A stretch of DNA of 64,000 nucleotides from Raillietiella orientalis (lineage: Eukaryota): positions 372,001 through 436,000 of the forward strand of contig JAYWIR010000054.1 in NCBI GenBank assembly GCA_036172245.1. Reading direction: 5' to 3'. The notes beneath the pieces are model-generated. The model was given only the letters and a program-made list of their open reading frames with translations, had not been told where the DNA came from and ran no database searches. The translations under genes were made by a program, and so were the position numbers. Below, in pieces: positions 1 to 64,000 of the stretch (positions are counted from its first letter, which is position 1; every line of letters starts with the position of its first letter).

Positions 1-3000
1 CCAGCGATCCGGGATTCCCTCTTCGAGTGACCGGTGCAAGAGCAGCAGCAGGGGCCGAGGGCCGATTACGCGCGAATGGTTCGACTCTCCCTCAAGTGGT
101 GAAACGCAGCCGCGCCCGTCGGTTAGCGGAGTGGCGGCGAGAAGAAAACCAACGCAACTCGTGGGCGTGGCGCCGCTTCGCAGGAGAGTCACTTCAGGTC
201 GCGCGTGCTGTGATCCGTGGTCCGGAAGCTGATGAATATTGCCGTTCCCGATCACCGGATTTCGGAAGCCGATGGAGTCCGTGAAGCGATGGATCTTCCT
301 GCGGCCCCTTCCCAAACCCCACAAGGGTGAGAGGCCGTTCTCATCGTCCGATACGGAGGGGCATGTCTCTGAGGTTTGGGGAAACGAAAGCGAAGGAAAA
401 AGGGGAGGTTGCGAGAATCTGCAGGGCGGGCTCCTGCTGAGACCATAACGACGTAGTCCATGCAGAACATCCATCCAACCGCAGGGACAAAAAGGGAGAA
501 AGAGGGATCCGTGCACTTGGAAGGTCTTGAAACAGGCCAGGACCACAGCCTGCGCGAAGCGGAGTCTGGCCAGCATTGGCAAGACGGCCATACTCATCTT
601 CATGGCCTCAGGCAACGACTTTGTTTGTCGAAGGAAGGGGAAACACTGGGAGGGATCGCCATTGTGTGGACTGGCGCTTCCCGATTCTCCAGGAAGAAGG
701 GGAACCGGGAGAAGATTGAGTCGTAGGATCGGAATGGGGGCTGGACGCGCGAGATTGCGTCTGAAGCATCCGGTCCTTGGTGTGTAGCAAAGGGATACGG
801 GAGAAGCGCAGCGTCCTAGCAGCGAGCAGAACTCTCTGGAGCAGATGGCTCGTCCGAGGTGGCTGGGGAAGGGATGCAGCTGCGCATCGTCTAGACACGC
901 GGTTCGCTTACTCGAAAGGTTGCCTTGCCGCAAGGCAAAAAAAGAAAAGGTCGGCGGACCAACGATTGGCTCGATTGGATGGGCTGCTCACATCCGAAAA
1001 GAGGGTGAGCATGTACGCACGAAGATGTCGCGGTGCCCGACAGCTCGGCAGGGGCATATGCCGAACAAAAATTGGATGAACGCAGCAAGCAAACGGGTAC
1101 GTCGGCAGGAAGTTAAGAGCTGGACCGCCGCCACGGTTCCTTGGTCACCAAGGGAGCAGAAAGCATGACTCCAAAAAGCTTCATTATTGCGCTGGGTCGA
1201 GCTGCTGGGAATCCTCGAGTGGCTTCCAGCGCTGAAGAACAACCGAGCCCTCTCCTGAGGTGGATAGAGACGGCACTTCAGCCGTTGCACTGGAGTCTGC
1301 CATGCAACTCCCGCCGGTCTCACTGGACCCGGGGGGCTGTTGGCCCGAACTGCTGCAGGTGCGGGGAACGAGAATCCAAGCTCGCGCACCTGCTCGTAGA
1401 CTCGTATTCTTCTGTGGTTGCGTTGCGCAACGACCCTTGGTGCACCAACGGACCATCCCACGGACGTGATAAGAGCCTGTGAGCGACGCCCTTTGCCTGC
1501 CGTATGCTCAGCACCTCTTTGCAACCTATGTGGGATTATAGCAGCCTGGAGCTACTCGAGAGGAGGGCAGTGAGATAGGGACGCTGCCTGCTTCGTCCTG
1601 CACTTCCTGCGGACGGCAGCTAGATGACCCGCCTGGTGCATACTCGGATGGAACTTGCCGCCATCCTGGAAAGGATGCAGATGACGCCCTTCACCACCCA
1701 ATGAACGCTTCCCAATCGCTCCAAAAGTTTTGCATATATACATTTTTTTATCTTTATTTTTGTTCTTCCCTCCCCCTCCGCTGCCGAGACGAACCTCGCC
1801 GGCCTGCGTGTCGGTTACTCGGCAGGCTGCGAACTCTTTCGGACGTTGTAGGGCCGATAACCCTACACGTGTTTGTTTGTTATTTTTTACAATGAACGCC
1901 TCGGCTCTAACGAGTGTTGATCCAGAAGCTACCAGCGAGCTGAGAAGCTGCAAACTGATTTGGACCCTGGCCTGCAAGATTAAGGAACCTCCCGGGCAGC
2001 CGCCTGCCACTCCCACGCTGTCGCGAAGAGCGCAATGGGGGCACCTCCCGCAGCTGCGCAGGCAGCGAGGCGAGGTGCCACGTGAAACCGAGGGAAGGAC
2101 AGGGAGGGGAGTTGCAACTCACGAACGTGGATTCCTTCATCGCTGTCCCCCCTTTTTTGGCGATGCTGCGACGCCTGGAGGTGCTACGAGCGCATTTCCA
2201 CAGCCCGCTGCGAGCGAGGGCAGGAATCCTTGCCGATCGGAAACACACGCATCCTTCTCCCTCGTCGCCACCAAAGACCATCGGCAAAGATATGCTGAGG
2301 CGGACACTCCCCAGGCGCGCGGCGCTCGCGACGCCTTCGGCAGTCTTTCGCATCTCCATGCGAGTTGCTCGCCACAGAAATGACGGCACGGACAAAATAC
2401 TTTGGAAATGGCGGTGGTGCCATAAAAACGGATTGCCCTCATCCCGTTGAGAACATTTCCGCCTCCGGAAGGCATCCTCGAATTCATGGTTTGTTGACGT
2501 CGGACAAGGCGAAGAGACGCGGTCCGAGAAAAAATCAGAGGGAATTGCAGGCGATTTCCTTTTCAACACGTTGGTGTGCTTGCGCTGCTGGCCCTTCGGA
2601 AGGATTGGGTGCAGCTCTCCCCAGCGGAAGAGACTTTCGGGCACGACACTGCTCCAGGGGCACACACGTCCGTGTCACCAGATCACCCGATGCAGCAGCT
2701 GCAATATCGAATCCAACCATCTCAGTGAAAAAGCTCAGCCTTTTACAAACACCGGCTGAGACCACGTGCAGAAGAGTCGCAAGGAACGAGACGGGAGGCG
2801 GATCCATCGCCAGCCGAAGCACCAGGGAACGCCCGGCGACTCAAGAAGAAGCGGAAAGGGAAAAACTCGGAAGAAAGTCCCGCCCAGAGCCCACGCAAAG
2901 GGGCCGCTTCGCTGGGCAGAACGATTTAAAGATTAGCCGCAAAGACGACGCCCGTCTTTCCAGTGGGCGCCTGGGCTCTCCCCTTCTGATGTCAGTGTGG

Positions 3001-3822
3001 GGCGCCGCTCCTAGCGCGCGATTGGCGCCACCGTTCCCGGAGCACAGGGTGGGTCTCCCTTAGATGCGCCAGGTACAAGGAGGTGAGAACCTGAGGAGCA
3101 TTTTCTGGACACTGTTGCTCTCCGGGGAGTTTGGAACCACCTGGGGGCAGCCCTGTTTCTACCGGAAGGCACTCCGGAAGAGTCGCTGCGGCTCCCGTTC
3201 ACACTCAGCGACCCGACGCCGCACCTTCCCCCACCGTGCATTGCACCAGAAGAATCGTGGATTCCTGGAACCTCGAGGAGGAATGCCAGCAAGAACAGTG
3301 CGTCTCTACTGAGATGAAGAATGCGCCCTCTTCTGGAAGAAGTGTCTGTTAAAGCAGCCATGGAAGACAGGCATCAGGAAGTTCTGCAGCCCACTCATCC
3401 ATCTATCCCTTATTCAGTGACTTCATTGCCGCTTACTTCTTATTCACTCGTCTTTCTATCTTTGGCCGATGTCCGTTGCCGGTTGTGTATTCTTCCTCAC
3501 TTGTTGCACTCCTAGAAACATTGCTCCGGAGTCTTGACGTCGTCGTGTTTTGAACCCGTTCGATCGAGAATGGCCGTCGTCGACTTGGAGGCACTCTCGG
3601 ACAAGAGGGATTGCCTGTTCTTGCGCTTGCGGTATGCGGGCGCGCCGCATTGCAACCGCACAAAACGGATGCTGCTGCCACGCCCACAGCACCCTCGCAG
3701 CAAACGAGGGAGTGGTCAGAAGAACCGCGAGCACACGCTGACACGCCAACAATCTTTCGGTTTATTCCAAAGACTTTCCCAATGAATCTATTTCTCCTAG
3801 AGGATGGTTGCTGCTGGAACAT

Positions 3823-5230
3823 TCAACTTTCTTCTTCCGGAATACTGTACTTCGCATAGTTCCACTTCCACAGCATCAACGCTGTGTACATCGTTGCAAT
3901 GGCCGTGTCGTACATGTGGCCAGATATGTCTAAGCGCTCATAGAATTTTTCCTTGAATTGTTCCAGTCTGCAGTTTTGCTCCTCCAATAACTTGTAGACA
4001 TATTCGATAGTTGGTAAGCCTTTTTCATGACACAGTCTCGCTAGTATAAAGTCCATCCCGGGGATGAAGCGTACGTCGTCATTTGCTGTGGCCCTCCACA
4101 TGAAGCGATTGATAACGGGAGTGACTCCGAACTCGGAATTTTTAGATGAATCCAGATACAACAAAAGATGACCGTATACCATGTTCAACTCTTCGTGGAG
4201 CGAATGCAGGTCAGTAGGCACACGCATAAAATCGAACGAGCGAGACGTTGAAGGTGCGGAAATGAGTGCACTATCCGAATCAGTCCTTGCTATGACAGGA
4301 GCACTGACGGCTTCGGTTCTCACAGCTGGGAAGTCAAATTCAAGTGAACTTTCCGAATCAGTCCTTGCTGTGACGGGAGCACTGACGGCTTCGGTTCTCA
4401 CAGCTGGGAAGTCAAATTCAAGTGAACTATCCGAATCAGTCGTTGCTATGACGGGAGCACTGACGGCTTCGGTTCTCACAGCTGGAAAGTGAAATTCAAG
4501 TGTGCATGGAATTCTCGAGGAATAAGATGCTCGAGGTCTTAACATACCTGGAGATGGGCCCCTGAGGGATTTCACGAGTTTTAAAAGTTCAGCTTCATCG
4601 GGTAATAAATAATTGGCGTCATATCTTGCAGAAGAGGCGGATGTGTCGGGACTTGAAATTGAAAGAACTGGAAAACTCGGTGCTCTGGGAGACGGGAAAC
4701 GAGGTGCCGAGGTCGAAGATGCCTCTAGTGCAACAGCAGCTTCATCGACTCCTGCGACAGGTTTCGATCGACCAACTGGAAGACTCGGTGTTCTGGGAGT
4801 CGGTAGACGAGGTGCCGGGGTCGAAGATGCCTGTGGTTCATCGACAGCAAATTCATCTACTCCTGCGAAAGCAGCAGCATGTTCATCGACTCCTGCGACA
4901 GGTTTCGATCGACCAACTGGACGACTCGGTGTTCTGGGAGTCGGGAGACGAGGTGCCGGGGTCGAAGATGCCTGTGGTTCATCGACAGCAGGTTCATCGA
5001 CTCCTGCGAGAGGTTCCGCTTGAACAACTGGAGCACTGGGAAGCACAACTCCAACTCTACGCGGCCAAGGAACACAGACGCGACGAACGTTTGGAATTTC
5101 CTGCTTCTTCCCACTTTTCGTTCGTGGAGTGCGCTTGGAGATCAAAGGTTTACTGCGAGATCGTGGATTAACACAGGAAACATGCAACCAACTTTTCTTA
5201 CCGTTTTCCAGGGAGTTTAGCAGACTTCAT
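3823..5230 (-). CDS. BAF-like domain protein, subtype A (predicted exons 5230-5202, 5152-4548, 4481-3823; ~430 aa) with Pro/Ser-rich repetitive N-terminus
   Basis: ATG at 5230 (MKSAKLPGKR); CG|GTAAGA...CGCAG 49-nt intron joins in frame to the 454-aa ORF; second candidate intron CAG|GTATGT...TTTCCAG (66 nt). C-terminus FMWRATANDDVRFIPGMD...LCHEKGL...FKEKF...TMYTALMLW keeps BAF motif spacing. Confidence 0.75.
4265..4498. repeat. 78-bp tandem repeat x3 (26 aa, LEFDFPAVRTEAVSAPV...) inside gene A
   Basis: Units start at 4265, 4343 and 4421; single copy in the paralog at 32654-33653. Confidence 0.95.
4680..5010. repeat. 111/141-bp intragenic tandem repeats (AGVDE...ASSTPAPRLPTPRTPS) inside gene A
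   Basis: ttcatcgactcctgcga recurs at 4741, 4882 and 4993; 252 bp extra relative to the paralog. Confidence 0.93.
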
Positions 5231-6308
5231 AGTAAAAGTAAGCGGAAGAGGGAAGGAAGGAGGCACAAGCTATAGAGAAATGATGAATAAGGTTTCCAAG
5301 GAAACCATATAGTTGGTATTCCACGTGTTAGCTTGCTCACTGACCTTCGCTTCTACGATAGCAACGTTTCACCTCCGGTACAAGTTGCGCTAATAATGTG
5401 TAACCCGAGGGATTCCGAGGCCATCCAGTACGGCGTTGATGACTTTAAGGACGATGGCCAGGGTGGTCTCTATGCTAACAATGGAGTGGCGGTGCTGTCC
5501 TCTGGAAGAAGCGTGGCCCCATGCCATCTCAGGGAGGACAGCGTTACCCCTTTTTTAAGAACGTTTCGTTTGCTTCGACTGTGAAGTAGTATTCTGCAAT
5601 CTGCTTGAGGGCTGCGAGGACTTCCGTGAAGGGCGCAAGGGGTCCTGAGCTCTCTTGTGTTTTCAGGGTGCCGGCATATGTGGCGCCGGTTTCCTAGCTG
5701 GAAACCGGGCTTTCCTTTCGTTAGTCCCGGCATGTGAGCGAGCAGTACTCCCGGCCAACTTTCAGCGGCTCCGCAGCACGCGATCGGAGCACTTCGTAAG
5801 TTCAAGAACGGGATTTACATCAGTGCTAGGGTCAAGAGACGTACCTTGAAACAGGAGAACTCGTGCCGGATGTGCAATCTCTCCTTTCACATCTTCTGTT
5901 TTGCAGCCAGCCATTCTCCTCCGGCGCACGAACACCTACATCTGACGGAAGGAGACAGTTCCAACGTAGGGCGATCAGACGAGACCCGCGAGTGAGGTGA
6001 CCAAGTGCCGTCAACACGGCCAGAATGCCGAAAGATCCGTGATGGCGGTGGGCAGTGGGCTGCAGTCCTGCTCGCGAGTCGACCTCTTTGCCGCAACAGG
6101 GTATTCCGCTTCCGGGATCTTTGGCACCTGCCAACCGGAAACGTAGGAGGTATCCTGCGCGATCTAGGAGGCTCTGCTGCGGGACAGCTCGCTAAAGCCG
6201 CAGACGAGGTCACCTCTCGTGGAGAGCTTGCACTTCAAGGAAAACTCCTCAGCGTCCCACCGAAAGTGCCGGAGGTCTCCGCAGTGATGGTGAAGACCTG
6301 CCTTTCCT

Positions 6309-7245
6309 TTGACATACCTCAGTCTGTGTTGCTCCTGCCCAGGTTTTCTGGAGCAAGGACTGGCTCGTTGCCGCGACCCTGGTTCGACATTTGACGTAGG
6401 GCAACATACCGCAGCGTTCCCGAGAGATGCTCTGGCTCGATTGCCTACTGGGCCTTCTCCATCGGCCGCCCCTCCACCGATAGCCTCCAGTGTTGCAGAT
6501 CCTCTTTCGAAATCTGTCGCAGGGCTTCCTAAAGTTACTGTTGCACAACAGCCATCTTGGTCTACTCCATTGTCTGCTTCAGGACCAACGAAACCTTTTG
6601 TTCCAGTTGGCTTCTCAAAACCTGTTGCAGAACACGAACTATTGCCTTTCAAACTCATTGATACTGCTCCCAGGAAGATCTCTATTGAAGAACCCTATGG
6701 GAAATACCCTGAATACCTTAGATCACTTGAAAGGTATCCGAATTTACCAAAAATTGATGAATCCTTTGCAACGATTCGGACACCAAGAAAATCATCTCCT
6801 GCAACCTTAATGGGGCAATCATGGAGCATAAAATTACCATCCACTAGCGATTCATTCAGGTATCGACCTTATGCAACCATACAAAGAACCAAAATCTTTG
6901 CTGGTTTCCCCTTCACATCTGCTACTTTTAAAGATGAAGAAGTTTCCCAACCTCGAAACATCGCCATTAGACCCACACCCATAGGATATCCTTTGAAGAG
7001 CGAAAGTTGCTTTTATATGTCCGGGATATCCCCTGAGTGACCATTTCCAAGTGGAAATCTTCCAGCAACCTCTAAGGGCATTGGCATGTTGCAACCTGAA
7101 AGCGAAGCTGAAGACGCTTCGCTTTCACCTTCCAGTTGGCCTTACCGGCGGAGAACCTCACAGACATGTCCAAAGGAATTCGTCGGGAACGAGTGGGAAT
7201 CTCTAGATGGCCTCGGAAATGGAATCCAAGACATAAATGAATTGC
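6309..7245 (+). pseudogene. BAF-like family subtype B copy, frameshifted and 3'-truncated
   Basis: Clear homology to 25060-25580 (SWSIKLPS, FRYRPY, GYPLKSES, TSQTCPKEFVGNEWESLDGLG); homology stops at about 7245. Confidence 0.6.
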
Positions 7246-7279
7246 CTTTACTTTCTAGAGCACCCAGTGCTTCATCCAG

Positions 7280-7561
7280 GGCAAACGACGAGGGCGGCCA
7301 ACCTTTGAGGTGGGAGATTTCCTCAGCCACTGCAGGGGCCGAGAGATGCCTCGAATGCTGGTGAACGCGGCCATGCCTCGTTTCGGTGCGGAGGGTCCTC
7401 CGCTCTCACCCTGCACTGGAAATGTCCGAGGCTCTTCTGCCTCTCCTGCGCTGCGGTCATTTGCGTGCAACCAGCTGGGGCGTCTGGTTCTCGGGGGAAT
7501 TGCCATCCCGAACCGTCGCCGGCGTGGGACGGCGCAACCCCTCCCGCATCCCTCGTTGGAC
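7280..7561. repeat. Dispersed ~280-bp repeat with an inverted copy at ~37810-38090
   Basis: Mirrored translations such as GRLVLGGIAIPNRR / MAIPPRTRR; origin not identified. Confidence 0.85.
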
Positions 7562-8139
7562 CGCGGTGCTCTGGAGGCGACGACCCGTTTCGGATTTGCT
7601 GCGGCACGCTGAAGCCTTCTCCGCCTGCTCCTTCACTCACGGTGAAGGAGGAGGCGGGCGACGTGAGCACGAAGAGATGCCGGATCCGCTCCATACTCGC
7701 AGTTCTGACCTTGCCTGATGGAGACTCCAAGGAGAGGTTCTTAGTGTTGCAGCTGCCTTGAAGAGGACGGCTGCACAGTGGCCTGCCAGAAAGAGGTCAT
7801 GAAGTGGTAGGAAGAAGGGATCGATTGGGGCCAAGGATCCTTCTCTCCCCTCTTTTTTCTTCCATTTCTTGTCCACTCCCCTGTTTCACTCCAGAGCTCC
7901 CGTAGAAGCCGGTATCCCTTATTCGTAGTTTGTTTGCTAAGCAAATTTTTCGTTGTAACGCGTTTCAAACCCTGTGATCTCTGCTGCTTTGCGAAAGAGG
8001 GCTTTCGTGTCCTGGATTGCGTTTTAGGGACTGAGTCCGGCGGACTCTTCCACCGTGCCATTCTCCTTCGTCTAAGAGAAGTGCTGCAGGACCGGAAGTA
8101 GTCGAGGTCGCACACCTCTTGCCACGGCGCTGTTAGCTT

Positions 8140-8875
8140 CTTATGACAAGGAGCCCACCGGCGGGATGGGAGTTCTTGTGTGCCAGTGCAGGGGCGACGA
8201 CGAATCTCCCTGTCGTCGGGAGCCCGCACGAGCTTTCAGGCGCCACCTCCACCGCCCTTCCCGAGCCACTCCGTGGAGAAGGGACTGCATCCGTCGAGCC
8301 GGATGCCGGGCGAGGTCTCACCCTCGTGCTAGGGCATCTTGGTATTTCCGGAAAAGTAGCAGCGCGAGGGTGCTCTTTCTTCTCTGGAGCTCCAGTGAGC
8401 GCCGGCACCTTTTCTCCGGGTCAGGGCTTCGCCCGAACAGCGCCGGATGCTGTTCGGTGGGGCCGTTGCTGCCTCACCTTCTTTTGCGGACTGCAGCGAC
8501 CCCGAGGGGCTTGTGGCGTAAGCTGGATACGGAGCTTCGGGTCCAGGAAGACACCGCCCGTGGCTCCTGCCGCGGCGGCTCTTTCCGCGCTGCGGACTCT
8601 CTTCTGGTGCAGCGATGGCGGCGACGTGCGTTGCGTCCGCAGCAGTGTCGCGGCTTGCCACTCTTTTAGACGCAGGCGCTGCAAAGGGAGGTTACCTACC
8701 ATGGCACCTGAGGGTCTTCCTGAGGACGGCTGCGAGGTGGCCGCACCTGGAAGAAGAAGCGAAGGCGGAGATGGCCTGCATTTAGCGCCGTATCGGAAAA
8801 AGAAGGGAACGAAACTTCTGTCCCCTCCCACCCTCTTTTATTTATTTATTGTTCCCCCTACTTCCGATTCCAACT
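8140..8875 (+). mobile_element. Decayed 3' end of an L1/Tx1-like element related to the intact one
   Basis: PNSAGCC...LPHLLLRTAATPRGLWRKL matches PNCKRC...LPHLLLDCGALLGLWRRL; followed by the same agggaacg...ctgtcccctccc...tttattt 3' UTR start. Left boundary approximate. Confidence 0.7.
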
Positions 8876-9115
8876 CCACCTTCTTGTCGTAGGGTCTTGA
8901 ACTTCCTCCGTTCTCGGCATGCAACCAGGTTCTCAACCGGTTCCTCTACCATCAAAGAAACGTCTTAGCATGAACGGGTGAGAAACTTCAGGGAAAAAGG
9001 GAGTGTCTAGAAGTACCGCGGGATCTCCGCCCCGTCCCACAGGATTCCTTGAAAATCTACCCAGCGGAGAATCCCGTGGGGCGGGTACTGGGAGTGGAAG
9101 CCTCAGCCGGCCGGC

Positions 9116-9217
9116 TTAGATGGTGCAAGAATATTTAGTGCTCATGCCGAAACAAATATTGCTTTAGCAGATTATGCTAAGTATGTGAATACAATGAGCT
9201 CTTCTTTTACCAAAGGA
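9116..9217 (+). pseudogene. ltaE: Fragment of a bacterial low-specificity L-threonine aldolase
   Basis: LDGARIFSAHAETNIALADYAKYVNTMSSSFTKG aligns without gaps to the family motif LDGARIFNA...L..I..Y.D....C.SKG, ending at the PLP lysine; AT-rich. Confidence 0.75.
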
Positions 9218-9225
9218 TTTACATT

Positions 9226-9330
9226 TTGCTTTTATTCCTGACAGCTCAGATAAGCATACCGTTGCAGACTGTGCCTATCACATTGCAAACTTTAGTAGTA
9301 ATGCTCATTGGGGTCAAATTTAACCGTCGC
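9226..9330 (+). pseudogene. bioY: Fragment of bacterial biotin transporter BioY (Rickettsiales/Wolbachia-like)
   Basis: LLLFLTAQISIPLQTVPITLQTLVVMLIGVKFNRR carries the BioY AQISIP..VPITLQTL.V.L.G signature; AT-rich against GC-rich flanks. Confidence 0.85.
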
Positions 9331-12300
9331 CGGGTCGTCATGGTCACTGCTTCCTCGAAGGGAAGACATCGCTGGAGCAAGCGGGATCCCCCGTGCTCAC
9401 AAGGTCTCACTGGGTCATGGCGCGAACCCATGCGCCGCGCCTCTGCTTCTCGCTTGAACTACCCCCTTCCCTTCGTCGCCGCTTCCGGGAGCTCCAGTTC
9501 GTGGGCAAGCCGCAGATCTCGGCTTTCTTCCTGAGCGAGGGCAGCGATCCGCCCAAGCCGGTGCCCGCCTCGGAGTGGCCTCCGGCTGGAGGCCGCACAC
9601 GAAGAACCAGGCGGGTCTCTCTGACTACTAAGGAACCGTTTGCCTGGGGACAAACGAAGTTTTTCAGCACTGCCCACACCTCCTGGGTTTGCGGGCAACT
9701 CAGCAAGTCATGGGCGCGACCCCATGGATCCAGGAAGGCTGCTGAGGAAGGAGTTCCTTCCCCCAACGCTTGGTAGGAAACCTCGAAGGAACTCTCTTTC
9801 TCGTTTTCTCCTCAGAGACTCTCGGCAGAGGATCCTCTCCTGGAATTCCTCTCCTGAAGAACATCCCGAAGGGATGCTTACCGATTCCTCTGAAGGATCC
9901 CTCCCGAACGTTGCGGCGCAAGTCTCTTAGAGCTGATGCATGCATTTCTTTTCGGGAACGAGATCTCGACCACCGAGGGTTGCCTCCGCTAAGCAGAAGG
10001 GCACGCCTGAATTCCGCGGCGCAGCGAACGCAGTACGCCCGTTTCCAGGGAACCTCGCGTCAGCGACTTCCACGCTTCCATGCCTCTCGGAAGGGCAATC
10101 GGCAACCGGACTCTTCTGCGGCTTACGGCCGCCTCAGAAGACGAGGACGGAAAGAAACCATAGAGCAGGGTAGGGTGAAGAAGACGACGTGTCTTGGGAG
10201 AGGCGGAGGAGCGAACGCTGCCTCCGCTGGGAACGCGGGTGGCAGCGGAGTAAGTGCCGAGGAGACCGACAGGAAACGCGGCGAGGCCGATCGGCTTGCC
10301 ATACCGTACTTTTGAAGGATCCCAGAAAGCCCCAATATCACCAGAGCAACCATCAGGATACTGCCAGCAAGGTAGACTGGGTAGACTGGCCCTTTCCGGG
10401 ATTCTCAGCCATCGAAGCACTAATGCTTTGTGCACAATGATTCTCCTGGAAGTCGCAAGGTTGCCGACATATCCCTTCTTGGCATTTCTCCAGATTCCTC
10501 ACTTCCCCATGTAAACTCTTCCTCGTGGTCCGGGGGCCACCTGCTTCTTCCTCCCTCGTCTCTTTCTCCCTCTCCGAGTCTGGTATTTGACCACGAGCCA
10601 AGGACCGCCGCTTTCGAGTTGCAACTCTTCCCTGCGCTACCCTATCAGGATTTTCGCAGTGGCCAATAGCAACCCTGAGTTTCGCCTTTTCTTCTTCAGG
10701 GGACTCAGATACCAACTTCTTTCGGTAAGAAGGAGAATGCTGTCCCAAGTGTAATCTTTTGGTTCCATTTAGGCGTCCACCAACGCAGCTGACAAAAAGG
10801 CAACCCTTTCATCTCTTGTGCTGCGACTTCGACGAGTCTCCCGTGGAACCTGTTGAGTCGCTGCTCCCGTTGCAGGAGTCGGGAGAATTCGACTGGGAAG
10901 ATGGAGAAGACTCCACGATGCTTCCGAGACGACTGGCGCTCTTAGTGTGATGCTTTCAGAGGGCATCGAGAAGAGACGTCACACCGCTGCTGTCCCGACT
11001 ATCCATCTCCCGCTGGGGAAAGGAGACCTTGGGAAAAGCCTTTGGGATCAACAGGAAGAGCGCCGTCGGCGTGTCCGCGTGTGTTCGGCTCCACTTTTAC
11101 AAGCAGAGGGGAACCCCGAGGGTTCTTGATCCCTGAATGGACTCCAAAGGGTCAAAGTCCAATCCCGGCCAGTCAAGGGGGCATCCGGCTGCTACCACCG
11201 CCACCGCACTCGAACGGGCAGACCCGTGTCATCTTGCGGGAAAAACGAGAAACTCTGACAACCCACCCAACCCCATCTCTCGGTGTTGATCCTTTCCTTC
11301 CGTCGATCCTGCGACGCGCAGTGGTGCCGCGCGCGGAGACGCGCAGCCACCCGCTCCAAGCCACCCTCCCACTTGGCTAGAGGTCCACAGAGGGTGCCTT
11401 CCAAAATCACGGCACACCCCCATCCTTCCCCCCTCTTCAGACCAGCCTGCGAGGACTCAGCTCACACTCCGACCGCTCCACCACCGATGATTGCTCTTCG
11501 ACGCCCCCTGGGATGACGGCCGGGACTGTTCGACCCGGTGGCTTTCGGAGGCGCCGACGATCCCCCGATGGGATGTTCTCGAGCGCACCCGGAACCTCTG
11601 CATCCCGAAGGCTCCCAGCTGCCTGACGATCTGCGGATAGCAGTCCCCCCCTCCACCAAGACGGTCTCACCTGCAGGGGGAGAAGAGGACAGAAGGAGGA
11701 ACTCGCCTGCCGTCCTGCGCGGGCCGCGGAAGGCCGGACGGGAAGGCGAAGTTCCCGTCCCCTCCCGCTCCTGAGACGAGCGACCGGGAGGCGATCCAAA
11801 GATGGGATGGATTGTCCGGGATACTCTCCGGGGGAGCTTCGTCATTCCGCGAATCCCCGGCCTCCCTTCTCGGTGCCGGCAGACCACCATCGCTCTGGCT
11901 CCCCCGGAAACGAGGACCGCCACCGCGCCTCTGGCGGGGCGCCCCCCAGCGTTCGTGCTTCCGGAACGCCGGAGGCTGCTCCAGGGCACGGGGAACCCTG
12001 AAGGCCTCTCCGGAGAGAGGCATCTACGCCATCAGGCTAACCAGTGGCCGCCCGCCACGCGAGAACAGTTACGCCCCTTAGTGCCTGCACGCGAATCATG
12101 GAGGAACAGCCAGCATCCCTGGAGGAGCGAGGGGGAGAGATTGGGGCCCACGAGGGAGCCTTTGAATGCGGCGTGTGGGCAGGCAGGTCCCAAGCCAGGG
12201 ACCTTCTCGTCCGACTCAGGCCCTCGAGAATCCATAGGAAATACGCCGGATGGGTCCGTCCCGTTCCCTATTTGCTTCTACATGCTGCCTGCTCGGCCTC

Positions 12301-12739
12301 CACTCCTTCCTTGGCCATGCCCTTGCGAGGGCAGCCCCACGAGCCGGACCCTTCTCCATCTGCGGTTTCACTTTCATTTCCAACAAACAGCCCGGCAGTC
12401 CGTGACGGAAAGGTCGCGCCGGGACGCTCGTTCTAGGAACGGGAAGGGACAGGATCGCTTCCTTTTCCCATCGTGAACTGCGCGGCCCGCACAGGATGGC
12501 CGGAGAGGCCCTCCTTCTTCCCCCTCCCCCCCGCAGGTCGGGGCCAGGGTGTCTCCTTGGTTATAGGGAGCGTATCTGGTTATCGGGAAGTATCGAAACG
12601 GCTCCCCTGGGGTAGGGTCGTCTCGATACTTCCCTGACGCGGTGCCCTCTCTCCGCCTCACAGTCTGCCGTACGAAGGCAGCGGTTGCGGCGGGAGAAAG
12701 GGCGCTGAAGGTCGTCCACTAGCACGGAGAGGGCCTCGG

Positions 12740-13440
12740 AGAAAAGTCTCCGCAATGCCCCTAGGACAGCACGATGCCCTTGCGGGGGCGGTGAAGATCC
12801 TCGTTTTCCGCACCTGCAGCGCAGCTCGGCACGACGCCTTCCGGGAAGGTCGACACGTGTGCGGCGTGTCGGTACGTGGGAGGGAGAGGCGGCAGCTCCA
12901 ACCCCGCGCCGGCTCCCGCTTGCTGCTAAACGCCTGAGGGAAAACTTCCCTCGACCCCTGCTGCCCTCCTCCTGTCCCGGTCACCGGGAGTCGAGCAGCG
13001 GTCGCGTTGCTCGAGGAATTCTTGCACCGGCTGCGCCGCGGAGCGGATTCCGGAGGTCGTTCCCGTAGGCCGCTGCGTGGACAGCAGCACCGCGATGTGC
13101 CCTCCTTCTTGCGGTCCGGTCGCCACTTCCCTCCCAGGCGCCGGAACCGTTTCCAGGGTACCAGATGTTCCGCTCTCCGGAAGCAGCTACCCGCAGTCTG
13201 GAGCGCCATCCGTCTCCATCCCGTCATGAAGCACTGCGCAGCCCCGCAGGTTCGCCTCCAATTCCCCGTTGCTACGAGACGGGATGCAGGACTGAGAGCT
13301 CTCTCTGCGAAGACTTGCAGCTCCCGGCTTGGGCTGGAGCGGCCTTGGCGCTAGCCCTGCTCGCTCCCGAAATCCCCTGGGACGCGCGGCGGCGGCGCCA
13401 ACTCTCCGCTGCGAAAGAGCCCGGGGGCGCGCGCAGAGGC
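12740..13440 (+). mobile_element. Decayed RT region of an L1/Tx1-like element
   Basis: HVCGVSVRGR, LEEFLHRLRRGA and RRDAGL match HVYGVPVRRG, LEDFFELILRGA and RRDAGL of the intact ORF2 in the same order. Confidence 0.65.
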
Positions 13441-14050
13441 GGCGCATCTCCGCCCTACCGGAAGAGCATCACCTGTAGTTCTATTGCCCCTGCGCCCTGA
13501 ACCTCCGGGAGGGGAAGGCAGCGTGCGCGTGGATCCGCGTCCACGCGCGCGAGCATCCTGGGGTAGTCGTTCTGGAGGAGGCAGAAGGGAGCTGGAGTAA
13601 GAAGAACGGCGGCTGCCGACCCGCAGGGCAGAGGATGGCGCGCTCCTCCGTTTCAGGTGCGACGAGGTCTCCGAACGACAACCGGGAACGGACCAGCTGG
13701 TTGTGGCGCGGCGACACCCGGTGCCCTCCCCGAAAGCCTGCTCCGTCCGGCCATTCCGCCGCGGTCGCAAATCGTGACTCCTCCTCTCTGTCCGGACAGC
13801 TCCCTGCACTCCCTCCAGGTGGCAGCACGAAGAAGGCGTGGAAACTCCCACGCACCTGCTGCTGGGATGCGGTGCGCTTCGAGGAACTTCCTGGCGGCTG
13901 CTGAGCCCACGCGGGCGGCCTTGTGTTTGCCGTCTCAGCACGTGGTACCGAGCGCTGCGGGTTCCAATCCCGCCCAGGGGGACGACGCTGAAAACGGGGG
14001 AATGCGCCGTGGGCTTCGAGCTCCCCCCCACCCATGAAGTACGACGCTGG

Positions 14051-14780
14051 TTTGACACCCGGTCACGACGGGGCGTTTATCTGTGAAAAAATAAACATAT
14101 AAGGTAGTGGCAGGATGTGGTTTTGCCACCTTACATAAATATACAAAAAGAACTTGCGGGGAACCGTCGTGGTTCGTCTGGAGGGCGTTCCTGCATGGGA
14201 TGGAAGGCAATACGAGCAGAGAATCTTTCGCGGCATCTGCTGCGGTCGGGGCTCACTCCCCCGGGTCCAGTGGTATCGGTGGGAGGTCCCAATGCAACAC
14301 AAGCGTCGCCAACTCCTGCCACATTATGGGGGAGAGGGTAACACCGTTACAGCACACTGGGGACCACTTCACCTCCTCCAGAGGAATTTGTAGGAACTCT
14401 CCCCAGCGTAGCTGTCCATTTAGAGGGACTCTCGGGGCGACAGTAACTGTCAGCTCCCAAGTTGTCCAGATATTTGCATGTTTCCTTCTATTTTCGATAG
14501 TGCAAGTGACCTTTTACCTTGCCGGAAGGTCGCTGTCCCTTGCTCCCCGTAGGGAGGACAGCACTGGAGCTAGGGGAGTGGATGACGCCCAAAGCGGGTT
14601 CCTGGTGTTACCAAGTATGTCCCCCAACGGCTGGCGAGCGCATCTGCCGTTTCTTAGGCAGATGAACTCTGCCTCCTCGCTCGTACCGTTGATCTTTCCT
14701 CGGGCGAAAACCGACTCCTGAAGCCAAGTAGCCCAGTTCGCGGGGAGGACGGAGATCCAGGGATTTCGTTGTACCGAGGC
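14051..14780 (-). mobile_element. 3' fragment of an L1/Tx1-like element (ORF2 C-terminus and 3' UTR)
   Basis: RWGEFLQIPLEEV...WQELATLVLHW and GGVSPDRSRC match RWSEHLSVPPEEL...WKQDVIMLMHW and GGVVSPNCKRC; ends in the family 3' terminal motif at 14051-14081. Confidence 0.7.
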
Positions 14781-14783
14781 AAC

Positions 14784-17700
14784 TTTTTTTCTTTTTTTTT
14801 TTTTTTAAGGCGTTATTTTTATTACGACATTTTTACACATTTTTGCCCAATTTCGGGAAGGTCTGCGCGGACTTTCAAAGTTCAAACAGGTAACGAGGCG
14901 GGAGCATTTATAAAGTTATGACACACATAGTCAAGTTTTTAGGAGCGTCCAGTGCAGTTTGATCCGACCGTAGGTGTTTCGGTTCAAAAAGATGCTTCTT
15001 AACACGTTCTTTGAGTCCTGGAGAGAAACATTTCGCCTTCGGGGATTCAAGTGTGAGGTAAGGGGAAAGAGAAGCTCATCGAGTGCACAGCGTGGAGAGG
15101 ATGCGGAAGGCGTCGGCTATGGGATGCTCATCTACCCCGCTGTTCGGTGGGTAGGGGTCAACACAGGGAGGAGTTGGTCCATGGGAACGGGCAGGGGATT
15201 GAGTGCTGCTGTCATGTTGAGCGAACTAATCGTCAGCTTGAATGTTCACGTCGCCTTCATGCGCAGGTTGCGTGCTTGCGATGGATATGTGGTTCACGCA
15301 TATGCCGCGAGCAAAATTTTATCATCTCTTTGCAAGCAGGAGAAGACAACCCTTTTATCGCCATGCTGGATGACCGCGTCGGTTTCAAACCTCCGTCGTT
15401 TCGCGGGTCCCACGTGCCGAGAGAACCGACGACGATAGCGTCGTTCACCGTTTGCCAGCCTTGGTCCCTGAGGCTCGCTTCAAGACCGGAATATCTGAGT
15501 CTGTTGGGTCCGCGAGCGAAGGTCGATTCTCGAACGGGACGGCAACGTCGAGGATGCCGGCTGTGGTGGACTTTCGTAGGAAGATGCCTCGGGCCGGAGT
15601 GTGGAGTTCTCAGTGTCCAATCTGCGATCCGCCATCGTTTCGGGGACAAGGATTTCATGAGCATGTCGACCACGCGGCTGTGCCTCTGTGTGATCAAGGT
15701 GCATTTAGCAATGACAGATCACGTGCGCTGGTGTCTCCTTCACTGATCGAGTTGCCCGGGTCTCTTTCGGTTTCCATTGAGCGGGGAGACGGATCAACCG
15801 CGCTCGGTGAAGAAATCTCCGATCGGCGAAACGCAAGACGTCACACATCGGAGGAAAACTCGTGGAGGCTGGATGAAGACCGACGCATTCCATCATTTCC
15901 TGCTCTCATCCGGTTTAGTCGGTAGCCATTCTATTTCTTCGTCTCGGAAGGCGTCTCGGATGGATGGGGCAACCTGTCGCCGGCTGGCGGGTGGTAAGTG
16001 TTTTGGGAACACCTGGGCTTCCTGGGTGTTCATGGAGGGGTCCAAGGTCCCGTCCTGAGTCGACCACTGTACGGGAAGGTTTTTTGCGGCTTCCCTGACG
16101 GATGACCACAGGGTTCGAGAATCGCCGCTGGATTTACCAAAGGGGGATAGACAAAAGCCGTTCAGGTATTGGGTCATCAGTTCCATCGTGGGGGGTGAAT
16201 GTGTGGGTTTTCCTCTTGGTGGCGTCAGCCTGAGCAGCAAGGGAAAGATCGGTGACTTTTTGGTCGGGGCAGCTGAGCATTTTGAGGGCAGAATCTAGGA
16301 GCATCGTGCGAGCTTCTTCGACAAGCAACATGACTCTGACCCTACCGTAGATGTGCTCGTTGGAGGATCCCTGGGTCAGCGGAAGCATGTTTTGTTTGAG
16401 AGTGTTCCGAGTTAACTTATCGAGTTTAGCCCACGATGATGGTCGTTCCTAACCTGAGGTCGTGCACAAGGGAGGGGAGCAAAAAGGTTTTCGTGGCATC
16501 AAATTTCTGCCAGGGTGCTAAGGAGGATTGGAAGCGTCTAGCAAAGGTGTCAACGTCGCCATCGTAGAAGGTGGGATCGGATCCTACAGGCTTTCCTCGG
16601 TATTTGTAAGTTTCATGGTGAGCTAGACGTGGGATAGAAGGATCGAAAACAGAAAATAAAGTGGGGAGTACTTGAGGAGGAGAAGACGAACAATGGTAGG
16701 ACCCACATTTTGAAGGATTGATTTGTAGACCCGCAACATGGGTGGTATTAGCAAACGCTGTCAAAGCGGTTTGTAATTCTGTTTGGGAGCTGGAGATTAG
16801 GACTACGTCATCTGCATATGCGAGAGGGAGTATGCTGGGATGGTCGTCAAGGATCAGCTGGATAAACGGTTCAAGCGTGATATGGAACAAGAGCCCACTT
16901 AGTGGACAACCTTGTCGGACACCAGCGTTTATAGGAATAGGGTTCGTGCTACCCTCACGACAGGTAGGGTGAGTTGAGGATCTATTGTCTAGCTCCCGCA
17001 TCAGCGAGCAGAAGGTGCTACCGGCACCAAAAGCATTCAGAGATTCGAAAATTAGTTCATGGGGTACAGAGGTGGAAGCATCTCTGAAGTCTATCCATGC
17101 AATTGCTGAATTTTGATGATGGTTTGGCAAAGTTGAGAGCCAAGAGGGCTTGAACTTCGCTAGGTGGCCACGACGACCGAGGTCAATTTCTGGCAACCGG
17201 CTACTGGCTTGGCGAGGATTCTTGCCGGAGCACACCAAGGCGTAGTCCAGAGCTTAGAAAGCCATTGCGAGTCTTCGGGATTGAATCTGACGCTCGATCC
17301 TCTCCAGCGTAAGGAGGTCCAGTCCACCATCCTTACGTGGACGACGCTGGTTGATCCGTAGGCTTTGGGTGCGGTACCTATGAAAGCTGGAAACCCTGAA
17401 TGGCCTCGTTGAGTGGACGTGATTGCAATGTGATCCTTCCGGAGTCCTTTCGGGAATCAAGGAGCCCTTCTGTGCTTCCGTTCAGTTGTAACAAGGGAGC
17501 CGTCGAATTCACCCTCAAGGAACAACCCTCCGTCCCATGCCAAGAACCTTCTTAATACCCTCTTTGGAAGGAGGGGGAAGGGGGAAGGAGAGTAAGCTCT
17601 CTGGAGTGTAAGGTGCGGCAAGCGTGATTGCTCTTTCGTCTTCACCTTGCAGGACCACGTCCTGCCTCAGTCTGGAGTCCGCCCCTGGGAGGGGATGGTG

Positions 17701-17900
17701 TAAGGTTTCTCCTTGCGGTTCTTTTCCGCTTGATGACCAACTCATCCAGTTAACGCTTGAGAGCGTCATGGGCAGAGGTTTGCATCATGCTCAAGCGACT
17801 GTTTCCACAGGGCAAGGTGGAAGAGGTGTAGCGCAGCAGAAGCAGCAGAGCTCCCGAGAAAGGGGGTCCAGGCCCAACGCCCACGAAGAGTGGCTGCTGC
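14784..17900 (-). mobile_element. Decayed RLE-type non-LTR retrotransposon (NeSL/Utopia/R4-like) with poly(A) tail
   Basis: RT motifs AWIDF...SVPH, GVRQGCPLSGLLF, LAYADDV, GLQINPSKC, LAPWQK (16426-17238); ETPAHVICHC knuckle, RHSRVV and IVVGSLGTW endonuclease motifs (15257-15760); T-run at 14784-14806. Frameshifted; 5' boundary uncertain. Confidence 0.88.
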
Positions 17901-18491
17901 GCCGAGCGGAAAACAAGAAGGTTCCACGCAAAGACATCGTCCGTCCATCGTTTCCCACGGACGCCATGGCTCTGGTCCTTCTGGTAGCAGCGTGACGCGC
18001 CACTCCTGGAGTGCGGGGATTACGCGAGCGATCGGCGCCGCCGTTTTTGATGCACACGGAGCCCCTCACTGCAGATGCGCTAGGCAAACGGTGAGGAGAG
18101 GGTGCAGAACGTTCCCCTGGAGTCTGCTGTGCCCACGCGGACAGCGCCCTCACCGCAATCGGGCTGGCGCTCAGAAGTGCGAACGCACGCTGACACTCCA
18201 ACGGCCCTCTTCCAGTTGACCCCAAAGACTTTTCCCAAGGTCTCCTTTCCCCAGCGGGAGATGGATAGTCGGGACAGCAGCGGTGTGACGTCCCTTCTCG
18301 ATGCCCTCTGAAAGCTTCACACGAAGAGCGCCCGTCGTGTCGGAAGCACCGTGGAGTCCTTTCTGAGGTCTTGGCCGCTGGAGGAAGACAGGGAACACTG
18401 CTAAGAAGGTGATTGCGGGCTGCCACTGCTGAATCATGCGGCAAACTCTGGGCGTGGCACTGGATTTTTCTTTCGGTATTTCTTTTTTTTT

Positions 18492-19846
18492 TCAATTTTC
18501 TGACCAGTGCCAGAGGCTCTTTCTTGTGGTGCACATCGCCAGCGGGATGTCAATATCCATTTCTAAAGCGATTTATCTCTCGGATGATAACCACATCGAT
18601 GCTGCAGCTCCTGATCCTGTCAGCAGCTGGCGGATGCAACGTCTTGCTTTGCCTCCATGGATTCATTTTTAAAATTTTCTGGATCCAATGGACTCTTCGC
18701 GCTTAAATTCTGGTTGTTTCGAGTGCGCCAACTCAATTGGAATTGCGTCGGGAGGAGCGTCTTCAATCACGAATGTGCTATCTGGTTTTCTTCGAATGCT
18801 TTTCTTCTCCACTTCAGTACTGTCCTCAAACGGTGGATTGAGGACGCCATAATAATCAGAAGCCTTCCTGGACATCTCACGGAGCACATTGCTCCAGGGG
18901 TCGTTGGGTATGTCAGAACACAATGCGCACTGTGTAGGATAGCGTAGGAAGTCGGATGTACTGGAGACCAAGCTACGGGATTCTGCAGTAGATGCACCAG
19001 CAGCAGGAGCACTTAACGACGAAGGATGCCGAGCAGGTAACGGGAAAGAAGGCTCAGCAGGATGTGGAGCTTGTTGAGCCTCGGAGGATGAGAGAAAAGG
19101 TACGGAAAAGTGCACAATACTGCGAATTGTTTCATCTTTGGTGACTGAGGATTTGGAGGGATGGAATGGAATTTTACGCGTAATGGATTGGGGGCCGGCC
19201 TGGGCGCTTTTTTTTCTTGGATCCTAAGGACCGGCTGTTGGAGAAGAGAGTCTGGGGACATCGATGAACGTAAGGATGAAACGAAGGACAACTTTTCACG
19301 TGAACTCTGGAATCTAGGGATTTCTTTTGATTTTTTTGGAGTACTCATCCCATTGGATGAAGATAATGTACCTCGAGATGGGGCGTTCAGTGGTCCTTCC
19401 AGAGCGGCGTGGGGGACTGAATGAAACGGAAGTTCTTAAGCGTTCTTCTGGAGAGACTTCATTGGAAGATGGAGAATTAATAGAAGAGGTTTGCAACTTC
19501 GCGCCATTTCTTCTTTCTTTCTCAGCGGTGGATGGAGGAGATTCGACAGAGATTGAGGAAATCGATTCAGGGAATTCAGGACTCAACGGAAGGAAAGTCA
19601 ATTTCTTAGGTGAACTGTGGAAATGCGGATTCCTTCAGTACGTTCCCTTCAGTGCGTAATCTCTTGGAGGAAGAAGATGCACTTCGATGGGAGCGTTGAG
19701 TGGTACCTCTAGGGCGGCATGGGAGACTCAATGGCATGAAACTTTCCAAATTTTTCTCAGGTAACGCTTTACTGGAAGATGGAGGATTAATATAGGAGAT
19801 TTGCACCTGCCTTTACTTACCCTCGTCCAGCCTTTCGAAAAGCCAT
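18492..19846 (-). pseudogene. BAF-like family subtype C, disrupted
   Basis: Exon 1 MAFRKAGRG plus 49-nt intron; Ser/Pro-rich broken frames; remnants DFLRYPT, FKNESMEAK and DIPLAMCTTRKSLWHW; followed by the shared 3' flank. Confidence 0.55.
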
Positions 19847-22800
19847 AACGGTAAAAGTAGACGTATGAAGGAAGGAGACACTTTAAATAGAGCAATGATG
19901 GAGAAGGTCTTGGAAACCACACATTTGGTTTTCCAAGTGTCCGTTTGGATGCTGGCGCCCGTCTTTGCGCGTGCTCATCGGGCGCTGAATGTGTGAGGCC
20001 GGGCGGATTCAATGGCCATCCAGAGCGACGTGGGGAAGGACGGCCAGGGTGCACGCTCTGCTTGTCAAGGGAGCGCGGTGCTCTCCTTCGGGAGCAGCAT
20101 CATCTCTTCCCACCTGAGGGAAGAGAGCATTTCGTTCCCTCTGACAGGCCAGCAGTGTTCTGGACGTAGCGTGAGGGCTACGAGAACCATGGTGGAGGGC
20201 TTGGAGGCTGGTCTGCTCTCTTGCCCTCTGTATCCGCTGGTATGGAAAGCGCTGGTTTCCTGGCTGCAAACCGCGGTCTCTTTCCCTCAAGCCCAGCTCG
20301 TGTGCCTGCACCTTAAAAGCTCCAACGCTCGTTGCCTTCATAGGAAGGGAGCGAAACCACTCCTAGGGGAAGAAACGGGAGCACCGCTTAAAATTGAAAG
20401 TGAAGTGCGTACGTGTCTACCCCTTTGGCAGCAAACACCATGCTTCTCATGAGGGACCCTAAGCGCCCCTCCGTCCACATTGGCGATTGCTACGAGCGCT
20501 GGGGTCAAGAAAGACGTCTCCATACAAGAGAAAACCAGCAGGTGGGATCTCTTCAGTGGTCTCTCCCGCCCTGCAGCACTCTGTTCTGCTGGCATGAACA
20601 CGATTTCGCTTCTTCGAGGCATCACCCAGTCCATTGGATCAGAAGCAAACACAGGGAGTCGGGGGTTTCCTGCATCCCGTCGACGTTTCAAACGGACTGC
20701 TCCGTCTCACGCGGAAGCAGCGGTCCCCGTTGCGCAGGGGCCATCATGAGCTGCCTCGCCTTCCTGCGGTTTGTCGCACGCGCACGCCCTTCCACCTTCC
20801 TGCGCATTCACGCGTGAGATGTGCACCACGCAGCTCGGTATGCGTTGGCCCTCGACCTCCGTTGCCACGAAGGGTAGGACGAATGCTGAAATGTGAACCA
20901 GGGCAGCAAAGACGCTCTTGTCACCAGCTGAAGAAATGCACCGTCGATAGTTGGCAAGTAGGCGATGCCTGGGAAGATGTCGCCTGCGGGTGATGAGGAG
21001 GTGTTGCTTCAAGTCTCTGAGTGTTAAAAGGGTTGCTCGCAACATTCACGTCCCAGATCGAGGCTGGCGGGTCGCGCAAGCGTCCTTCTCTGCGTTGCTC
21101 AGCATTCCGGAAAGGGAATGCCTCGCGTCACACTGACGGCTGCACGAAGCAGAAGTTTTCTCGTTCGGGGAAGCGCTCTGCCTCCTGGAAACCGAGTCTT
21201 TTCGTGTTGGCACTTCCGTTGAGGGCCCGCTTCCAGGCGACGCACTGCTAAGCGATACTCGGACGAGGTTTGGGGAGCGCTCTCATCTGAGCAGTTCACG
21301 GACCACGCTCCTGGATCCAGGCTGCCGTCTTCGTTCGACATCTCTGGTGACATGCAGGAGGAGCACGGAGCAAATTGCAAGAGGAGTGAGTAGGGACCGC
21401 GCTCCGTCTTCCGAAAGACCGTTCTCGTTCGGAGGAAGCGCTGCGTGGGCGCACCAAGGTTTCCTGCTCTCTGAGGTCATCGGGAGGACACTAGGTCGAC
21501 CGAGGGCGTTGCTTGTCGTGCGGAGCTACTTCACGTGCAGCGCGAGGTCAAGTGTGGAAAGTGGGGTTCACCTCTGGTGCGCATCGCTCTGCGCGTCGTT
21601 GCACCTAAGGATCGCCGGCGAATCGCACCCACAGAATAAGGAGAGACTTTCCTGCTCGGTCGCTGCCTCGAAGGATAGGGTGTGGGTATGATTTCGGTCT
21701 CCAGCTCCGTCGATTGGGGAAAGCCATCTTAGGCGCGAGGTGGTTAGGCGGGCTCTGCGGCGTGTGCGAGGGTCGGCTGCTTAAGAGAGGAGGGTGCGAT
21801 GCTGGTTCACGGATGCTGGCGCCAACATGCGGACAGGCGTCCAACTCACCCAGCATGCCGAACCGTCGCTGCTCTTTGGACATATCCCCCGTGGAATCCC
21901 GTCTCCCCCGTGAGTGCTTTGCATCCTCGCGAGGAACGCAGGTCAATCGGCGTCGCATATCGGGCGACAGGCTCACTCGTCAGGGAGAGGTGATCGCTCA
22001 GAGCTCGCTTTCGACAGGTTGCCACGTGCCTCTACGGACAGGTCTGGAAATCCTTACTCCTCGCCTTCCGCCGACGGCCCGCTGGCACGGAGTCCAGCTC
22101 CCTCGGACTTGTCATCAGCGATAAAAAGGCGTCGTGTGGCGAGGCGCACAAGCCGTCGGGGATCGTGCGGACGAGCGTCGGATTTTGTTTCCCTGTTTTT
22201 TGGGAAGCAGCGCGCCCGGGTGCACAGCCACCGAGCAAGGCGTTGACCATCGTCTTCGCAGCCTGGATGTCGTCGTCTCCGCTGTACCCTGCACTCGAGC
22301 CAGTGAGAACACGGAGGGTCTCCTCTTCCCGCCTGATGTCCGTGCCTACGCCTCCCGTAGGACTTCCTGGAGCATGTGTGTGTCGCCTAACACCGTATTC
22401 CCCTCTCCCAAAGGCGCGTCCTCCGATCACCGCATTGGCACGCCGCCCTGCTGAAAATGACGTCACTCCGGTTGTGTCGAGGCAGGGAGCGGACCGGAAA
22501 GCGTGTTCGCAGCAGGCTGTCGGTGTCCACAGCAGCTCCTGGTCCTCGCGTGCGGATGCCGTTCGTGCGACCACCAGGGTTTCCGACTCCCGCGTGCTCG
22601 CTAGCTACCCGACGGCGTCAGGATCTGCGTTTATGTCGCGGCAGCAACCTCAGGCACCGCCGCACCGCCGCCTTCGAAAGCGGGACTGTGCGGGATGCTG
22701 CACCTGGGCGTCGTTGCGAGACCTCTCTCGTTCTATCTTCATTGCCTGCATTTTTTGCACCCGGCTTCCCGTCCGTGCTGATGACCGATGGACGGATTAG

Positions 22801-23154
22801 TGCAGAAGGAAAATGTTTACCCCGAAGTGGCAGCAGTTGACGTTGCTAATATCGTAGCACAGCCCAGTCCTCACACGATGAGGAGAGGGATTATCCTCCC
22901 CCTACGGTGCCATATCCTTTTTCTCCTCACGTCATCATCGTCGCCTTCTGGATCGGCTCCTGAGTCCTCCAGCAGCATAGATGCAGTGCTGTTTGAGCAC
23001 AGGGAAAGTCGTTGCTTTGGGAAGGGTGTGCGCCGTTGTTTAAGTGCTCAGTCGGAGGACTCAATTGTTTTGGTTTCCAAGGAGACGATCTTCAGCACTG
23101 CTCTATCGGAACTGTTCGCTTCCTCCTTCCTCTTACTTACTCACCTTGGCAGCT

Positions 23155-23995
23155 ATGGATCCCCGAAGACGGTATGAAAGGGTCTGTGCGAATGTCCGAT
23201 ACTAATCCACCATTCCATAGTGCTCTTGATTATTCTTCACTCCCTGGAACTCGTGGTGCACCCAGTGTTCTATCCAGTCCTACTCATCGTGATGTACCCC
23301 ATCGTGGTGTACACCATCGTGGCTCTCCAGTACGGCGTGCGCTCCACTTTGAACCCGATGATCCGACCCCTAGAGTCGTTACACCGTCACCCGGAGCATC
23401 CTTGGTCCCACACTTAGTCCAAGGGAACCCTTCAATCAGAATTCATAATCCTCCTCCTTCGAGATCTCATGTTGATATGGTCCTGGCTACACCTCCTCCC
23501 ATGAGGCTGGCATCCCAAGCCACCATTCCGGAAGCATTCGTGGAGGATGACAGCGTTGAAATAGTACGCTGCGCAAGAAGAATAGATAGCATACAGAGGC
23601 ACGCGTCGACGTTGCTTCTCCCACCTCCATTCAAGCCAGACATAGTGGTGTCCAGATTGCACGACTTCAAGGAACAGGCATTTCCTAACCTAACCGTAAG
23701 AAGTATTCCAGGAATCGACTCAAGATTTTGCCAGATGCTCAGAGACAAGGGCTATGAGACCATCGGACACTTGTACACATTACTGGAGGAAAATCTTTTC
23801 GATTCGATTTTGTTCGAGGAGTCCCTGGAGGACCTGAGAGTGCACACGAATTTCCTTACGATCGTCAAAACCATGTATACAGCTTTGATGTTGTGGAAGT
23901 GGTACCACACAATGAAAAGACTTCCGCGAACTAATACCCGAGATTACAGAGCACATCTCGTCAAAAATTTGAAAAAACGAAGAACGAATCAATAA
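23155..23995 (+). CDS. BAF-like domain protein, subtype D (exon 23155-23171, intron 23172-23220, exon 23221-23995; ~263 aa)
   Basis: MDPRRR exon; GTATGA...TACTAAT...CATAG intron joins in frame. HDFKEQAFPNLTVRSIPGIDSRFCQMLRDKGY...DSILFEESLED aligns gap-free with BAF [32 protein letters not shown]...DEDLFREWLKD; AATAAA overlaps the stop. Confidence 0.82.
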
Positions 23996-24789
23996 ATCAA
24001 TTAAGAAAGCTTTTGGTGTGAATAGGCATAGGGCCCTTGGCGCATCAGGTGTGCCGGAAATTCCCTGCAGATCACTCCGTCGTTTGCAGTGGGAGTTTCG
24101 ATAGTGCAGGAGTGCGTCGGTGCCTGAGGTTGCCGCGACGTGAACGGGGTCAATCCGTGACGACGGAGGTTCCCGTGCATCAAGGCTTCTTTCTTGATAC
24201 CAGCGCACATGTCAATCACATCGTCGCTTCTCATGCCCATGAGAAGCGCTCCCTCCGCCCGCGTCCTGAGAAGCCACCGAGCCTTGGGCCGGGAGTACTG
24301 CGTGCTCAGGAGCTGGGGCTCAGGGAAGGAGAACGCGACTGGCAGTTAGGAAAGCCGTTGGTATGAAAATCCGCTCCTTCCACACCAGCAGACAGTCCTC
24401 CCCGTTACTGTTCACCGAGGTCCCCGCAGCCCTCACGCAGCGTCCAGGACACAGCCAGCCCGCGGGAAGCAACGAAATGCTCTCCTTCCCGAAGCGCCAG
24501 GAGGCGACGCTGCTTACCAAGGACAGCTCCGTCCCTCGGCGATAAGCAGAGAAGGCACTCTGGCCGTCCTCCACCACATCATCATCGCCGTTCATGATGG
24601 CGTCGGAATCCCTTTGGCAGCACATATGCGGCGCCACATGCGCACGTGGAAAGGCGTTGCTGTCGTAAAGGCGAACTCCATCATCCAAGAGGACACTTTG
24701 CAAACCAAATGCGTGGTTTCCAAAAAGACCTTCTTCATTACTGCTTTATCGCTAGCGTTTCCTTCTTTCTTCCTCCTACTTTTGCCGCG

Positions 24790-25763
24790 ATGTCTCACCG
24801 AAAAGCTGGACCAAGGTAAGGAAAGGCAGTTGCAAACCTCCTATATTAATCCACCATACCATAGTGATTGCAAAGCAACTCTTAGCGGAGATGCCGCAGC
24901 AGGTCCCACTGCAATTCTCAGGTCCTATGCTCCCAGTGCGTCTTCACATTTAAATTTGCCTACAGAACGCAGTCCGATCGCTTCTGCAGAACACCCCACT
25001 ATGCCGATTACATCCCATTCTTCAAAAGCCATGCCATTCCCAGTGAGCTCTCTATTACAGAAACCTTTGGAAAACACCCTGACTACCTTAGATCACTTGA
25101 AATGTTACCGGATTTACCAGAAACTGCTGAATGCTTTGCAGCAAGAACATCATCTCCGGCAAGCTCAATGAAGGAATCATGGAGCATACGATTACCGTCC
25201 ACATTCAGGTATCGACCTTATGTAAGCACACGAAGGAGTGAAATCTTTTGTGGTTTCTTCACCACACCCACTTCTTCCAAAGGTGAAGAAGTTTTCGAAC
25301 CTCGTGACATCTCATTAGACCCACACCCATAGGATATCCTTTGAAGAGCGAAAGTCCGGGATACCCTCTGAGTGACCATTTCCAAGTGGAAATCTTCCAG
25401 CAACCTCTAAGGGCATTGGCATGTTGCAACCTGAAAGCGAAGCTGAGGACGTTTCGCTTTTCACCTTCCAGACGGCCCTACCGGCGCGGAACCTCACAGA
25501 CATATCCAAAGGAATTTGTCGGGAACGAGTGGGAATCTCTAGATGGCCTCGGAAAAGGAATCCAAGACATAAATGAATTGTCATCTCACAATTCATCTAT
25601 GTCGGCATTCATTTACGAACAATCATCAGACGAAGAATAGGAAGCTGTTCATCGTAGAACTCGCCACCATCTCCCGACAGGAAAAGAATTTGCAGCTTGC
25701 CAATGGAAAACACTGAAGAGATGGATAGCTTTACTGAGGGAACCACGCCTGACAGAGCTGTGA
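24790..25763 (+). pseudogene. BAF-like family subtype B, frameshifted with an internal stop
   Basis: Exon 1 MSHRKAGPS, 49-nt intron 24816-24864; C-terminal TSQTYPKEFVGNEWESLDGLG...*...ACQWKTLKRWIALL resembles BAF TSQ...SLAGIG...DCFGCLREW. Confidence 0.6.
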
Positions 25764-28700
25764 ACTATAAAGAAGCGACTCCTTTACTGCTCAAAGAAAT
25801 AGAAAAGCAAATCTAAAACCACATCGGGGGCCACGCTCTCAGGTTGCTACATGATTCAGCTGTAACGGCACGCAATCCCTGGCCAATCACCTTCTTCGCA
25901 TTGGTCCCTGTCTTCCTGCAACGGGGAAGACCTCAGAAAGGACTCCACGGGGCTTCCGAAACGACTGACGCTCTTAGTGTGAAGCCTTCAGAGGGCATCG
26001 AGAAGAGACGTCACACGGCTGCTGTCCGGACTATCCATCTCCCGCTGGGGAAAGGAGACCTTGGGAAAAGCCTTTGGGATCAACAGGAAGAGCGCTGTCG
26101 GCGTGTCAGCGTCTGTTCGCACTACACCCAAGCGCTCGTCCGTCGGCGATGAGGGCGTTCTCTGCGTTGCGGCGAATTGCGTCTCGCGTGGTTCCAGGTC
26201 AGCGAGTCAGTCTACCGCAGGGGCAAGAACAGGCAAGCTGCATCCCCCGAGGGTGATTCCAAACGGATGCTGACCGTTCTCGATCGAACCATCCTTGAGC
26301 CTATGACGACCATAAGGTTGCAGAAAACGTTCGCGACAGTCTAAACAGCAAGGAAGAATGGCAACACACTTCCGACAAAGGTGGAAAGGGGTATGAATAA
26401 GAAAGAAGAGGCGATGCAGAAGTCATCGAATAAGAAAGAGATAAGTGGGGAAGTTCCGGCGCTCAATGAATTCTAACCTTCTTGGCTCCTTCACCGATTC
26501 TTCCGGATGAAGACGCAGTCCTCGTCGCCGAGAGAAAAAGGCATAGTTTCCTTTCTGGAGCGCCTATTCGGTGTTTCGGGACGACACCATGCCGCTGTCG
26601 CCACCCAGATTCGGGGAAGCAGGTGAAAACATGTCTTCATCTGAGGCACCGCCGCTGCAGCTCTTCGTAATGGACCGGAAGAAGGGTTCCTGCAGCGTGC
26701 GTTCCGGAATATCAAGCTGGTGAGATTTTTGCAGCGAAATGGATGCTGACAATCATCGTCATTGTCACCAAAGAAGGAGACGATGCGAAGATGACGTGAT
26801 TGCTCGGCACCATTTGCTGCTCGTGTCAAGTTCTGACCAACCTCTTGCGATCAGTTTTCCTTGGAGACGCGTCGAACGATCTTTGCAAGTGCGTTATTCA
26901 CCGACGTTCCTTCTTAACATGCCGAGGTCGGTTTCCTCGGCAGGGAGGACTGCGGCGCTCACCACGCGGTGTGCATGCCCACCCACCACGTGGGTGGGGA
27001 TGTGGGAATCCATCGGTGGGTTGACCTCTGTCGTTGTCTTGTCGTTTGAACGTTGGAGCGCGAGACGCTGTGCGGCCACAGCGCTGTGGGAGCTCTTTCG
27101 CACCCTACGCCGTGCCATGGGTTGCCTTCCGTGAACACAAGGGGTGCAGGCAGTCTCCGCAGGTGGCTCTCCAATAAAACGGAATAAAAAGAAGTTCCAT
27201 CGCGATGCAGAGCAAACTCCACGCCCAACATCGTGGACCAATTACAACGTCGCGATGAATACCGGGAACTGGAATTATTTTCCTGGAAGTATGCCACTCC
27301 CTCTTACAGGAAATTCTCTTCTCTTCATGGATTGTGCTGCCTTCGGTCGCTTGCGGGAACGTTCGGTCAAAGGCCGCGGGCTCGAAAACGATGGGTCACG
27401 GGAGTGTGCAACCTAGCGGGATGCATTCTTGCGAATGTACATTCATAAGGTACAGGCGTTGAGTATAAGAGGATAGCGACCCAGTATTATTCATGATGCC
27501 GTGATGTCATTTTGGAGACGCAAATCGTCTCTTCGCGGAGGCACTGCGATGGCCCGGGTGCCACGTGAACCGTGGATGGGAGCTCCAGGCACGTTCCACA
27601 GCTTGACGAGCAGGATTCCCGATGGAAGAGGATCCTGACAGATGCACGCAGAAGGATTCATTCTAGTGTCCTCCGTAGAATGTCCGAAACCACATGCTTG
27701 CCCAATCGCTGATTGTTTCAGAGATACCAGCTCGTGACTGCAGCGACATCCGGCAACAACAGCCATTTGGGAAGCCACCGGGAGCAGCTCTGACTGCAGG
27801 AAAATTGCACCACCAGGGAGCAAAGTCGGAAGTTCGCTTGATGCGTCTTTAAAATCCTTGGGGTGCCATTAGGATCAATCCTTCATCTTCATCCGTTCGT
27901 CGTTCATTCCTCTCGAAAGATCGCCGGGAGAGCGCTGAACGAGTGCTGTGGACGACAAGGACGCACGAAGGTCAATAAACGGACAGTGGATTCCCCGTTC
28001 TGGGTGAGCTCTCCGTGAGATGTTTCCCTCCTTTCAGCTTCTGAGAAGCCGCAAGAACGAGTCGGTTCATTGCTCTCCGCAACGAGTTGGAGATCGGGGA
28101 CTTCTGCGAGGCCAGGCAGCGGGCAACGGCCGACGTCAAAGGCGCGAAAGACAAACGCTCGCTGAAGCGCACTGAAGGAGCGTTGCCGGACTCCTGCTGG
28201 AAGCGCCCCAATTCCAAGATGGCTGCGCAGATCCAATCCCCCCCTCCCGTCTATTGGGAATGCGCTTCCCGTTCCAGGAAACGAGCGCCTCCAAGTGTCG
28301 GCTCTGTCTCTCTAGTCGCAGCACAACAACCATTCGGAGAGGTTTCGGGAATCGCGTGGACACGGGAAGGAAAACGCGATACCCGTAGCAGAAGAACGTG
28401 ACCGGCCGTTATGAACTGACCACCGCCTGTGCAACGTTTCGACACGGTTGTACGAATGGGGCGTTCGCAACGGCGCTTTCTCCAGGAAGGTTTCCATTGC
28501 GGATGCGCCCACATCTGGCGAAGACGCAAAGTGAACGATCCGGATGGCCTGTGGGAACGTTGAGAGAAGAAGGTGCACATGCGTCCTGAAGGCTTTACTC
28601 CACCCGTCTCGCGCGTTCAAACTGCACAGAGGAGGACGCCAGCCATCGAAGGAGTGGTTCGAGAGGAATCCCCCAGTGCATCCGCTTTTTCCGAATGAAA

Positions 28701-30586
28701 CCCGGCGTTGGCGTCCGTGTGGTTTCGATCTGCACGCGTGGCACCACCAAGCGTCGCGGGCTCGAATTTCACTGCAGGGAGGGTGTTCACCCAGGAATGG
28801 GTGCGTTATGCGTATGTATGACCTTCATGGGCGTATTTAGGAGCAGCGCCGGCGCAAGCTGGAAGACCGATGCCTCCTTTGACTGGAGTAGTTTGCCATC
28901 AACCTTGCAAAGTCCTTCACGGAAGCAGGGACGCAGTGACCGTCTGGAAGTGAAAATGGAGTTCTCCATCGCGTACCGTGCTGTTGGTGAATTGAGGCGA
29001 AGGCGAAAGAGCACTCTAGGCTATCACCTTCGCTCCGGAGACGGAGTCGACCGGTCAAAGAGGGAGCTGCTCCGAGCAACTTTCAGAAGTACCGCAGAGT
29101 CACCTGCACTCCCTCTGGTGCCAGGCAGGCACGAGCACGCGTGGGAAGCACCCTGGGGTACATGCTGTCCGCATTCAGTATGTGAGAAAACGCTTTCGGG
29201 CAACTCCGAAAACCCTGCTGATCCCTCGATGTGGCGGCCGGGTAGGCTCGCTCTGTCCACCCAGGGAGTGTCGCTCGAGAGATCCTTCGACCTGCCACGC
29301 ACGCGAGCACCACGAGCTGCTAGGTTGCGGCATTCGGTGCGGCGTGAGTGGGGGGCAGCGCGAGTTGGTGCCAGAGGACAAACCGCAGGAATGCCTCGGC
29401 GCGTGCCGAGGCGACAGGGCCTCGTCTGGAGCGTCTCCGCTGCTGCCCTCCAGCAGGAGCTTCCTTTCGCCTCCGAAGCGCGTGCGAGCGGCGGAGAGCA
29501 AGACGGAGGGACTCAGCATCCTGGCGCCGGGAACAGGGAGCAGCAGCAGATCCTTTCGAGGTGGAGTGACGTTGAAATTCGAGGAGGACCGTGAGCGGCG
29601 GCACGGAAGGTTGGCCCCCGCGCGAGGTCCCGACGCTCACGGCCGGCTAGGAAGCGATGGCGCCGTTGCATCTGGCGACGGAGACCGCACGAGGTCGTTT
29701 CCAATCCCGCGGACGTCCGTACTCACCTACTTCTGGCAACAACGTGAAAGGTCGCTGCTCCTTGCACGGGGAAACTTCGCGGGCGATCGGCGCCGCCCTT
29801 TTCGGAGCACAGGAAGCGCCTTCCTTGAAATGCGCCAGGCATGGCGACGTGAATGGTTGCGGAACCTTCTCCTGGGCTCCAGTGTTCTTTCTGCAATGTT
29901 TGGGATCATCTGGGGGTAGCCCTGCTTCTATCGGAAAGCCCTCCGGAAGAGTCGCTGAGGTGCCGACTCACCCTCGGCAACCCTCCTCGTGCTTCCCCGA
30001 CCCTGAGTTGCGCCAGAGGCATCGTGTCGTCCCGAAACTTCGAGGTGGAGCGCCACCAAGAACAGCGGGCCTCTTTCCGTTGGACTGCGACTCCATCTGG
30101 AAGAACTGGTGAAGAAGCCATGAAAGACGGACTTTATTGAGTGCCGGAGTCCCGTAATCCATCTCCTTCTTATTCACTGACTTCTTCGTCGCCTGTTCCC
30201 TCTTATTCATCCTGTTTTCTTCCTTTGGACGATGTCCGCTGCCAGCGATGCGTTCTTTCTCTCTTGTTTGACGCCTGGAAACATAGCTCTGGCGTCTTGT
30301 TGTCGTCTGTCTTGAACCCGTCCGATCTACAATGGCCGTCATCTGCTTGAAAGCACTCTCGGACAGTGGGGATTGCCTATTCTGGGCCCTGCGGTGCACG
30401 GAAGCCCTGCTGTGCAACCACGCAAAACGGAAGCTTTGCCCGTCTTCACAGCAATCGAGGTAGCTCTCAGGAGAACCGCCAGCACACTCTGACGCGCCAA
30501 CGGTCCTCTTCCAGTTCATCCCAAGGACTTTCGCAGTGACTTCATTTGCCGACCCCGCGTACAGCGGAGGGCTGCTGCTGGAACAT

Positions 30587-31620
30587 TCAGTGCCCTTTTC
30601 GAGGTAAGCGGTGCTTCGCCTGGTAACACTTTTACAGCATCCACGTTGTGTACATGCATGCAATGGCGTGTCGCATCTGGGATGCAAGTAGCCTATGTGT
30701 CAAGATAGGGCGTCCTTGAATCCTTCCAGTAGAAATTTTCTTGATTCCAGCAACCTCTATATGCTCCCGACATTTCGCAGCCGTTGCTCCTGGAAACGTT
30801 GCACAAGTGCGAAGTCTACCCTGTAGAAGGTGTCTGCATCGTCTTGCACGCTGGCCTTGCACCTGAGATGATCGATTGAGGGAGTGATCTCGTACTCGGG
30901 ATTTTTAGATGAATCCAGAAACGACGAAATGTGAGTGGTAGACGACAAGCACTCCTTTTTTCATTGAATGCAGTTCATCAGGCGGACGCACAAATTCGAA
31001 TGAGGATGAGGAAAGCAATGCACGCTTCCATGGAGACCTTGGTGTGCCGGGTGCACTGACGGTTTCAGGTCCTCCAGATAGAAGAGGAAATTCAAGAGGA
31101 TGGAATACTGGAGGAACAAGATGATGGAATCCTGGGTGTACGACCCAATTTAATGGCGATGTACCATGCAACTGCAGTCCAGAGAGGAATCAATACTTTA
31201 ATGACTCGCTGTAAGAGTGATCTACTAAAAAATGGAACATGAAGTTCATCTCGAGCAGAACCTACGGATGCAGTGGCGAGCGCAGAAGTACAAAGAACAG
31301 GAGCATTTAGTGTTGTCAGTGGTGGAAGAAGAGATGGAACAGGCGAAGGCGCCTGTCGTGGAGGTTCTGCTCCACGACGCCCTGAGCTGTGTTCGGCAGG
31401 ACGAACAGGAGCACGAGGTCGTGAGCGCCGGCCTCCAGTTGTGGGTGCTGCACGCTGCCATGGAACACAGACGCGAAGACCGTTTGCAATTTGCCCCTGG
31501 GCTCCATTAAGAGACGGAGGACGCATCATGTCCAAGGGTTCACTGCGAGATCGAGAATTAACATAGGAAACATGCCTCTAACTTTTCTTACCGTGTTGCA
31601 GCGTGTTTAGCAGACTTCAA
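30587..31620 (-). pseudogene. BAF-like family subtype E (A-related), pseudogene
   Basis: 5' end homologous to gene A but ATG reads TTG; 49-nt intron 31591-31543; RVCVPW and FEFVRPPDELHS...FLDSSKNPEYEITP retained; frameshifts and stops in the BAF region. Confidence 0.75.
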
Positions 31621-31769
31621 GCTAAAAGTAAGCGGAAGAGGGAAGGAAGGAGGCACAAGCTGGAGAGAAGTGATGAATAAGTATCCAAGGAAGCCATATA
31701 GTTGGTATTCCACGTGTCCGCTTGCTTGCTGGCCTTCGCTTTTACGAAAGCAACGTTTCACATCCTGGG

Positions 31770-34700
31770 CGGAAGCGGAAGACCCGGCTGCGGCAAAGAG
31801 GTTGACTCGCGGGCAGGACTGCAGCCCTCTGCCCACCGCCACCGCAAATCTTTCTGCATTCTGGTCGTGTTGACGGCACTTGGTCACCTCACTCGCGGGT
31901 CTCGTCTGATCGCCCTACGTTGAAACTGTCTCCTTCCGTTAGATGTAGGTGTTCGTGCGGCGGAGGAGAATGGCTGGCTGCAAAACAGAAGATGTAAAAG
32001 GAGAGATTGCACATCCGGCACGAGTTCTCCTTTTTCAAGGTGCGTCTCTTGACCCTAGCACTGATGTCAATCCCGTTCTTGAACTTACGAAGTGTTCCGC
32101 TCGCGTGCTGCGGAGCCGCTGAAAGTTGGCCGGGAGTGCTGCTCGCTCACATGCCGGGACTAACGAAAGGAAAGCCCGGTTTCCAGCTAGGAAACCGACG
32201 CCACATATGCCGGCACCCTGAAAACACAAGAGACCTCAGGACCCCTTGCGCCCTTCACGGAAGTCCTCGCAGCCCTCAAGCAGATTGCAGAATACTACTT
32301 CTCCGTCGAAGCAAACGAAATGTTCTTAAAAAAGGGGTAACGCTGTCCTCCCTGAGATAGCATGGGGCCACGCTTCTTCCAGAGGACAGCACCGCCACTC
32401 CATTGTTAACATGGAGACCACCCTGGCCATCGTCCTTAAAGTCATCAACGCCGTACTGGATGGCCTCGGAATCCCTCGGGTTACACATTATTAGCGCAAC
32501 TTGTACCGGAGGTGAAACGTTGCTATCGTAAAAGCGAAGGTCAGCGAGCAAGCGGACACGTGGAATACGAAGTATATGGTTTCCTTGGAAACCTTATTCA
32601 TCATTTCTCTATAGCTTGTGCCTCCTTCCTTCCCTCTTCCGCTTACTTTTACTATGAAGTCTGCTAAACTCCCTGGAAAACGGTAAGAAAAGTTGGTTGC
32701 ATGTTTCCTGTGTTAATATACGATCTCGCAGTAAAACTTTGATCTCCAAGCGCACTCCACGTACGAAAATTAGGAAGAAGCCGGAAATTCCAAACGTTCC
32801 TCGCGTCTGTGTTCCTTGGCCGCGTAGAGCTGGAGTTGTGCTTCCCGGTGCTCCAGTTGTTCAAGCGGAACCTGTCGCTGGAGTCGATGAACCTGCTGTT
32901 GCACGAGAGGCATCTTCGACACCGGCACCTCGTCTCCCGACTCCCAGAATACCGAGTGGTCCAGTTCTATCAATTTCAAGTCCCCACACATTCGCCTCTT
33001 CTGCCCGATATGACCCTAATTTTTTATTACCCGATGAAGCTGAACTTTTAAAACTCGTGAAATCCCTCAGGGGCCCATCTACAGGTATTTGAAGTCCTCG
33101 AGCATCTTATTCCTCGAGAATTCCATGCGCACTTGAATTTCATTTTCCAGTTGCCGGAGCCGAAGCCTTCGCTGCTCCAGGCATAGCAAGGGATGAAGCG
33201 GAAGGTCCATTCATTCTTGCACCCTCAACGTCTCGCTTGTACGATTTTGTGCGTGTGCCTACTGACCTGAATTCGCTCCACGAGGAGTTGAACATGGTAT
33301 ACGGTCATCTTTTGTTGTTTGTGGATCCATCTGAAAATTCCGATTTCGGAGTCACTCCCGCAATCAATGACTTCATGTTCAGTGCGTCAGCGGAGGACGA
33401 CGTACTCTCCATCCCCGGAATGCACGTTACACTAGCAAGACTGTGTCATAATGAAGGCTTATCAACTATCAACTGTATCTACCAGGTATTGAGATTGGCA
33501 AACTACAGACTGGAGCGATTCAAGGAAAACTTATATGAGCGCTTAGACATATCTGGCCACATATACGACACGGCCATTGCAACGATATACACAGCGTTGA
33601 TGCTGTGGAAGTGGAACTATGCGAAGCACAGTGTTCCGGAACCACATCCTTGAATGTTCCAGCAGCAACCCTCCTTTAGGAGAAATAGATTCATTGGGAA
33701 AGTCTTTGGAATAAACCGAAAGATTGTTGGCGTGTCAGCGTGTGCTCGCGGTTCTTCTGACCACTCCCTCGTTTGCTGCGAGGGTGCTGTGGGCGTGGCA
33801 GCAGCATCCGTTTTGTGCGGTTGCAATGCGGCGCGCCCGCATACCGCAAGCGCAAGAACAGGCAATCCCTCTTGTCCGAGAGTGCCTCCAAGTCGACGAC
33901 GGCCATTCTCGATCGAACGGGTTCAAAACACGACGACGTCAAGACTCCGGAGCAATGTTTCTAGGAGTGCAACAAGTGAGGAAGAATACACAACCGGCAA
34001 CGGACATCGGCCAAAGATAGAAAGACGAGTGAATAAGAGGTAAGCGGCAATGAAGTCACTGAATAAGGGATAGATGGATGAGTGGGCTGCAGAGCTTCCT
34101 GATGCCTGTCTTCCATGGCTGCTTTAACAGACACTTCTTCCAGAAGAGGGCGCATTCTTCATCTCAGAAGAGACGCACTGTTCTTGCTGGCATTCCTCCT
34201 CGAGGTTCCAGGACTCCACGATTCTTCTGGTGCAATGCACGGTGGGGGAAGGTGCGGCGTCGGGTCGCTGAGTGTGAACGGGAGCCGCAGCGACTCTTCC
34301 GGAGTGCCTTCAGGTAGGAACAGGGCTGCCCCCAGGTGGTTCCAAACTCCCCGGAGAGCAACAGTGTCCCGAAAATGCTCCTCAGGTTCTCACCTCCTTG
34401 TACCTGGCGCATCTAAGGGAGACCCACCCTGTGCTCCGGGAACGGTGGCGCCAATCGCGCGCTAGGAGCGGCGCCCCACACTGACATCAGAAGGGGAGAG
34501 CCCAGGCGCCCACTGGAAAGACGGGCGTCGTCTTTGCGGCTAATCTTTAAATCGTTCTGCCCAGCGAAGCGGCCCCTTTGCGTGGGCTCTGGGCGGGACT
34601 TTCTTCCGAGTTTTTCCCTTTCCGCTTCTTCTTGAATCGCCGGGCGTTCCCTGGTGCTTCGGCTGGCGATGGATCCGCCTCCCGTCTCGTTCCTTGCGAC

Positions 34701-37475
34701 TCTTCTGCACGTGGTCTCAGCCGGTGTTTGTAAAAGGCTGAGCTTTTTCACTGAGATGGTTGGATTCGATATTGCAGCTGCTGCATCGGGTGATCTGGTG
34801 ACACGGACGTGTGTGCCCCTGGAGCAGTGTCGTGCCCGAAAGTCTCTTCCGCTGGGGAGAGCTGCACCCAATCCTTCCGAAGGGCCAGCAGCGCAAGCAC
34901 ACCAACGTGTTGAAAAGGAAATCGCCTGCAATTCCCTCTGATTTTTTCTCGGACCGCGTCTCTTCGCCTTGTCCGACGTCAACAAACCATGAATTCGAGG
35001 ATGCCTTCCGGAGGCGGAAATGTTCTCAACGGGATGAGGGCAATCCGTTTTTATGGCACCACCGCCATTTCCAAAGTATTTTGTCCGTGCCGTCATTTCT
35101 GTGGCGAGCAACTCGCAGGGAGATGCGAAAGACTGCCGAAGGCGTCGCGAGCGCCGCGCGCCTGGGGAGTGTCCGCCTCAGCATATCTTTGCCGATGGTC
35201 TTTGGTGGCGACGAGGGAGAAGGATGCGTGTGTTTCCGATCGGCAAGGATTCCTGCCCTCGCTCGCAGCGGGCTGTGGAAATGCGCTCGTAGCACCTCCA
35301 GGCGTCGCAGCATCGCCAAAAAAGGGGGGACAGCGATGAAGGAATCCACGTTCGTGAGTTGCAACTCCCCTCCCTGTCCTTCCCTCGGTTTCACGTGGCA
35401 CCTCGCCTCGCTGCCTGCGCAGCTGCGGGAGGTGCCCCCATTGCGCTCTTCGCGACAGCGTGGGAGTGGCAGGCGGCTGCCCGGGAGGTTCCTTAATCTT
35501 GCAGGCCAGGGTCCAAATCAGTTTGCAGCTTCTCAGCTCGCTGGTAGCTTCTGGATCAACACTCGTTAGAGCCGAGGCGTTCATTGTAAAAAATAACAAA
35601 CAAACACGTGTAGGGTTATCGGCCCTACAACGTCCGAAAGAGTTCGCAGCCTGCCGAGTAACCGACACGCAGGCCGGCGAGGTTCGTCTCGGCAGCGGAG
35701 GGGGAGGGAAGAACAAAAATAAAGATAAAAAAATGTATATATGCAAAACTTTTGGAGCGATTGGGAAGCGTTCATTGGGTGGTGAAGGGCGTCATCTGCA
35801 TCCTTTCCAGGATGGCGGCAAGTTCCATCCGAGTATGCACCAGGCGGGTCATCTAGCTGCCGTCCGCAGGAAGTGCAGGACGAAGCAGGCAGCGTCCCTA
35901 TCTCACTGCCCTTCTCTCGAGTAGCTCCAGGCTGCTATAATCCCACATAGGTTGCAAAGAGGTGCTGAGCATACGGCAGGCAAAGGGCGTCGCTCACAGG
36001 CTCTTATCACGTCCCTGGGATGGTCCGTTGGTGCACCAAGGGTCGTTGCGCAACGCAACCACAGGGGAATACGAGTCTACGAGCAGGTGCGCGAGCTGGG
36101 ATTCTCGTTCCCCGCACCTGCAGCAGTTCGGGCCAACAGCCCCCCGGGTCCAGTGAGACCGGCGGGAGTTGCATGGCAGACTCCAGTGCAACGGCTGAAG
36201 TGCCGTCTCTATCCACCTCAGGAGAGGGCTCGGTTGTTCTTCAGCGCTGGAAGCCACTCGAGGATTCCCAGCAGCTCGACCCAGCGCAATAATGAAGCTT
36301 TTTGGAGTCATGCTTTCTGCTCCCTTGGTGACCAAGGAACCGTGGCGGCGGTCCAGCTCTTAACTTCCTGCCGACGTACCCGTTTGCTTGCTGCGTTCAT
36401 CCAATTTTTCTTCGGCATATGCCCCTGCCGAGCTGTCGGGCACCGCGACATCTTCGTGCGTAGATGCTCACCCTCTTTTCGGATGTGAGCAGCCCATCCA
36501 ATCGAGCCAATCGTTCGTCCGCCGACCTTTTCTTTTTTTGCCTTGCGGCAAGGCAACCTTTCGAGTAAGCGAACCGCGTGTCTAGACGATGCGCAGCTGC
36601 ATCCCTTCCCCAGCCACCTCGGACGAGCCATCTGCTCCAGAGAGTTCTGCTCGCTGCTAGGACGCTGCGCTTCTCCCGTATCCCTTTGCTACACACCAAG
36701 GACCGGATGCTTCAGGCGCAATCTCGCGCGTCCAGCCCCCATTCCGATCCTACGACTCAATCTTCTCCCGGTTCCCCTTCTTCCTGGAGAATCGGGAAGC
36801 GCCAGTCCACACAATGGCGATCCCTCCCAGTGTTTCCCCTTCCTTCGACAAACAAAGTCGTTGCCTGAGGCCATGAAGATGAGTATGGCCGTCTTGCCAC
36901 CGCTGGCCAGACTCCGCTTCGCGCAAGCTGTGGTCCTGGCCTGTTTCAAGACCTTCCAAGTGCACGGATCCCTCTTTCTCCCTTTTTGTCCCTGCTGTTG
37001 GATGGATGTTCTGCATGGACTACGTCGTTATGGTCCCAGCAGGAGCCCGCCCTTCAGATTCTCGCAACCTCCCCTTTTTCCTTCGCTTTCGTTTCCCCAA
37101 ACCTCAGAGACATGCCCCTCCGTATCGGACGATGAGAACGGCCTCTCACCCTTGTGGGGTTTGGGAAGGGGCCGCAGGAAGATCCATCGCTTCACGGACT
37201 CCATCGGCTTCCGAAATCCGGTGATCGGGAACGGCAAGATTCATCAGCTTCCGGACCACGGATCACAGCACGCGCGACCTGAAGTGACTCTCCTGCGAAG
37301 CGGCGCCACGCCCACGAGTTGCGTTGGTTTTCTTCTCGCCGCCACTCCGCTAACCGACGCGCGCGGCTGCGTTTCACCACTTGAGGGAGAGTCGAACCAT
37401 TCGCGCGTAGTCGGCCCTCGGCCCCTGCTGCTGCTCTTGCACCGGTCACTCGAAGAGGGAATCCCGGATCGCTGG
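31770..37475. repeat. Inverted duplication A, right arm
   Basis: Reverse complement of 1-6114; nearly identical over 33654-37475, more diverged over 31770-33653. Confidence 0.97.
32654..33653 (+). CDS. BAF-like domain protein, subtype A' (predicted exons 32654-32682, 32732-33084, 33151-33653; ~294 aa)
   Basis: Inverted paralog of 3823-5230; its only in-frame stop (33090-33092) lies inside a candidate 66-nt GT-AG intron. Confidence 0.7.
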
Positions 37476-39269
37476 TCACTCTCCGACCCACCTTACCGCC
37501 GCACTCTGGGGTCTCCACGGAGGGAGTGCGCTGTAGACCGTAGTCCACAGACGCGGAGACGAGCGCCTTCTTGCATGAGCGCCTAACTGCGGCTTCCGAG
37601 AGAACCCTCGGCGACCGATACCCTCCCCTCCCCCCGGTCCCTCCAGAGCTTCCTCCCGAGGAGAAAACAGGCGTTCTGGATGCATCCTCAGCCTTCCTCG
37701 TATTCCAGGTCGATCTATGGGAAGGGAGACTTTCCCACCACGAGCTGCTTGAGGTCCTGATCTTCACCGCATTCGACACATGTAGGTGTCGAATGCCGTG
37801 AACGAGGATGTCCAACGAGGGATGCGGGAGGGGTTGCGCCGTCCCGCGCTGGCGACGGTTCGGGATGGCAATTCCCCCAAGAACCAGACGCCTCAGCTGG
37901 TTGCACGCAAATGACCGCAGCGCAGGAGAGGCAGAACAGCCTCGGACATTTCCAGCGCAGTGTGACAGCGGAGGACCCTATGCACCGAAACGAGGCATGG
38001 CCACGTTCACCAGCATTCGAGGCATCACTCGGCCCCTGCAGTGGCTCAGGAAAACTCCCACCTCAAAGGTTGGCCGCTGTCGTCGTTTGCCCAGATGGTG
38101 CTGCGGCAAGGGACCAGAGGGCTGTCCGGGAATCCTTGCATTCAGTGCTGCAGGAGATCTCCCACAGACTTGCAGAAGAGTTTCCTCAGCGGGTAAAGTT
38201 TCTCTGGGCGCAGTTCCAGAGTGGCTACCCGGGACATTCACCGAGTCCTCCGCCACGTGTCCCTGTTTCTCGTACAGCCGAACATCTAACGATGGGATTG
38301 GGGTGTTTGGGGTGGACGTATTGCGAACGGCAGCAAGTTCACTGCGTCCGAAGCATCCCCGGAAGAAGTGACCTGCTGGAACACGCCCAACCGTGGGGAG
38401 CAAAAATTGGCACAGAGTGCCACATTGTAATTGTTTGTTTGATGTTGACGAGGCAAGGACACTGTTTGACACTGCTAGACCCTTGCCTGCCGGCATGTTC
38501 CCGCCTGGGAACTTCGCGTTCCGTTAGGCGATCTGTCCATTTCCGTCCCTTGCGTTCCCGCTCTTCACCGAGTCACCGTTCTCGCGTCCTCCATTTGTAG
38601 CGTGAACGTCATGAAGCACTCCGGGATTCCTGTCTTCCGCAGAGCATCTCTTCCGCTTGGTTGACGACTGTTGCCTATTCGTGATTCCCGATCGCAGTTT
38701 CTTTTTGAAGGGACATCCAGTCCAGTGCTGGCTTCCTCTTGCGACTTCACTTAGGTGGACTACAGCAGTCCCAAAATGACCGCTCGACTTCTTTTCGGTG
38801 TTTTATTTGGCGTCAGAGCACCCTGACGTTGTTTCCCTTGTTTGCTGTTCCTTCACGTCATATTCCTTCAGTTGTCCGGCATTCTCTTCATATCTGCGAA
38901 ACCTTTCCAAAGCATTTGCTTCCCTCTCTCCCATTGTTCCTAGTCTGGCGTCTTCGACGTGTGGAAACTTTGGGGAGCGGCTTCGTGAGCGGACTGGTTG
39001 CGGGTTGTCCTGATTGCAGGCGAACGTCCTTTTTACACGCTTTGGAAAGGAAACGAAAATTCGACGGGTCCTTGCAGCATCCGCGAAGCCACTGCGCTGC
39101 TTTCGCTCGCCCGTTCGCCCCGCGTCGCTCGCTTACCTTGCCACGCGCGCCACATCATAGGTAGGAAGAGTCAGCACGGCTTGTGAACGCAGCTTCACGG
39201 GAAGCCAGCGCCCTCCGTCGACAAAACACACGTGATTGTCTTCAAAGAACCCTGTGGCAATGGAGCGTG

Positions 39270-39900
39270 CCTGTGCTTGCCCCTGCGGTAGACTGACTCG
39301 CTGACCTGGAACCACGCGAGACGCAATTCGCCTCAACGCAGAGAACGCCCTCATCGCCGACGGACGAGCGCTTAGGTGTAGTGCGAACACACTCTGACAC
39401 GCCGACAGCGCTCTTCCTGTTGATCCCAAAGGCTTTTCCCAAGGTCTCCTTCCCTCAGCGGGAGATGGATAGTCCGGACAGCAGCCGTGTGACGTCTCTT
39501 CTCGATGCCCTCTGAAGGCTTCACACTAAGAGCGTCAGTCGTTTCGGAAGCCCCGTGGAGTCCTTTCTGAGGTCTTCCCGGTTGCAGGAAGACAGGGACC
39601 AATGCGAAGAAGGTGATTGGCCAGGGATTGCGTGCCGTTACAGCTGAATCATGTAGCAACCTGAGAGCGTGGCCCCCGATGTGGTTTCAGATTTGCTTTT
39701 CTATTTCTTTGAGCAGTAAAGGAGTCGCTTCTTTATCATTCACATCTCTGTCAGCAGTCGTTCCCTCAGTAATGCTATCCATCGCTTCAGTGTTTTCCAT
39801 TGGCAAGCTGCAGCTTCCTTTCCTTCTCTGCCTGCAGTGTTTTTGTTGATATCGTTGGTGAGAACTTCCTGCAATAGGATGTTTGTAAATGAAAGCCACA
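39270..39900 (-). pseudogene. 3' remnant of a subtype B copy plus shared 3' flank
   Basis: AACQWKTLKRWIALLRE retained; 39270-39815 is a close inverted copy of about 25690-26235. Confidence 0.65.
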
Positions 39901-42900
39901 GGATTCTGCTGGATTCATCTTGCATTGCGCAGATGCACTTCATGCGTGCGTGCTGCAACAGTTTGATACTTCCGTGCCCGCAGTTCAAATTCGATTCCTG
40001 TGTTCCAGAGCAAAGATAGAGGGCAAGTAAGAGCAGGTGAGTTGGAAGGTACAACCTGCAGCTTGATAACTAAAAGTGTGCACTTCGGCGTAGAAAGATG
40101 ATAAAAGGAGAAAGTAGAGAACGTTAAGACGACATTATCTTTAAAGCAAAAAGGATCATCAAGAGCGCATTTCAATATGGAAACGCGAAGTGGTTCCCAA
40201 AAGGGAATCTCCACATCTTGCCTGAGCCTTCCACGCTTACAACAGGAAGCCTGGAATATGCGAGCGAATGCAGCAAGGCTGCAGTCCGTGTCCAGGCGCA
40301 TCTGAAAGAATTATGTACGGCCAGCAGTACGCGATAGGGACTACGTAGGAACGGAAACGGCAACCGGGATTTGTCAGGATTCGTCAAGTAGGCCAACTTG
40401 TCCTCTTGTTGTTTTTTAGTGTATTTCCTGGTAGGAGACCAATACAGTAGAAGTGGGCCATCCTCCAGATGCTGTCTGAGGGAAGTGTTAGGCATGCATA
40501 GCTGGTGGTAACGGCAAATGAAGGGCGCGTACACCGGTGGGCCGCAGAGAACACCACGAGGGATTGTGGCGCGCCTGGATGCCCCATATCCTTTCTCCAA
40601 CCGTCCGCCCACGGCAGAAAAAGAATGGGAGCACCGCTGCGACCGAGTTGCCCGTTCTGCCACCGCCTGAGAACACGCCAACCTCTGACGGTGGAACGCC
40701 CGTCCTTTGCAGCGTCCCAGCAGCACCAACCACAGTTTCCACTGCAAGAAGCGTTCAAGAAAAGCGCTCAGCAGAAGTTTGCTTTACTCACCCGTATTGA
40801 GCCAAGATGTGCGGATGCTACATAATGTGGACCTTGCTTCGGTTGCGAGTCCGTGGTGTACTCCCACGTCGACATCGCGGAAAGAATGAGACCAGCAAAG
40901 TCGAGTGGCTTCCGGCAATCAGTGGAATTGCCAGAAACGTTCCTTTGGCCAAGTGGCGCGTTGTGGTGAAGTGATAGGCAGCGACTGGAGGACACAGCAT
41001 CACTGCTGAAGAAAGAGGCAGGCAGCAGCTTTGCCAACAAAGTTTCCGTGGTTGGATGGTATTCGCGCACGCCCTTCATGGGCGGCACGTCCACTTTGCC
41101 GTCAGCAGCTGTCAGAAAATCGTAGAGTGGAAGCAAGAGAACCAGCCGGGAGAATGGGAGGATAACGGAGGAGGCCTATCCTGTCGGCTGGTGGTGATGT
41201 CTTTGTAGGGAGCCGTTGCCACCGACTTTAGTTGCTGCGGAGATGGGAGCGCGCCATGCCGGCGCCGCCCACGTCGGCCGGCGCGCCCCTCTTTCTCCGG
41301 TCTGCCTGCTCTGCTGGTGTTACGGTGGAGGTGTTCTGCGATCAGCTGCTGAGTTGCTCGGCTGGATGCGGAGGAGGAGCCCCGGCCTCGCTACCTGGTC
41401 GATGCGAGCTGAGGCGTTCTCTCAGGCAGCGAACGTCAGCGGGGAGGACTGGGTGAAGGCAATGGGAAATAGGGCTAACAGGGGGACTTGAGGGGATGAG
41501 GGGTGAGGGAGGAGCACGCATGAATGCGTAAACTCCGCGGTCCGTGAAACGGAGGCTGAAAGCTCCTTGTTGGGCGACGGACGGAGGGCGGGAAGGCGAG
41601 CAGCTACTCGCGCGCCTCCTCGTCTAGCGAAGGAGCCGTCAGGGCAGCGTATAGGAATCTCGCGTAATCGCGAATCCTGAAAGCCGACAAAATAACCATG
41701 AGCACAGCAAACGAGCGCTGCCAGAAGTTCATGATTCTTCTTTCTGATGGAATGGGTTTCCGTGGTTACGCTGAACGAGGGGAAGGCGGCCAGGCGCATG
41801 CGCCTCTGGCGAGGATCAACGTGCATTTCTGGCGCTCACCGAAGTAGCGTTCTGTCCTAAAATTCTGTGGAGGCGCTGAAAGAGCGTGGCCGCCAACATC
41901 AACGATGTCCTGCTTTCTCTCCATGCTTCTATTGACTGCGCGTATCCACCTGGATGTCCTCTTTTTTCGCCTTTTTGCATCTCCGTGGTTTTCAATGCTT
42001 TCGGAAGTAATATTATCTTCCAAGAGACGGTGAACGGAGAATTGTCAAGCGCCAAATCCGTGTTTGCGTGGAAGAAGAGGATTCACGAGTTGGGGAAGGA
42101 AGGGAGTTGATTTCCCTTTCTGTGTTGGTGCACGGGATCGGAAACAGCTGAGATTACCTTCTCTTTGTCATGGAATGGGCAGCTCCTCTTTGTTCCATGT
42201 ACACCCAGGAGAAAACGGCGGCATTTAAGACGCTCTGTCTTCTAATTTTAGGGTTCTTCCGAAATGGAATTATAAGTAGGCGCTGCAAGGGCGTAGGCAA
42301 TCGAAAGCCTTCTTTCGTGAACGCTCTTCTGGCGCCTCCCACATAGTGCAAGAGCTCACTATGGCGCTGGCGTTGTCTGCAGAATGGCGCATTCCGTAAT
42401 GACTTTTTTGTCTCCCGCTGTCGTTGTGCAGATTCTTTCCGTGCAACAACGCATTGCATTGCACGCAGGAAGGCGCCGGCATTTGTGGCGCGTGCCGATG
42501 GTACGAAGCAGAGGTGTTTTCATTTGGATTCTATTGCGGCTGCGTAATTTAGGTCTGTCGCCCGGGTGTCTTCTATTCTTTGTGATGCGTAATCGTAAGA
42601 TTGGTTTCCTTGACCCAGGCTTCGACCCGCAGTGATGATCTCGTCTCCTCGCGCCTCTTAACTCTATAGGGAAGGAGAACGCTTCTACTTCTTGTCGCCT
42701 GCGGTTTCCACCCTTGCTCTATGGTGTTACCACCGTTCCGGTGAGGTGGCATGGTTTGGAAGTGCTTTTGTGGTGACGCTGCTCTTAGGCAGTCGGTGCT
42801 TCCGAACACACGGTCGTGGTTGATGCACCTTTTCAGAGTGCAGCTGAAGTTCTTGCTGCAATGCAAAGTCATCTTGGATGGTACGGAGCAAAAAACTGTC

Positions 42901-43992
42901 CCGAGTTTCGCGGCATAAATCCCTTCTTTTGTGAACTCAGAAGAAACGTTTACCACTACAGTCATCAGTGTGCAGTATTTCTAAAGAATTTCCTAATTTG
43001 TGGTTCTCCATTTGAGTGGTCACCTTACTCAACATGCGGTTGCTGCCTCCACGGTAGTAGATGGGTGGAAAGCGACGAAAGGTTCGTTCCTTTTGGCTGC
43101 ACACCAACACGTACAACTCGTTTCCACGTCTTCTAGAACAGGTAGTGAACTGCCTGTGGTCTGCAGTGCTTCATGGGTCACGTTGACGTTCTGGAAGACG
43201 TCGATCAGCAGACGGTGAAGCGCGAGAGACTCCTTTTCGTGTGATTGGAAGATTCACGCGTTGACGATGAAAAGTAAGCCGTTTTTGCTGCTTTTTGGCG
43301 TGTCAAATCGCATGCAGCTGAGGACACTCACTTTTCGTCGCATCGAGAGCTGCCTTTCGTTCGTTGCAGAATCGGCATTAACCGGCGCCATGTCCTTTGA
43401 TTTAGGTCCATCCAATCGCTGATTCGACGTCTGCACGCAAGAGATGGTACACCCTCAAAATGCAATTAATTTGCAGGAAATTTCTTGACTGCGTTGGCTG
43501 GTGGTCACCGCATTGCTGCGCGCGTTGGCCCGTACTTGAGCTATCATTGTGAACGCGAGTTACTCGTCATCGCCTCCGTACTGCTGAAAGCTGAGTGCGC
43601 GTGTTTTGCCAAGTAGGAGAGCTCAATTCCATGCATACATCAGTCGCATGTCTCTTTGTACATGTGACGTCACTCGATTGGGCGACTTTGAGCTTCTAGT
43701 ATCCCTTATATGATGCGGAAAACCGCCTGGGGGTACAGTGTGGCTCCGAAGAGTGTAGTCCCTCTGTAAAGCGAGGAACTGTCCCTGCTTCCGGCGACGC
43801 CGCAAATGCATTTGGGATAAGGAAACTGTTTCAGTGACATCACTGTTTACGTGTACGCTGTACGTTGCGTCACAAGCCAGGAACAGGTGTGGAAGTGTTT
43901 CTGCCAGTACGCTGAGATGAGGATGTAAGGGTTACGCCAACGTATGGACGACATCTGTGGGGAGGCCATTCTGCGAATCAAGCTTCTAGCTA

Positions 43993-44554
43993 ATGTCAGC
44001 ATTCCGGGAATCCTTGCTATCGGAAACACTCTCAGGTTGTGCAGGTGCGGCATTGGTTGCACCTTTGGAACGGCTGCAAAGAGCTCCCGTACGCGTTGGC
44101 GCCCGGCGTAAGACCTGTTGCTTCAACTTCGTCCAAATCGGACACTTGTTCGAGGATTGCTTTGTGCCCTCACGGTGTTATCACTGCAAAATGTCGGGCC
44201 ATAGGAATGAGTGGGAAAGACACTCCAACTTTATCGTGGCCCAAGGACTGCCTCCGCCTGTCGAAGTGGAGGAAAGGAATAGTAAGGCGTCTCGCAGGCG
44301 TTGCTGCCCCTAACCCTTCACATTCGGCGACTGCGGAGGGTGGCAGGACTGTGGAGGCGAATCTCTTAGATTGGCAGTAGAAGAAGAAGCCACAGAAGTA
44401 AAGGAAGCAATGGGCTGTGAAGGAATTACCTGTTCTTCCAGCTGCGGCGACGTAAAGCTTTCCGACTGCGGATGATAACCAGAAACCACGGAGTTCGCGC
44501 ATGAAAACGTCCGGGGCAGGGTGGCGGAGGCGGTGCGGAACGTTTGTTTCGACG
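43993..44554 (+). mobile_element. Decayed 5' part of an L1/Tx1-like element (ORF1 zinc knuckles and start of the endonuclease)
   Basis: CFNFVQIGHLFEDC and CYHCKMSGH are degenerate tandem CCHC knuckles; 44509-44554 nearly duplicates 45647-45692. Confidence 0.6.
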
Positions 44555-44747
44555 TTTTCACCCGGTCAAGCTGGGGCGTTTATTAAAAAACTTACAGAAT
44601 TTTCGGTACAAGGCCCCGCTGCGGCCAATAATTCTATGGAGCTGTCGGGTGGTCGGTGCGCAGACCGACTTGACACTATACGTCAACGGATGGGGTTGGG
44701 GGAAAAAACAAAAATAAAAAAAAAGAAACAGTTAAAACACTTGTCAT

Positions 44748-47700
44748 TTGAAGGGCCAGGAAGGGATCACCGTCCGTTGCGTGGATCTTCCATCCTTTGC
44801 AGGATGCCGACGAGTTCCTGGTACAGATTTCCCAGGTGGGGCCATCGGGATGCTATTCGCAGAAAGCGAGCTGCATACTCCATGGCACCCTTCCGTTTAC
44901 ATCTTCTGCTTCGTCGGATCCACTCCAAGCTGCCACAATACCGCGTACGCAGCAGAGAGCTGCCATTACAGCGGCTGGCTATCCGTCGCAAACACCCGCG
45001 GCGAGAGGGGAGCTGCCGAAGCCGTGACCCCGAAAGGGGGATCGGCGACGAAGGCACCCTCTAAGAGTGCTGGACCAGCTCCGGGCTGCCAGCAAAAAAA
45101 GAGGCAGGCGAAACGCCCGCCGCGCACGCGCAATTCGGACTCCGAGGTGGAGTCCGAGGGCAGCGCTAAGGTTCGCCAAGCCCCGGTCAAGGCCAGGGCT
45201 GCGCGCAAGCCAAAACTTGCCAGGCAAGAGCCTGATGTCAGGAACGGTTCCCGATGCTCCTCGGAGCCCGAGGCAATGGTCCTCGACTCCACCGAGCCAG
45301 CCGCGAGCTGCGCGGCGGGGACAGGAAGCGCTTGCGCTACCTCATCCGCCGTGCTCCCGGCTGATGCCTCGCCGGACGGTGCGAGGAACGCACCTCCATG
45401 TCCGTAGCAGCAATGCGCGTTCTCGCTTCTTCCCGTCGCGTCCGAGTGGCCTGTTGGAACGTCAACGGGCTGCAGGACAACGAGAAGAAGCGATTCGTTG
45501 CCAACGTCTTGCGCGACTTCGATCTGGCTCTGCTGCAGGAGATTCACGCACTCTCCGAGCAGCAAGCGGCCGATCTGCAAGTTCGCGCAGGCGGGACGCT
45601 CCATTGGAGGTCAGACTCCCAGAATACCTGCGGAGTCGCATTCCTTGTCCGGGGCAGGGTGGCGGGAGCGGTGCGGAGCGTTTGTTTCGACGAGGAAGGT
45701 CGTGTGGGCAAACTTGTTCTCAAGTGGACCGAATCGATCAACCTTGTCGTCACGAACGTGTACGCGCCGTGCGGCTCCGCGCGTCACACCGAGAAACTGG
45801 AGTTTTTCGAGAGACTGCGCGACCGCTGGCTCAGCAACTCCGGCCCCGACGTGGCTCACCTCGTAGCCGGGGACTTTAACGTCCACGCGCTATCGGAGGA
45901 GTCTCACCGTCGCAGGGAGAAACGGCTGGTGAACGAGGTGTGCGCGTCGGTGCACGCCTCGAATTTGCTGGCCGACGATCCCGGGGTGCGTGCTTTGCCG
46001 GACCATGTGTTCCTCGACGATCACCTGCATTGTCGGGTGGGTCGAAGAGGTCCCGTGCCGTCAGAGCTTTCCGACCACCACAGGCTGGAGTTTGAGCTAC
46101 TCCCGCCTGGCAAGGGCCCTCCGACGCACGTCTGGAGGTTGCCGGCCGACTGGTTGAGAAATCCGGTGGCTGCGGAGCACCTCCGCCAGCATCTCCGGAC
46201 CTTTGCCTTTCCAGAGCTCGTGGACTGGGACGATCTGAAAAGATCGGTCCGCGAGTTCTGCAGCCGGTTCCCCTTGCTTCTGCTTCCCTGTGGCTTTGGG
46301 GAAGGTGTGGCCAACAGCAGAGAGTTTCTGCAGGCCCGCCAATTCTCCCGATGCCCGGACGTCCGGTACCTTGCGGAGTACAAGGCCAAGGCCGATCGCC
46401 AGGTCTGGCAGTCAGGAGCGGCTTGTCTGCTCGACGACCAGGGCCTGGAGTGCTCGGGAGCGGCCGAAGTTCGCCGCCTCCCAAAGTGCTACTACTCCTC
46501 GTTGCTTGCTAGGGAGCCGACGGAACGCAGTCTCTCGGAGCTGCTTCTGCCGGCGGATTCCCCTGCGGTCAACGAGGAGGAACGCACCACTCTTGACTTG
46601 CCCTTCACGGCGGAAGAAGTGTCTTCCGCCATAGCGGGCCTCAAGAAGCGCAAGGCGCCAGGTGAGGATGGTCTGCCTGCGGAGTTCTTCCAGTGCTTTG
46701 CGGCGAAACTCATCCCCCTGGTGCTGAGGCTTTCTGCGCTGATGCGAGAGACGGGCAATGTCCCGGCCTCGTTTCGCTCAGCAAGGGTGCGTCTCTTGCC
46801 GAAAGGCGGAGACATGCGCCATTTAAGCAACTGGCGTCCCATCACCTTGGTGAATACGGACGTCAAGTTGTTCTCCAGGCTGTGGGTCGCGCGCCTAGGC
46901 AGGATCGCTGGATCCGTGGTAAGTCCGGAGCAGTCTTACGCTGTTCCCGGGCGGTCCATGGAGGCGAACCTGTTCTTCGCGCGCACGTGGCTCGAGCTGC
47001 AACGTCGCGTGGCGCACGACAGCCAGGCAACCGCATCTGCGGCTGCCAGGGCTAGGCGTCGCTGCATTCGGCCTGAGGAAGCGCCGGGTGCCTTGGCGGT
47101 CGCGGTCGATCTCCGCAAGGCGTTCGACTGCGTAAATCAGGATCTCCTGCTGGAGCTCCTGGAACGTCTCGGTCTCCCGGTGCACCTCGTGGCCTATTTG
47201 CGCGCTTGCTGGCGCCACGCGCTCATTTCCATCTCTTTTAGCGGCTGCCACGTGTACGGCGTGCCGGTGCGGCGGGGCATCAGGCAGGGCGACAGCTTAA
47301 GCCCGTTGCTCTTCAGCATCTTCTTTGAGTTGGTGCTGAGGGCGCACAGGCTGACGCTGGCCAACCTGCCGAGCTTTTGTCCAGGAACGCCGTCCGTGGC
47401 GGCCTATGCTGACGACCTGCTTCTCCTCTTACCCTTGACCACCCCGGCGTCCAGTCTCGAGGATTTCTTCGAGCTGATTCTCCGGGGAGCGGGCATGAGC
47501 GTAAACAGGAGCAAGAGCGTGGTTGTACCTATTGGTGCGGCGTGGGAGCGGCAGTCCGACTGGATCCGCCTGGGGATCTTGACCACTTCGTCCACCCAAT
47601 ATCTGGGCGTTCCGCTGGGGAACATCAGCCCAGTGGAAGTGTGGTCGGACTGCCTTCGGAAGGCTACGAGTGCGCTGAGCCCGTTCCAGCATGGCAGGTT

Positions 47701-49204
47701 CCTCCTGTCGGAGCGGGCCGCGATATGGAACACCTTCGTTGCCCCCCTCTTGCGCCCCCTGCTTTTTGTTCGCCCGCCTTCCTACTCGGAGAAGCTTCAG
47801 GCGCACAGCCTGTTGAGGAACGCTCTGTGGGGTCCTGTGAGGTCCAGGATCCGCCTGAAAGACTTGGCGGCTCCGCGTCGAGATGCTGGCTTAGGCATCC
47901 TGACGCTGGAGAGAATCGAGCTGCAGGTGCAGCTTCGGATGTTGGCCCTGTGCGCCAACCTTTGGTCCACTCCGTGGTGCGCTCCCGCGCGCCTGCTCCT
48001 GCGGCGCTGCACCGGCAGCGACGGACTTCTGTCGCTGAGTCCACATACGGAGCGCCCCACGACAAGTTTCGGTTTCCCTTTGAAACCGCTCTACCGGCTC
48101 CTGGCAGCCCAGGAATGGATCTCCTGCAGCCCAACGAACTTTGAAGGCTGGCGGCAGGAACCGTTGCATGGCTGGGCAAAGCACCAGGATGTTTCCTTCC
48201 TGGAACTCCGTTGGGTTCACCTCTCCCCGTACTGCACGGTGGATGAGGTCTGCAGCAGCCAGGAGAAGTGGACCCGCCTGGCCCTCACCTCCCTCGCCGA
48301 CGCGCTGTCAGCCCTCAGGGCAAGAGATGACAGCTGCGAACCGGCGAGATGGGAGGTCGCCTGCACCATCGCAGGAACAAAACGACCTATTGGCGGCTGG
48401 AGGACTTGCGAGCTGGCAGACGTCGCCACGCCTCGCCATATCTCGAAGGAACTCCTTCGGTGGAGTGAACACTTAAGTGTGCCCCCCGAAGAACTTGTGG
48501 TCCCTCTCTCCTGTTTGAACACTTCTGTGTTCCCCCTTTCGTGGAAGCAGGACGTCATCATGCTGATGCATTGGGGTTTTCACTCCAACCAGCGGACGAA
48601 CCGTGTTTCTGGGGGAGTTGTCTCCCCAAACTGTAAGCGGTGCGGGGAAGTGGAAACGCTCCCGCACCTGCTCCTGGACTGCGGTGCCCTTCTAGGACTT
48701 TGGCGGAGGCTGGCCTCAGCTCTCCTGCACCAGGGGGACACCGCGAGGGACTTGATGCGCCGCTTCTTCACGCCAGGCGGCCTGTCTTTGGGTGCTGTCG
48801 TTGCAAGCGTGTGTTGCACCCGCGCCATCGACAAAGCCCACCGAGAGTTGGAGAAGCTGGCCATCGTTCGTCAGCCCACCGGACTAGCCGATGAGAACAT
48901 GATGTCAGCTGCCGTTTCGGTCCATCTTCCACAGGACGTAAGGAGAGAGATCGCCGGCATCCATCGCCGGTTTTGAAAGGAGGGAACGGACTCACCAAAG
49001 ACCCCTGTCCCCTCCCCTCCCCATATCTTTATTTTTATTTTTTATAGTAGTCTATTTGTGGTCCCCTCCCTCCCGTTCCGGACTTTCAGCATACCGACCT
49101 ACGTGTCGGGGATCCCACCCCCTTCGTATCTTGTTTTCCCCTTTGTCCGGGAACTCTGTTCCCGGATAGTTTGTAATAAATGCCCCGGCGCACCCGGGTG
49201 ACAA
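44748..49204 (+). mobile_element. L1/Tx1-clade non-LTR retrotransposon (partial ORF1, intact ORF2, 3' UTR)
   Basis: Open frame 44748-45407 overlaps the ORF2 start; ORF2 is complete; the 3' UTR has a T-rich tract, AATAAA at 49175 and terminal hairpins. No target-site duplication recognised. Confidence 0.85.
45398..48976 (+). CDS. LINE ORF2: APE endonuclease, reverse transcriptase, C-terminal zinc finger (1192 aa)
   Basis: WNVNGL, LLQE, NVYAP, AGDFN, SDH; KAPGEDG, NWRPITL, DLRKAFD, GIRQGDSLSPLLF, YADD, YLG; CKRC...HLLLDC. Confidence 0.97.
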   Translation: MSVAAMRVLASSRRVRVACWNVNGLQDNEKKRFVANVLRDFDLALLQEIHALSEQQAADLQVRAGGTLHWRSDSQNTCGVAFLVRGRVAGAVRSVCFDEEGRVGKLVLKWTESINLVVTNVYAPCGSARHTEKLEFFERLRDRWLSNSGPDVAHLVAGDFNVHALSEESHRRREKRLVNEVCASVHASNLLADDPGVRALPDHVFLDDHLHCRVGRRGPVPSELSDHHRLEFELLPPGKGPPTHVWRLPADWLRNPVAAEHLRQHLRTFAFPELVDWDDLKRSVREFCSRFPLLLLPCGFGEGVANSREFLQARQFSRCPDVRYLAEYKAKADRQVWQSGAACLLDDQGLECSGAAEVRRLPKCYYSSLLAREPTERSLSELLLPADSPAVNEEERTTLDLPFTAEEVSSAIAGLKKRKAPGEDGLPAEFFQCFAAKLIPLVLRLSALMRETGNVPASFRSARVRLLPKGGDMRHLSNWRPITLVNTDVKLFSRLWVARLGRIAGSVVSPEQSYAVPGRSMEANLFFARTWLELQRRVAHDSQATASAAARARRRCIRPEEAPGALAVAVDLRKAFDCVNQDLLLELLERLGLPVHLVAYLRACWRHALISISFSGCHVYGVPVRRGIRQGDSLSPLLFSIFFELVLRAHRLTLANLPSFCPGTPSVAAYADDLLLLLPLTTPASSLEDFFELILRGAGMSVNRSKSVVVPIGAAWERQSDWIRLGILTTSSTQYLGVPLGNISPVEVWSDCLRKATSALSPFQHGRFLLSERAAIWNTFVAPLLRPLLFVRPPSYSEKLQAHSLLRNALWGPVRSRIRLKDLAAPRRDAGLGILTLERIELQVQLRMLALCANLWSTPWCAPARLLLRRCTGSDGLLSLSPHTERPTTSFGFPLKPLYRLLAAQEWISCSPTNFEGWRQEPLHGWAKHQDVSFLELRWVHLSPYCTVDEVCSSQEKWTRLALTSLADALSALRARDDSCEPARWEVACTIAGTKRPIGGWRTCELADVATPRHISKELLRWSEHLSVPPEELVVPLSCLNTSVFPLSWKQDVIMLMHWGFHSNQRTNRVSGGVVSPNCKRCGEVETLPHLLLDCGALLGLWRRLASALLHQGDTARDLMRRFFTPGGLSLGAVVASVCCTRAIDKAHRELEKLAIVRQPTGLADENMMSAAVSVHLPQDVRREIAGIHRRF

Positions 49205-49974
49205 ACAGGCGCCTTCGCCTGTTCCATCTCTTCTTCCACCACTGACAACACTAAATGCTCCTGTTCTTTGTACTTCTGCGCTCGCCACTGCATCCGTAGG
49301 TTCTGCTCGAGATGAACTTCATGTTCCATTTTTTAGTAGATCACTCTTACAGCGAGTCATTAAAGTATTGATTCCTCTCTGGACTGCAGTTGCATGATAC
49401 ATCGCCATTAAATTGGGTCGTACACCCAGGATTCCATCATCTTGTTCCTCCAGTATTCCATCCTCTTGAATTTCCTCTTCTATCTGGAGGACCTGAAACC
49501 GTCAGTGCACCCGGCACACCAAGGTCTCCATGGAAGCGTGCATTGCTTTCCTCATCCTCATTCGAATTTGTGCGTCCGCCTGATGAACTGCATTCAATGA
49601 AAAAAGGAGTGCTTGTCGTCTACCACTCACATTTCGTCGTTTCTGGATTCATCTAAAAATCCCGAGTACGAGATCACTCCCTCAATCGATCATCTCAGGT
49701 GCAAGGCCAGCGTGCAAGACGATGCAGACACCTTCTACAGGGTAGACTTCGCACTTGTGCAACGTTTCCAGGAGCAACGGCTGCGAAATGTCGGGAGCAT
49801 ATAGAGGTTGCTGGAATCAAGAAAATTTCTACTGGAAGGATTCAAGGACGCCCTATCTTGACACATAGGCTACTTGCATCCCAGATGCGACACGCCATTG
49901 CATGCATGTACACAACGTGGATGCTGTAAAAGTGTTACCAGGCGAAGCACCGCTTACCTCGAAAAGGGCACTGA
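49205..49974 (+). pseudogene. Subtype E pseudogene, mirror copy lacking its 5' part
   Basis: Reverse complement of 30587-31356. Confidence 0.75.
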
Positions 49975-52900
49975 ATGTTCCAGCAGCAGCCCTCCGCTGT
50001 ACGCGGGGTCGGCAAATGAAGTCACTGCGAAAGTCCTTGGGATGAACTGGAAGAGGACCGTTGGCGCGTCAGAGTGTGCTGGCGGTTCTCCTGAGAGCTA
50101 CCTCGATTGCTGTGAAGACGGGCAAAGCTTCCGTTTTGCGTGGTTGCACAGCAGGGCTTCCGTGCACCGCAGGGCCCAGAATAGGCAATCCCCACTGTCC
50201 GAGAGTGCTTTCAAGCAGATGACGGCCATTGTAGATCGGACGGGTTCAAGACAGACGACAACAAGACGCCAGAGCTATGTTTCCAGGCGTCAAACAAGAG
50301 AGAAAGAACGCATCGCTGGCAGCGGACATCGTCCAAAGGAAGAAAACAGGATGAATAAGAGGGAACAGGCGACGAAGAAGTCAGTGAATAAGAAGGAGAT
50401 GGATTACGGGACTCCGGCACTCAATAAAGTCCGTCTTTCATGGCTTCTTCACCAGTTCTTCCAGATGGAGTCGCAGTCCAACGGAAAGAGGCCCGCTGTT
50501 CTTGGTGGCGCTCCACCTCGAAGTTTCGGGACGACACGATGCCTCTGGCGCAACTCAGGGTCGGGGAAGCACGAGGAGGGTTGCCGAGGGTGAGTCGGCA
50601 CCTCAGCGACTCTTCCGGAGGGCTTTCCGATAGAAGCAGGGCTACCCCCAGATGATCCCAAACATTGCAGAAAGAACACTGGAGCCCAGGAGAAGGTTCC
50701 GCAACCATTCACGTCGCCATGCCTGGCGCATTTCAAGGAAGGCGCTTCCTGTGCTCCGAAAAGGGCGGCGCCGATCGCCCGCGAAGTTTCCCCGTGCAAG
50801 GAGCAGCGACCTTTCACGTTGTTGCCAGAAGGGGGTGAGTACGGACGTCCGCGGGATTGGAAACGACCTCGTGCGGTCTCCGTCGCCAGATGCAACGGCG
50901 CCATCGCTTCCTAGCCGGCCGTGAGCGTCGGGACCTCGCGCGGGGGCCAACCTTCCGTGCCGCCGCTCACGGTCCTCCTCGAATTTCAACGTCACTCCAC
51001 CTCGAAAGGATCTGCTGCTGCTCCCTGTTCCCGGCGCCAGGATGCTGAGTCCCTCCGTCTTGCTCTCCGCCGCTCGCACGCGCTTCGGAGGCGAAAGGAA
51101 GCTCCTGCTGGAGGGCAGCAGCGGAGACGCTCCAGACGAGGCCCTGTCGCCTCGGCACGCGCGGAGGCATTCCTGCGGTCTGTCCTCTGGCACCAACTCG
51201 CGCTGCCCCCCACTCACGCCGCACCGAATGCCGCAACCTAGCAGCTCGTGCTGCTCGCATGCGTGGCAGGTCGAAGGATCTCTCGAGCGACACTCCCTGG
51301 GTGGACAGAGCGAGCCTACCCGGCCGCCACATCGAGGGATCAGCAGGGTTTTCGGAGTTGCCCGAAAGCGTTTTCTCACATACTGAATGCGGACAGCATG
51401 TACCCCAGGGTGCTTCCCACGCGTGCTCGTGCCTGCCTGGCACCAGAGGGAGTGCAGGTGACTCTGCGGAACTTCTGAAAGTTGCTCGGAGCAGCTCCCT
51501 CTTTGACCGGTCGACTCCGTCTCCGGAGCGAAGGTGATAGCCTAGAGTGCTCTTTCGCCTTCGCCTCAATTCACCAACAGCACGGTACGCGATGGAGAAC
51601 TCCATTTTCACTTCCAGACGGTCACTGCGTCCCTGCTTCCGTGAAGGACTTTGCCAGGTTGATGCCAAACTACTCCAGTCAAAGGAGGCATCGGTCTTCC
51701 AGCTTGCGCCGGCGCTGCTCCTAAATACGCCCATGAAGGTCATACATACGCATAACGCACCCATTCCTGGGTGAACACCCTCCCTGCAGTGAAATTCGAG
51801 CCCGCGACGCTTGGTGGTGCCACGCGTGCAGATCGAAACCACACGGACGCCAACGCCGGGTTTCATTCGGAAAAAGCGGATGCACTGGGGGATTCCTCTC
51901 GAACCACTCCTTCGATGGCTGGCGTCCTCCTCTGTGCAGTTTGAACGCGCGAGACGGGTGGAGTAAAGCCTTGAGGACGCATGTGCACCTTCTTCTCTCA
52001 ACGTTCCCACAGGCCATCCGGATCGTTCACTTTGCGTCCTCGCCAGATGTGGGCGCATCCGCAATGGAAAGCTTCCTGGAGAAAGCGCCGTTGCGAACGC
52101 CCCATTCGTACAACCGTGTCGAAACGTTGCACAGGCGGTGGTCAGTTCATAACGGCCGGTCACGTTCTTCTGCTACGGGTATCGCGTTTTCCTTCCCGTG
52201 TCCACGCGATTCCCGAAACCTCGCCGAATGGTTGTTGCGCTGCGACTAGAGAGACAGAGCCGACACTTGGAGGCGCTCGTTTCCTGGAACGGGAAGCGCA
52301 TTCCCAATAGACGGGAGGGGGGGATTGGATCTGCGCAGCCATCTTGGAATTGGGGCGCTTCCAGCAGGAGTCCGGCAACGCTCCTTCAGTGCGCTTCAGC
52401 GAGCGTTTGTCTTTCGCGCCTTTGACGTCGGCCGTTGCCCACTGCCTGGCCTCGCAGAAGTCCCCGATCTCCAACTCGTTGCGGAGAGCAATGAACCGAC
52501 TCGTTCTTGCTGCTTCTCAGAAACTGAAAGGAGGCAAACATCTCACGGAGAGCTCAATCAGAACGAGGAATCCACTGTCCGTTTATTGACCTTCGTGCGT
52601 CCTTGTCGTCCACAGCACTCGTTCAGCGCTCTCCCGGCGATCTTTCGAGAGGAATGAACGACGAACGGATGAAGATGAAGGATTGATCCTAATGGCACCC
52701 CAAGGATTTTAAAGACGCATCAAGCGAACTTCCGACTTTGCTCCCTGGTGGTGCAATTTTCCTGCAGTCAGAGCTGCTCCCGGTGGCTTCCCAAATGGCT
52801 GTTGTTGCCGGATGTCGCTGCAGTCACGAGCTGGTATCTCTGAAACAATCAGCGATTGGGCAAGCATGTGGTTTCGGACATTCTACGGAGGACACTAGAA

Positions 52901-54797
52901 TGAATCCTTCTGCGTGCATCTGTCAGGATCCTCTTCCATCGGGAATCCTGCTCGTCAAGCTGTGGAACGTGCCTGGAGCTCCCATCCACGGTTCACGTGG
53001 CACCCGGGCCATCGCAGTGCCTCCGCGAAGAGACGATTTGCGTCTCCAAAATGACATCACGGCATCATGAATAATACTGGGTCGCTATCCTCTTATACTC
53101 AACGCCTGTACCTTATGAATGTACATTCGCAAGAATGCATCCCGCTAGGTTGCACACTCCCGTGACCCATCGTTTTCGAGCCCGCGGCCTTTGACCGAAC
53201 GTTCCCGCAAGCGACCGAAGGCAGCACAATCCATGAAGAGAAGAGAATTTCCTGTAAGAGGGAGTGGCATACTTCCAGGAAAATAATTCCAGTTCCCGGT
53301 ATTCATCGCGACGTTGTAATTGGTCCACGATGTTGGGCGTGGAGTTTGCTCTGCATCGCGATGGAACTTCTTTTTATTCCGTTTTATTGGAGAGCCACCT
53401 GCGGAGACTGCCTGCACCCCTTGTGTTCACGGAAGGCAACCCATGGCACGGCGTAGGGTGCGAAAGAGCTCCCACAGCGCTGTGGCCGCACAGCGTCTCG
53501 CGCTCCAACGTTCAAACGACAAGACAACGACAGAGGTCAACCCACCGATGGATTCCCACATCCCCACCCACGTGGTGGGTGGGCATGCACACCGCGTGGT
53601 GAGCGCCGCAGTCCTCCCTGCCGAGGAAACCGACCTCGGCATGTTAAGAAGGAACGTCGGTGAATAACGCACTTGCAAAGATCGTTCGACGCGTCTCCAA
53701 GGAAAACTGATCGCAAGAGGTTGGTCAGAACTTGACACGAGCAGCAAATGGTGCCGAGCAATCACGTCATCTTCGCATCGTCTCCTTCTTTGGTGACAAT
53801 GACGATGATTGTCAGCATCCATTTCGCTGCAAAAATCTCACCAGCTTGATATTCCGGAACGCACGCTGCAGGAACCCTTCTTCCGGTCCATTACGAAGAG
53901 CTGCAGCGGCGGTGCCTCAGATGAAGACATGTTTTCACCTGCTTCCCCGAATCTGGGTGGCGACAGCGGCATGGTGTCGTCCCGAAACACCGAATAGGCG
54001 CTCCAGAAAGGAAACTATGCCTTTTTCTCTCGGCGACGAGGACTGCGTCTTCATCCGGAAGAATCGGTGAAGGAGCCAAGAAGGTTAGAATTCATTGAGC
54101 GCCGGAACTTCCCCACTTATCTCTTTCTTATTCGATGACTTCTGCATCGCCTCTTCTTTCTTATTCATACCCCTTTCCACCTTTGTCGGAAGTGTGTTGC
54201 CATTCTTCCTTGCTGTTTAGACTGTCGCGAACGTTTTCTGCAACCTTATGGTCGTCATAGGCTCAAGGATGGTTCGATCGAGAACGGTCAGCATCCGTTT
54301 GGAATCACCCTCGGGGGATGCAGCTTGCCTGTTCTTGCCCCTGCGGTAGACTGACTCGCTGACCTGGAACCACGCGAGACGCAATTCGCCGCAACGCAGA
54401 GAACGCCCTCATCGCCGACGGACGAGCGCTTGGGTGTAGTGCGAACAGACGCTGACACGCCGACAGCGCTCTTCCTGTTGATCCCAAAGGCTTTTCCCAA
54501 GGTCTCCTTTCCCCAGCGGGAGATGGATAGTCCGGACAGCAGCCGTGTGACGTCTCTTCTCGATGCCCTCTGAAGGCTTCACACTAAGAGCGTCAGTCGT
54601 TTCGGAAGCCCCGTGGAGTCCTTTCTGAGGTCTTCCCCGTTGCAGGAAGACAGGGACCAATGCGAAGAAGGTGATTGGCCAGGGATTGCGTGCCGTTACA
54701 GCTGAATCATGTAGCAACCTGAGAGCGTGGCCCCCGATGTGGTTTTAGATTTGCTTTTCTATTTCTTTGAGCAGTAAAGGAGTCGCTTCTTTATAGT

Positions 54798-55771
54798 TCA
54801 CAGCTCTGTCAGGCGTGGTTCCCTCAGTAAAGCTATCCATCTCTTCAGTGTTTTCCATTGGCAAGCTGCAAATTCTTTTCCTGTCGGGAGATGGTGGCGA
54901 GTTCTACGATGAACAGCTTCCTATTCTTCGTCTGATGATTGTTCGTAAATGAATGCCGACATAGATGAATTGTGAGATGACAATTCATTTATGTCTTGGA
55001 TTCCTTTTCCGAGGCCATCTAGAGATTCCCACTCGTTCCCGACAAATTCCTTTGGATATGTCTGTGAGGTTCCGCGCCGGTAGGGCCGTCTGGAAGGTGA
55101 AAAGCGAAACGTCCTCAGCTTCGCTTTCAGGTTGCAACATGCCAATGCCCTTAGAGGTTGCTGGAAGATTTCCACTTGGAAATGGTCACTCAGAGGGTAT
55201 CCCGGACTTTCGCTCTTCAAAGGATATCCTATGGGTGTGGGTCTAATGAGATGTCACGAGGTTCGAAAACTTCTTCACCTTTGGAAGAAGTGGGTGTGGT
55301 GAAGAAACCACAAAAGATTTCACTCCTTCGTGTGCTTACATAAGGTCGATACCTGAATGTGGACGGTAATCGTATGCTCCATGATTCCTTCATTGAGCTT
55401 GCCGGAGATGATGTTCTTGCTGCAAAGCATTCAGCAGTTTCTGGTAAATCCGGTAACATTTCAAGTGATCTAAGGTAGTCAGGGTGTTTTCCAAAGGTTT
55501 CTGTAATAGAGAGCTCACTGGGAATGGCATGGCTTTTGAAGAATGGGATGTAATCGGCATAGTGGGGTGTTCTGCAGAAGCGATCGGACTGCGTTCTGTA
55601 GGCAAATTTAAATGTGAAGACGCACTGGGAGCATAGGACCTGAGAATTGCAGTGGGACCTGCTGCGGCATCTCCGCTAAGAGTTGCTTTGCAATCACTAT
55701 GGTATGGTGGATTAATATAGGAGGTTTGCAACTGCCTTTCCTTACCTTGGTCCAGCTTTTCGGTGAGACAT
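54798..55771 (-). pseudogene. Subtype B pseudogene, mirror copy
   Basis: Reverse complement of 24790-25763. Confidence 0.6.
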
Positions 55772-56565
55772 CGCGGCAAAAGTAGGAGGAAGAAAGAAGG
55801 AAACGCTAGCGATAAAGCAGTAATGAAGAAGGTCTTTTTGGAAACCACGCATTTGGTTTGCAAAGTGTCCTCTTGGATGATGGAGTTCGCCTTTACGACA
55901 GCAACGCCTTTCCACGTGCGCATGTGGCGCCGCATATGTGCTGCCAAAGGGATTCCGACGCCATCATGAACGGCGATGATGATGTGGTGGAGGACGGCCA
56001 GAGTGCCTTCTCTGCTTATCGCCGAGGGACGGAGCTGTCCTTGGTAAGCAGCGTCGCCTCCTGGCGCTTCGGGAAGGAGAGCATTTCGTTGCTTCCCGCG
56101 GGCTGGCTGTGTCCTGGACGCTGCGTGAGGGCTGCGGGGACCTCGGTGAACAGTAACGGGGAGGACTGTCTGCTGGTGTGGAAGGAGCGGATTTTCATAC
56201 CAACGGCTTTCCTAACTGCCAGTCGCGTTCTCCTTCCCTGAGCCCCAGCTCCTGAGCACGCAGTACTCCCGGCCCAAGGCTCGGTGGCTTCTCAGGACGC
56301 GGGCGGAGGGAGCGCTTCTCATGGGCATGAGAAGCGACGATGTGATTGACATGTGCGCTGGTATCAAGAAAGAAGCCTTGATGCACGGGAACCTCCGTCG
56401 TCACGGATTGACCCCGTTCACGTCGCGGCAACCTCAGGCACCGACGCACTCCTGCACTATCGAAACTCCCACTGCAAACGACGGAGTGATCTGCAGGGAA
56501 TTTCCGGCACACCTGATGCGCCAAGGGCCCTATGCCTATTCACACCAAAAGCTTTCTTAATTGAT

Positions 56566-57406
56566 TTATTGATTCGTTCTTCGTTTTTTCAAATTTTTGA
56601 CGAGATGTGCTCTGTAATCTCGGGTATTAGTTCGCGGAAGTCTTTTCATTGTGTGGTACCACTTCCACAACATCAAAGCTGTATACATGGTTTTGACGAT
56701 CGTAAGGAAATTCGTGTGCACTCTCAGGTCCTCCAGGGACTCCTCGAACAAAATCGAATCGAAAAGATTTTCCTCCAGTAATGTGTACAAGTGTCCGATG
56801 GTCTCATAGCCCTTGTCTCTGAGCATCTGGCAAAATCTTGAGTCGATTCCTGGAATACTTCTTACGGTTAGGTTAGGAAATGCCTGTTCCTTGAAGTCGT
56901 GCAATCTGGACACCACTATGTCTGGCTTGAATGGAGGTGGGAGAAGCAACGTCGACGCGTGCCTCTGTATGCTATCTATTCTTCTTGCGCAGCGTACTAT
57001 TTCAACGCTGTCATCCTCCACGAATGCTTCCGGAAGGGTGGCTTGGGATGCCAGCCTCATGGGAGGAGGTGTAGCCAGGACCATATCAACATGAGATCTC
57101 GAAGGAGGAGGATTATGAATTCTGATTGAAGGGTTCCCTTGGACTAAGTGTGGGACCAAGGATGCTCCGGGTGACGGTTTAACGACTCTAGGGGTCGGAT
57201 CATCGGGTTCAAAGTGGAGCGCACGCCGTACTGGAGAGCCACGATGGTGTACACCACGATGGGGTACATCACGATGAGTAGGACTGGATAGAACACTGGG
57301 TGCACCACGAGTTCCAGGGGGTGAAGAATAATCAAGAGCACTATGGAATGGTGGATTAGCATCGGACATTCGCACAGACCCTTTCATACCGTCTTCGGGG
57401 ACCCAT
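56566..57406 (-). CDS. BAF-like domain protein subtype D, mirror copy
   Basis: Reverse complement of 23155-23995; a few N-terminal substitutions, BAF-like domain identical in translation. Confidence 0.82.
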
Positions 57407-60400
57407 AGCTGCCAAGGTGAGTAAGTAAGAGGAAGGAGGAAGCGAACAGTTCCGATAGAGCAGTGCTGAAGATCGTCTCCTTGGAAACCAAAACAATTGA
57501 GTCCTCCGACTGAGCACTTAAACAACGGCGCACACCCTTCCCAAAGCAACGACTTTCCCTGTGCTCAAACAGCACTGCATCTATGCTGCTGGAGGACTCA
57601 GGAGCCGATCCAGAAGGCGACGATGATGACGTGAGGAGAAAAAGGATATGGCACCGTAGGGGGAGGATAATCCCTCTCCTCATCGTGTGAGGACTGGGCT
57701 GTGCTACGATATTAGCAACGTCAACTGCTGCCACTTCGGGGTAAACATTTTCCTTCTGCACTAATCCGTCCATCGGTCATCAGCACGGACGGGAAGCCGG
57801 GTGCAAAAAATGCAGGCAATGAAGATAGAACGAGAGAGGTCTCGCAACGACGCCCAGGTGCAGCATCCCGCACAGTCCCGCTTTCGAAGGCGGCGGTGCG
57901 GCGGTGCCTGAGGTTGCTGCCGCGACATAAACGCAGATCCTGACGCCGTCGGGTAGCTAGCGAGCACGCGGGAGCCGGAAACCCTGGTGGTCGCACGAAC
58001 GGCATCCGCACGCGAGGACCAGGAGCTGCTGTGGACACCGACAGCCTGCTGCGAACACGCTTTCCGGTCCGCTCCCTGCCTCGACACAACCGGAGTGACG
58101 TCATTTTCAGCAGGGTGGCGTGCCAATGCGGTGATCGGAGGACGCGCCTTTGGGAGAGGGGAATACGGTGTTAGGCGACACACACATGCTCCAGGAAGAC
58201 CTACGATAGGCGTAGGCACGGACATCAGGCGGGAAGAGGAGACCCTCCGTGTTCTCACTGGCTCGAGTGCAGGGTACAGCGGAGACGACGACAGCCAGGC
58301 TGCGAAGACGATGGTCAACGCCTTGCTCGGTGGCTGTGCACCCGGGCGCGCTGCTTCCCAAAAAACAGGGAAACAAAATCCGACGCTCGTCCGCACGATC
58401 CCCGACGGCTTGTGCGCCTCGCCACACGACGCCTTTTTATCGCTGATGACAAGTCCGAGGGAGCTGGACTCCGTGCCAGCGGGCCGTCGGCGGAAGGCGA
58501 GGAGTAAGGATTTCCAGACCTGTCCGTAGAGGCACGTGGCAACCTGTCGAAAGCGAGCTCTGAGCGATCACCTCTCCCTGACGAATGAGCCTGTCGCCCG
58601 ATATGCGACGCCGATTGACCTGCGTTCCTTGCGAGGATGCAAAGCACTCACGGGGGAGACGGGATTCCACGGGGGATATGTCCAAAGAGCAGTGACGGTT
58701 CGGCATGCTGGGTGAGTTGGACGCCTGTCCGCATGTTGGCGCCAGCATCCGTGAACCAGCATCGCACCCTCCTCTCTTAAGCAGCCGACCCTCGCACACG
58801 CCGCAGAGCCCGCCTAACCACCTCGCGCCTAAGATGGCTTTCCCCAATCGACGGAGCTGGAGACCGAAATCATACCCACACCCTATCCTTCGAGGCAGCG
58901 ACCGAGCAGGAAAGTCTCTCCTTATTCTGTGGGTGCGATTCGCCGGCGATCCTTAGGTGCAACGACGCGCAGAGCGATGCGCACCAGAGGTGAACCCCAC
59001 TTTCCACACTTGACCTCGCGCTGCACGTGAAGTAGCTCCGCACGACAAGCAACGCCCTCGGTCGACCTAGTGTCCTCCCGATGACCTCAGAGAGAAGGAA
59101 ACCGTGGTGCGCCCACGCAGCGCTTCCTGCGAACGAGAACGGTCTTTCGGAAGACGGAGCGCGGTCCCTACTCACTCCTCTTGCAATTTGCTCCGTGCTC
59201 CTCCTGCATGTCACCAGCGATGTCGAACGAAGACGGCAGCCTGGATCCAGGAGCGTGAACCGTGAACTGCTCAGATGAGAGCGCTCCCCAGACCTCGTCC
59301 GAGTATCGCGTAGCAGTGCGTCGCCTGGAAGCGGGCCCTCAACGGAAGTGCCAACACGAAAAGACTCGGTTTCCAGGAGGCAGAGCGCTTCCCCGAACGA
59401 GAAAACTTCTGCTTCGTGCAGCCGTCAGTGTGACGCGAGGCATTCCCTTTCCGGAATGCTGAGCAACGCAGAGAAGGACGCTTGCGCGACCCGCCAGCCT
59501 CGATCTGGGACGTGAATGTTGGGAGCAACCCTTTTAACACTCAGAGACTTGAAGCAACACCTCCTCATCACCCGCAGGCGATATCTTCCCAGGCATCTCC
59601 TACTTGCTAACTATCGACGGTGCATTTCTTCAGCTGGTGACAAGAGCGTCTTTGCTGCCCTGGTTCACATTTCAGCATTCGTCCTACCCTTCGTGGCAAC
59701 GGAAATCGAGGGCCAACGCATACCGAGCTGCGTGGTGCACATCTCACGCGTGAATGCGCAGGAAGGTGGAAGGGCGTGCGCGTGCGACAAACCGCAGGAA
59801 GGCGAGGCAGCTCATGATGGCCCCTGCGCAACGGGGACCGCTGCTTCCGCGTGAGACGGAGCAGTCCGTTTGAAACGTCGACGAGATGCAGGAAACCCCC
59901 GACTCCCTGTGTTTGCTTCTGATCCAATGGACTGGGTGATGCCTCGAAGAAGCGAAATCGTGTTCATCCCAGCAGAACAGAGTGCTGCAGGGCGGGAGAG
60001 ACCACTGAAGAGATCCCACCTGCTGGTTTTCTCTTGTATGGAGACGTCTTTCTTGACCCCAGCGCTCGTAGCAATCGCCGATGTGGACGGAGGAGCGCTT
60101 AGGGTCCCTCATGAGAAGCATGGTGTTTGCTGCCAAAGGGGTAGACACGTACGCACTTCACTTTCAATTTTAAGCGGTGCTCCCGTTTCTTCCCCTAGGA
60201 GTGGTTTCGCTCCCTTCCTATGAAGGCAACGAGCGTTGGAGCTTTTAAGGTGCAGGCACACGAGCTGGGCTTGAGGGAAAGAGACCGCGGTTTGCAGCCA
60301 GGAAACCAGCGCTTTCCATACCAGCGGATACAGAGGGCAAGAGAGCAGACCAGCCTCCAAGCCCTCCACCATGGTTCTCGTAGCCCTCACGCTACGTCCA

Positions 60401-60714
60401 GAACACTGCTGGCCTGTCAGAGGGAACGAAATGCTCTCTTCCCTCAGGTGGGAAGAGATGATGCTGCTCCCGAAGGAGAGCACCGCGCTCCCTTGACAAG
60501 CAGAGCGTGCACCCTGGCCGTCCTTCCCCACGTCGCTCTGGATGGCCATTGAATCCGCCCGGCCTCACACATTCAGCGCCCGATGAGCACGCGCAAAGAC
60601 GGGCGCCAGCATCCAAACGGACACTTGGAAAACCAAATGTGTGGTTTCCAAGACCTTCTCCATCATTGCTCTATTTAAAGTGTCTCCTTCCTTCATACGT
60701 CTACTTTTACCGTT

Positions 60715-62069
60715 ATGGCTTTTCGAAAGGCTGGACGAGGGTGAGTAAAGGCAGGTGCAAATCTCCTATATTAATCCTCCATCTTCCAGTAAAGCGTTAC
60801 CTGAGAAAAACTTGGAAAGTTTCATGCCATTGAGTCTCCCATGCCGCCCTAGAGGTACCACTCAACGCTCCCATCGAAGTGCATCTTCTTCCTCCAAGAG
60901 ATTACGCACTGAACGGAACGTACTGAAGGAATCCGCATTTCCACAGTTCACCTAAGAAATTGACTTTCCTTCCGTTGAGTCCTGAATTCCCTGAATCGAT
61001 TTCCTCAATCTCTGTCGAATCTCCTCCATCCACCGCTGAGAAAGAAAGAAGAAATGGCGCGAAGTTGCAAACCTCTTCTATTAATTCTCCATCTTCCAAT
61101 GAAGTCTCTCCAGCAGAACGCTTAAGAACTTCCGTTTCATTCAGTCCCCCACGCCGCTCTGGAAGGACCACTGAACGCCCCATCTCGAGGTACATTATCT
61201 TCATCCAATGGGATGAGTACTCCAAAAAAATCAAAAGAAATCCCTAGATTCCAGAGTTCACGTGAAAAGTTGTCCTTCGTTTCATCCTTACGTTCATCGA
61301 TGTCCCCAGCCTCTCTTCTCCAACAGCCGGTCCTTAGGATCCAAGAAAAAAAAGCGCCCAGGCCGGCCCCCAATCCATTACGCGTAAAATTCCATTCCAT
61401 CCCTCCAAATCCTCAGTCACCAAAGATGAAACAATTCGCAGTATTGTGCACTTTTCCGTACCTTTTCTCTCATCCTCCGAGGCTCAACAAGCTCCACATC
61501 CTGCTGAGCCTTCTTTCCCGTTACCTGCTCGGCATCCTTCGTGGTTAAGTGCTCCTGCTGCTGGTGCATCTACTGCAGAATCCCGTAGCTTGATCTCCAG
61601 TACATGCGACTTCCTACGCTATCCTACACAGTGCGCATTGTGTTCTGACATACCCAACGACCCCTGGAGCAATGTGCTCCGTGAGATGTCCAGGAAGGCT
61701 TCTGATTATTATGGCGTCCTCAATCCACCGTTTGAGGACAGTACTGAAGTGGAGAAGAAAAGCATTCGAAGAAAACCAGATAGCACATTCGTGATTGAAG
61801 ACGCTCCTCCCGACGCAATTCCAATTGAGTTGGCGCACTCGAAACAACCAGAATTTAAGCGCGAAGAGTCCATTGGATCCAGAAAATTTTAAAAATGAAT
61901 CCATGGAGGCAAAGCAAGACGTTGCATCCGCCAGCTGCTGACAGGATCAGGAGCTGCAGCATCGATGTGGTTATCATCCGAGAGATAAATCGCTTTAGAA
62001 ATGGATATTGACATCCCGCTGGCGATGTGCACCACAAGAAAGAGCCTCTGGCACTGGTCAGAAAATTGA
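60715..62069 (+). pseudogene. Subtype C pseudogene, mirror copy
   Basis: ATG 60715, intron 60741-60789 (GTGAGT...TTCCAG, 49 nt); reverse complement of 18492-19846. Confidence 0.55.
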
Positions 62070-62660
62070 AAAAAAAAAGAAATACCGAAAGAAAAATCCA
62101 GTGCCACGCCCAGAGTTTGCCGCATGATTCAGCAGTGGCAGCCCGCAATCACCTTCTTAGCAGTGTTCCCTGTCTTCCTCCAGCGGCCAAGACCTCAGAA
62201 AGGACTCCACGGTGCTTCCGACACGACGGGCGCTCTTCGTGTGAAGCTTTCAGAGGGCATCGAGAAGGGACGTCACACCGCTGCTGTCCCGACTATCCAT
62301 CTCCCGCTGGGGAAAGGAGACCTTGGGAAAAGTCTTTGGGGTCAACTGGAAGAGGGCCGTTGGAGTGTCAGCGTGCGTTCGCACTTCTGAGCGCCAGCCC
62401 GATTGCGGTGAGGGCGCTGTCCGCGTGGGCACAGCAGACTCCAGGGGAACGTTCTGCACCCTCTCCTCACCGTTTGCCTAGCGCATCTGCAGTGAGGGGC
62501 TCCGTGTGCATCAAAAACGGCGGCGCCGATCGCTCGCGTAATCCCCGCACTCCAGGAGTGGCGCGTCACGCTGCTACCAGAAGGACCAGAGCCATGGCGT
62601 CCGTGGGAAACGATGGACGGACGATGTCTTTGCGTGGAACCTTCTTGTTTTCCGCTCGGC

Positions 62661-64000
62661 GCAGCAGCCACTCTTCGTGGGCGTTGGGCCTGGACCCCCT
62701 TTCTCGGGAGCTCTGCTGCTTCTGCTGCGCTACACCTCTTCCACCTTGCCCTGTGGAAACAGTCGCTTGAGCATGATGCAAACCTCTGCCCATGACGCTC
62801 TCAAGCGTTAACTGGATGAGTTGGTCATCAAGCGGAAAAGAACCGCAAGGAGAAACCTTACACCATCCCCTCCCAGGGGCGGACTCCAGACTGAGGCAGG
62901 ACGTGGTCCTGCAAGGTGAAGACGAAAGAGCAATCACGCTTGCCGCACCTTACACTCCAGAGAGCTTACTCTCCTTCCCCCTTCCCCCTCCTTCCAAAGA
63001 GGGTATTAAGAAGGTTCTTGGCATGGGACGGAGGGTTGTTCCTTGAGGGTGAATTCGACGGCTCCCTTGTTACAACTGAACGGAAGCACAGAAGGGCTCC
63101 TTGATTCCCGAAAGGACTCCGGAAGGATCACATTGCAATCACGTCCACTCAACGAGGCCATTCAGGGTTTCCAGCTTTCATAGGTACCGCACCCAAAGCC
63201 TACGGATCAACCAGCGTCGTCCACGTAAGGATGGTGGACTGGACCTCCTTACGCTGGAGAGGATCGAGCGTCAGATTCAATCCCGAAGACTCGCAATGGC
63301 TTTCTAAGCTCTGGACTACGCCTTGGTGTGCTCCGGCAAGAATCCTCGCCAAGCCAGTAGCCGGTTGCCAGAAATTGACCTCGGTCGTCGTGGCCACCTA
63401 GCGAAGTTCAAGCCCTCTTGGCTCTCAACTTTGCCAAACCATCATCAAAATTCAGCAATTGCATGGATAGACTTCAGAGATGCTTCCACCTCTGTACCCC
63501 ATGAACTAATTTTCGAATCTCTGAATGCTTTTGGTGCCGGTAGCACCTTCTGCTCGCTGATGCGGGAGCTAGACAATAGATCCTCAACTCACCCTACCTG
63601 TCGTGAGGGTAGCACGAACCCTAGTCCTATAAACGCTGGTGTCCGACAAGGTTGTCCACTAAGTGGGCTCTTGTTCCATATCACGCTTGAACCGTTTATC
63701 CAGCTGATCCTTGACGACCATCCCAGCATACTCCCTCTCGCATATGCAGATGACGTAGTCCTAATCTCCAGCTCCCAAACAGAATTACAAACCGCTTTGA
63801 CAGCGTTTGCTAATACCACCCATGTTGCGGGTCTACAAATCAATCCTTCAAAATGTGGGTCCTACCATTGTTCGTCTTCTCCTCCTCAAGTACTCCCCAC
63901 TTTATTTTCTGTTTTCGATCCTTCTATCCCACGTCTAGCTCACCATGAAACTTACAAATACCGAGGAAAGCCTGTAGGATCCGATCCCACCTTCTACGAT
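62661..64000 (+). mobile_element. Mirror copy of the RLE-type retrotransposon RT region, running off the window
   Basis: Reverse complement of 16561-17900, includes LAYADDV. Confidence 0.88.

Follow-up and report, generated by a model that had tools for sequence, protein, structure and literature searches.

The window analysed here, a 64,000-nt stretch of the Raillietiella orientalis genome, contains a family of related loci that are distributed over two large palindromes, P1 and P2 (Table 1). The family unit consists of a conserved 5′ segment of about 0.35–0.5 kb, a short exon carrying the ATG and, beyond a 49-nt intron, a single large exon. A profile of the 3′ segment detected 12 copies in the window with nhmmer, and the corresponding profile of the 5′ segment found nine full copies and two short pieces. 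A full 5′ end includes a putative promoter, the ATG exon and the conserved 49-nt intron, and the gene flanks are common to the six unique loci. In A, A′, D, X and Y, exon 1 is 17–29 nt long (the ATG plus 14–26 nt) and is followed by a GT…AG intron whose length is exactly 49 nt, while locus E keeps the 49-nt intron despite replacement of the ATG by TTG. According to this splice model, which was derived from the sequence alone, removal of the intron would bring the ATG into frame with the long open reading frame (ORF) in A and D. This GC-rich window has many ORFs of 250–330 aa, and ORF length by itself is therefore no proof.

Table 1. Palindrome arms, genes and gene fragments, in window coordinates.
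Feature	Position	Strand	Description
P1 left arm	16561–31356		Contains X, D, Y and E
P1 right arm	49205–64000		Contains E2 (5′-truncated), Y2, D2 and X2
P2 left arm	1–6114		Contains gene A
P2 right arm	31770–37475		Contains A′
Gene A	3826–5230	−	Exon 1 5230–5202, 49-nt intron 5201–5153, exon 2 5152–3826; intact, 452 aa
Gene A, BAF-like domain	about 4200–3826	−	From domain profile
Gene A′	32654–33650	+	Exon 1 32654–32682, intron 32683–32731, BAF-like domain ORF 33093–33650
Gene D	23155–23992	+	Exon 1 23155–23171, intron 23172–23220, exon 2 23221–23992; intact, 263 aa
Gene D, BAF-fold core	about 23639–23911	+	From model and fold matches
Gene D2	56569–57406	−	Mirror of D; intact, 263 aa
Locus E	30427–31771	−	A-type pseudogene; TTG for ATG
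Locus E2	49205–50134	+	Mirror of E minus 5′ part
Locus X	18133–20051	−	Family 5′ segment, ATG exon, 49-nt intron, 3′ segment
Locus X2	60510–62428	+	Mirror of X
Locus Y	24556–26172	+	Family 5′ and 3′ segments; interior akin to Z ORFs
Locus Y2	54389–56005	−	Mirror of Y
Solo 3′ fragment	39249–39824	−	95.5% identity to 3′ part of Y
Solo 3′-segment fragment	10909–11087	+	From 3′ segment profile

When the window was searched with a family HMM, the BAF-like domain was detectable in six of the 1573 six-frame ORFs. A, A′, D and D2 scored E ≤ 5e-55, E/E2 followed at 1.4e-6, and the best of the remaining ORFs reached E 2.7. The first-pass annotation had listed about 12 loci of BAF-like genes in five subtypes. 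The number 12 holds for the shared 3′ flanks, but the domain itself is restricted to six loci in three subtypes (A/A′, two copies of D and two copies of E). The read-through translations of X and Y, as well as the Z ORFs, scored no better than 200 shuffles of each with either the family HMM or a BAF HMM. In X, reading ends after 63 aa, the distal ORF has three in-frame stops and the BAF-like domain is undetectable; in Y, reading ends after 110 aa and the domain is likewise undetectable. The domain of locus E lies in shifted frames (three HSPs in two frames) and its upstream region is cut at 31765, while E2 lacks the 5′ part because the inner boundary of P1 cuts through the locus. Four genes had been described as intact after splicing. 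This is the case for A, D and D2, each with one 49-nt intron, but A′ has an in-frame TGA (33090–33092), and the only candidate for its removal is a 66-nt in-frame intron at 33085–33150. Thus, only three of the 12 loci are certainly intact, and at least seven are broken or fragmentary. The D and D2 products differ at four residues, none of which is in the BAF-like domain.

The long disordered N-termini proposed earlier were borne out as a prediction. In a structure prediction of the D exon-2 product, residues 1–118 had pLDDT values below 50 and no secondary structure, compared to 83–95 for the domain, and the N-terminal parts consist to 60–68% of P, S, G, R, Q, E, K, T and A. Gene A carries tandem repeats.

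The A and A′ copies differ sharply in the domain, with 61 of 417 nt changed (85% identity), compared to 29 of 3825 nt (99.2% identity) in the 3′ flank. Synonymous sites also differed from the flank in this comparison (Fisher p 1e-6). The differences are evenly spread over the three codon positions (25/17/19), and the dN/dS ratio (1.85) does not depart significantly from 1 (p 0.085), a pattern that relaxed constraint fits as well as positive selection. The earlier description of the family as fast-evolving is therefore apt for the island of divergence on the domain, but does not extend to a significant dN/dS above 1. We considered the possibility that the family members are relics that are not expressed and are decaying, in a region rich in repeats and poor in genes, and that a few frames are still intact for no other reason than that duplication was recent. 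The many broken copies, the TGA in A′, and a dN/dS that is not below 1, with changes even over codon positions, are all consistent with decay, and a Pfam search of the 155 other ORFs of at least 105 aa yielded only reverse transcriptase. However, the A and D types share only 33% identity and are too divergent for most nucleotide alignment, yet both have kept their reading frames open, 30 alignment columns are invariant between them, and a common fold is predicted for them with confidence (see below); this argues for long purifying selection on the domain. Furthermore, the start codon, splice donor, splice acceptor and intron length are conserved in five of the six unique loci. We thus consider it unlikely, although worth bearing in mind, that the family is made up of relics.

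Canonical BAF (BANF1) is normally a conserved, low-copy protein of about 89 aa that bridges dsDNA, re-forms the nuclear envelope and keeps foreign DNA in check. It has a LEM and chromatin role, and its G-I-G hairpin, part of a (pseudo) helix-hairpin-helix (HhH), contacts DNA. BAF is a stand-alone protein without an N-terminal extension, whereas the window family is multi-copy and divergent, and its products (263 aa for D, 452 aa for A) have the domain at the C-terminus, preceded by a region of about 135–330 residues that is predicted to be disordered. The window family is also missed by the Pfam BAF model, PF02961: hmmscan gave no row for this model with A at E ≤ 1, or with A′, D and D2 at E ≤ 10, and none of the four reached its gathering threshold. 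Sequence searches of the PDB at E ≤ 10 returned no BAF chain, either with the family profile or with D alone; for D, the best (non-significant) row was the HhH region of DNA polymerase IV.

When the family profile was run against 1,835,955,588 proteins, there was a single match at E ≤ 0.001, a 237-aa protein denoted P0003 (E 5.4e-5). P0003 is a clear Pfam BAF member (PF02961 SAM_BAF, E 1.1e-43). It resembles the window proteins in having an acidic or low-complexity leader ahead of its BAF domains, but has two such domains in tandem, where the window proteins have one. BLASTP aligned D with P0003 at E 3e-6, without gaps over 63 residues, from RLHDF to LRV, and the gap-free motif pattern previously noted in D is therefore present, in alignment with a Pfam-verified BAF protein. 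The elements common to BAF and the window family are the F-x9-V … P-G-I hairpin, L-x3-G-[FY] and D-x3-F-x-E-x-L. The family and P0003 were matched by hhalign with 84.9% probability, and an HMM of the two P0003 domains, applied to the 1573 window ORFs, gave D and D2 the top ranks, albeit weakly (E 0.058). In a comparison of Atlas features, ranks 1 and 3 were taken by BAF clusters with a score of 0.84, which we used only as a lead. These matches suggest a sequence-detectable homology to accepted BAF proteins that is weak but specific. In the hairpin, however, both P0003 domains have P-G-I-G, whereas the window proteins have P-G-I-D (D), P-G-M-D (A) or P-G-M-H (A′). Since the second glycine of the G-I-G is replaced by Asp or His, canonical DNA binding is doubtful.

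The domain was modeled with AlphaFold2 from an alignment of four sequences, two of which are identical, and the pLDDT of the resulting prediction was 78.9 overall, at least 90 for 56 of the 125 residues and about 90 in the core. In the predicted model, about 89 residues form a compact BAF fold made up entirely of helices. In a Foldseek search, as had been proposed in the first-pass annotation, the best seven rows were all human BAF (TM 0.77–0.79 by target, rmsd 2.1–2.4, 82–87 columns), with E-values that were all above 0.001 (0.046–0.19). A VIA search of 48,161 chains also placed BAF first, with Z 11.2 and rmsd 2.0 over 87 of 88 residues, so that the predicted fold matches nearly the whole of the 88–89-residue protein. 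BAF was the sole chain at Z ≥ 8, and the runner-up reached 7.0. The annotation had left the BAF assignment to be decided by a profile or structural match as opposed to a generic HhH or SAM hit; the Pfam profile did not provide one, but the predicted structure clearly did (Z 11.2 against at most 6.5 for generic SAM and HhH chains).

An improbable alternative is that the domain is a generic HhH or SAM-like module that has converged on a BAF-like arrangement and is not derived from BAF. This would explain why neither Pfam nor the PDB sequence searches matched BAF, and why D alone aligned, if non-significantly, with the HhH of a Y-family polymerase; VIA also placed numerous SAM and HhH chains at Z of about 4–6.5. 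However, BAF stands alone at its Z-score and coverage, and the only significant relative in the search of 1.84 billion proteins belongs to the BAF family, although HhH proteins are far more common. We conclude that the window genes constitute a real, remote BAF-fold paralog family, whose proteins are probably remote BAF homologues.

The giant inverted repeats in which the genes had been reported to lie were confirmed as two palindromes. The P1 arms align over 14,796 nt with 63 substitutions and no indels (99.57% identity); this length is a minimum (at least 14.8 kb), because the right arm runs into the end of the window. The P1 spacer is 17,848 nt of unique sequence. An intact LINE lies inside the spacer, and the LINE is at most 35% identical to any match found. 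The P2 arms are about 6 kb long, the left one being cut by the window start, so that both palindromes are truncated by the window ends. They are 95–97% identical and align in two blocks, 1–4346 with 33130–37475 (97.4%) and 4915–6114 with 31770–32966 (95.3%), separated by a stretch in which tandem-repeat copy number is unequal between the arms. P1 and P2 are interleaved: the P2 right arm sits within the P1 spacer, and a distance of 5 nt separates it from the 5′ end of E. The P1 differences are clustered, with 40 of the 63 in 18955–23525, 21 in 27995–29729 and none in 23526–27994, and this blockwise identity between arms appears consistent with gene conversion, as do the A/A′ flanks, whose 99.2% identity encloses a domain of 85%. 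The amplification and birth-and-death evolution claimed for the family are supported by the conversion-like blocks together with the broken copies.

False inverted duplication during assembly, which would overstate the copy number, is very unlikely to have produced the palindromes. In its favour, none of the 63 P1 differences and none of the 29 differences in the P2 3′ flank is an indel, and both palindromes extend into the window ends. However, the 63 differences do exist and are grouped in blocks, the long spacers (17.8 kb) consist of unique sequence with an intact LINE inside, and a simple fold-back artefact does not give a layout in which two palindromes interlock. Equally hard to credit is that each unit is the cargo of a mobile element, or viral in origin, and was spread by transposition instead of segmental duplication, since, despite conserved unit ends, variable interiors and LINE sequences nearby, the 5′ homology endpoints vary between pairs and the units have an intron, and we found no transposase or integrase by Pfam in the window ORFs, no relatives of the family in viral contigs and no viral structural match to the domain model.

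Vertebrate BAF-L (BANF2) is not known to carry a long N-terminal extension or to form a palindrome-borne, multi-copy family. By analogy, as a divergent BAF paralogue it may provide a precedent for a BAF fold with an altered role. BAF-L is described as binding histones H3/H4 as well as protamine 1, though not DNA, and as most abundant in testis (PMC8877947), and a cichlid Banf2 variant is described as linked to female determination (PMC8268354). Mammalian sex-chromosome palindromes have arms of more than 99% identity, a unique spacer, multi-copy arm genes and arm-to-arm gene conversion (PMC8327919, PMC13616518). The palindromes described here are similar in their large inverted repeats, arm identity (above 99% for P1), unique spacer, multi-copy arm genes and blockwise identity, but differ in that the arms span 6–15 kb as seen in the window, and in that the host, judged by the low identity of the LINE to any match found, is not a well-sampled vertebrate.

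Taken together, we moderately favor the interpretation that this is a lineage-restricted eukaryotic gene family of probable remote BAF homologues that was amplified in palindromes by inverted duplication. Inverted segmental duplication would have multiplied the genes into the two interleaved palindromes, and the arms would then be homogenized in blocks, in a gene conversion pattern, while single copies decay by birth and death. The proteins are likely to be nuclear, because their ends are basic and NLS-like, and the BAF-fold domain would be a module that binds chromatin, DNA or a partner, acting perhaps like BAF itself, or like BAF-L. Its variable surface (helices 1–4, including the hairpin) would evolve fast, whereas the nearly invariant last helix (YTALMLWKW) would preserve a common interaction.

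A more far-reaching and doubtful proposal is that a BAF-derived family was recruited into genetic conflict, for instance in germline chromatin or meiotic drive, or in defence against retroelements or foreign DNA. Selection would then keep the face of the BAF fold that binds DNA or a partner diverse between the arms against conversion, the nearly invariant C-terminal helix would keep the common interaction, and the disordered basic tails would give affinity for chromatin. Such germline, drive and defence roles are speculation.

Pfam does not recognize the family, and a single weak BAF match is its only relative among 1.84 billion representative proteins, so that standard annotation would call these genes orphans. 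If the proposed origin is true, the BAF fold can be redeployed in the manner of HP1, histone or protamine paralogues in fast-evolving chromatin systems, and the sharp island of divergence in arms that are 99% identical would present a case for gene conversion versus diversifying selection within a palindrome.

The protein census, made with tblastn and an HMM from three domain sequences against 1573 six-frame ORFs of at least 25 aa, was sharply bounded: the family HMM matched 6 of the 1573 ORFs, and the next ORF scored only E 2.7. The DNA comparison drew a wider circle. A 5' segment of ≈0.35–0.5 kb is common to six unique loci (A, A', D, E, X and Y), and a 3' segment of ≈0.16 kb, directly past the stop codon, is common to the same six. 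Segment profiles run over the window found nine full 5' copies plus two short pieces, and 12 copies of the 3' segment, belonging to A, A', D, D2, E, E2, X, X2, Y, Y2 and two solo fragments. The first-pass annotation had described about 12 BAF-like loci in five subtypes. That number holds for the family flanks, with their 12 3' copies, but not for the BAF-like domain, which is detectable at six loci only and in three of the subtypes.

Positions of family loci, palindrome arms and neighboring features in the window
Feature	Position	Strand	Description
A ORF	3826-5226	minus	family HMM match
D ORF	22997-23992	plus	family HMM match; mirror copy D2 also matches
E/E2 frame-shifted pair	~30.6-31.0 kb; 49.6-50.0 kb	minus; plus	family HMM match
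A' ORF	33093-33650	plus	family HMM match
Solo 3' fragments	10.9-11.1 kb; 39.2-39.8 kb		3'-segment profile
X, second partial 5'-segment piece	19454-19512; 61049-61107	minus; plus	intron-like part of the 5' segment
Z ORFs	6294-7364	plus	related to Y interior
Y interior	24886-25640	plus	related to Z
P1 arms	16561-31356; 49205-64000		14,796 nt each; spacer 17,848 nt
P2 arms	1-6114; 31770-37475		97.4% identity over 1-4346, 95.3% over 4915-6114
LINE ORF	45365-48976	plus	uninterrupted, 1203 codons
RVT_1 fragment	16429-17253	minus	E 7e-23; mirrored at window end

The loci X and Y and the Z ORFs were compared, with stops read through as X, to the family HMM, to an HMM of true BAF domains, and to both combined. 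Their scores were no better than those of 200 shuffles each, and Pfam had no match in any of them, so that X, Y and Z were rejected as BAF-like. By eye, Y and Z appear to contain a hairpin-like S-L-D-G-L-G-K-G-I, and X and Y a degenerate last helix, but the former is statistically unsupported and the latter gained no support in the shuffle test. Half of the copies claimed earlier are thus without demonstrable BAF-likeness. The Z ORFs and the interior of Y are related to each other (82% identity, 6668–7244 against 25038–25580); neither has a Pfam match or a homologue, and a word-index search with the Z ORF was empty. The Z-like ORFs of Y are flanked by the family 5' and 3' segments, which makes Y a candidate chimera or a highly diverged family member. 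In X, the intron-like stretch of the 5' segment recurs in incomplete form ≈300 nt further downstream.

Five of the six unique loci share a common layout in the aligned 5' segments, for which, as in all family gene models, splice sites were placed from sequence alone. The ATG and 14–26 further nucleotides make up an exon 1 of 17–29 nt, followed by an intron with an invariant GGTA donor, a branch-like TTAAT or CTAAT motif, and a YAG acceptor exactly 49 nt past the donor. E has kept the intron, but has TTG at the ATG position. With the 49 nt removed, the ATG is in frame with the long ORF in A (452 aa) and in D and D2 (263 aa). In A', translation runs for 129 aa to a TGA (33090–33092), beyond which the domain ORF continues in the same frame; in X and Y, translation ends after 63 and 110 aa, respectively. 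The A' TGA sits 6 nt within a candidate in-frame intron of 66 nt, GTATTT...TTTTCCAG, whose counterpart in A reads GTATGT...CTTTCCAG. If this candidate intron is real, A' would be intact. Of the four intact copies proposed earlier, A, D and D2 therefore stand, while A' depends on the 66-nt intron, and counting it in this way was probably how the number four arose. In addition to the lost start codon, E has its domain in two frames over three HSPs and is cut upstream at 31765; E2 has no 5' part at all, because the inner boundary of P1 (31356) falls within the locus. The D intron (23172–23220) is open in the exon-2 frame and contains an in-frame ATG (23174), so that an unspliced transcript could also encode the domain. 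The peptide NPPFHS, seen in several raw ORFs, is the translated 3' end of the 49-nt intron.

Assignment of the domain to BAF found no backing in Pfam, where hmmscan of A, A', D and D2 returned no PF02961 match for any of the four. A sequence search of the PDB with the family profile and with D alone likewise gave no BAF chain at E ≤ 10. The best matches, DNA ligase 4 (E 0.02) and DNA polymerase IV (E 0.33), were judged to be chance or generic helix-hairpin-helix (HhH) matches; the alignment of D alone to the helix-hairpin-helix of DNA polymerase IV was non-significant.

The predicted structure gave a different picture. An AlphaFold2 model of the D domain, built from a four-row family alignment, had a mean pLDDT of 78.9, with 56 of 125 residues at 90 or above. 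In a Foldseek search of the PDB, the best seven matches were all human BAF (TM-score by target 0.77–0.79, rmsd 2.1–2.4, 82–87 aligned columns, 18–21% identity), with E-values of only 0.046–0.19. BAF also ranked first in an independent all-against-all comparison of structures that covered 48,161 representative chains, with Z 11.2, rmsd 2.0, and 87 of its 88 residues aligned. BAF was the sole chain with Z ≥ 8; the next reached 7.0, and SAM and HhH domains 4.2–6.5. The BAF-likeness proposed in the first-pass annotation was thus supported by the predicted structure of D in both searches.

A single sequence relative was found. When the family profile was run against 1,835,955,588 representative proteins, the sole protein at E ≤ 0.001 was P0003 (E 5.4e-5), a 237-aa protein with two tandem BAF domains that itself matches PF02961 at E 1.1e-43. 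D alone aligns to P0003 at E 3e-6, gap-free across 63 residues from RLHDF to LRV, an alignment that reproduces most of the gap-free BAF motif pattern previously described for D. The hhalign probability for the link between the family and P0003 was 84.9%. In the reverse direction, an HMM of the two P0003 domains alone ranked D and D2 top among the window ORFs, although weakly (E 0.058), and a word-index search with one P0003 BAF domain was empty. Language-model features placed BAF clusters at ranks 1 and 3 (score 0.84), which we take as a lead only. The hairpin, a defining feature, is altered: it reads G-I-D in D, G-M-D in A and G-M-H in A', compared to G-I-G in P0003. We conclude that the domain is predicted to fold like BAF and most likely represents a distant BAF homologue beyond the reach of the Pfam model.

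The family lies in two interlocking palindromes: the right arm of P2 is within the P1 spacer, and the left arm of P1 is within the P2 spacer. P1 is cut at the window end and P2 at the window start, so the real arms may extend further. The P1 arms differ at 63 positions with zero indels (99.57% identity), and the P2 arms are broken where tandem repeats of 78 and 141 nt vary in copy number. The P1 differences are unevenly distributed, with 1 in 16561–18954, 40 in 18955–23525, 0 in 23526–27994, 21 in 27995–29729, and 1 in 29730–31356. Arm-to-arm conversion tracts would give such a blockwise pattern. The lack of indels among the 63 P1 differences and the 29 in the P2 3' flank is unusual for diverging duplicates, and could reflect conversion, assembly polishing or chance. 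Three boundaries fall within ≈400 nt (31356–31770): the P1 left arm has its inner end inside E at 31356, the 5' end of E is cut at 31765, and the P2 right arm begins at 31770, so that E and A' abut head to head. Run X1, the sole DNA run with parts of the region (0.06 share of words), yielded a few exact contigs of 151–201 nt at a depth of 2–4 on 16001–36000; the loose ends of other contigs were AT-rich, unlike the window, as would be seen if the source contributed a small share to a mixed sample.

Five sites separate D from D2: exon 1 and the intron hold one each, and the N-terminal coding region holds three. The four in coding sequence all change the protein, and the domain is free of them. 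The most conspicuous feature, however, concerns P2 and the A/A' pair. Downstream of the stop codon, the P2 arms are 99.2% identical over 3825 nt (29 differences), and upstream they are 94–100% identical, whereas the 139 codons of the domain region itself are only 85.4% identical (61 of 417 nt differ). This island of divergence ends within ≈25 nt of the stop codon. Even at its synonymous sites, divergence far exceeds that of the flank (8 of 87 against 29 of 3825; Fisher p 1e-6). The 53 non-synonymous and 8 synonymous changes correspond to a Nei–Gojobori dN of 0.181 and dS of 0.098; the ratio of 1.85 is not significantly above 1 (binomial p 0.085). The last helix was spared, with 2 changes in 31 residues between A and A' (ERLDISGH.YDTAIAT.YTALMLWKWNYAK).

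Two readings of the island were considered. The coding part may have escaped the conversion that homogenized the flanks, perhaps because differing copies are favored; or else a paralogue beyond the window may have donated sequence to one of the two copies. A divergence 13-fold above the flank is more than relaxed constraint on a dead A' could produce by itself. A recent overwrite of A or A' by a third paralogue from within the window was rejected, because polarization with E assigns 20 changes to A and 28 to A' and leaves 13 unresolved, so that both lineages have changed, and because E stands at an equal distance from the two copies (62% and 60%). RIP-like mutation was rejected on the balance of transitions and transversions (29:32); the changes are also evenly spread over codon positions (25/17/19).

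The surrounding sequence is eukaryotic, with an intact LINE ORF and genes with short GT-AG introns. The LINE lies in the P1 spacer, ≈230 nt short of the right arm, and encodes an endonuclease, a reverse transcriptase and a zinc-finger-like C-terminus. The most similar sequences, at only 22–35% identity, are scattered among eukaryotes, and the Atlas listed no taxa for the LINE. When Pfam was run on 155 other ORFs of 105 aa or more (99 + 56), it identified reverse transcriptase only, in one fragment at the outer edge of the P1 arm as visible in the window. The block at 12001–14000 has the highest GC content of the window (65.6% against 50–60% elsewhere) and many overlapping ORFs with no Pfam match. 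Searches for relatives of the family gave 329 pattern matches in metagenome contigs and 52 in viral contigs, none of which was confirmed, and BFVD gave no viral structural match for the family. These results and the low identity of the LINE to anything found imply that the source organism is poorly represented in the collections. Rfam and tRNA scans of the window were empty.

In a model of the D exon-2 product (257 residues), residues 1–118 had pLDDT below 50 and no secondary structure, while the domain blocks reached 83–95. Residues that promote disorder, above all Pro, Ser, Ala and Arg, account for 68% of the N-terminal part in A and 60% in D, and A contains tandem repeats. Strongly basic stretches are found at the extreme N-terminus of A and in the C-terminal tail of D. 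These ends may act like nuclear-localization signals and would probably carry the proteins into the nucleus, where the predicted BAF-fold domain may bind chromatin, DNA or partner proteins and the disordered tails may add low-specificity contacts. With Asp or His in the hairpin, phosphate contacts of the canonical BAF type are doubtful. An uncontrolled complex prediction for two copies of the D domain (best score 0.19, mark 0.32) speaks neither for nor against a homodimer.

Compared to BAF (BANF1), the family has the same predicted fold, but lies outside the Pfam model and has a long extension and many copies. BAF-L (BANF2) is a divergent BAF paralogue with an altered role; it is reported to be most abundant in testis, not to bind DNA, and to interact with histones H3/H4 and protamine 1 (PMC8877947). 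A BAF-L-like mode would be at least as likely for the family proteins as DNA bridging. The genomic architecture is that of the ampliconic families in mammalian sex-chromosome palindromes. No description of an amplified, long-tailed BAF-like family was found among the open-access papers searched. The structural and genomic facts of the family are solid and unusual for BAF. That the last helix hardly varies between subtypes suggests a single interaction common to them, and the variability of helices 1–4 suggests a changing one.

Follow-up and report, generated by a model that had tools for sequence, protein, structure and literature searches.

In mammalian palindromes, copies of a gene on opposite arms resemble each other as closely as the arms do. 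In snake-venom PLA2 and similar genes, exons evolve faster than introns and flanks, with dN/dS of about 1 or above. For duplicates under gene conversion, a peak of divergence has been described (Teshima and Innan 2008; exon 5 of the red and green opsin genes), and one account (PMC3924837) attributes such a peak to selection that keeps conversion out of the diverged segment. The palindromes of the mammalian X and Y chromosomes undergo arm-to-arm conversion and carry multi-copy genes, according to 10.1101/800185, PMC8327919 and PMC13616518.

Here we compare with these systems an inverted pair of genes, A and A', found in 64,000 nucleotides of DNA from Raillietiella orientalis (contig JAYWIR010000054.1, positions 372,001 to 436,000; hereafter the window). 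Our best reading is that the divergence pattern is of a known kind and that the genes belong to an orphan family with a BAF fold. As in the divergence-peak duplicates of PMC3924837, one flank is alike between the copies and a coding segment is strongly diverged, its neutral sites included. The peak in A and A' differs in that it has one side only, with the stop codon as its sole sharp edge, and takes in the whole gene body, about 2.3 kb. Furthermore, those duplicates are tandem and turn on two key sites, whereas A and A' are inverted and differ at 43 of 145 residues, and ongoing conversion is something that we infer here. Like the X and Y palindromes, the locus has inverted arms that are more than 99% identical, a spacer of tens of kb, and lineage-specific, fast-evolving family members. 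Unlike them, its gene is the exception to arm identity and its two palindromes are interleaved. As in snake-venom PLA2, the coding sequence of A and A' has diverged further than the non-coding DNA around it, but dating against a paralog (C, below) shows a more recent history for the flank, not just a lower rate.

The window holds two interleaved, very similar inverted repeats, IR1 and IR2, each with a spacer between long inverted arms that are more than 99% identical. In IR1 the outer arms (1-3822 and, inverted, 37475-33654) align without gaps by self-BLAST and MAFFT, with mismatches at 29 of 3822 positions (99.24% identity). The left outer arm (1..3822) is the 3' flank of gene A and begins at window base 1, so that the arm is at least this long; the right outer arm (33654..37475, from self-BLAST and the arm alignment) is the 3' flank of A'. 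The inner ends of the arms lie at 6114 and 31770, and on the left side the 5' flank of A (5231..6114, minus strand) extends to the inner end. IR2 has 99.57% identity over 14,796 nt, with 63 mismatches. A search of the whole window with Rfam returned no matches, and Pfam returned no family match at E <= 1e-4 on 88 other open frames, drawn from the 175 frames of at least 110 amino acids that start below window position 49300.

Both A and A' are complete spliced open reading frames, of 430 and 294 amino acids; the earlier note had already called both frames open. Each has an ATG and is interrupted at matching positions by two GT-AG introns, of 49 and 66 nt; none of the four splice sites is disrupted, and the indels that separate the copies are in frame. 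Gene A is on the minus strand. Its exon 1 (5202..5230, ATG at 5230-5228) encodes a basic N-terminus and is followed by intron 1 (5153..5201; 2 of 49 positions differ from the A' intron), a low-complexity exon 2 rich in Pro, Ser and Thr (4548..5152), intron 2 (4482..4547; 5 of 66 differ) and exon 3 (3823..4481, stop codon 3823-3825), which carries the BAF-fold domain in its last 145 codons (3826-4260). Gene A' is on the plus strand, with exons at 32654..32682, 32732..33084 and 33151..33653 (stop codon 33651-33653) and the BAF-fold domain at 33216-33650; the first base of its exon 3 is 33151, directly after an AG acceptor at 33149-33150. A candidate poly(A) signal, AATAAA, lies 57 nt past the A' stop codon in the near-identical zone (33710..33715, plus strand), and its mirror copy lies on the gene A side (3761-3766, minus strand). 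TRF identified two tandem repeats in A, one of 141 nt x 2.0 within exon 2 (4730-5009) and one, present in A only, of 78 nt x 3.1 copies that stays in frame (26 codons; 4265..4502); neither block was found by TRF in A'. The best reading of the models is that A and A' are nuclear proteins that start with a basic N-terminus, continue with a disordered part rich in Pro and Ser, and end in a domain predicted to have the BAF fold.

These gene models bear on whether the locus could be an artefact of assembly, produced by mis-joined haplotypes or by collapsed or chimeric repeats. Two interleaved and very similar inverted repeats do invite that suspicion. However, real scattered substitutions and in-frame repeat expansions separate the arms, and the two copies have separate, coherent gene models and lie next to different neighbors. 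We consider an artefact very improbable.

The divergence between the arms changes abruptly at the end of the gene. The earlier note had described the 3.8 kb downstream of A and A' as near-identical, with about 40 residue differences packed into the last 135 or so codons, mostly in the BAF-like part, and with a sharp change at the stop codon; our measurements bear this out. The 29 mismatches in the 3' flank are scattered and amount to 0.76%. Mismatches in the last 145 codons (3826-4260 compared to 33650-33216) number 65 of 435, or 14.9% (Fisher p 4.6e-44 against the 3' flank). At the protein level 43 of these 145 residues differ (70% identity), and 31 of the 43 fall at residues 49-106, within the part that is modelled as a BAF fold. 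A two-rate change-point analysis places the step at 3799/3800, with 2-lnL support from 3786 to 3826. This interval spans the stop codon, and the step is at most about 25-37 nt past it.

The earlier note had also called the diverged segment an island between near-identical arms, which holds on the 3' side but not upstream. The N-terminal codons are 7.3% diverged, the introns differ at 7 of 115 positions and the 5' flank at 36 of 884 (4.1%). Divergence is 9.5% in 4501-4700 and 4.3% in 5001-6100. The 5' side of the gene body, unlike the 3' side, has not been homogenised, and the pattern is one-sided. The diverged stretch is thus an island on its 3' side only; it is really the peak of a wholly diverged gene body. 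Two simple accounts of the profile were rejected. If conversion were less frequent near the spacer, divergence should rise toward it; instead, it peaks in exon 3 and drops toward the inner end of the arm (2.9-7.0% across 5231-6114). A young mobile element inserted independently after the stop codon is contradicted by paralog C, which has the same flank across the stop.

The gene body and its 3' flank differ in the depth of their histories. Over 294 aligned codons there are 19 synonymous differences in 211.5 sites (dS 0.096, about 12 times the flank divergence), and over the last 145 codons there are 10 in 93 sites. The excess over the flank value is significant for synonymous sites (p 1e-8 for 145 codons and 6e-13 for 294 codons) and for introns (p 6e-5). 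High synonymous and intron divergence implies that the coalescence of the gene body is older than that of the flank, and that the flank was homogenised or copied later. With synonymous divergence so far above that of the flank, selection on a young copy does not suffice as an explanation. That part of the earlier note's proposal, selection acting on near-identical arms, therefore fails on its own. Paralog C, used as an outgroup, allows correction for rate. In comparisons with C, exon divergence is 1.63 times that of 809 nt of flank; in the comparison of A with A' the factor is 14.9. The ratio K(A,A')/K(A or A',C) is 0.301 for the exon and 0.033 for the flank, a 9.1-fold difference. With rate corrected by C, the flank is younger than the diverged segment, and exon and flank differ in history and not merely in rate.

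The same calibration weighs against local hypermutation in a young duplicate, in which damage of, for example, a transcription-coupled or editing type would have struck the transcribed or coding region. Such a process might account for the excess of adjacent and multi-hit changes and for divergence in all site classes of the gene. However, divergence exceeds the rate calibrated on C 9-fold, and gene and flank share one spectrum (a transition fraction of 0.45-0.51 versus 13/29). The untranscribed 5' flank is raised too (36/884), and the 3' UTR as far as AATAAA lies in the low zone. We give hypermutation almost no weight.

Comparison of the two coding sequences points, with moderate strength, to dN/dS above 1. 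Estimates are 1.56-1.58 by NG86 and, by pairwise maximum likelihood, 1.91 over 294 codons (LRT 6.78, p 0.009), 2.23 in exon 3 (p 0.01) and 2.02 in the domain (p 0.04), values drawn from a single pair of sequences and, in part, from codons hit two or three times. Omega is about 1.1-1.2 in the N-terminal 127 codons. Synonymous changes are too few, with 19 observed and 29.1 in neutral simulations (p 0.012, range 0.012-0.015). Codons with two or three changes are in excess (19 versus 12.7 expected, p 0.019), as are adjacent changed pairs (16 versus 9.5, p 0.015), and multi-nucleotide mutations could mimic a signal of selection in A and A'. When only single-hit codons are counted, there are 14 synonymous and 57 nonsynonymous changes (p 0.106). 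Across A, A' and a further paralog, D, 30 columns are invariant, including IPG and the TALMLWKW helix; set beside the variable patch, they show constraint. The earlier note had reasoned that dN/dS at or below 1, together with equally high synonymous and intronic divergence, would indicate only an older duplication with a converted flank. Our estimates lie above 1, yet the second half of that expectation, high synonymous and intronic divergence, is what we found.

A neutral history is one rival reading. An old duplicate under relaxed constraint might have had its 3' flank homogenised by one or more recent long tracts, whose end at the stop codon would then be a coincidence. The three codon positions have nearly equal shares of the differences (26/18/21), transitions and transversions are nearly equal in number (33 and 32), and the codons with an amino-acid change match random expectation, both overall (76 versus 76.0) and in the smaller set (43 versus 44.9). 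The nonsignificant single-hit test and the high synonymous and intron divergence also agree with neutrality, and members of the family do decay, as paralog C has. On the other side, both open reading frames and the four splice sites are intact and the indels are in frame, although both frames stay open after 111 random substitutions in only 1.8% of 20,000 trials (chance 0.018). Omega above 1 by maximum likelihood (p 0.009-0.04) and the synonymous deficit (p 0.012) argue against neutrality too, as does an edge that falls within 40 nt of the stop codon in at least 3.8 kb of flank. We judge the neutral history unlikely, if well short of negligible.

The other members of the family bear on a third possibility, an imported patch. 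The family is multi-copy in the window, with A, A', C, C', D and D', and loci E and F share its 5' module. Paralog C (29779..31096, minus strand) is a pseudogene with its flank, head to head with A' and 67.6% identical in DNA to 3014-4344; it has frame breaks, an internal stop and a TTG in place of the ATG, and its twin in IR2 is C' (49465-50782, plus strand). Paralog D (22997..23995, plus strand) has an open frame whose C-terminal 131 amino acids model as a BAF fold, and the BAF-fold part of its IR2 twin, D', is at 56569-56961 (minus strand). If the arms were young (about 0.8% divergence), one gene body might have been overwritten by ectopic conversion from a diverged member outside, and the edge would be the point at which homology with the donor ends. 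A multi-copy family could supply donors, divergence runs as a single block from the 5' flank through to the stop codon, and the changes are clustered, as the adjacent pairs indicate (16 versus 9.5, p 0.015). However, the window contains no donor. At the 65 variable sites C agrees with A 30 times, with A' 20 times and with neither 15 times, without long runs, and D has only 31-35% protein identity to A and A'. Homology between C and A continues more than 800 nt past the stop codon, so family homology does not generally end there. Derived states are carried by both A and A'. Both the import itself and this origin of the edge seem to us rather improbable.

An explanation has to start from the observed divergence profile, the intact gene models and the differing depth of exon and flank history. 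The one we favor, and consider evenly poised between right and wrong, is that A and A' are an old paralog pair within a converting palindrome and that the coding region escaped homogenisation under positive selection. A and A' would be old inverted paralogs (synonymous distance about 0.10) at the inner ends of palindrome arms that are kept alike by arm-to-arm gene conversion, which would recently have homogenised the 3' flank to 0.76% but not the coding region. Converted alleles that erase amino-acid differences would have been selected against during positive or diversifying selection, and synonymous and intron sites within the gene would have diverged by hitch-hiking with the escape. Once coding divergence passed about 10%, the density of mismatches could have barred heteroduplex from entering the coding region and so narrowed the boundary to the point where that region ends.

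Conversion, as opposed to one late copying event, would explain why the flank is alike, and selection would be what blocks conversion in the coding region. The indirect and sole sign of arm-to-arm conversion here is the uneven density of mismatches in the flank. The longest run without a mismatch in the IR1 3' flank is 794 nt (p 0.03), and a stretch of 1250 nt, chosen post hoc, contains a single mismatch (p 0.004). This mosaic would fit repeated conversion tracts.

Some observations run against an escape of the coding region under selection. The theory of selection against conversion predicts decay over about the length of a tract, not a step of less than 40 nt. The sharp edge therefore needs the added idea of a mismatch barrier, or one recent tract that chanced to end there. 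In addition, the 5' side, at 4.1%, leaves no true two-sided peak, and the paralogs in IR2 have no divergence island, with no mismatches in C/C' and none in the BAF part of D/D'. The earlier note had offered diversifying selection with escape, or a conversion tract ending at the gene, as alternatives. In our reading both are needed, and neither is enough alone.

BAF is a small stand-alone protein whose homodimers bridge double-stranded DNA, and it is a single, very conserved chromatin and antiviral factor. The fold predicted for the C-terminal 90 or so residues of the proteins described here superposes on the whole chain of BAF (BAF/BANF1 and BAF-L/BANF2; PDB 9j8m, 7z21, 6ghd, 1ci4, 2ezx), and the invariant IPG turn falls on profile positions 23-25. 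Unlike BAF, which has 86-89 residues in the matched solved chains, the domain ends a protein of 294-430 amino acids with a long disordered N-terminal part, and the family is multi-copy, fast-evolving and without a significant sequence match to BAF in A, A' or D. The models of A and D were built from 3-sequence alignments; that of A has a mean pLDDT of 63.8 (one of five models above 50; 67-89 per 10-residue block over residues 51-130) and that of D a mean of 81.0 (four of five models at 78.5 or above). Compared with 48,161 chains by VIA-align, both place BAF chain 9j8m_K first: A with Z 12.6, rmsd 2.1 A and 88/88 residues (next Z 6.4), and D with Z 12.6, rmsd 1.9 A and 87/88 (next Z 7.4). In Foldseek, the best 8 of 378 rows are BAF chains, with TM (target) of 0.68-0.70 but E of 0.12-0.59.

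Sequence comparison gives a different answer. The Pfam family SAM_BAF (PF02961) gave no row for A or A' at E up to 10 and matched D at E 0.1 (13.6 bits, residues 19-58 on profile 6-45), and none of A, A' and D reached its gathering score of 25 bits. The description of the exon as BAF-like in the earlier note is thus upheld by the predicted fold, with Z 12.6 for two models, and not by the Pfam sequence threshold. A profile of A, A' and D listed no BAF chain among PDB sequences at E up to 10; its best match there, DNA ligase 4 (E 0.026), we take as chance, as we do a bacterial DUF1780 cluster that led in the ESM Atlas (feature score 0.91, 161 shared features, low recognition). In libraries that may lack the organism's own proteome, an exhaustive search of 1.84 billion representatives with an A and A' profile gave no matches at E <= 0.001, and a word-indexed search with the 167-residue exon product, in which 35 candidates of near length were scored, gave none at E <= 0.01.

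The domain of A and A' probably binds DNA. We take the IPG-turn region of BAF to be its helix-hairpin-helix DNA contact, and the helix of A that has changed most (residues 85-93, six of nine different in A') presumably corresponds to the BAF dimer interface. We speculate, tentatively and with more doubt than belief, that this is a lineage-restricted family of nuclear BAF-fold DNA-binding proteins, multiplied within the interleaved palindromes and in genetic conflict with viruses, retroelements or drive elements, and that selection keeps A and A' apart in the face of conversion between the arms. If so, the two paralogs may have lost, under that pressure, the ability to pair with each other, or have come to recognize different targets. 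Among the titles listed for an expanded or fast-evolving BAF-like family, there was general work on BAF, BAF-L and poxviruses and no description of such a family.

If the coding region did escape under selection, the locus would be a clean natural case of coding sequence held apart inside a converting palindrome, with an edge of unusual sharpness at the stop codon, and it would lend itself to measuring how divergence limits conversion tracts. A diversifying BAF-like family would also point to conflict-driven use of the BAF fold. If the neutral history or the imported patch is correct, the pattern would be an ordinary by-product of repeat dynamics. The locus also reveals a multi-copy, fast-evolving family in which the BAF fold is the only recognizable feature.

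Two smaller features of gene A were also seen. The acceptor motif of intron 2 recurs in each copy of the 78-nt repeat, and a 32-mer that bears the acceptor is present in three exact copies, 78 nt apart. Part of the 5' flank of A (about 5160-5545) is common to four other loci in the window, at 66-81% identity.

The divergence between genes A (minus strand) and A' (plus strand), the mirror-image pair on the arms of the inverted repeat IR1, peaks in exon 3 and has a sharp edge at the stop codon. In an arm-to-arm alignment, the 3' flanks (1-3822 in the left arm, 37475-33654 in the right) carry 29 differences over 3822 gap-free columns (0.76%). Across the 435 bases directly next to them, the last 145 codons (3826-4260, minus, in A; 33216-33650, plus, in A'), 65 positions differ (14.9%; Fisher p 4.6e-44) and 43 of 145 residues are replaced, with both reading frames open. 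A two-rate change-point places the 3' edge at 3799/3800, and its 2-lnL support interval (3786-3826) takes in the stop codon (3823-3825); there are 8 differences in the last 24 coding bases, 2 in the next 23 and none in the following 362. Thus the near-identical 3' flank, the strong coding divergence with open frames and the abrupt change at the stop, all described in the earlier note, are confirmed. The island that it placed between near-identical arms is bounded on the 3' side and not on the 5' side, where divergence stays high: 9.5% in 4501-4700, 4.3% in 5001-6100, 2/49 and 5/66 positions in introns 1 and 2, and 36/884 positions in the 5' flank of A (5231-6114). The exon 3 signal marks the peak, and the sharp 3' limit, of a gene body of about 2.3 kb that has diverged as a whole and lies where the arms end on the inside. 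Local hypermutation could also raise divergence in one place, but the mutational spectrum is the same in gene and flank, the 5' flank is raised as well, and the 3' UTR is low. An assembly error is a further rival explanation.

The models of both genes draw on the sequence itself and on 5' regions aligned across five loci. Exon 1 (A 5230-5202; A' 32654-32682) is followed by a 49-nt intron, exon 2 (A 5152-4548; A' 32732-33084) by a 66-nt intron, and exon 3 occupies 4481-3823 in A and 33151-33653 in A', giving proteins of 430 and 294 aa. The two genes share splice sites and phases, all coding indels between them are multiples of three, and an AATAAA lies 57 nt beyond each stop, within the near-identical zone. 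Each protein opens with a basic stretch, a putative nuclear localisation signal, and continues into a repetitive middle rich in Pro, Ser and Thr. Two in-frame tandem repeats are present in A and absent from A', one of 78 nt (3.1 copies, 4265-4502) and one of 141 nt (2.0 copies, 4730-5009). The 78-nt coding repeat (4298-4485, minus) spans the acceptor site of intron 2, so A offers three candidate acceptors, identical, in phase and spaced by 78 nt; their alternative use could yield isoforms that carry one to three of the 26-residue units. When 111 substitutions were placed at random, the 294-codon frame stayed open in 1.8% of 20,000 trials and the last 145 codons in 6.9%. That frames so seldom stay open by chance, and that starts and splice sites are intact and indels in frame, speaks against a pair of copies in decay.

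The island cannot be the work of selection by itself. With arms no older than the 3' flank, the last 145 codons should show about 0.7 synonymous differences; they show 10 (p 1.3e-8). Divergence above that of the 3' flank is seen also in the introns together (7/115, p 6e-5) and in the 5' flank (p 4e-11). As a yardstick for the exon and 809 nt of flank we used C, a pseudogene paralog in the window. The exon-to-flank ratio of divergence is 1.63 when C is the reference and 14.9 between A and A', with the same flank. On a relative scale the A/A' split reaches a depth of 0.301 in the exon and 0.033 in the flank, which differ 9-fold, and the history of the flank is therefore younger than that of the gene. 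The flank was made alike, by homogenisation or by a new copying event, later than the genes diverged. Its mismatches are unevenly spread: up to 794 nt pass without one (p 0.03), and an interval of 1250 nt, picked post hoc, holds 1 (p 0.004), which fits several tracts of different age. A less likely alternative is that the diverged patch came from a further paralog beyond the window. Within the window no donor is present: of the 65 differing sites, C shares the state of A at 30, that of A' at 20 and that of neither at 15, with no long runs.

Estimates of the ratio of nonsynonymous to synonymous divergence are above 1. By Nei-Gojobori it is 1.56 in the last 145 codons (Sd/S 10/93.2, Nd/N 55/341.8; dS 0.116, dN 0.181), 1.58 over all 294 aligned codons (19/211.5, 92/670.5; 0.096, 0.152) and 1.09 in the N-terminal 127 codons (7/101.2, 21/279.8; 0.073, 0.079). 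In a purpose-written pairwise Goldman-Yang likelihood, limited to A versus A', omega came to 2.02 in the domain (LRT 4.1-4.2, p 0.04), to 1.91 over the 294 codons (LRT 6.78, p 0.009), to 2.23 across the 167 codons that align in exon 3 (p 0.01) and to 1.21 in the N-terminal part (p 0.66). In random-mutation simulations conditioned on open frames, 29.1 +/- 4.5 synonymous differences were expected over 294 codons and 19 observed (p 0.012), and 16.7 were expected in the last 145 codons and 10 observed (p 0.015). Against selection, the three codon positions carry nearly equal numbers of differences (26/18/21), codons with a changed amino acid number 76 against a random expectation of 76.0, and multi-hit codons are in excess (19 vs 12.7, p 0.019); single-hit codons alone, 14 synonymous and 57 nonsynonymous with a neutral synonymous share of 0.269, give a one-sided p of 0.106. 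An omega above 1 between A and A' thus has moderate support only. Replacements are patchy: 31 of 43 fall within residues 49-106, and 6 of 9 residues are replaced in helix 85-93 compared with 2 of 21 in the last helix of the domain, while the IPG turn is unchanged across A, A' and the paralog D. D covers 39 of the variable sites and differs from both genes at 25 of them, and therefore those positions vary across the family.

The most likely explanation is escape from conversion under protein diversification. A and A' would be an old inverted pair in a palindrome with arm-to-arm conversion, in which selection acted against converted alleles as the protein diversified and so kept the coding region from being homogenised; the mismatch-rich coding block would then halt tracts entering from the flank, which would explain an edge no more than about 25-37 nt from the stop. 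What is observed is the pattern; that the arms convert, that selection opposes this and that mismatches act as a barrier are steps that we infer from it. The intact genes and an omega above 1 count against the alternative of an old neutral pair with a conversion tract that ended at the stop by chance. The diversifying selection and conversion proposed in the earlier note are thus partly supported: omega and the younger flank agree with them, and selection alone on young arms does not account for the synonymous differences. The published model for such a pattern is a "peak of divergence" between converting duplicates (PMC3924837). That model predicts a softer, two-sided peak, in contrast to the sharp, one-sided edge in A/A', which counts against a simple fit.

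The "BAF-like" label of the C-terminal domain holds by predicted fold and not by sequence. Neither A nor A' has a BAF match in Pfam, even to E 10; the PDB sequence profile had no BAF chain among its matches; and 1.84 billion representative proteins, searched exhaustively with a profile, yielded no match at E up to 0.001. D has a SAM_BAF match below threshold (E 0.1, 13.6 bits vs a cut-off of 25) that aligns residues 19-58 to profile positions 6-45. The AlphaFold2 model of A, built on a 3-sequence alignment, has a mean pLDDT of 63.8 (67-89 in 10-residue blocks over residues 51-130) and matches BAF chain 9j8m_K with Z 12.6 and rmsd 2.1 A over 88/88 residues (next Z 6.4). The model of D (mean pLDDT 81.0) matches this BAF chain too, with Z 12.6 and rmsd 1.9 A over 87/88 residues (next Z 7.4). 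The first eight Foldseek rows are BAF chains (target TM 0.68-0.70), with weak E values of 0.12-0.59. Because the structural and weak Pfam registers concur (offset 12-13), we accept a predicted BAF fold for the domain, "remote relative at best"; the A, A' and D proteins are not classed as members of the Pfam SAM_BAF family.

Six copies of the domain were found in the window by tblastn: A, A', C, C', D and D'. D (23600-23992) and D' (56961-56569) are identical across 131 aa and share 35% identity with A and 31% with A'. C (inside 29779-31096, minus), which stands head to head with A', is decayed, with frame breaks, an internal stop and TTG replacing ATG; its twin C' lies inside 49465-50782 (plus). 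The 3' flank of C is 70-75% identical to that of A, more than the 60-62% of its exon, despite its pseudogene state. Within the second inverted repeat, IR2, the BAF part of D and D' has 0 mismatches and the N-terminal part 5, and C and C' have 0, flank included. With no island in either pair, the contrast is specific to A/A' and is not general to the family in palindromes. A, A', C and loci E (~24.7 kb) and F (~19.9 kb) share a 5' module, an upstream region with a short first exon (9-10 codons) and a 49-nt intron, at 66-81% identity (~5160-5545, 32366-32717, 31452-31765, 24476-24857 and 19779-20194; mirror copies 55704-56148 and 60367-60782). In the downstream exons of E and F, tblastn did not find the BAF-like domain, which suggests that different genes have taken up one and the same promoter and first exon.

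Divergence peaks in otherwise homogenised duplicates are a known kind of pattern, as are palindromes carrying fast-evolving multi-copy genes. New here are the sharp edge at the stop codon, an orphan family recognisable by its predicted BAF fold alone, and the interleaved palindromes of this locus; in the literature, covered in part, we found no description of an expanded or fast-evolving BAF-like family. Overall, the observation is confirmed and its interpretation partly supported.

The window looks eukaryotic, with short GT-AG introns, a retroelement ORF and a GC of ~50-66%, and its self-comparison gives two interleaved inverted repeats. IR1 (1-6114 and 37475-31770) runs to the first base and IR2 (16561-31356 and 64000-49205; 63 mismatches in 14,796 nt, 99.57% identity) to the last, so these extents are minimum values. 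The order is IR1-left, unique, IR2-left, IR1-right, unique, IR2-right, and the inner ends of IR2-left (31356) and IR1-right (31770), separated by only 413 nt, fall in the head-to-head promoter region of C and A'. The spacer holds an intact non-LTR retroelement ORF (45365-48976, plus; 1203 aa, endonuclease and reverse transcriptase; Pfam Exo_endo_phos 4.3e-16, RVT_1 7.9e-23) that ends 229 nt short of the inner end of IR2-right, and there is an RT fragment at 16426-17253 (minus). A dispersed 179-nt repeat, present six times in either orientation with 92-94% identity (10909-11087, 18180-18358, 25941-26119, 39384-39562, 54442-54620 and 62203-62381), some embedded in larger versions of ~370-575 nt, looks like a short mobile element. 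Finally, 6668-7244 matches 25038-25580 and 54981-55523 at 82% identity, a segment shared by the region upstream of A and the one downstream of locus E.
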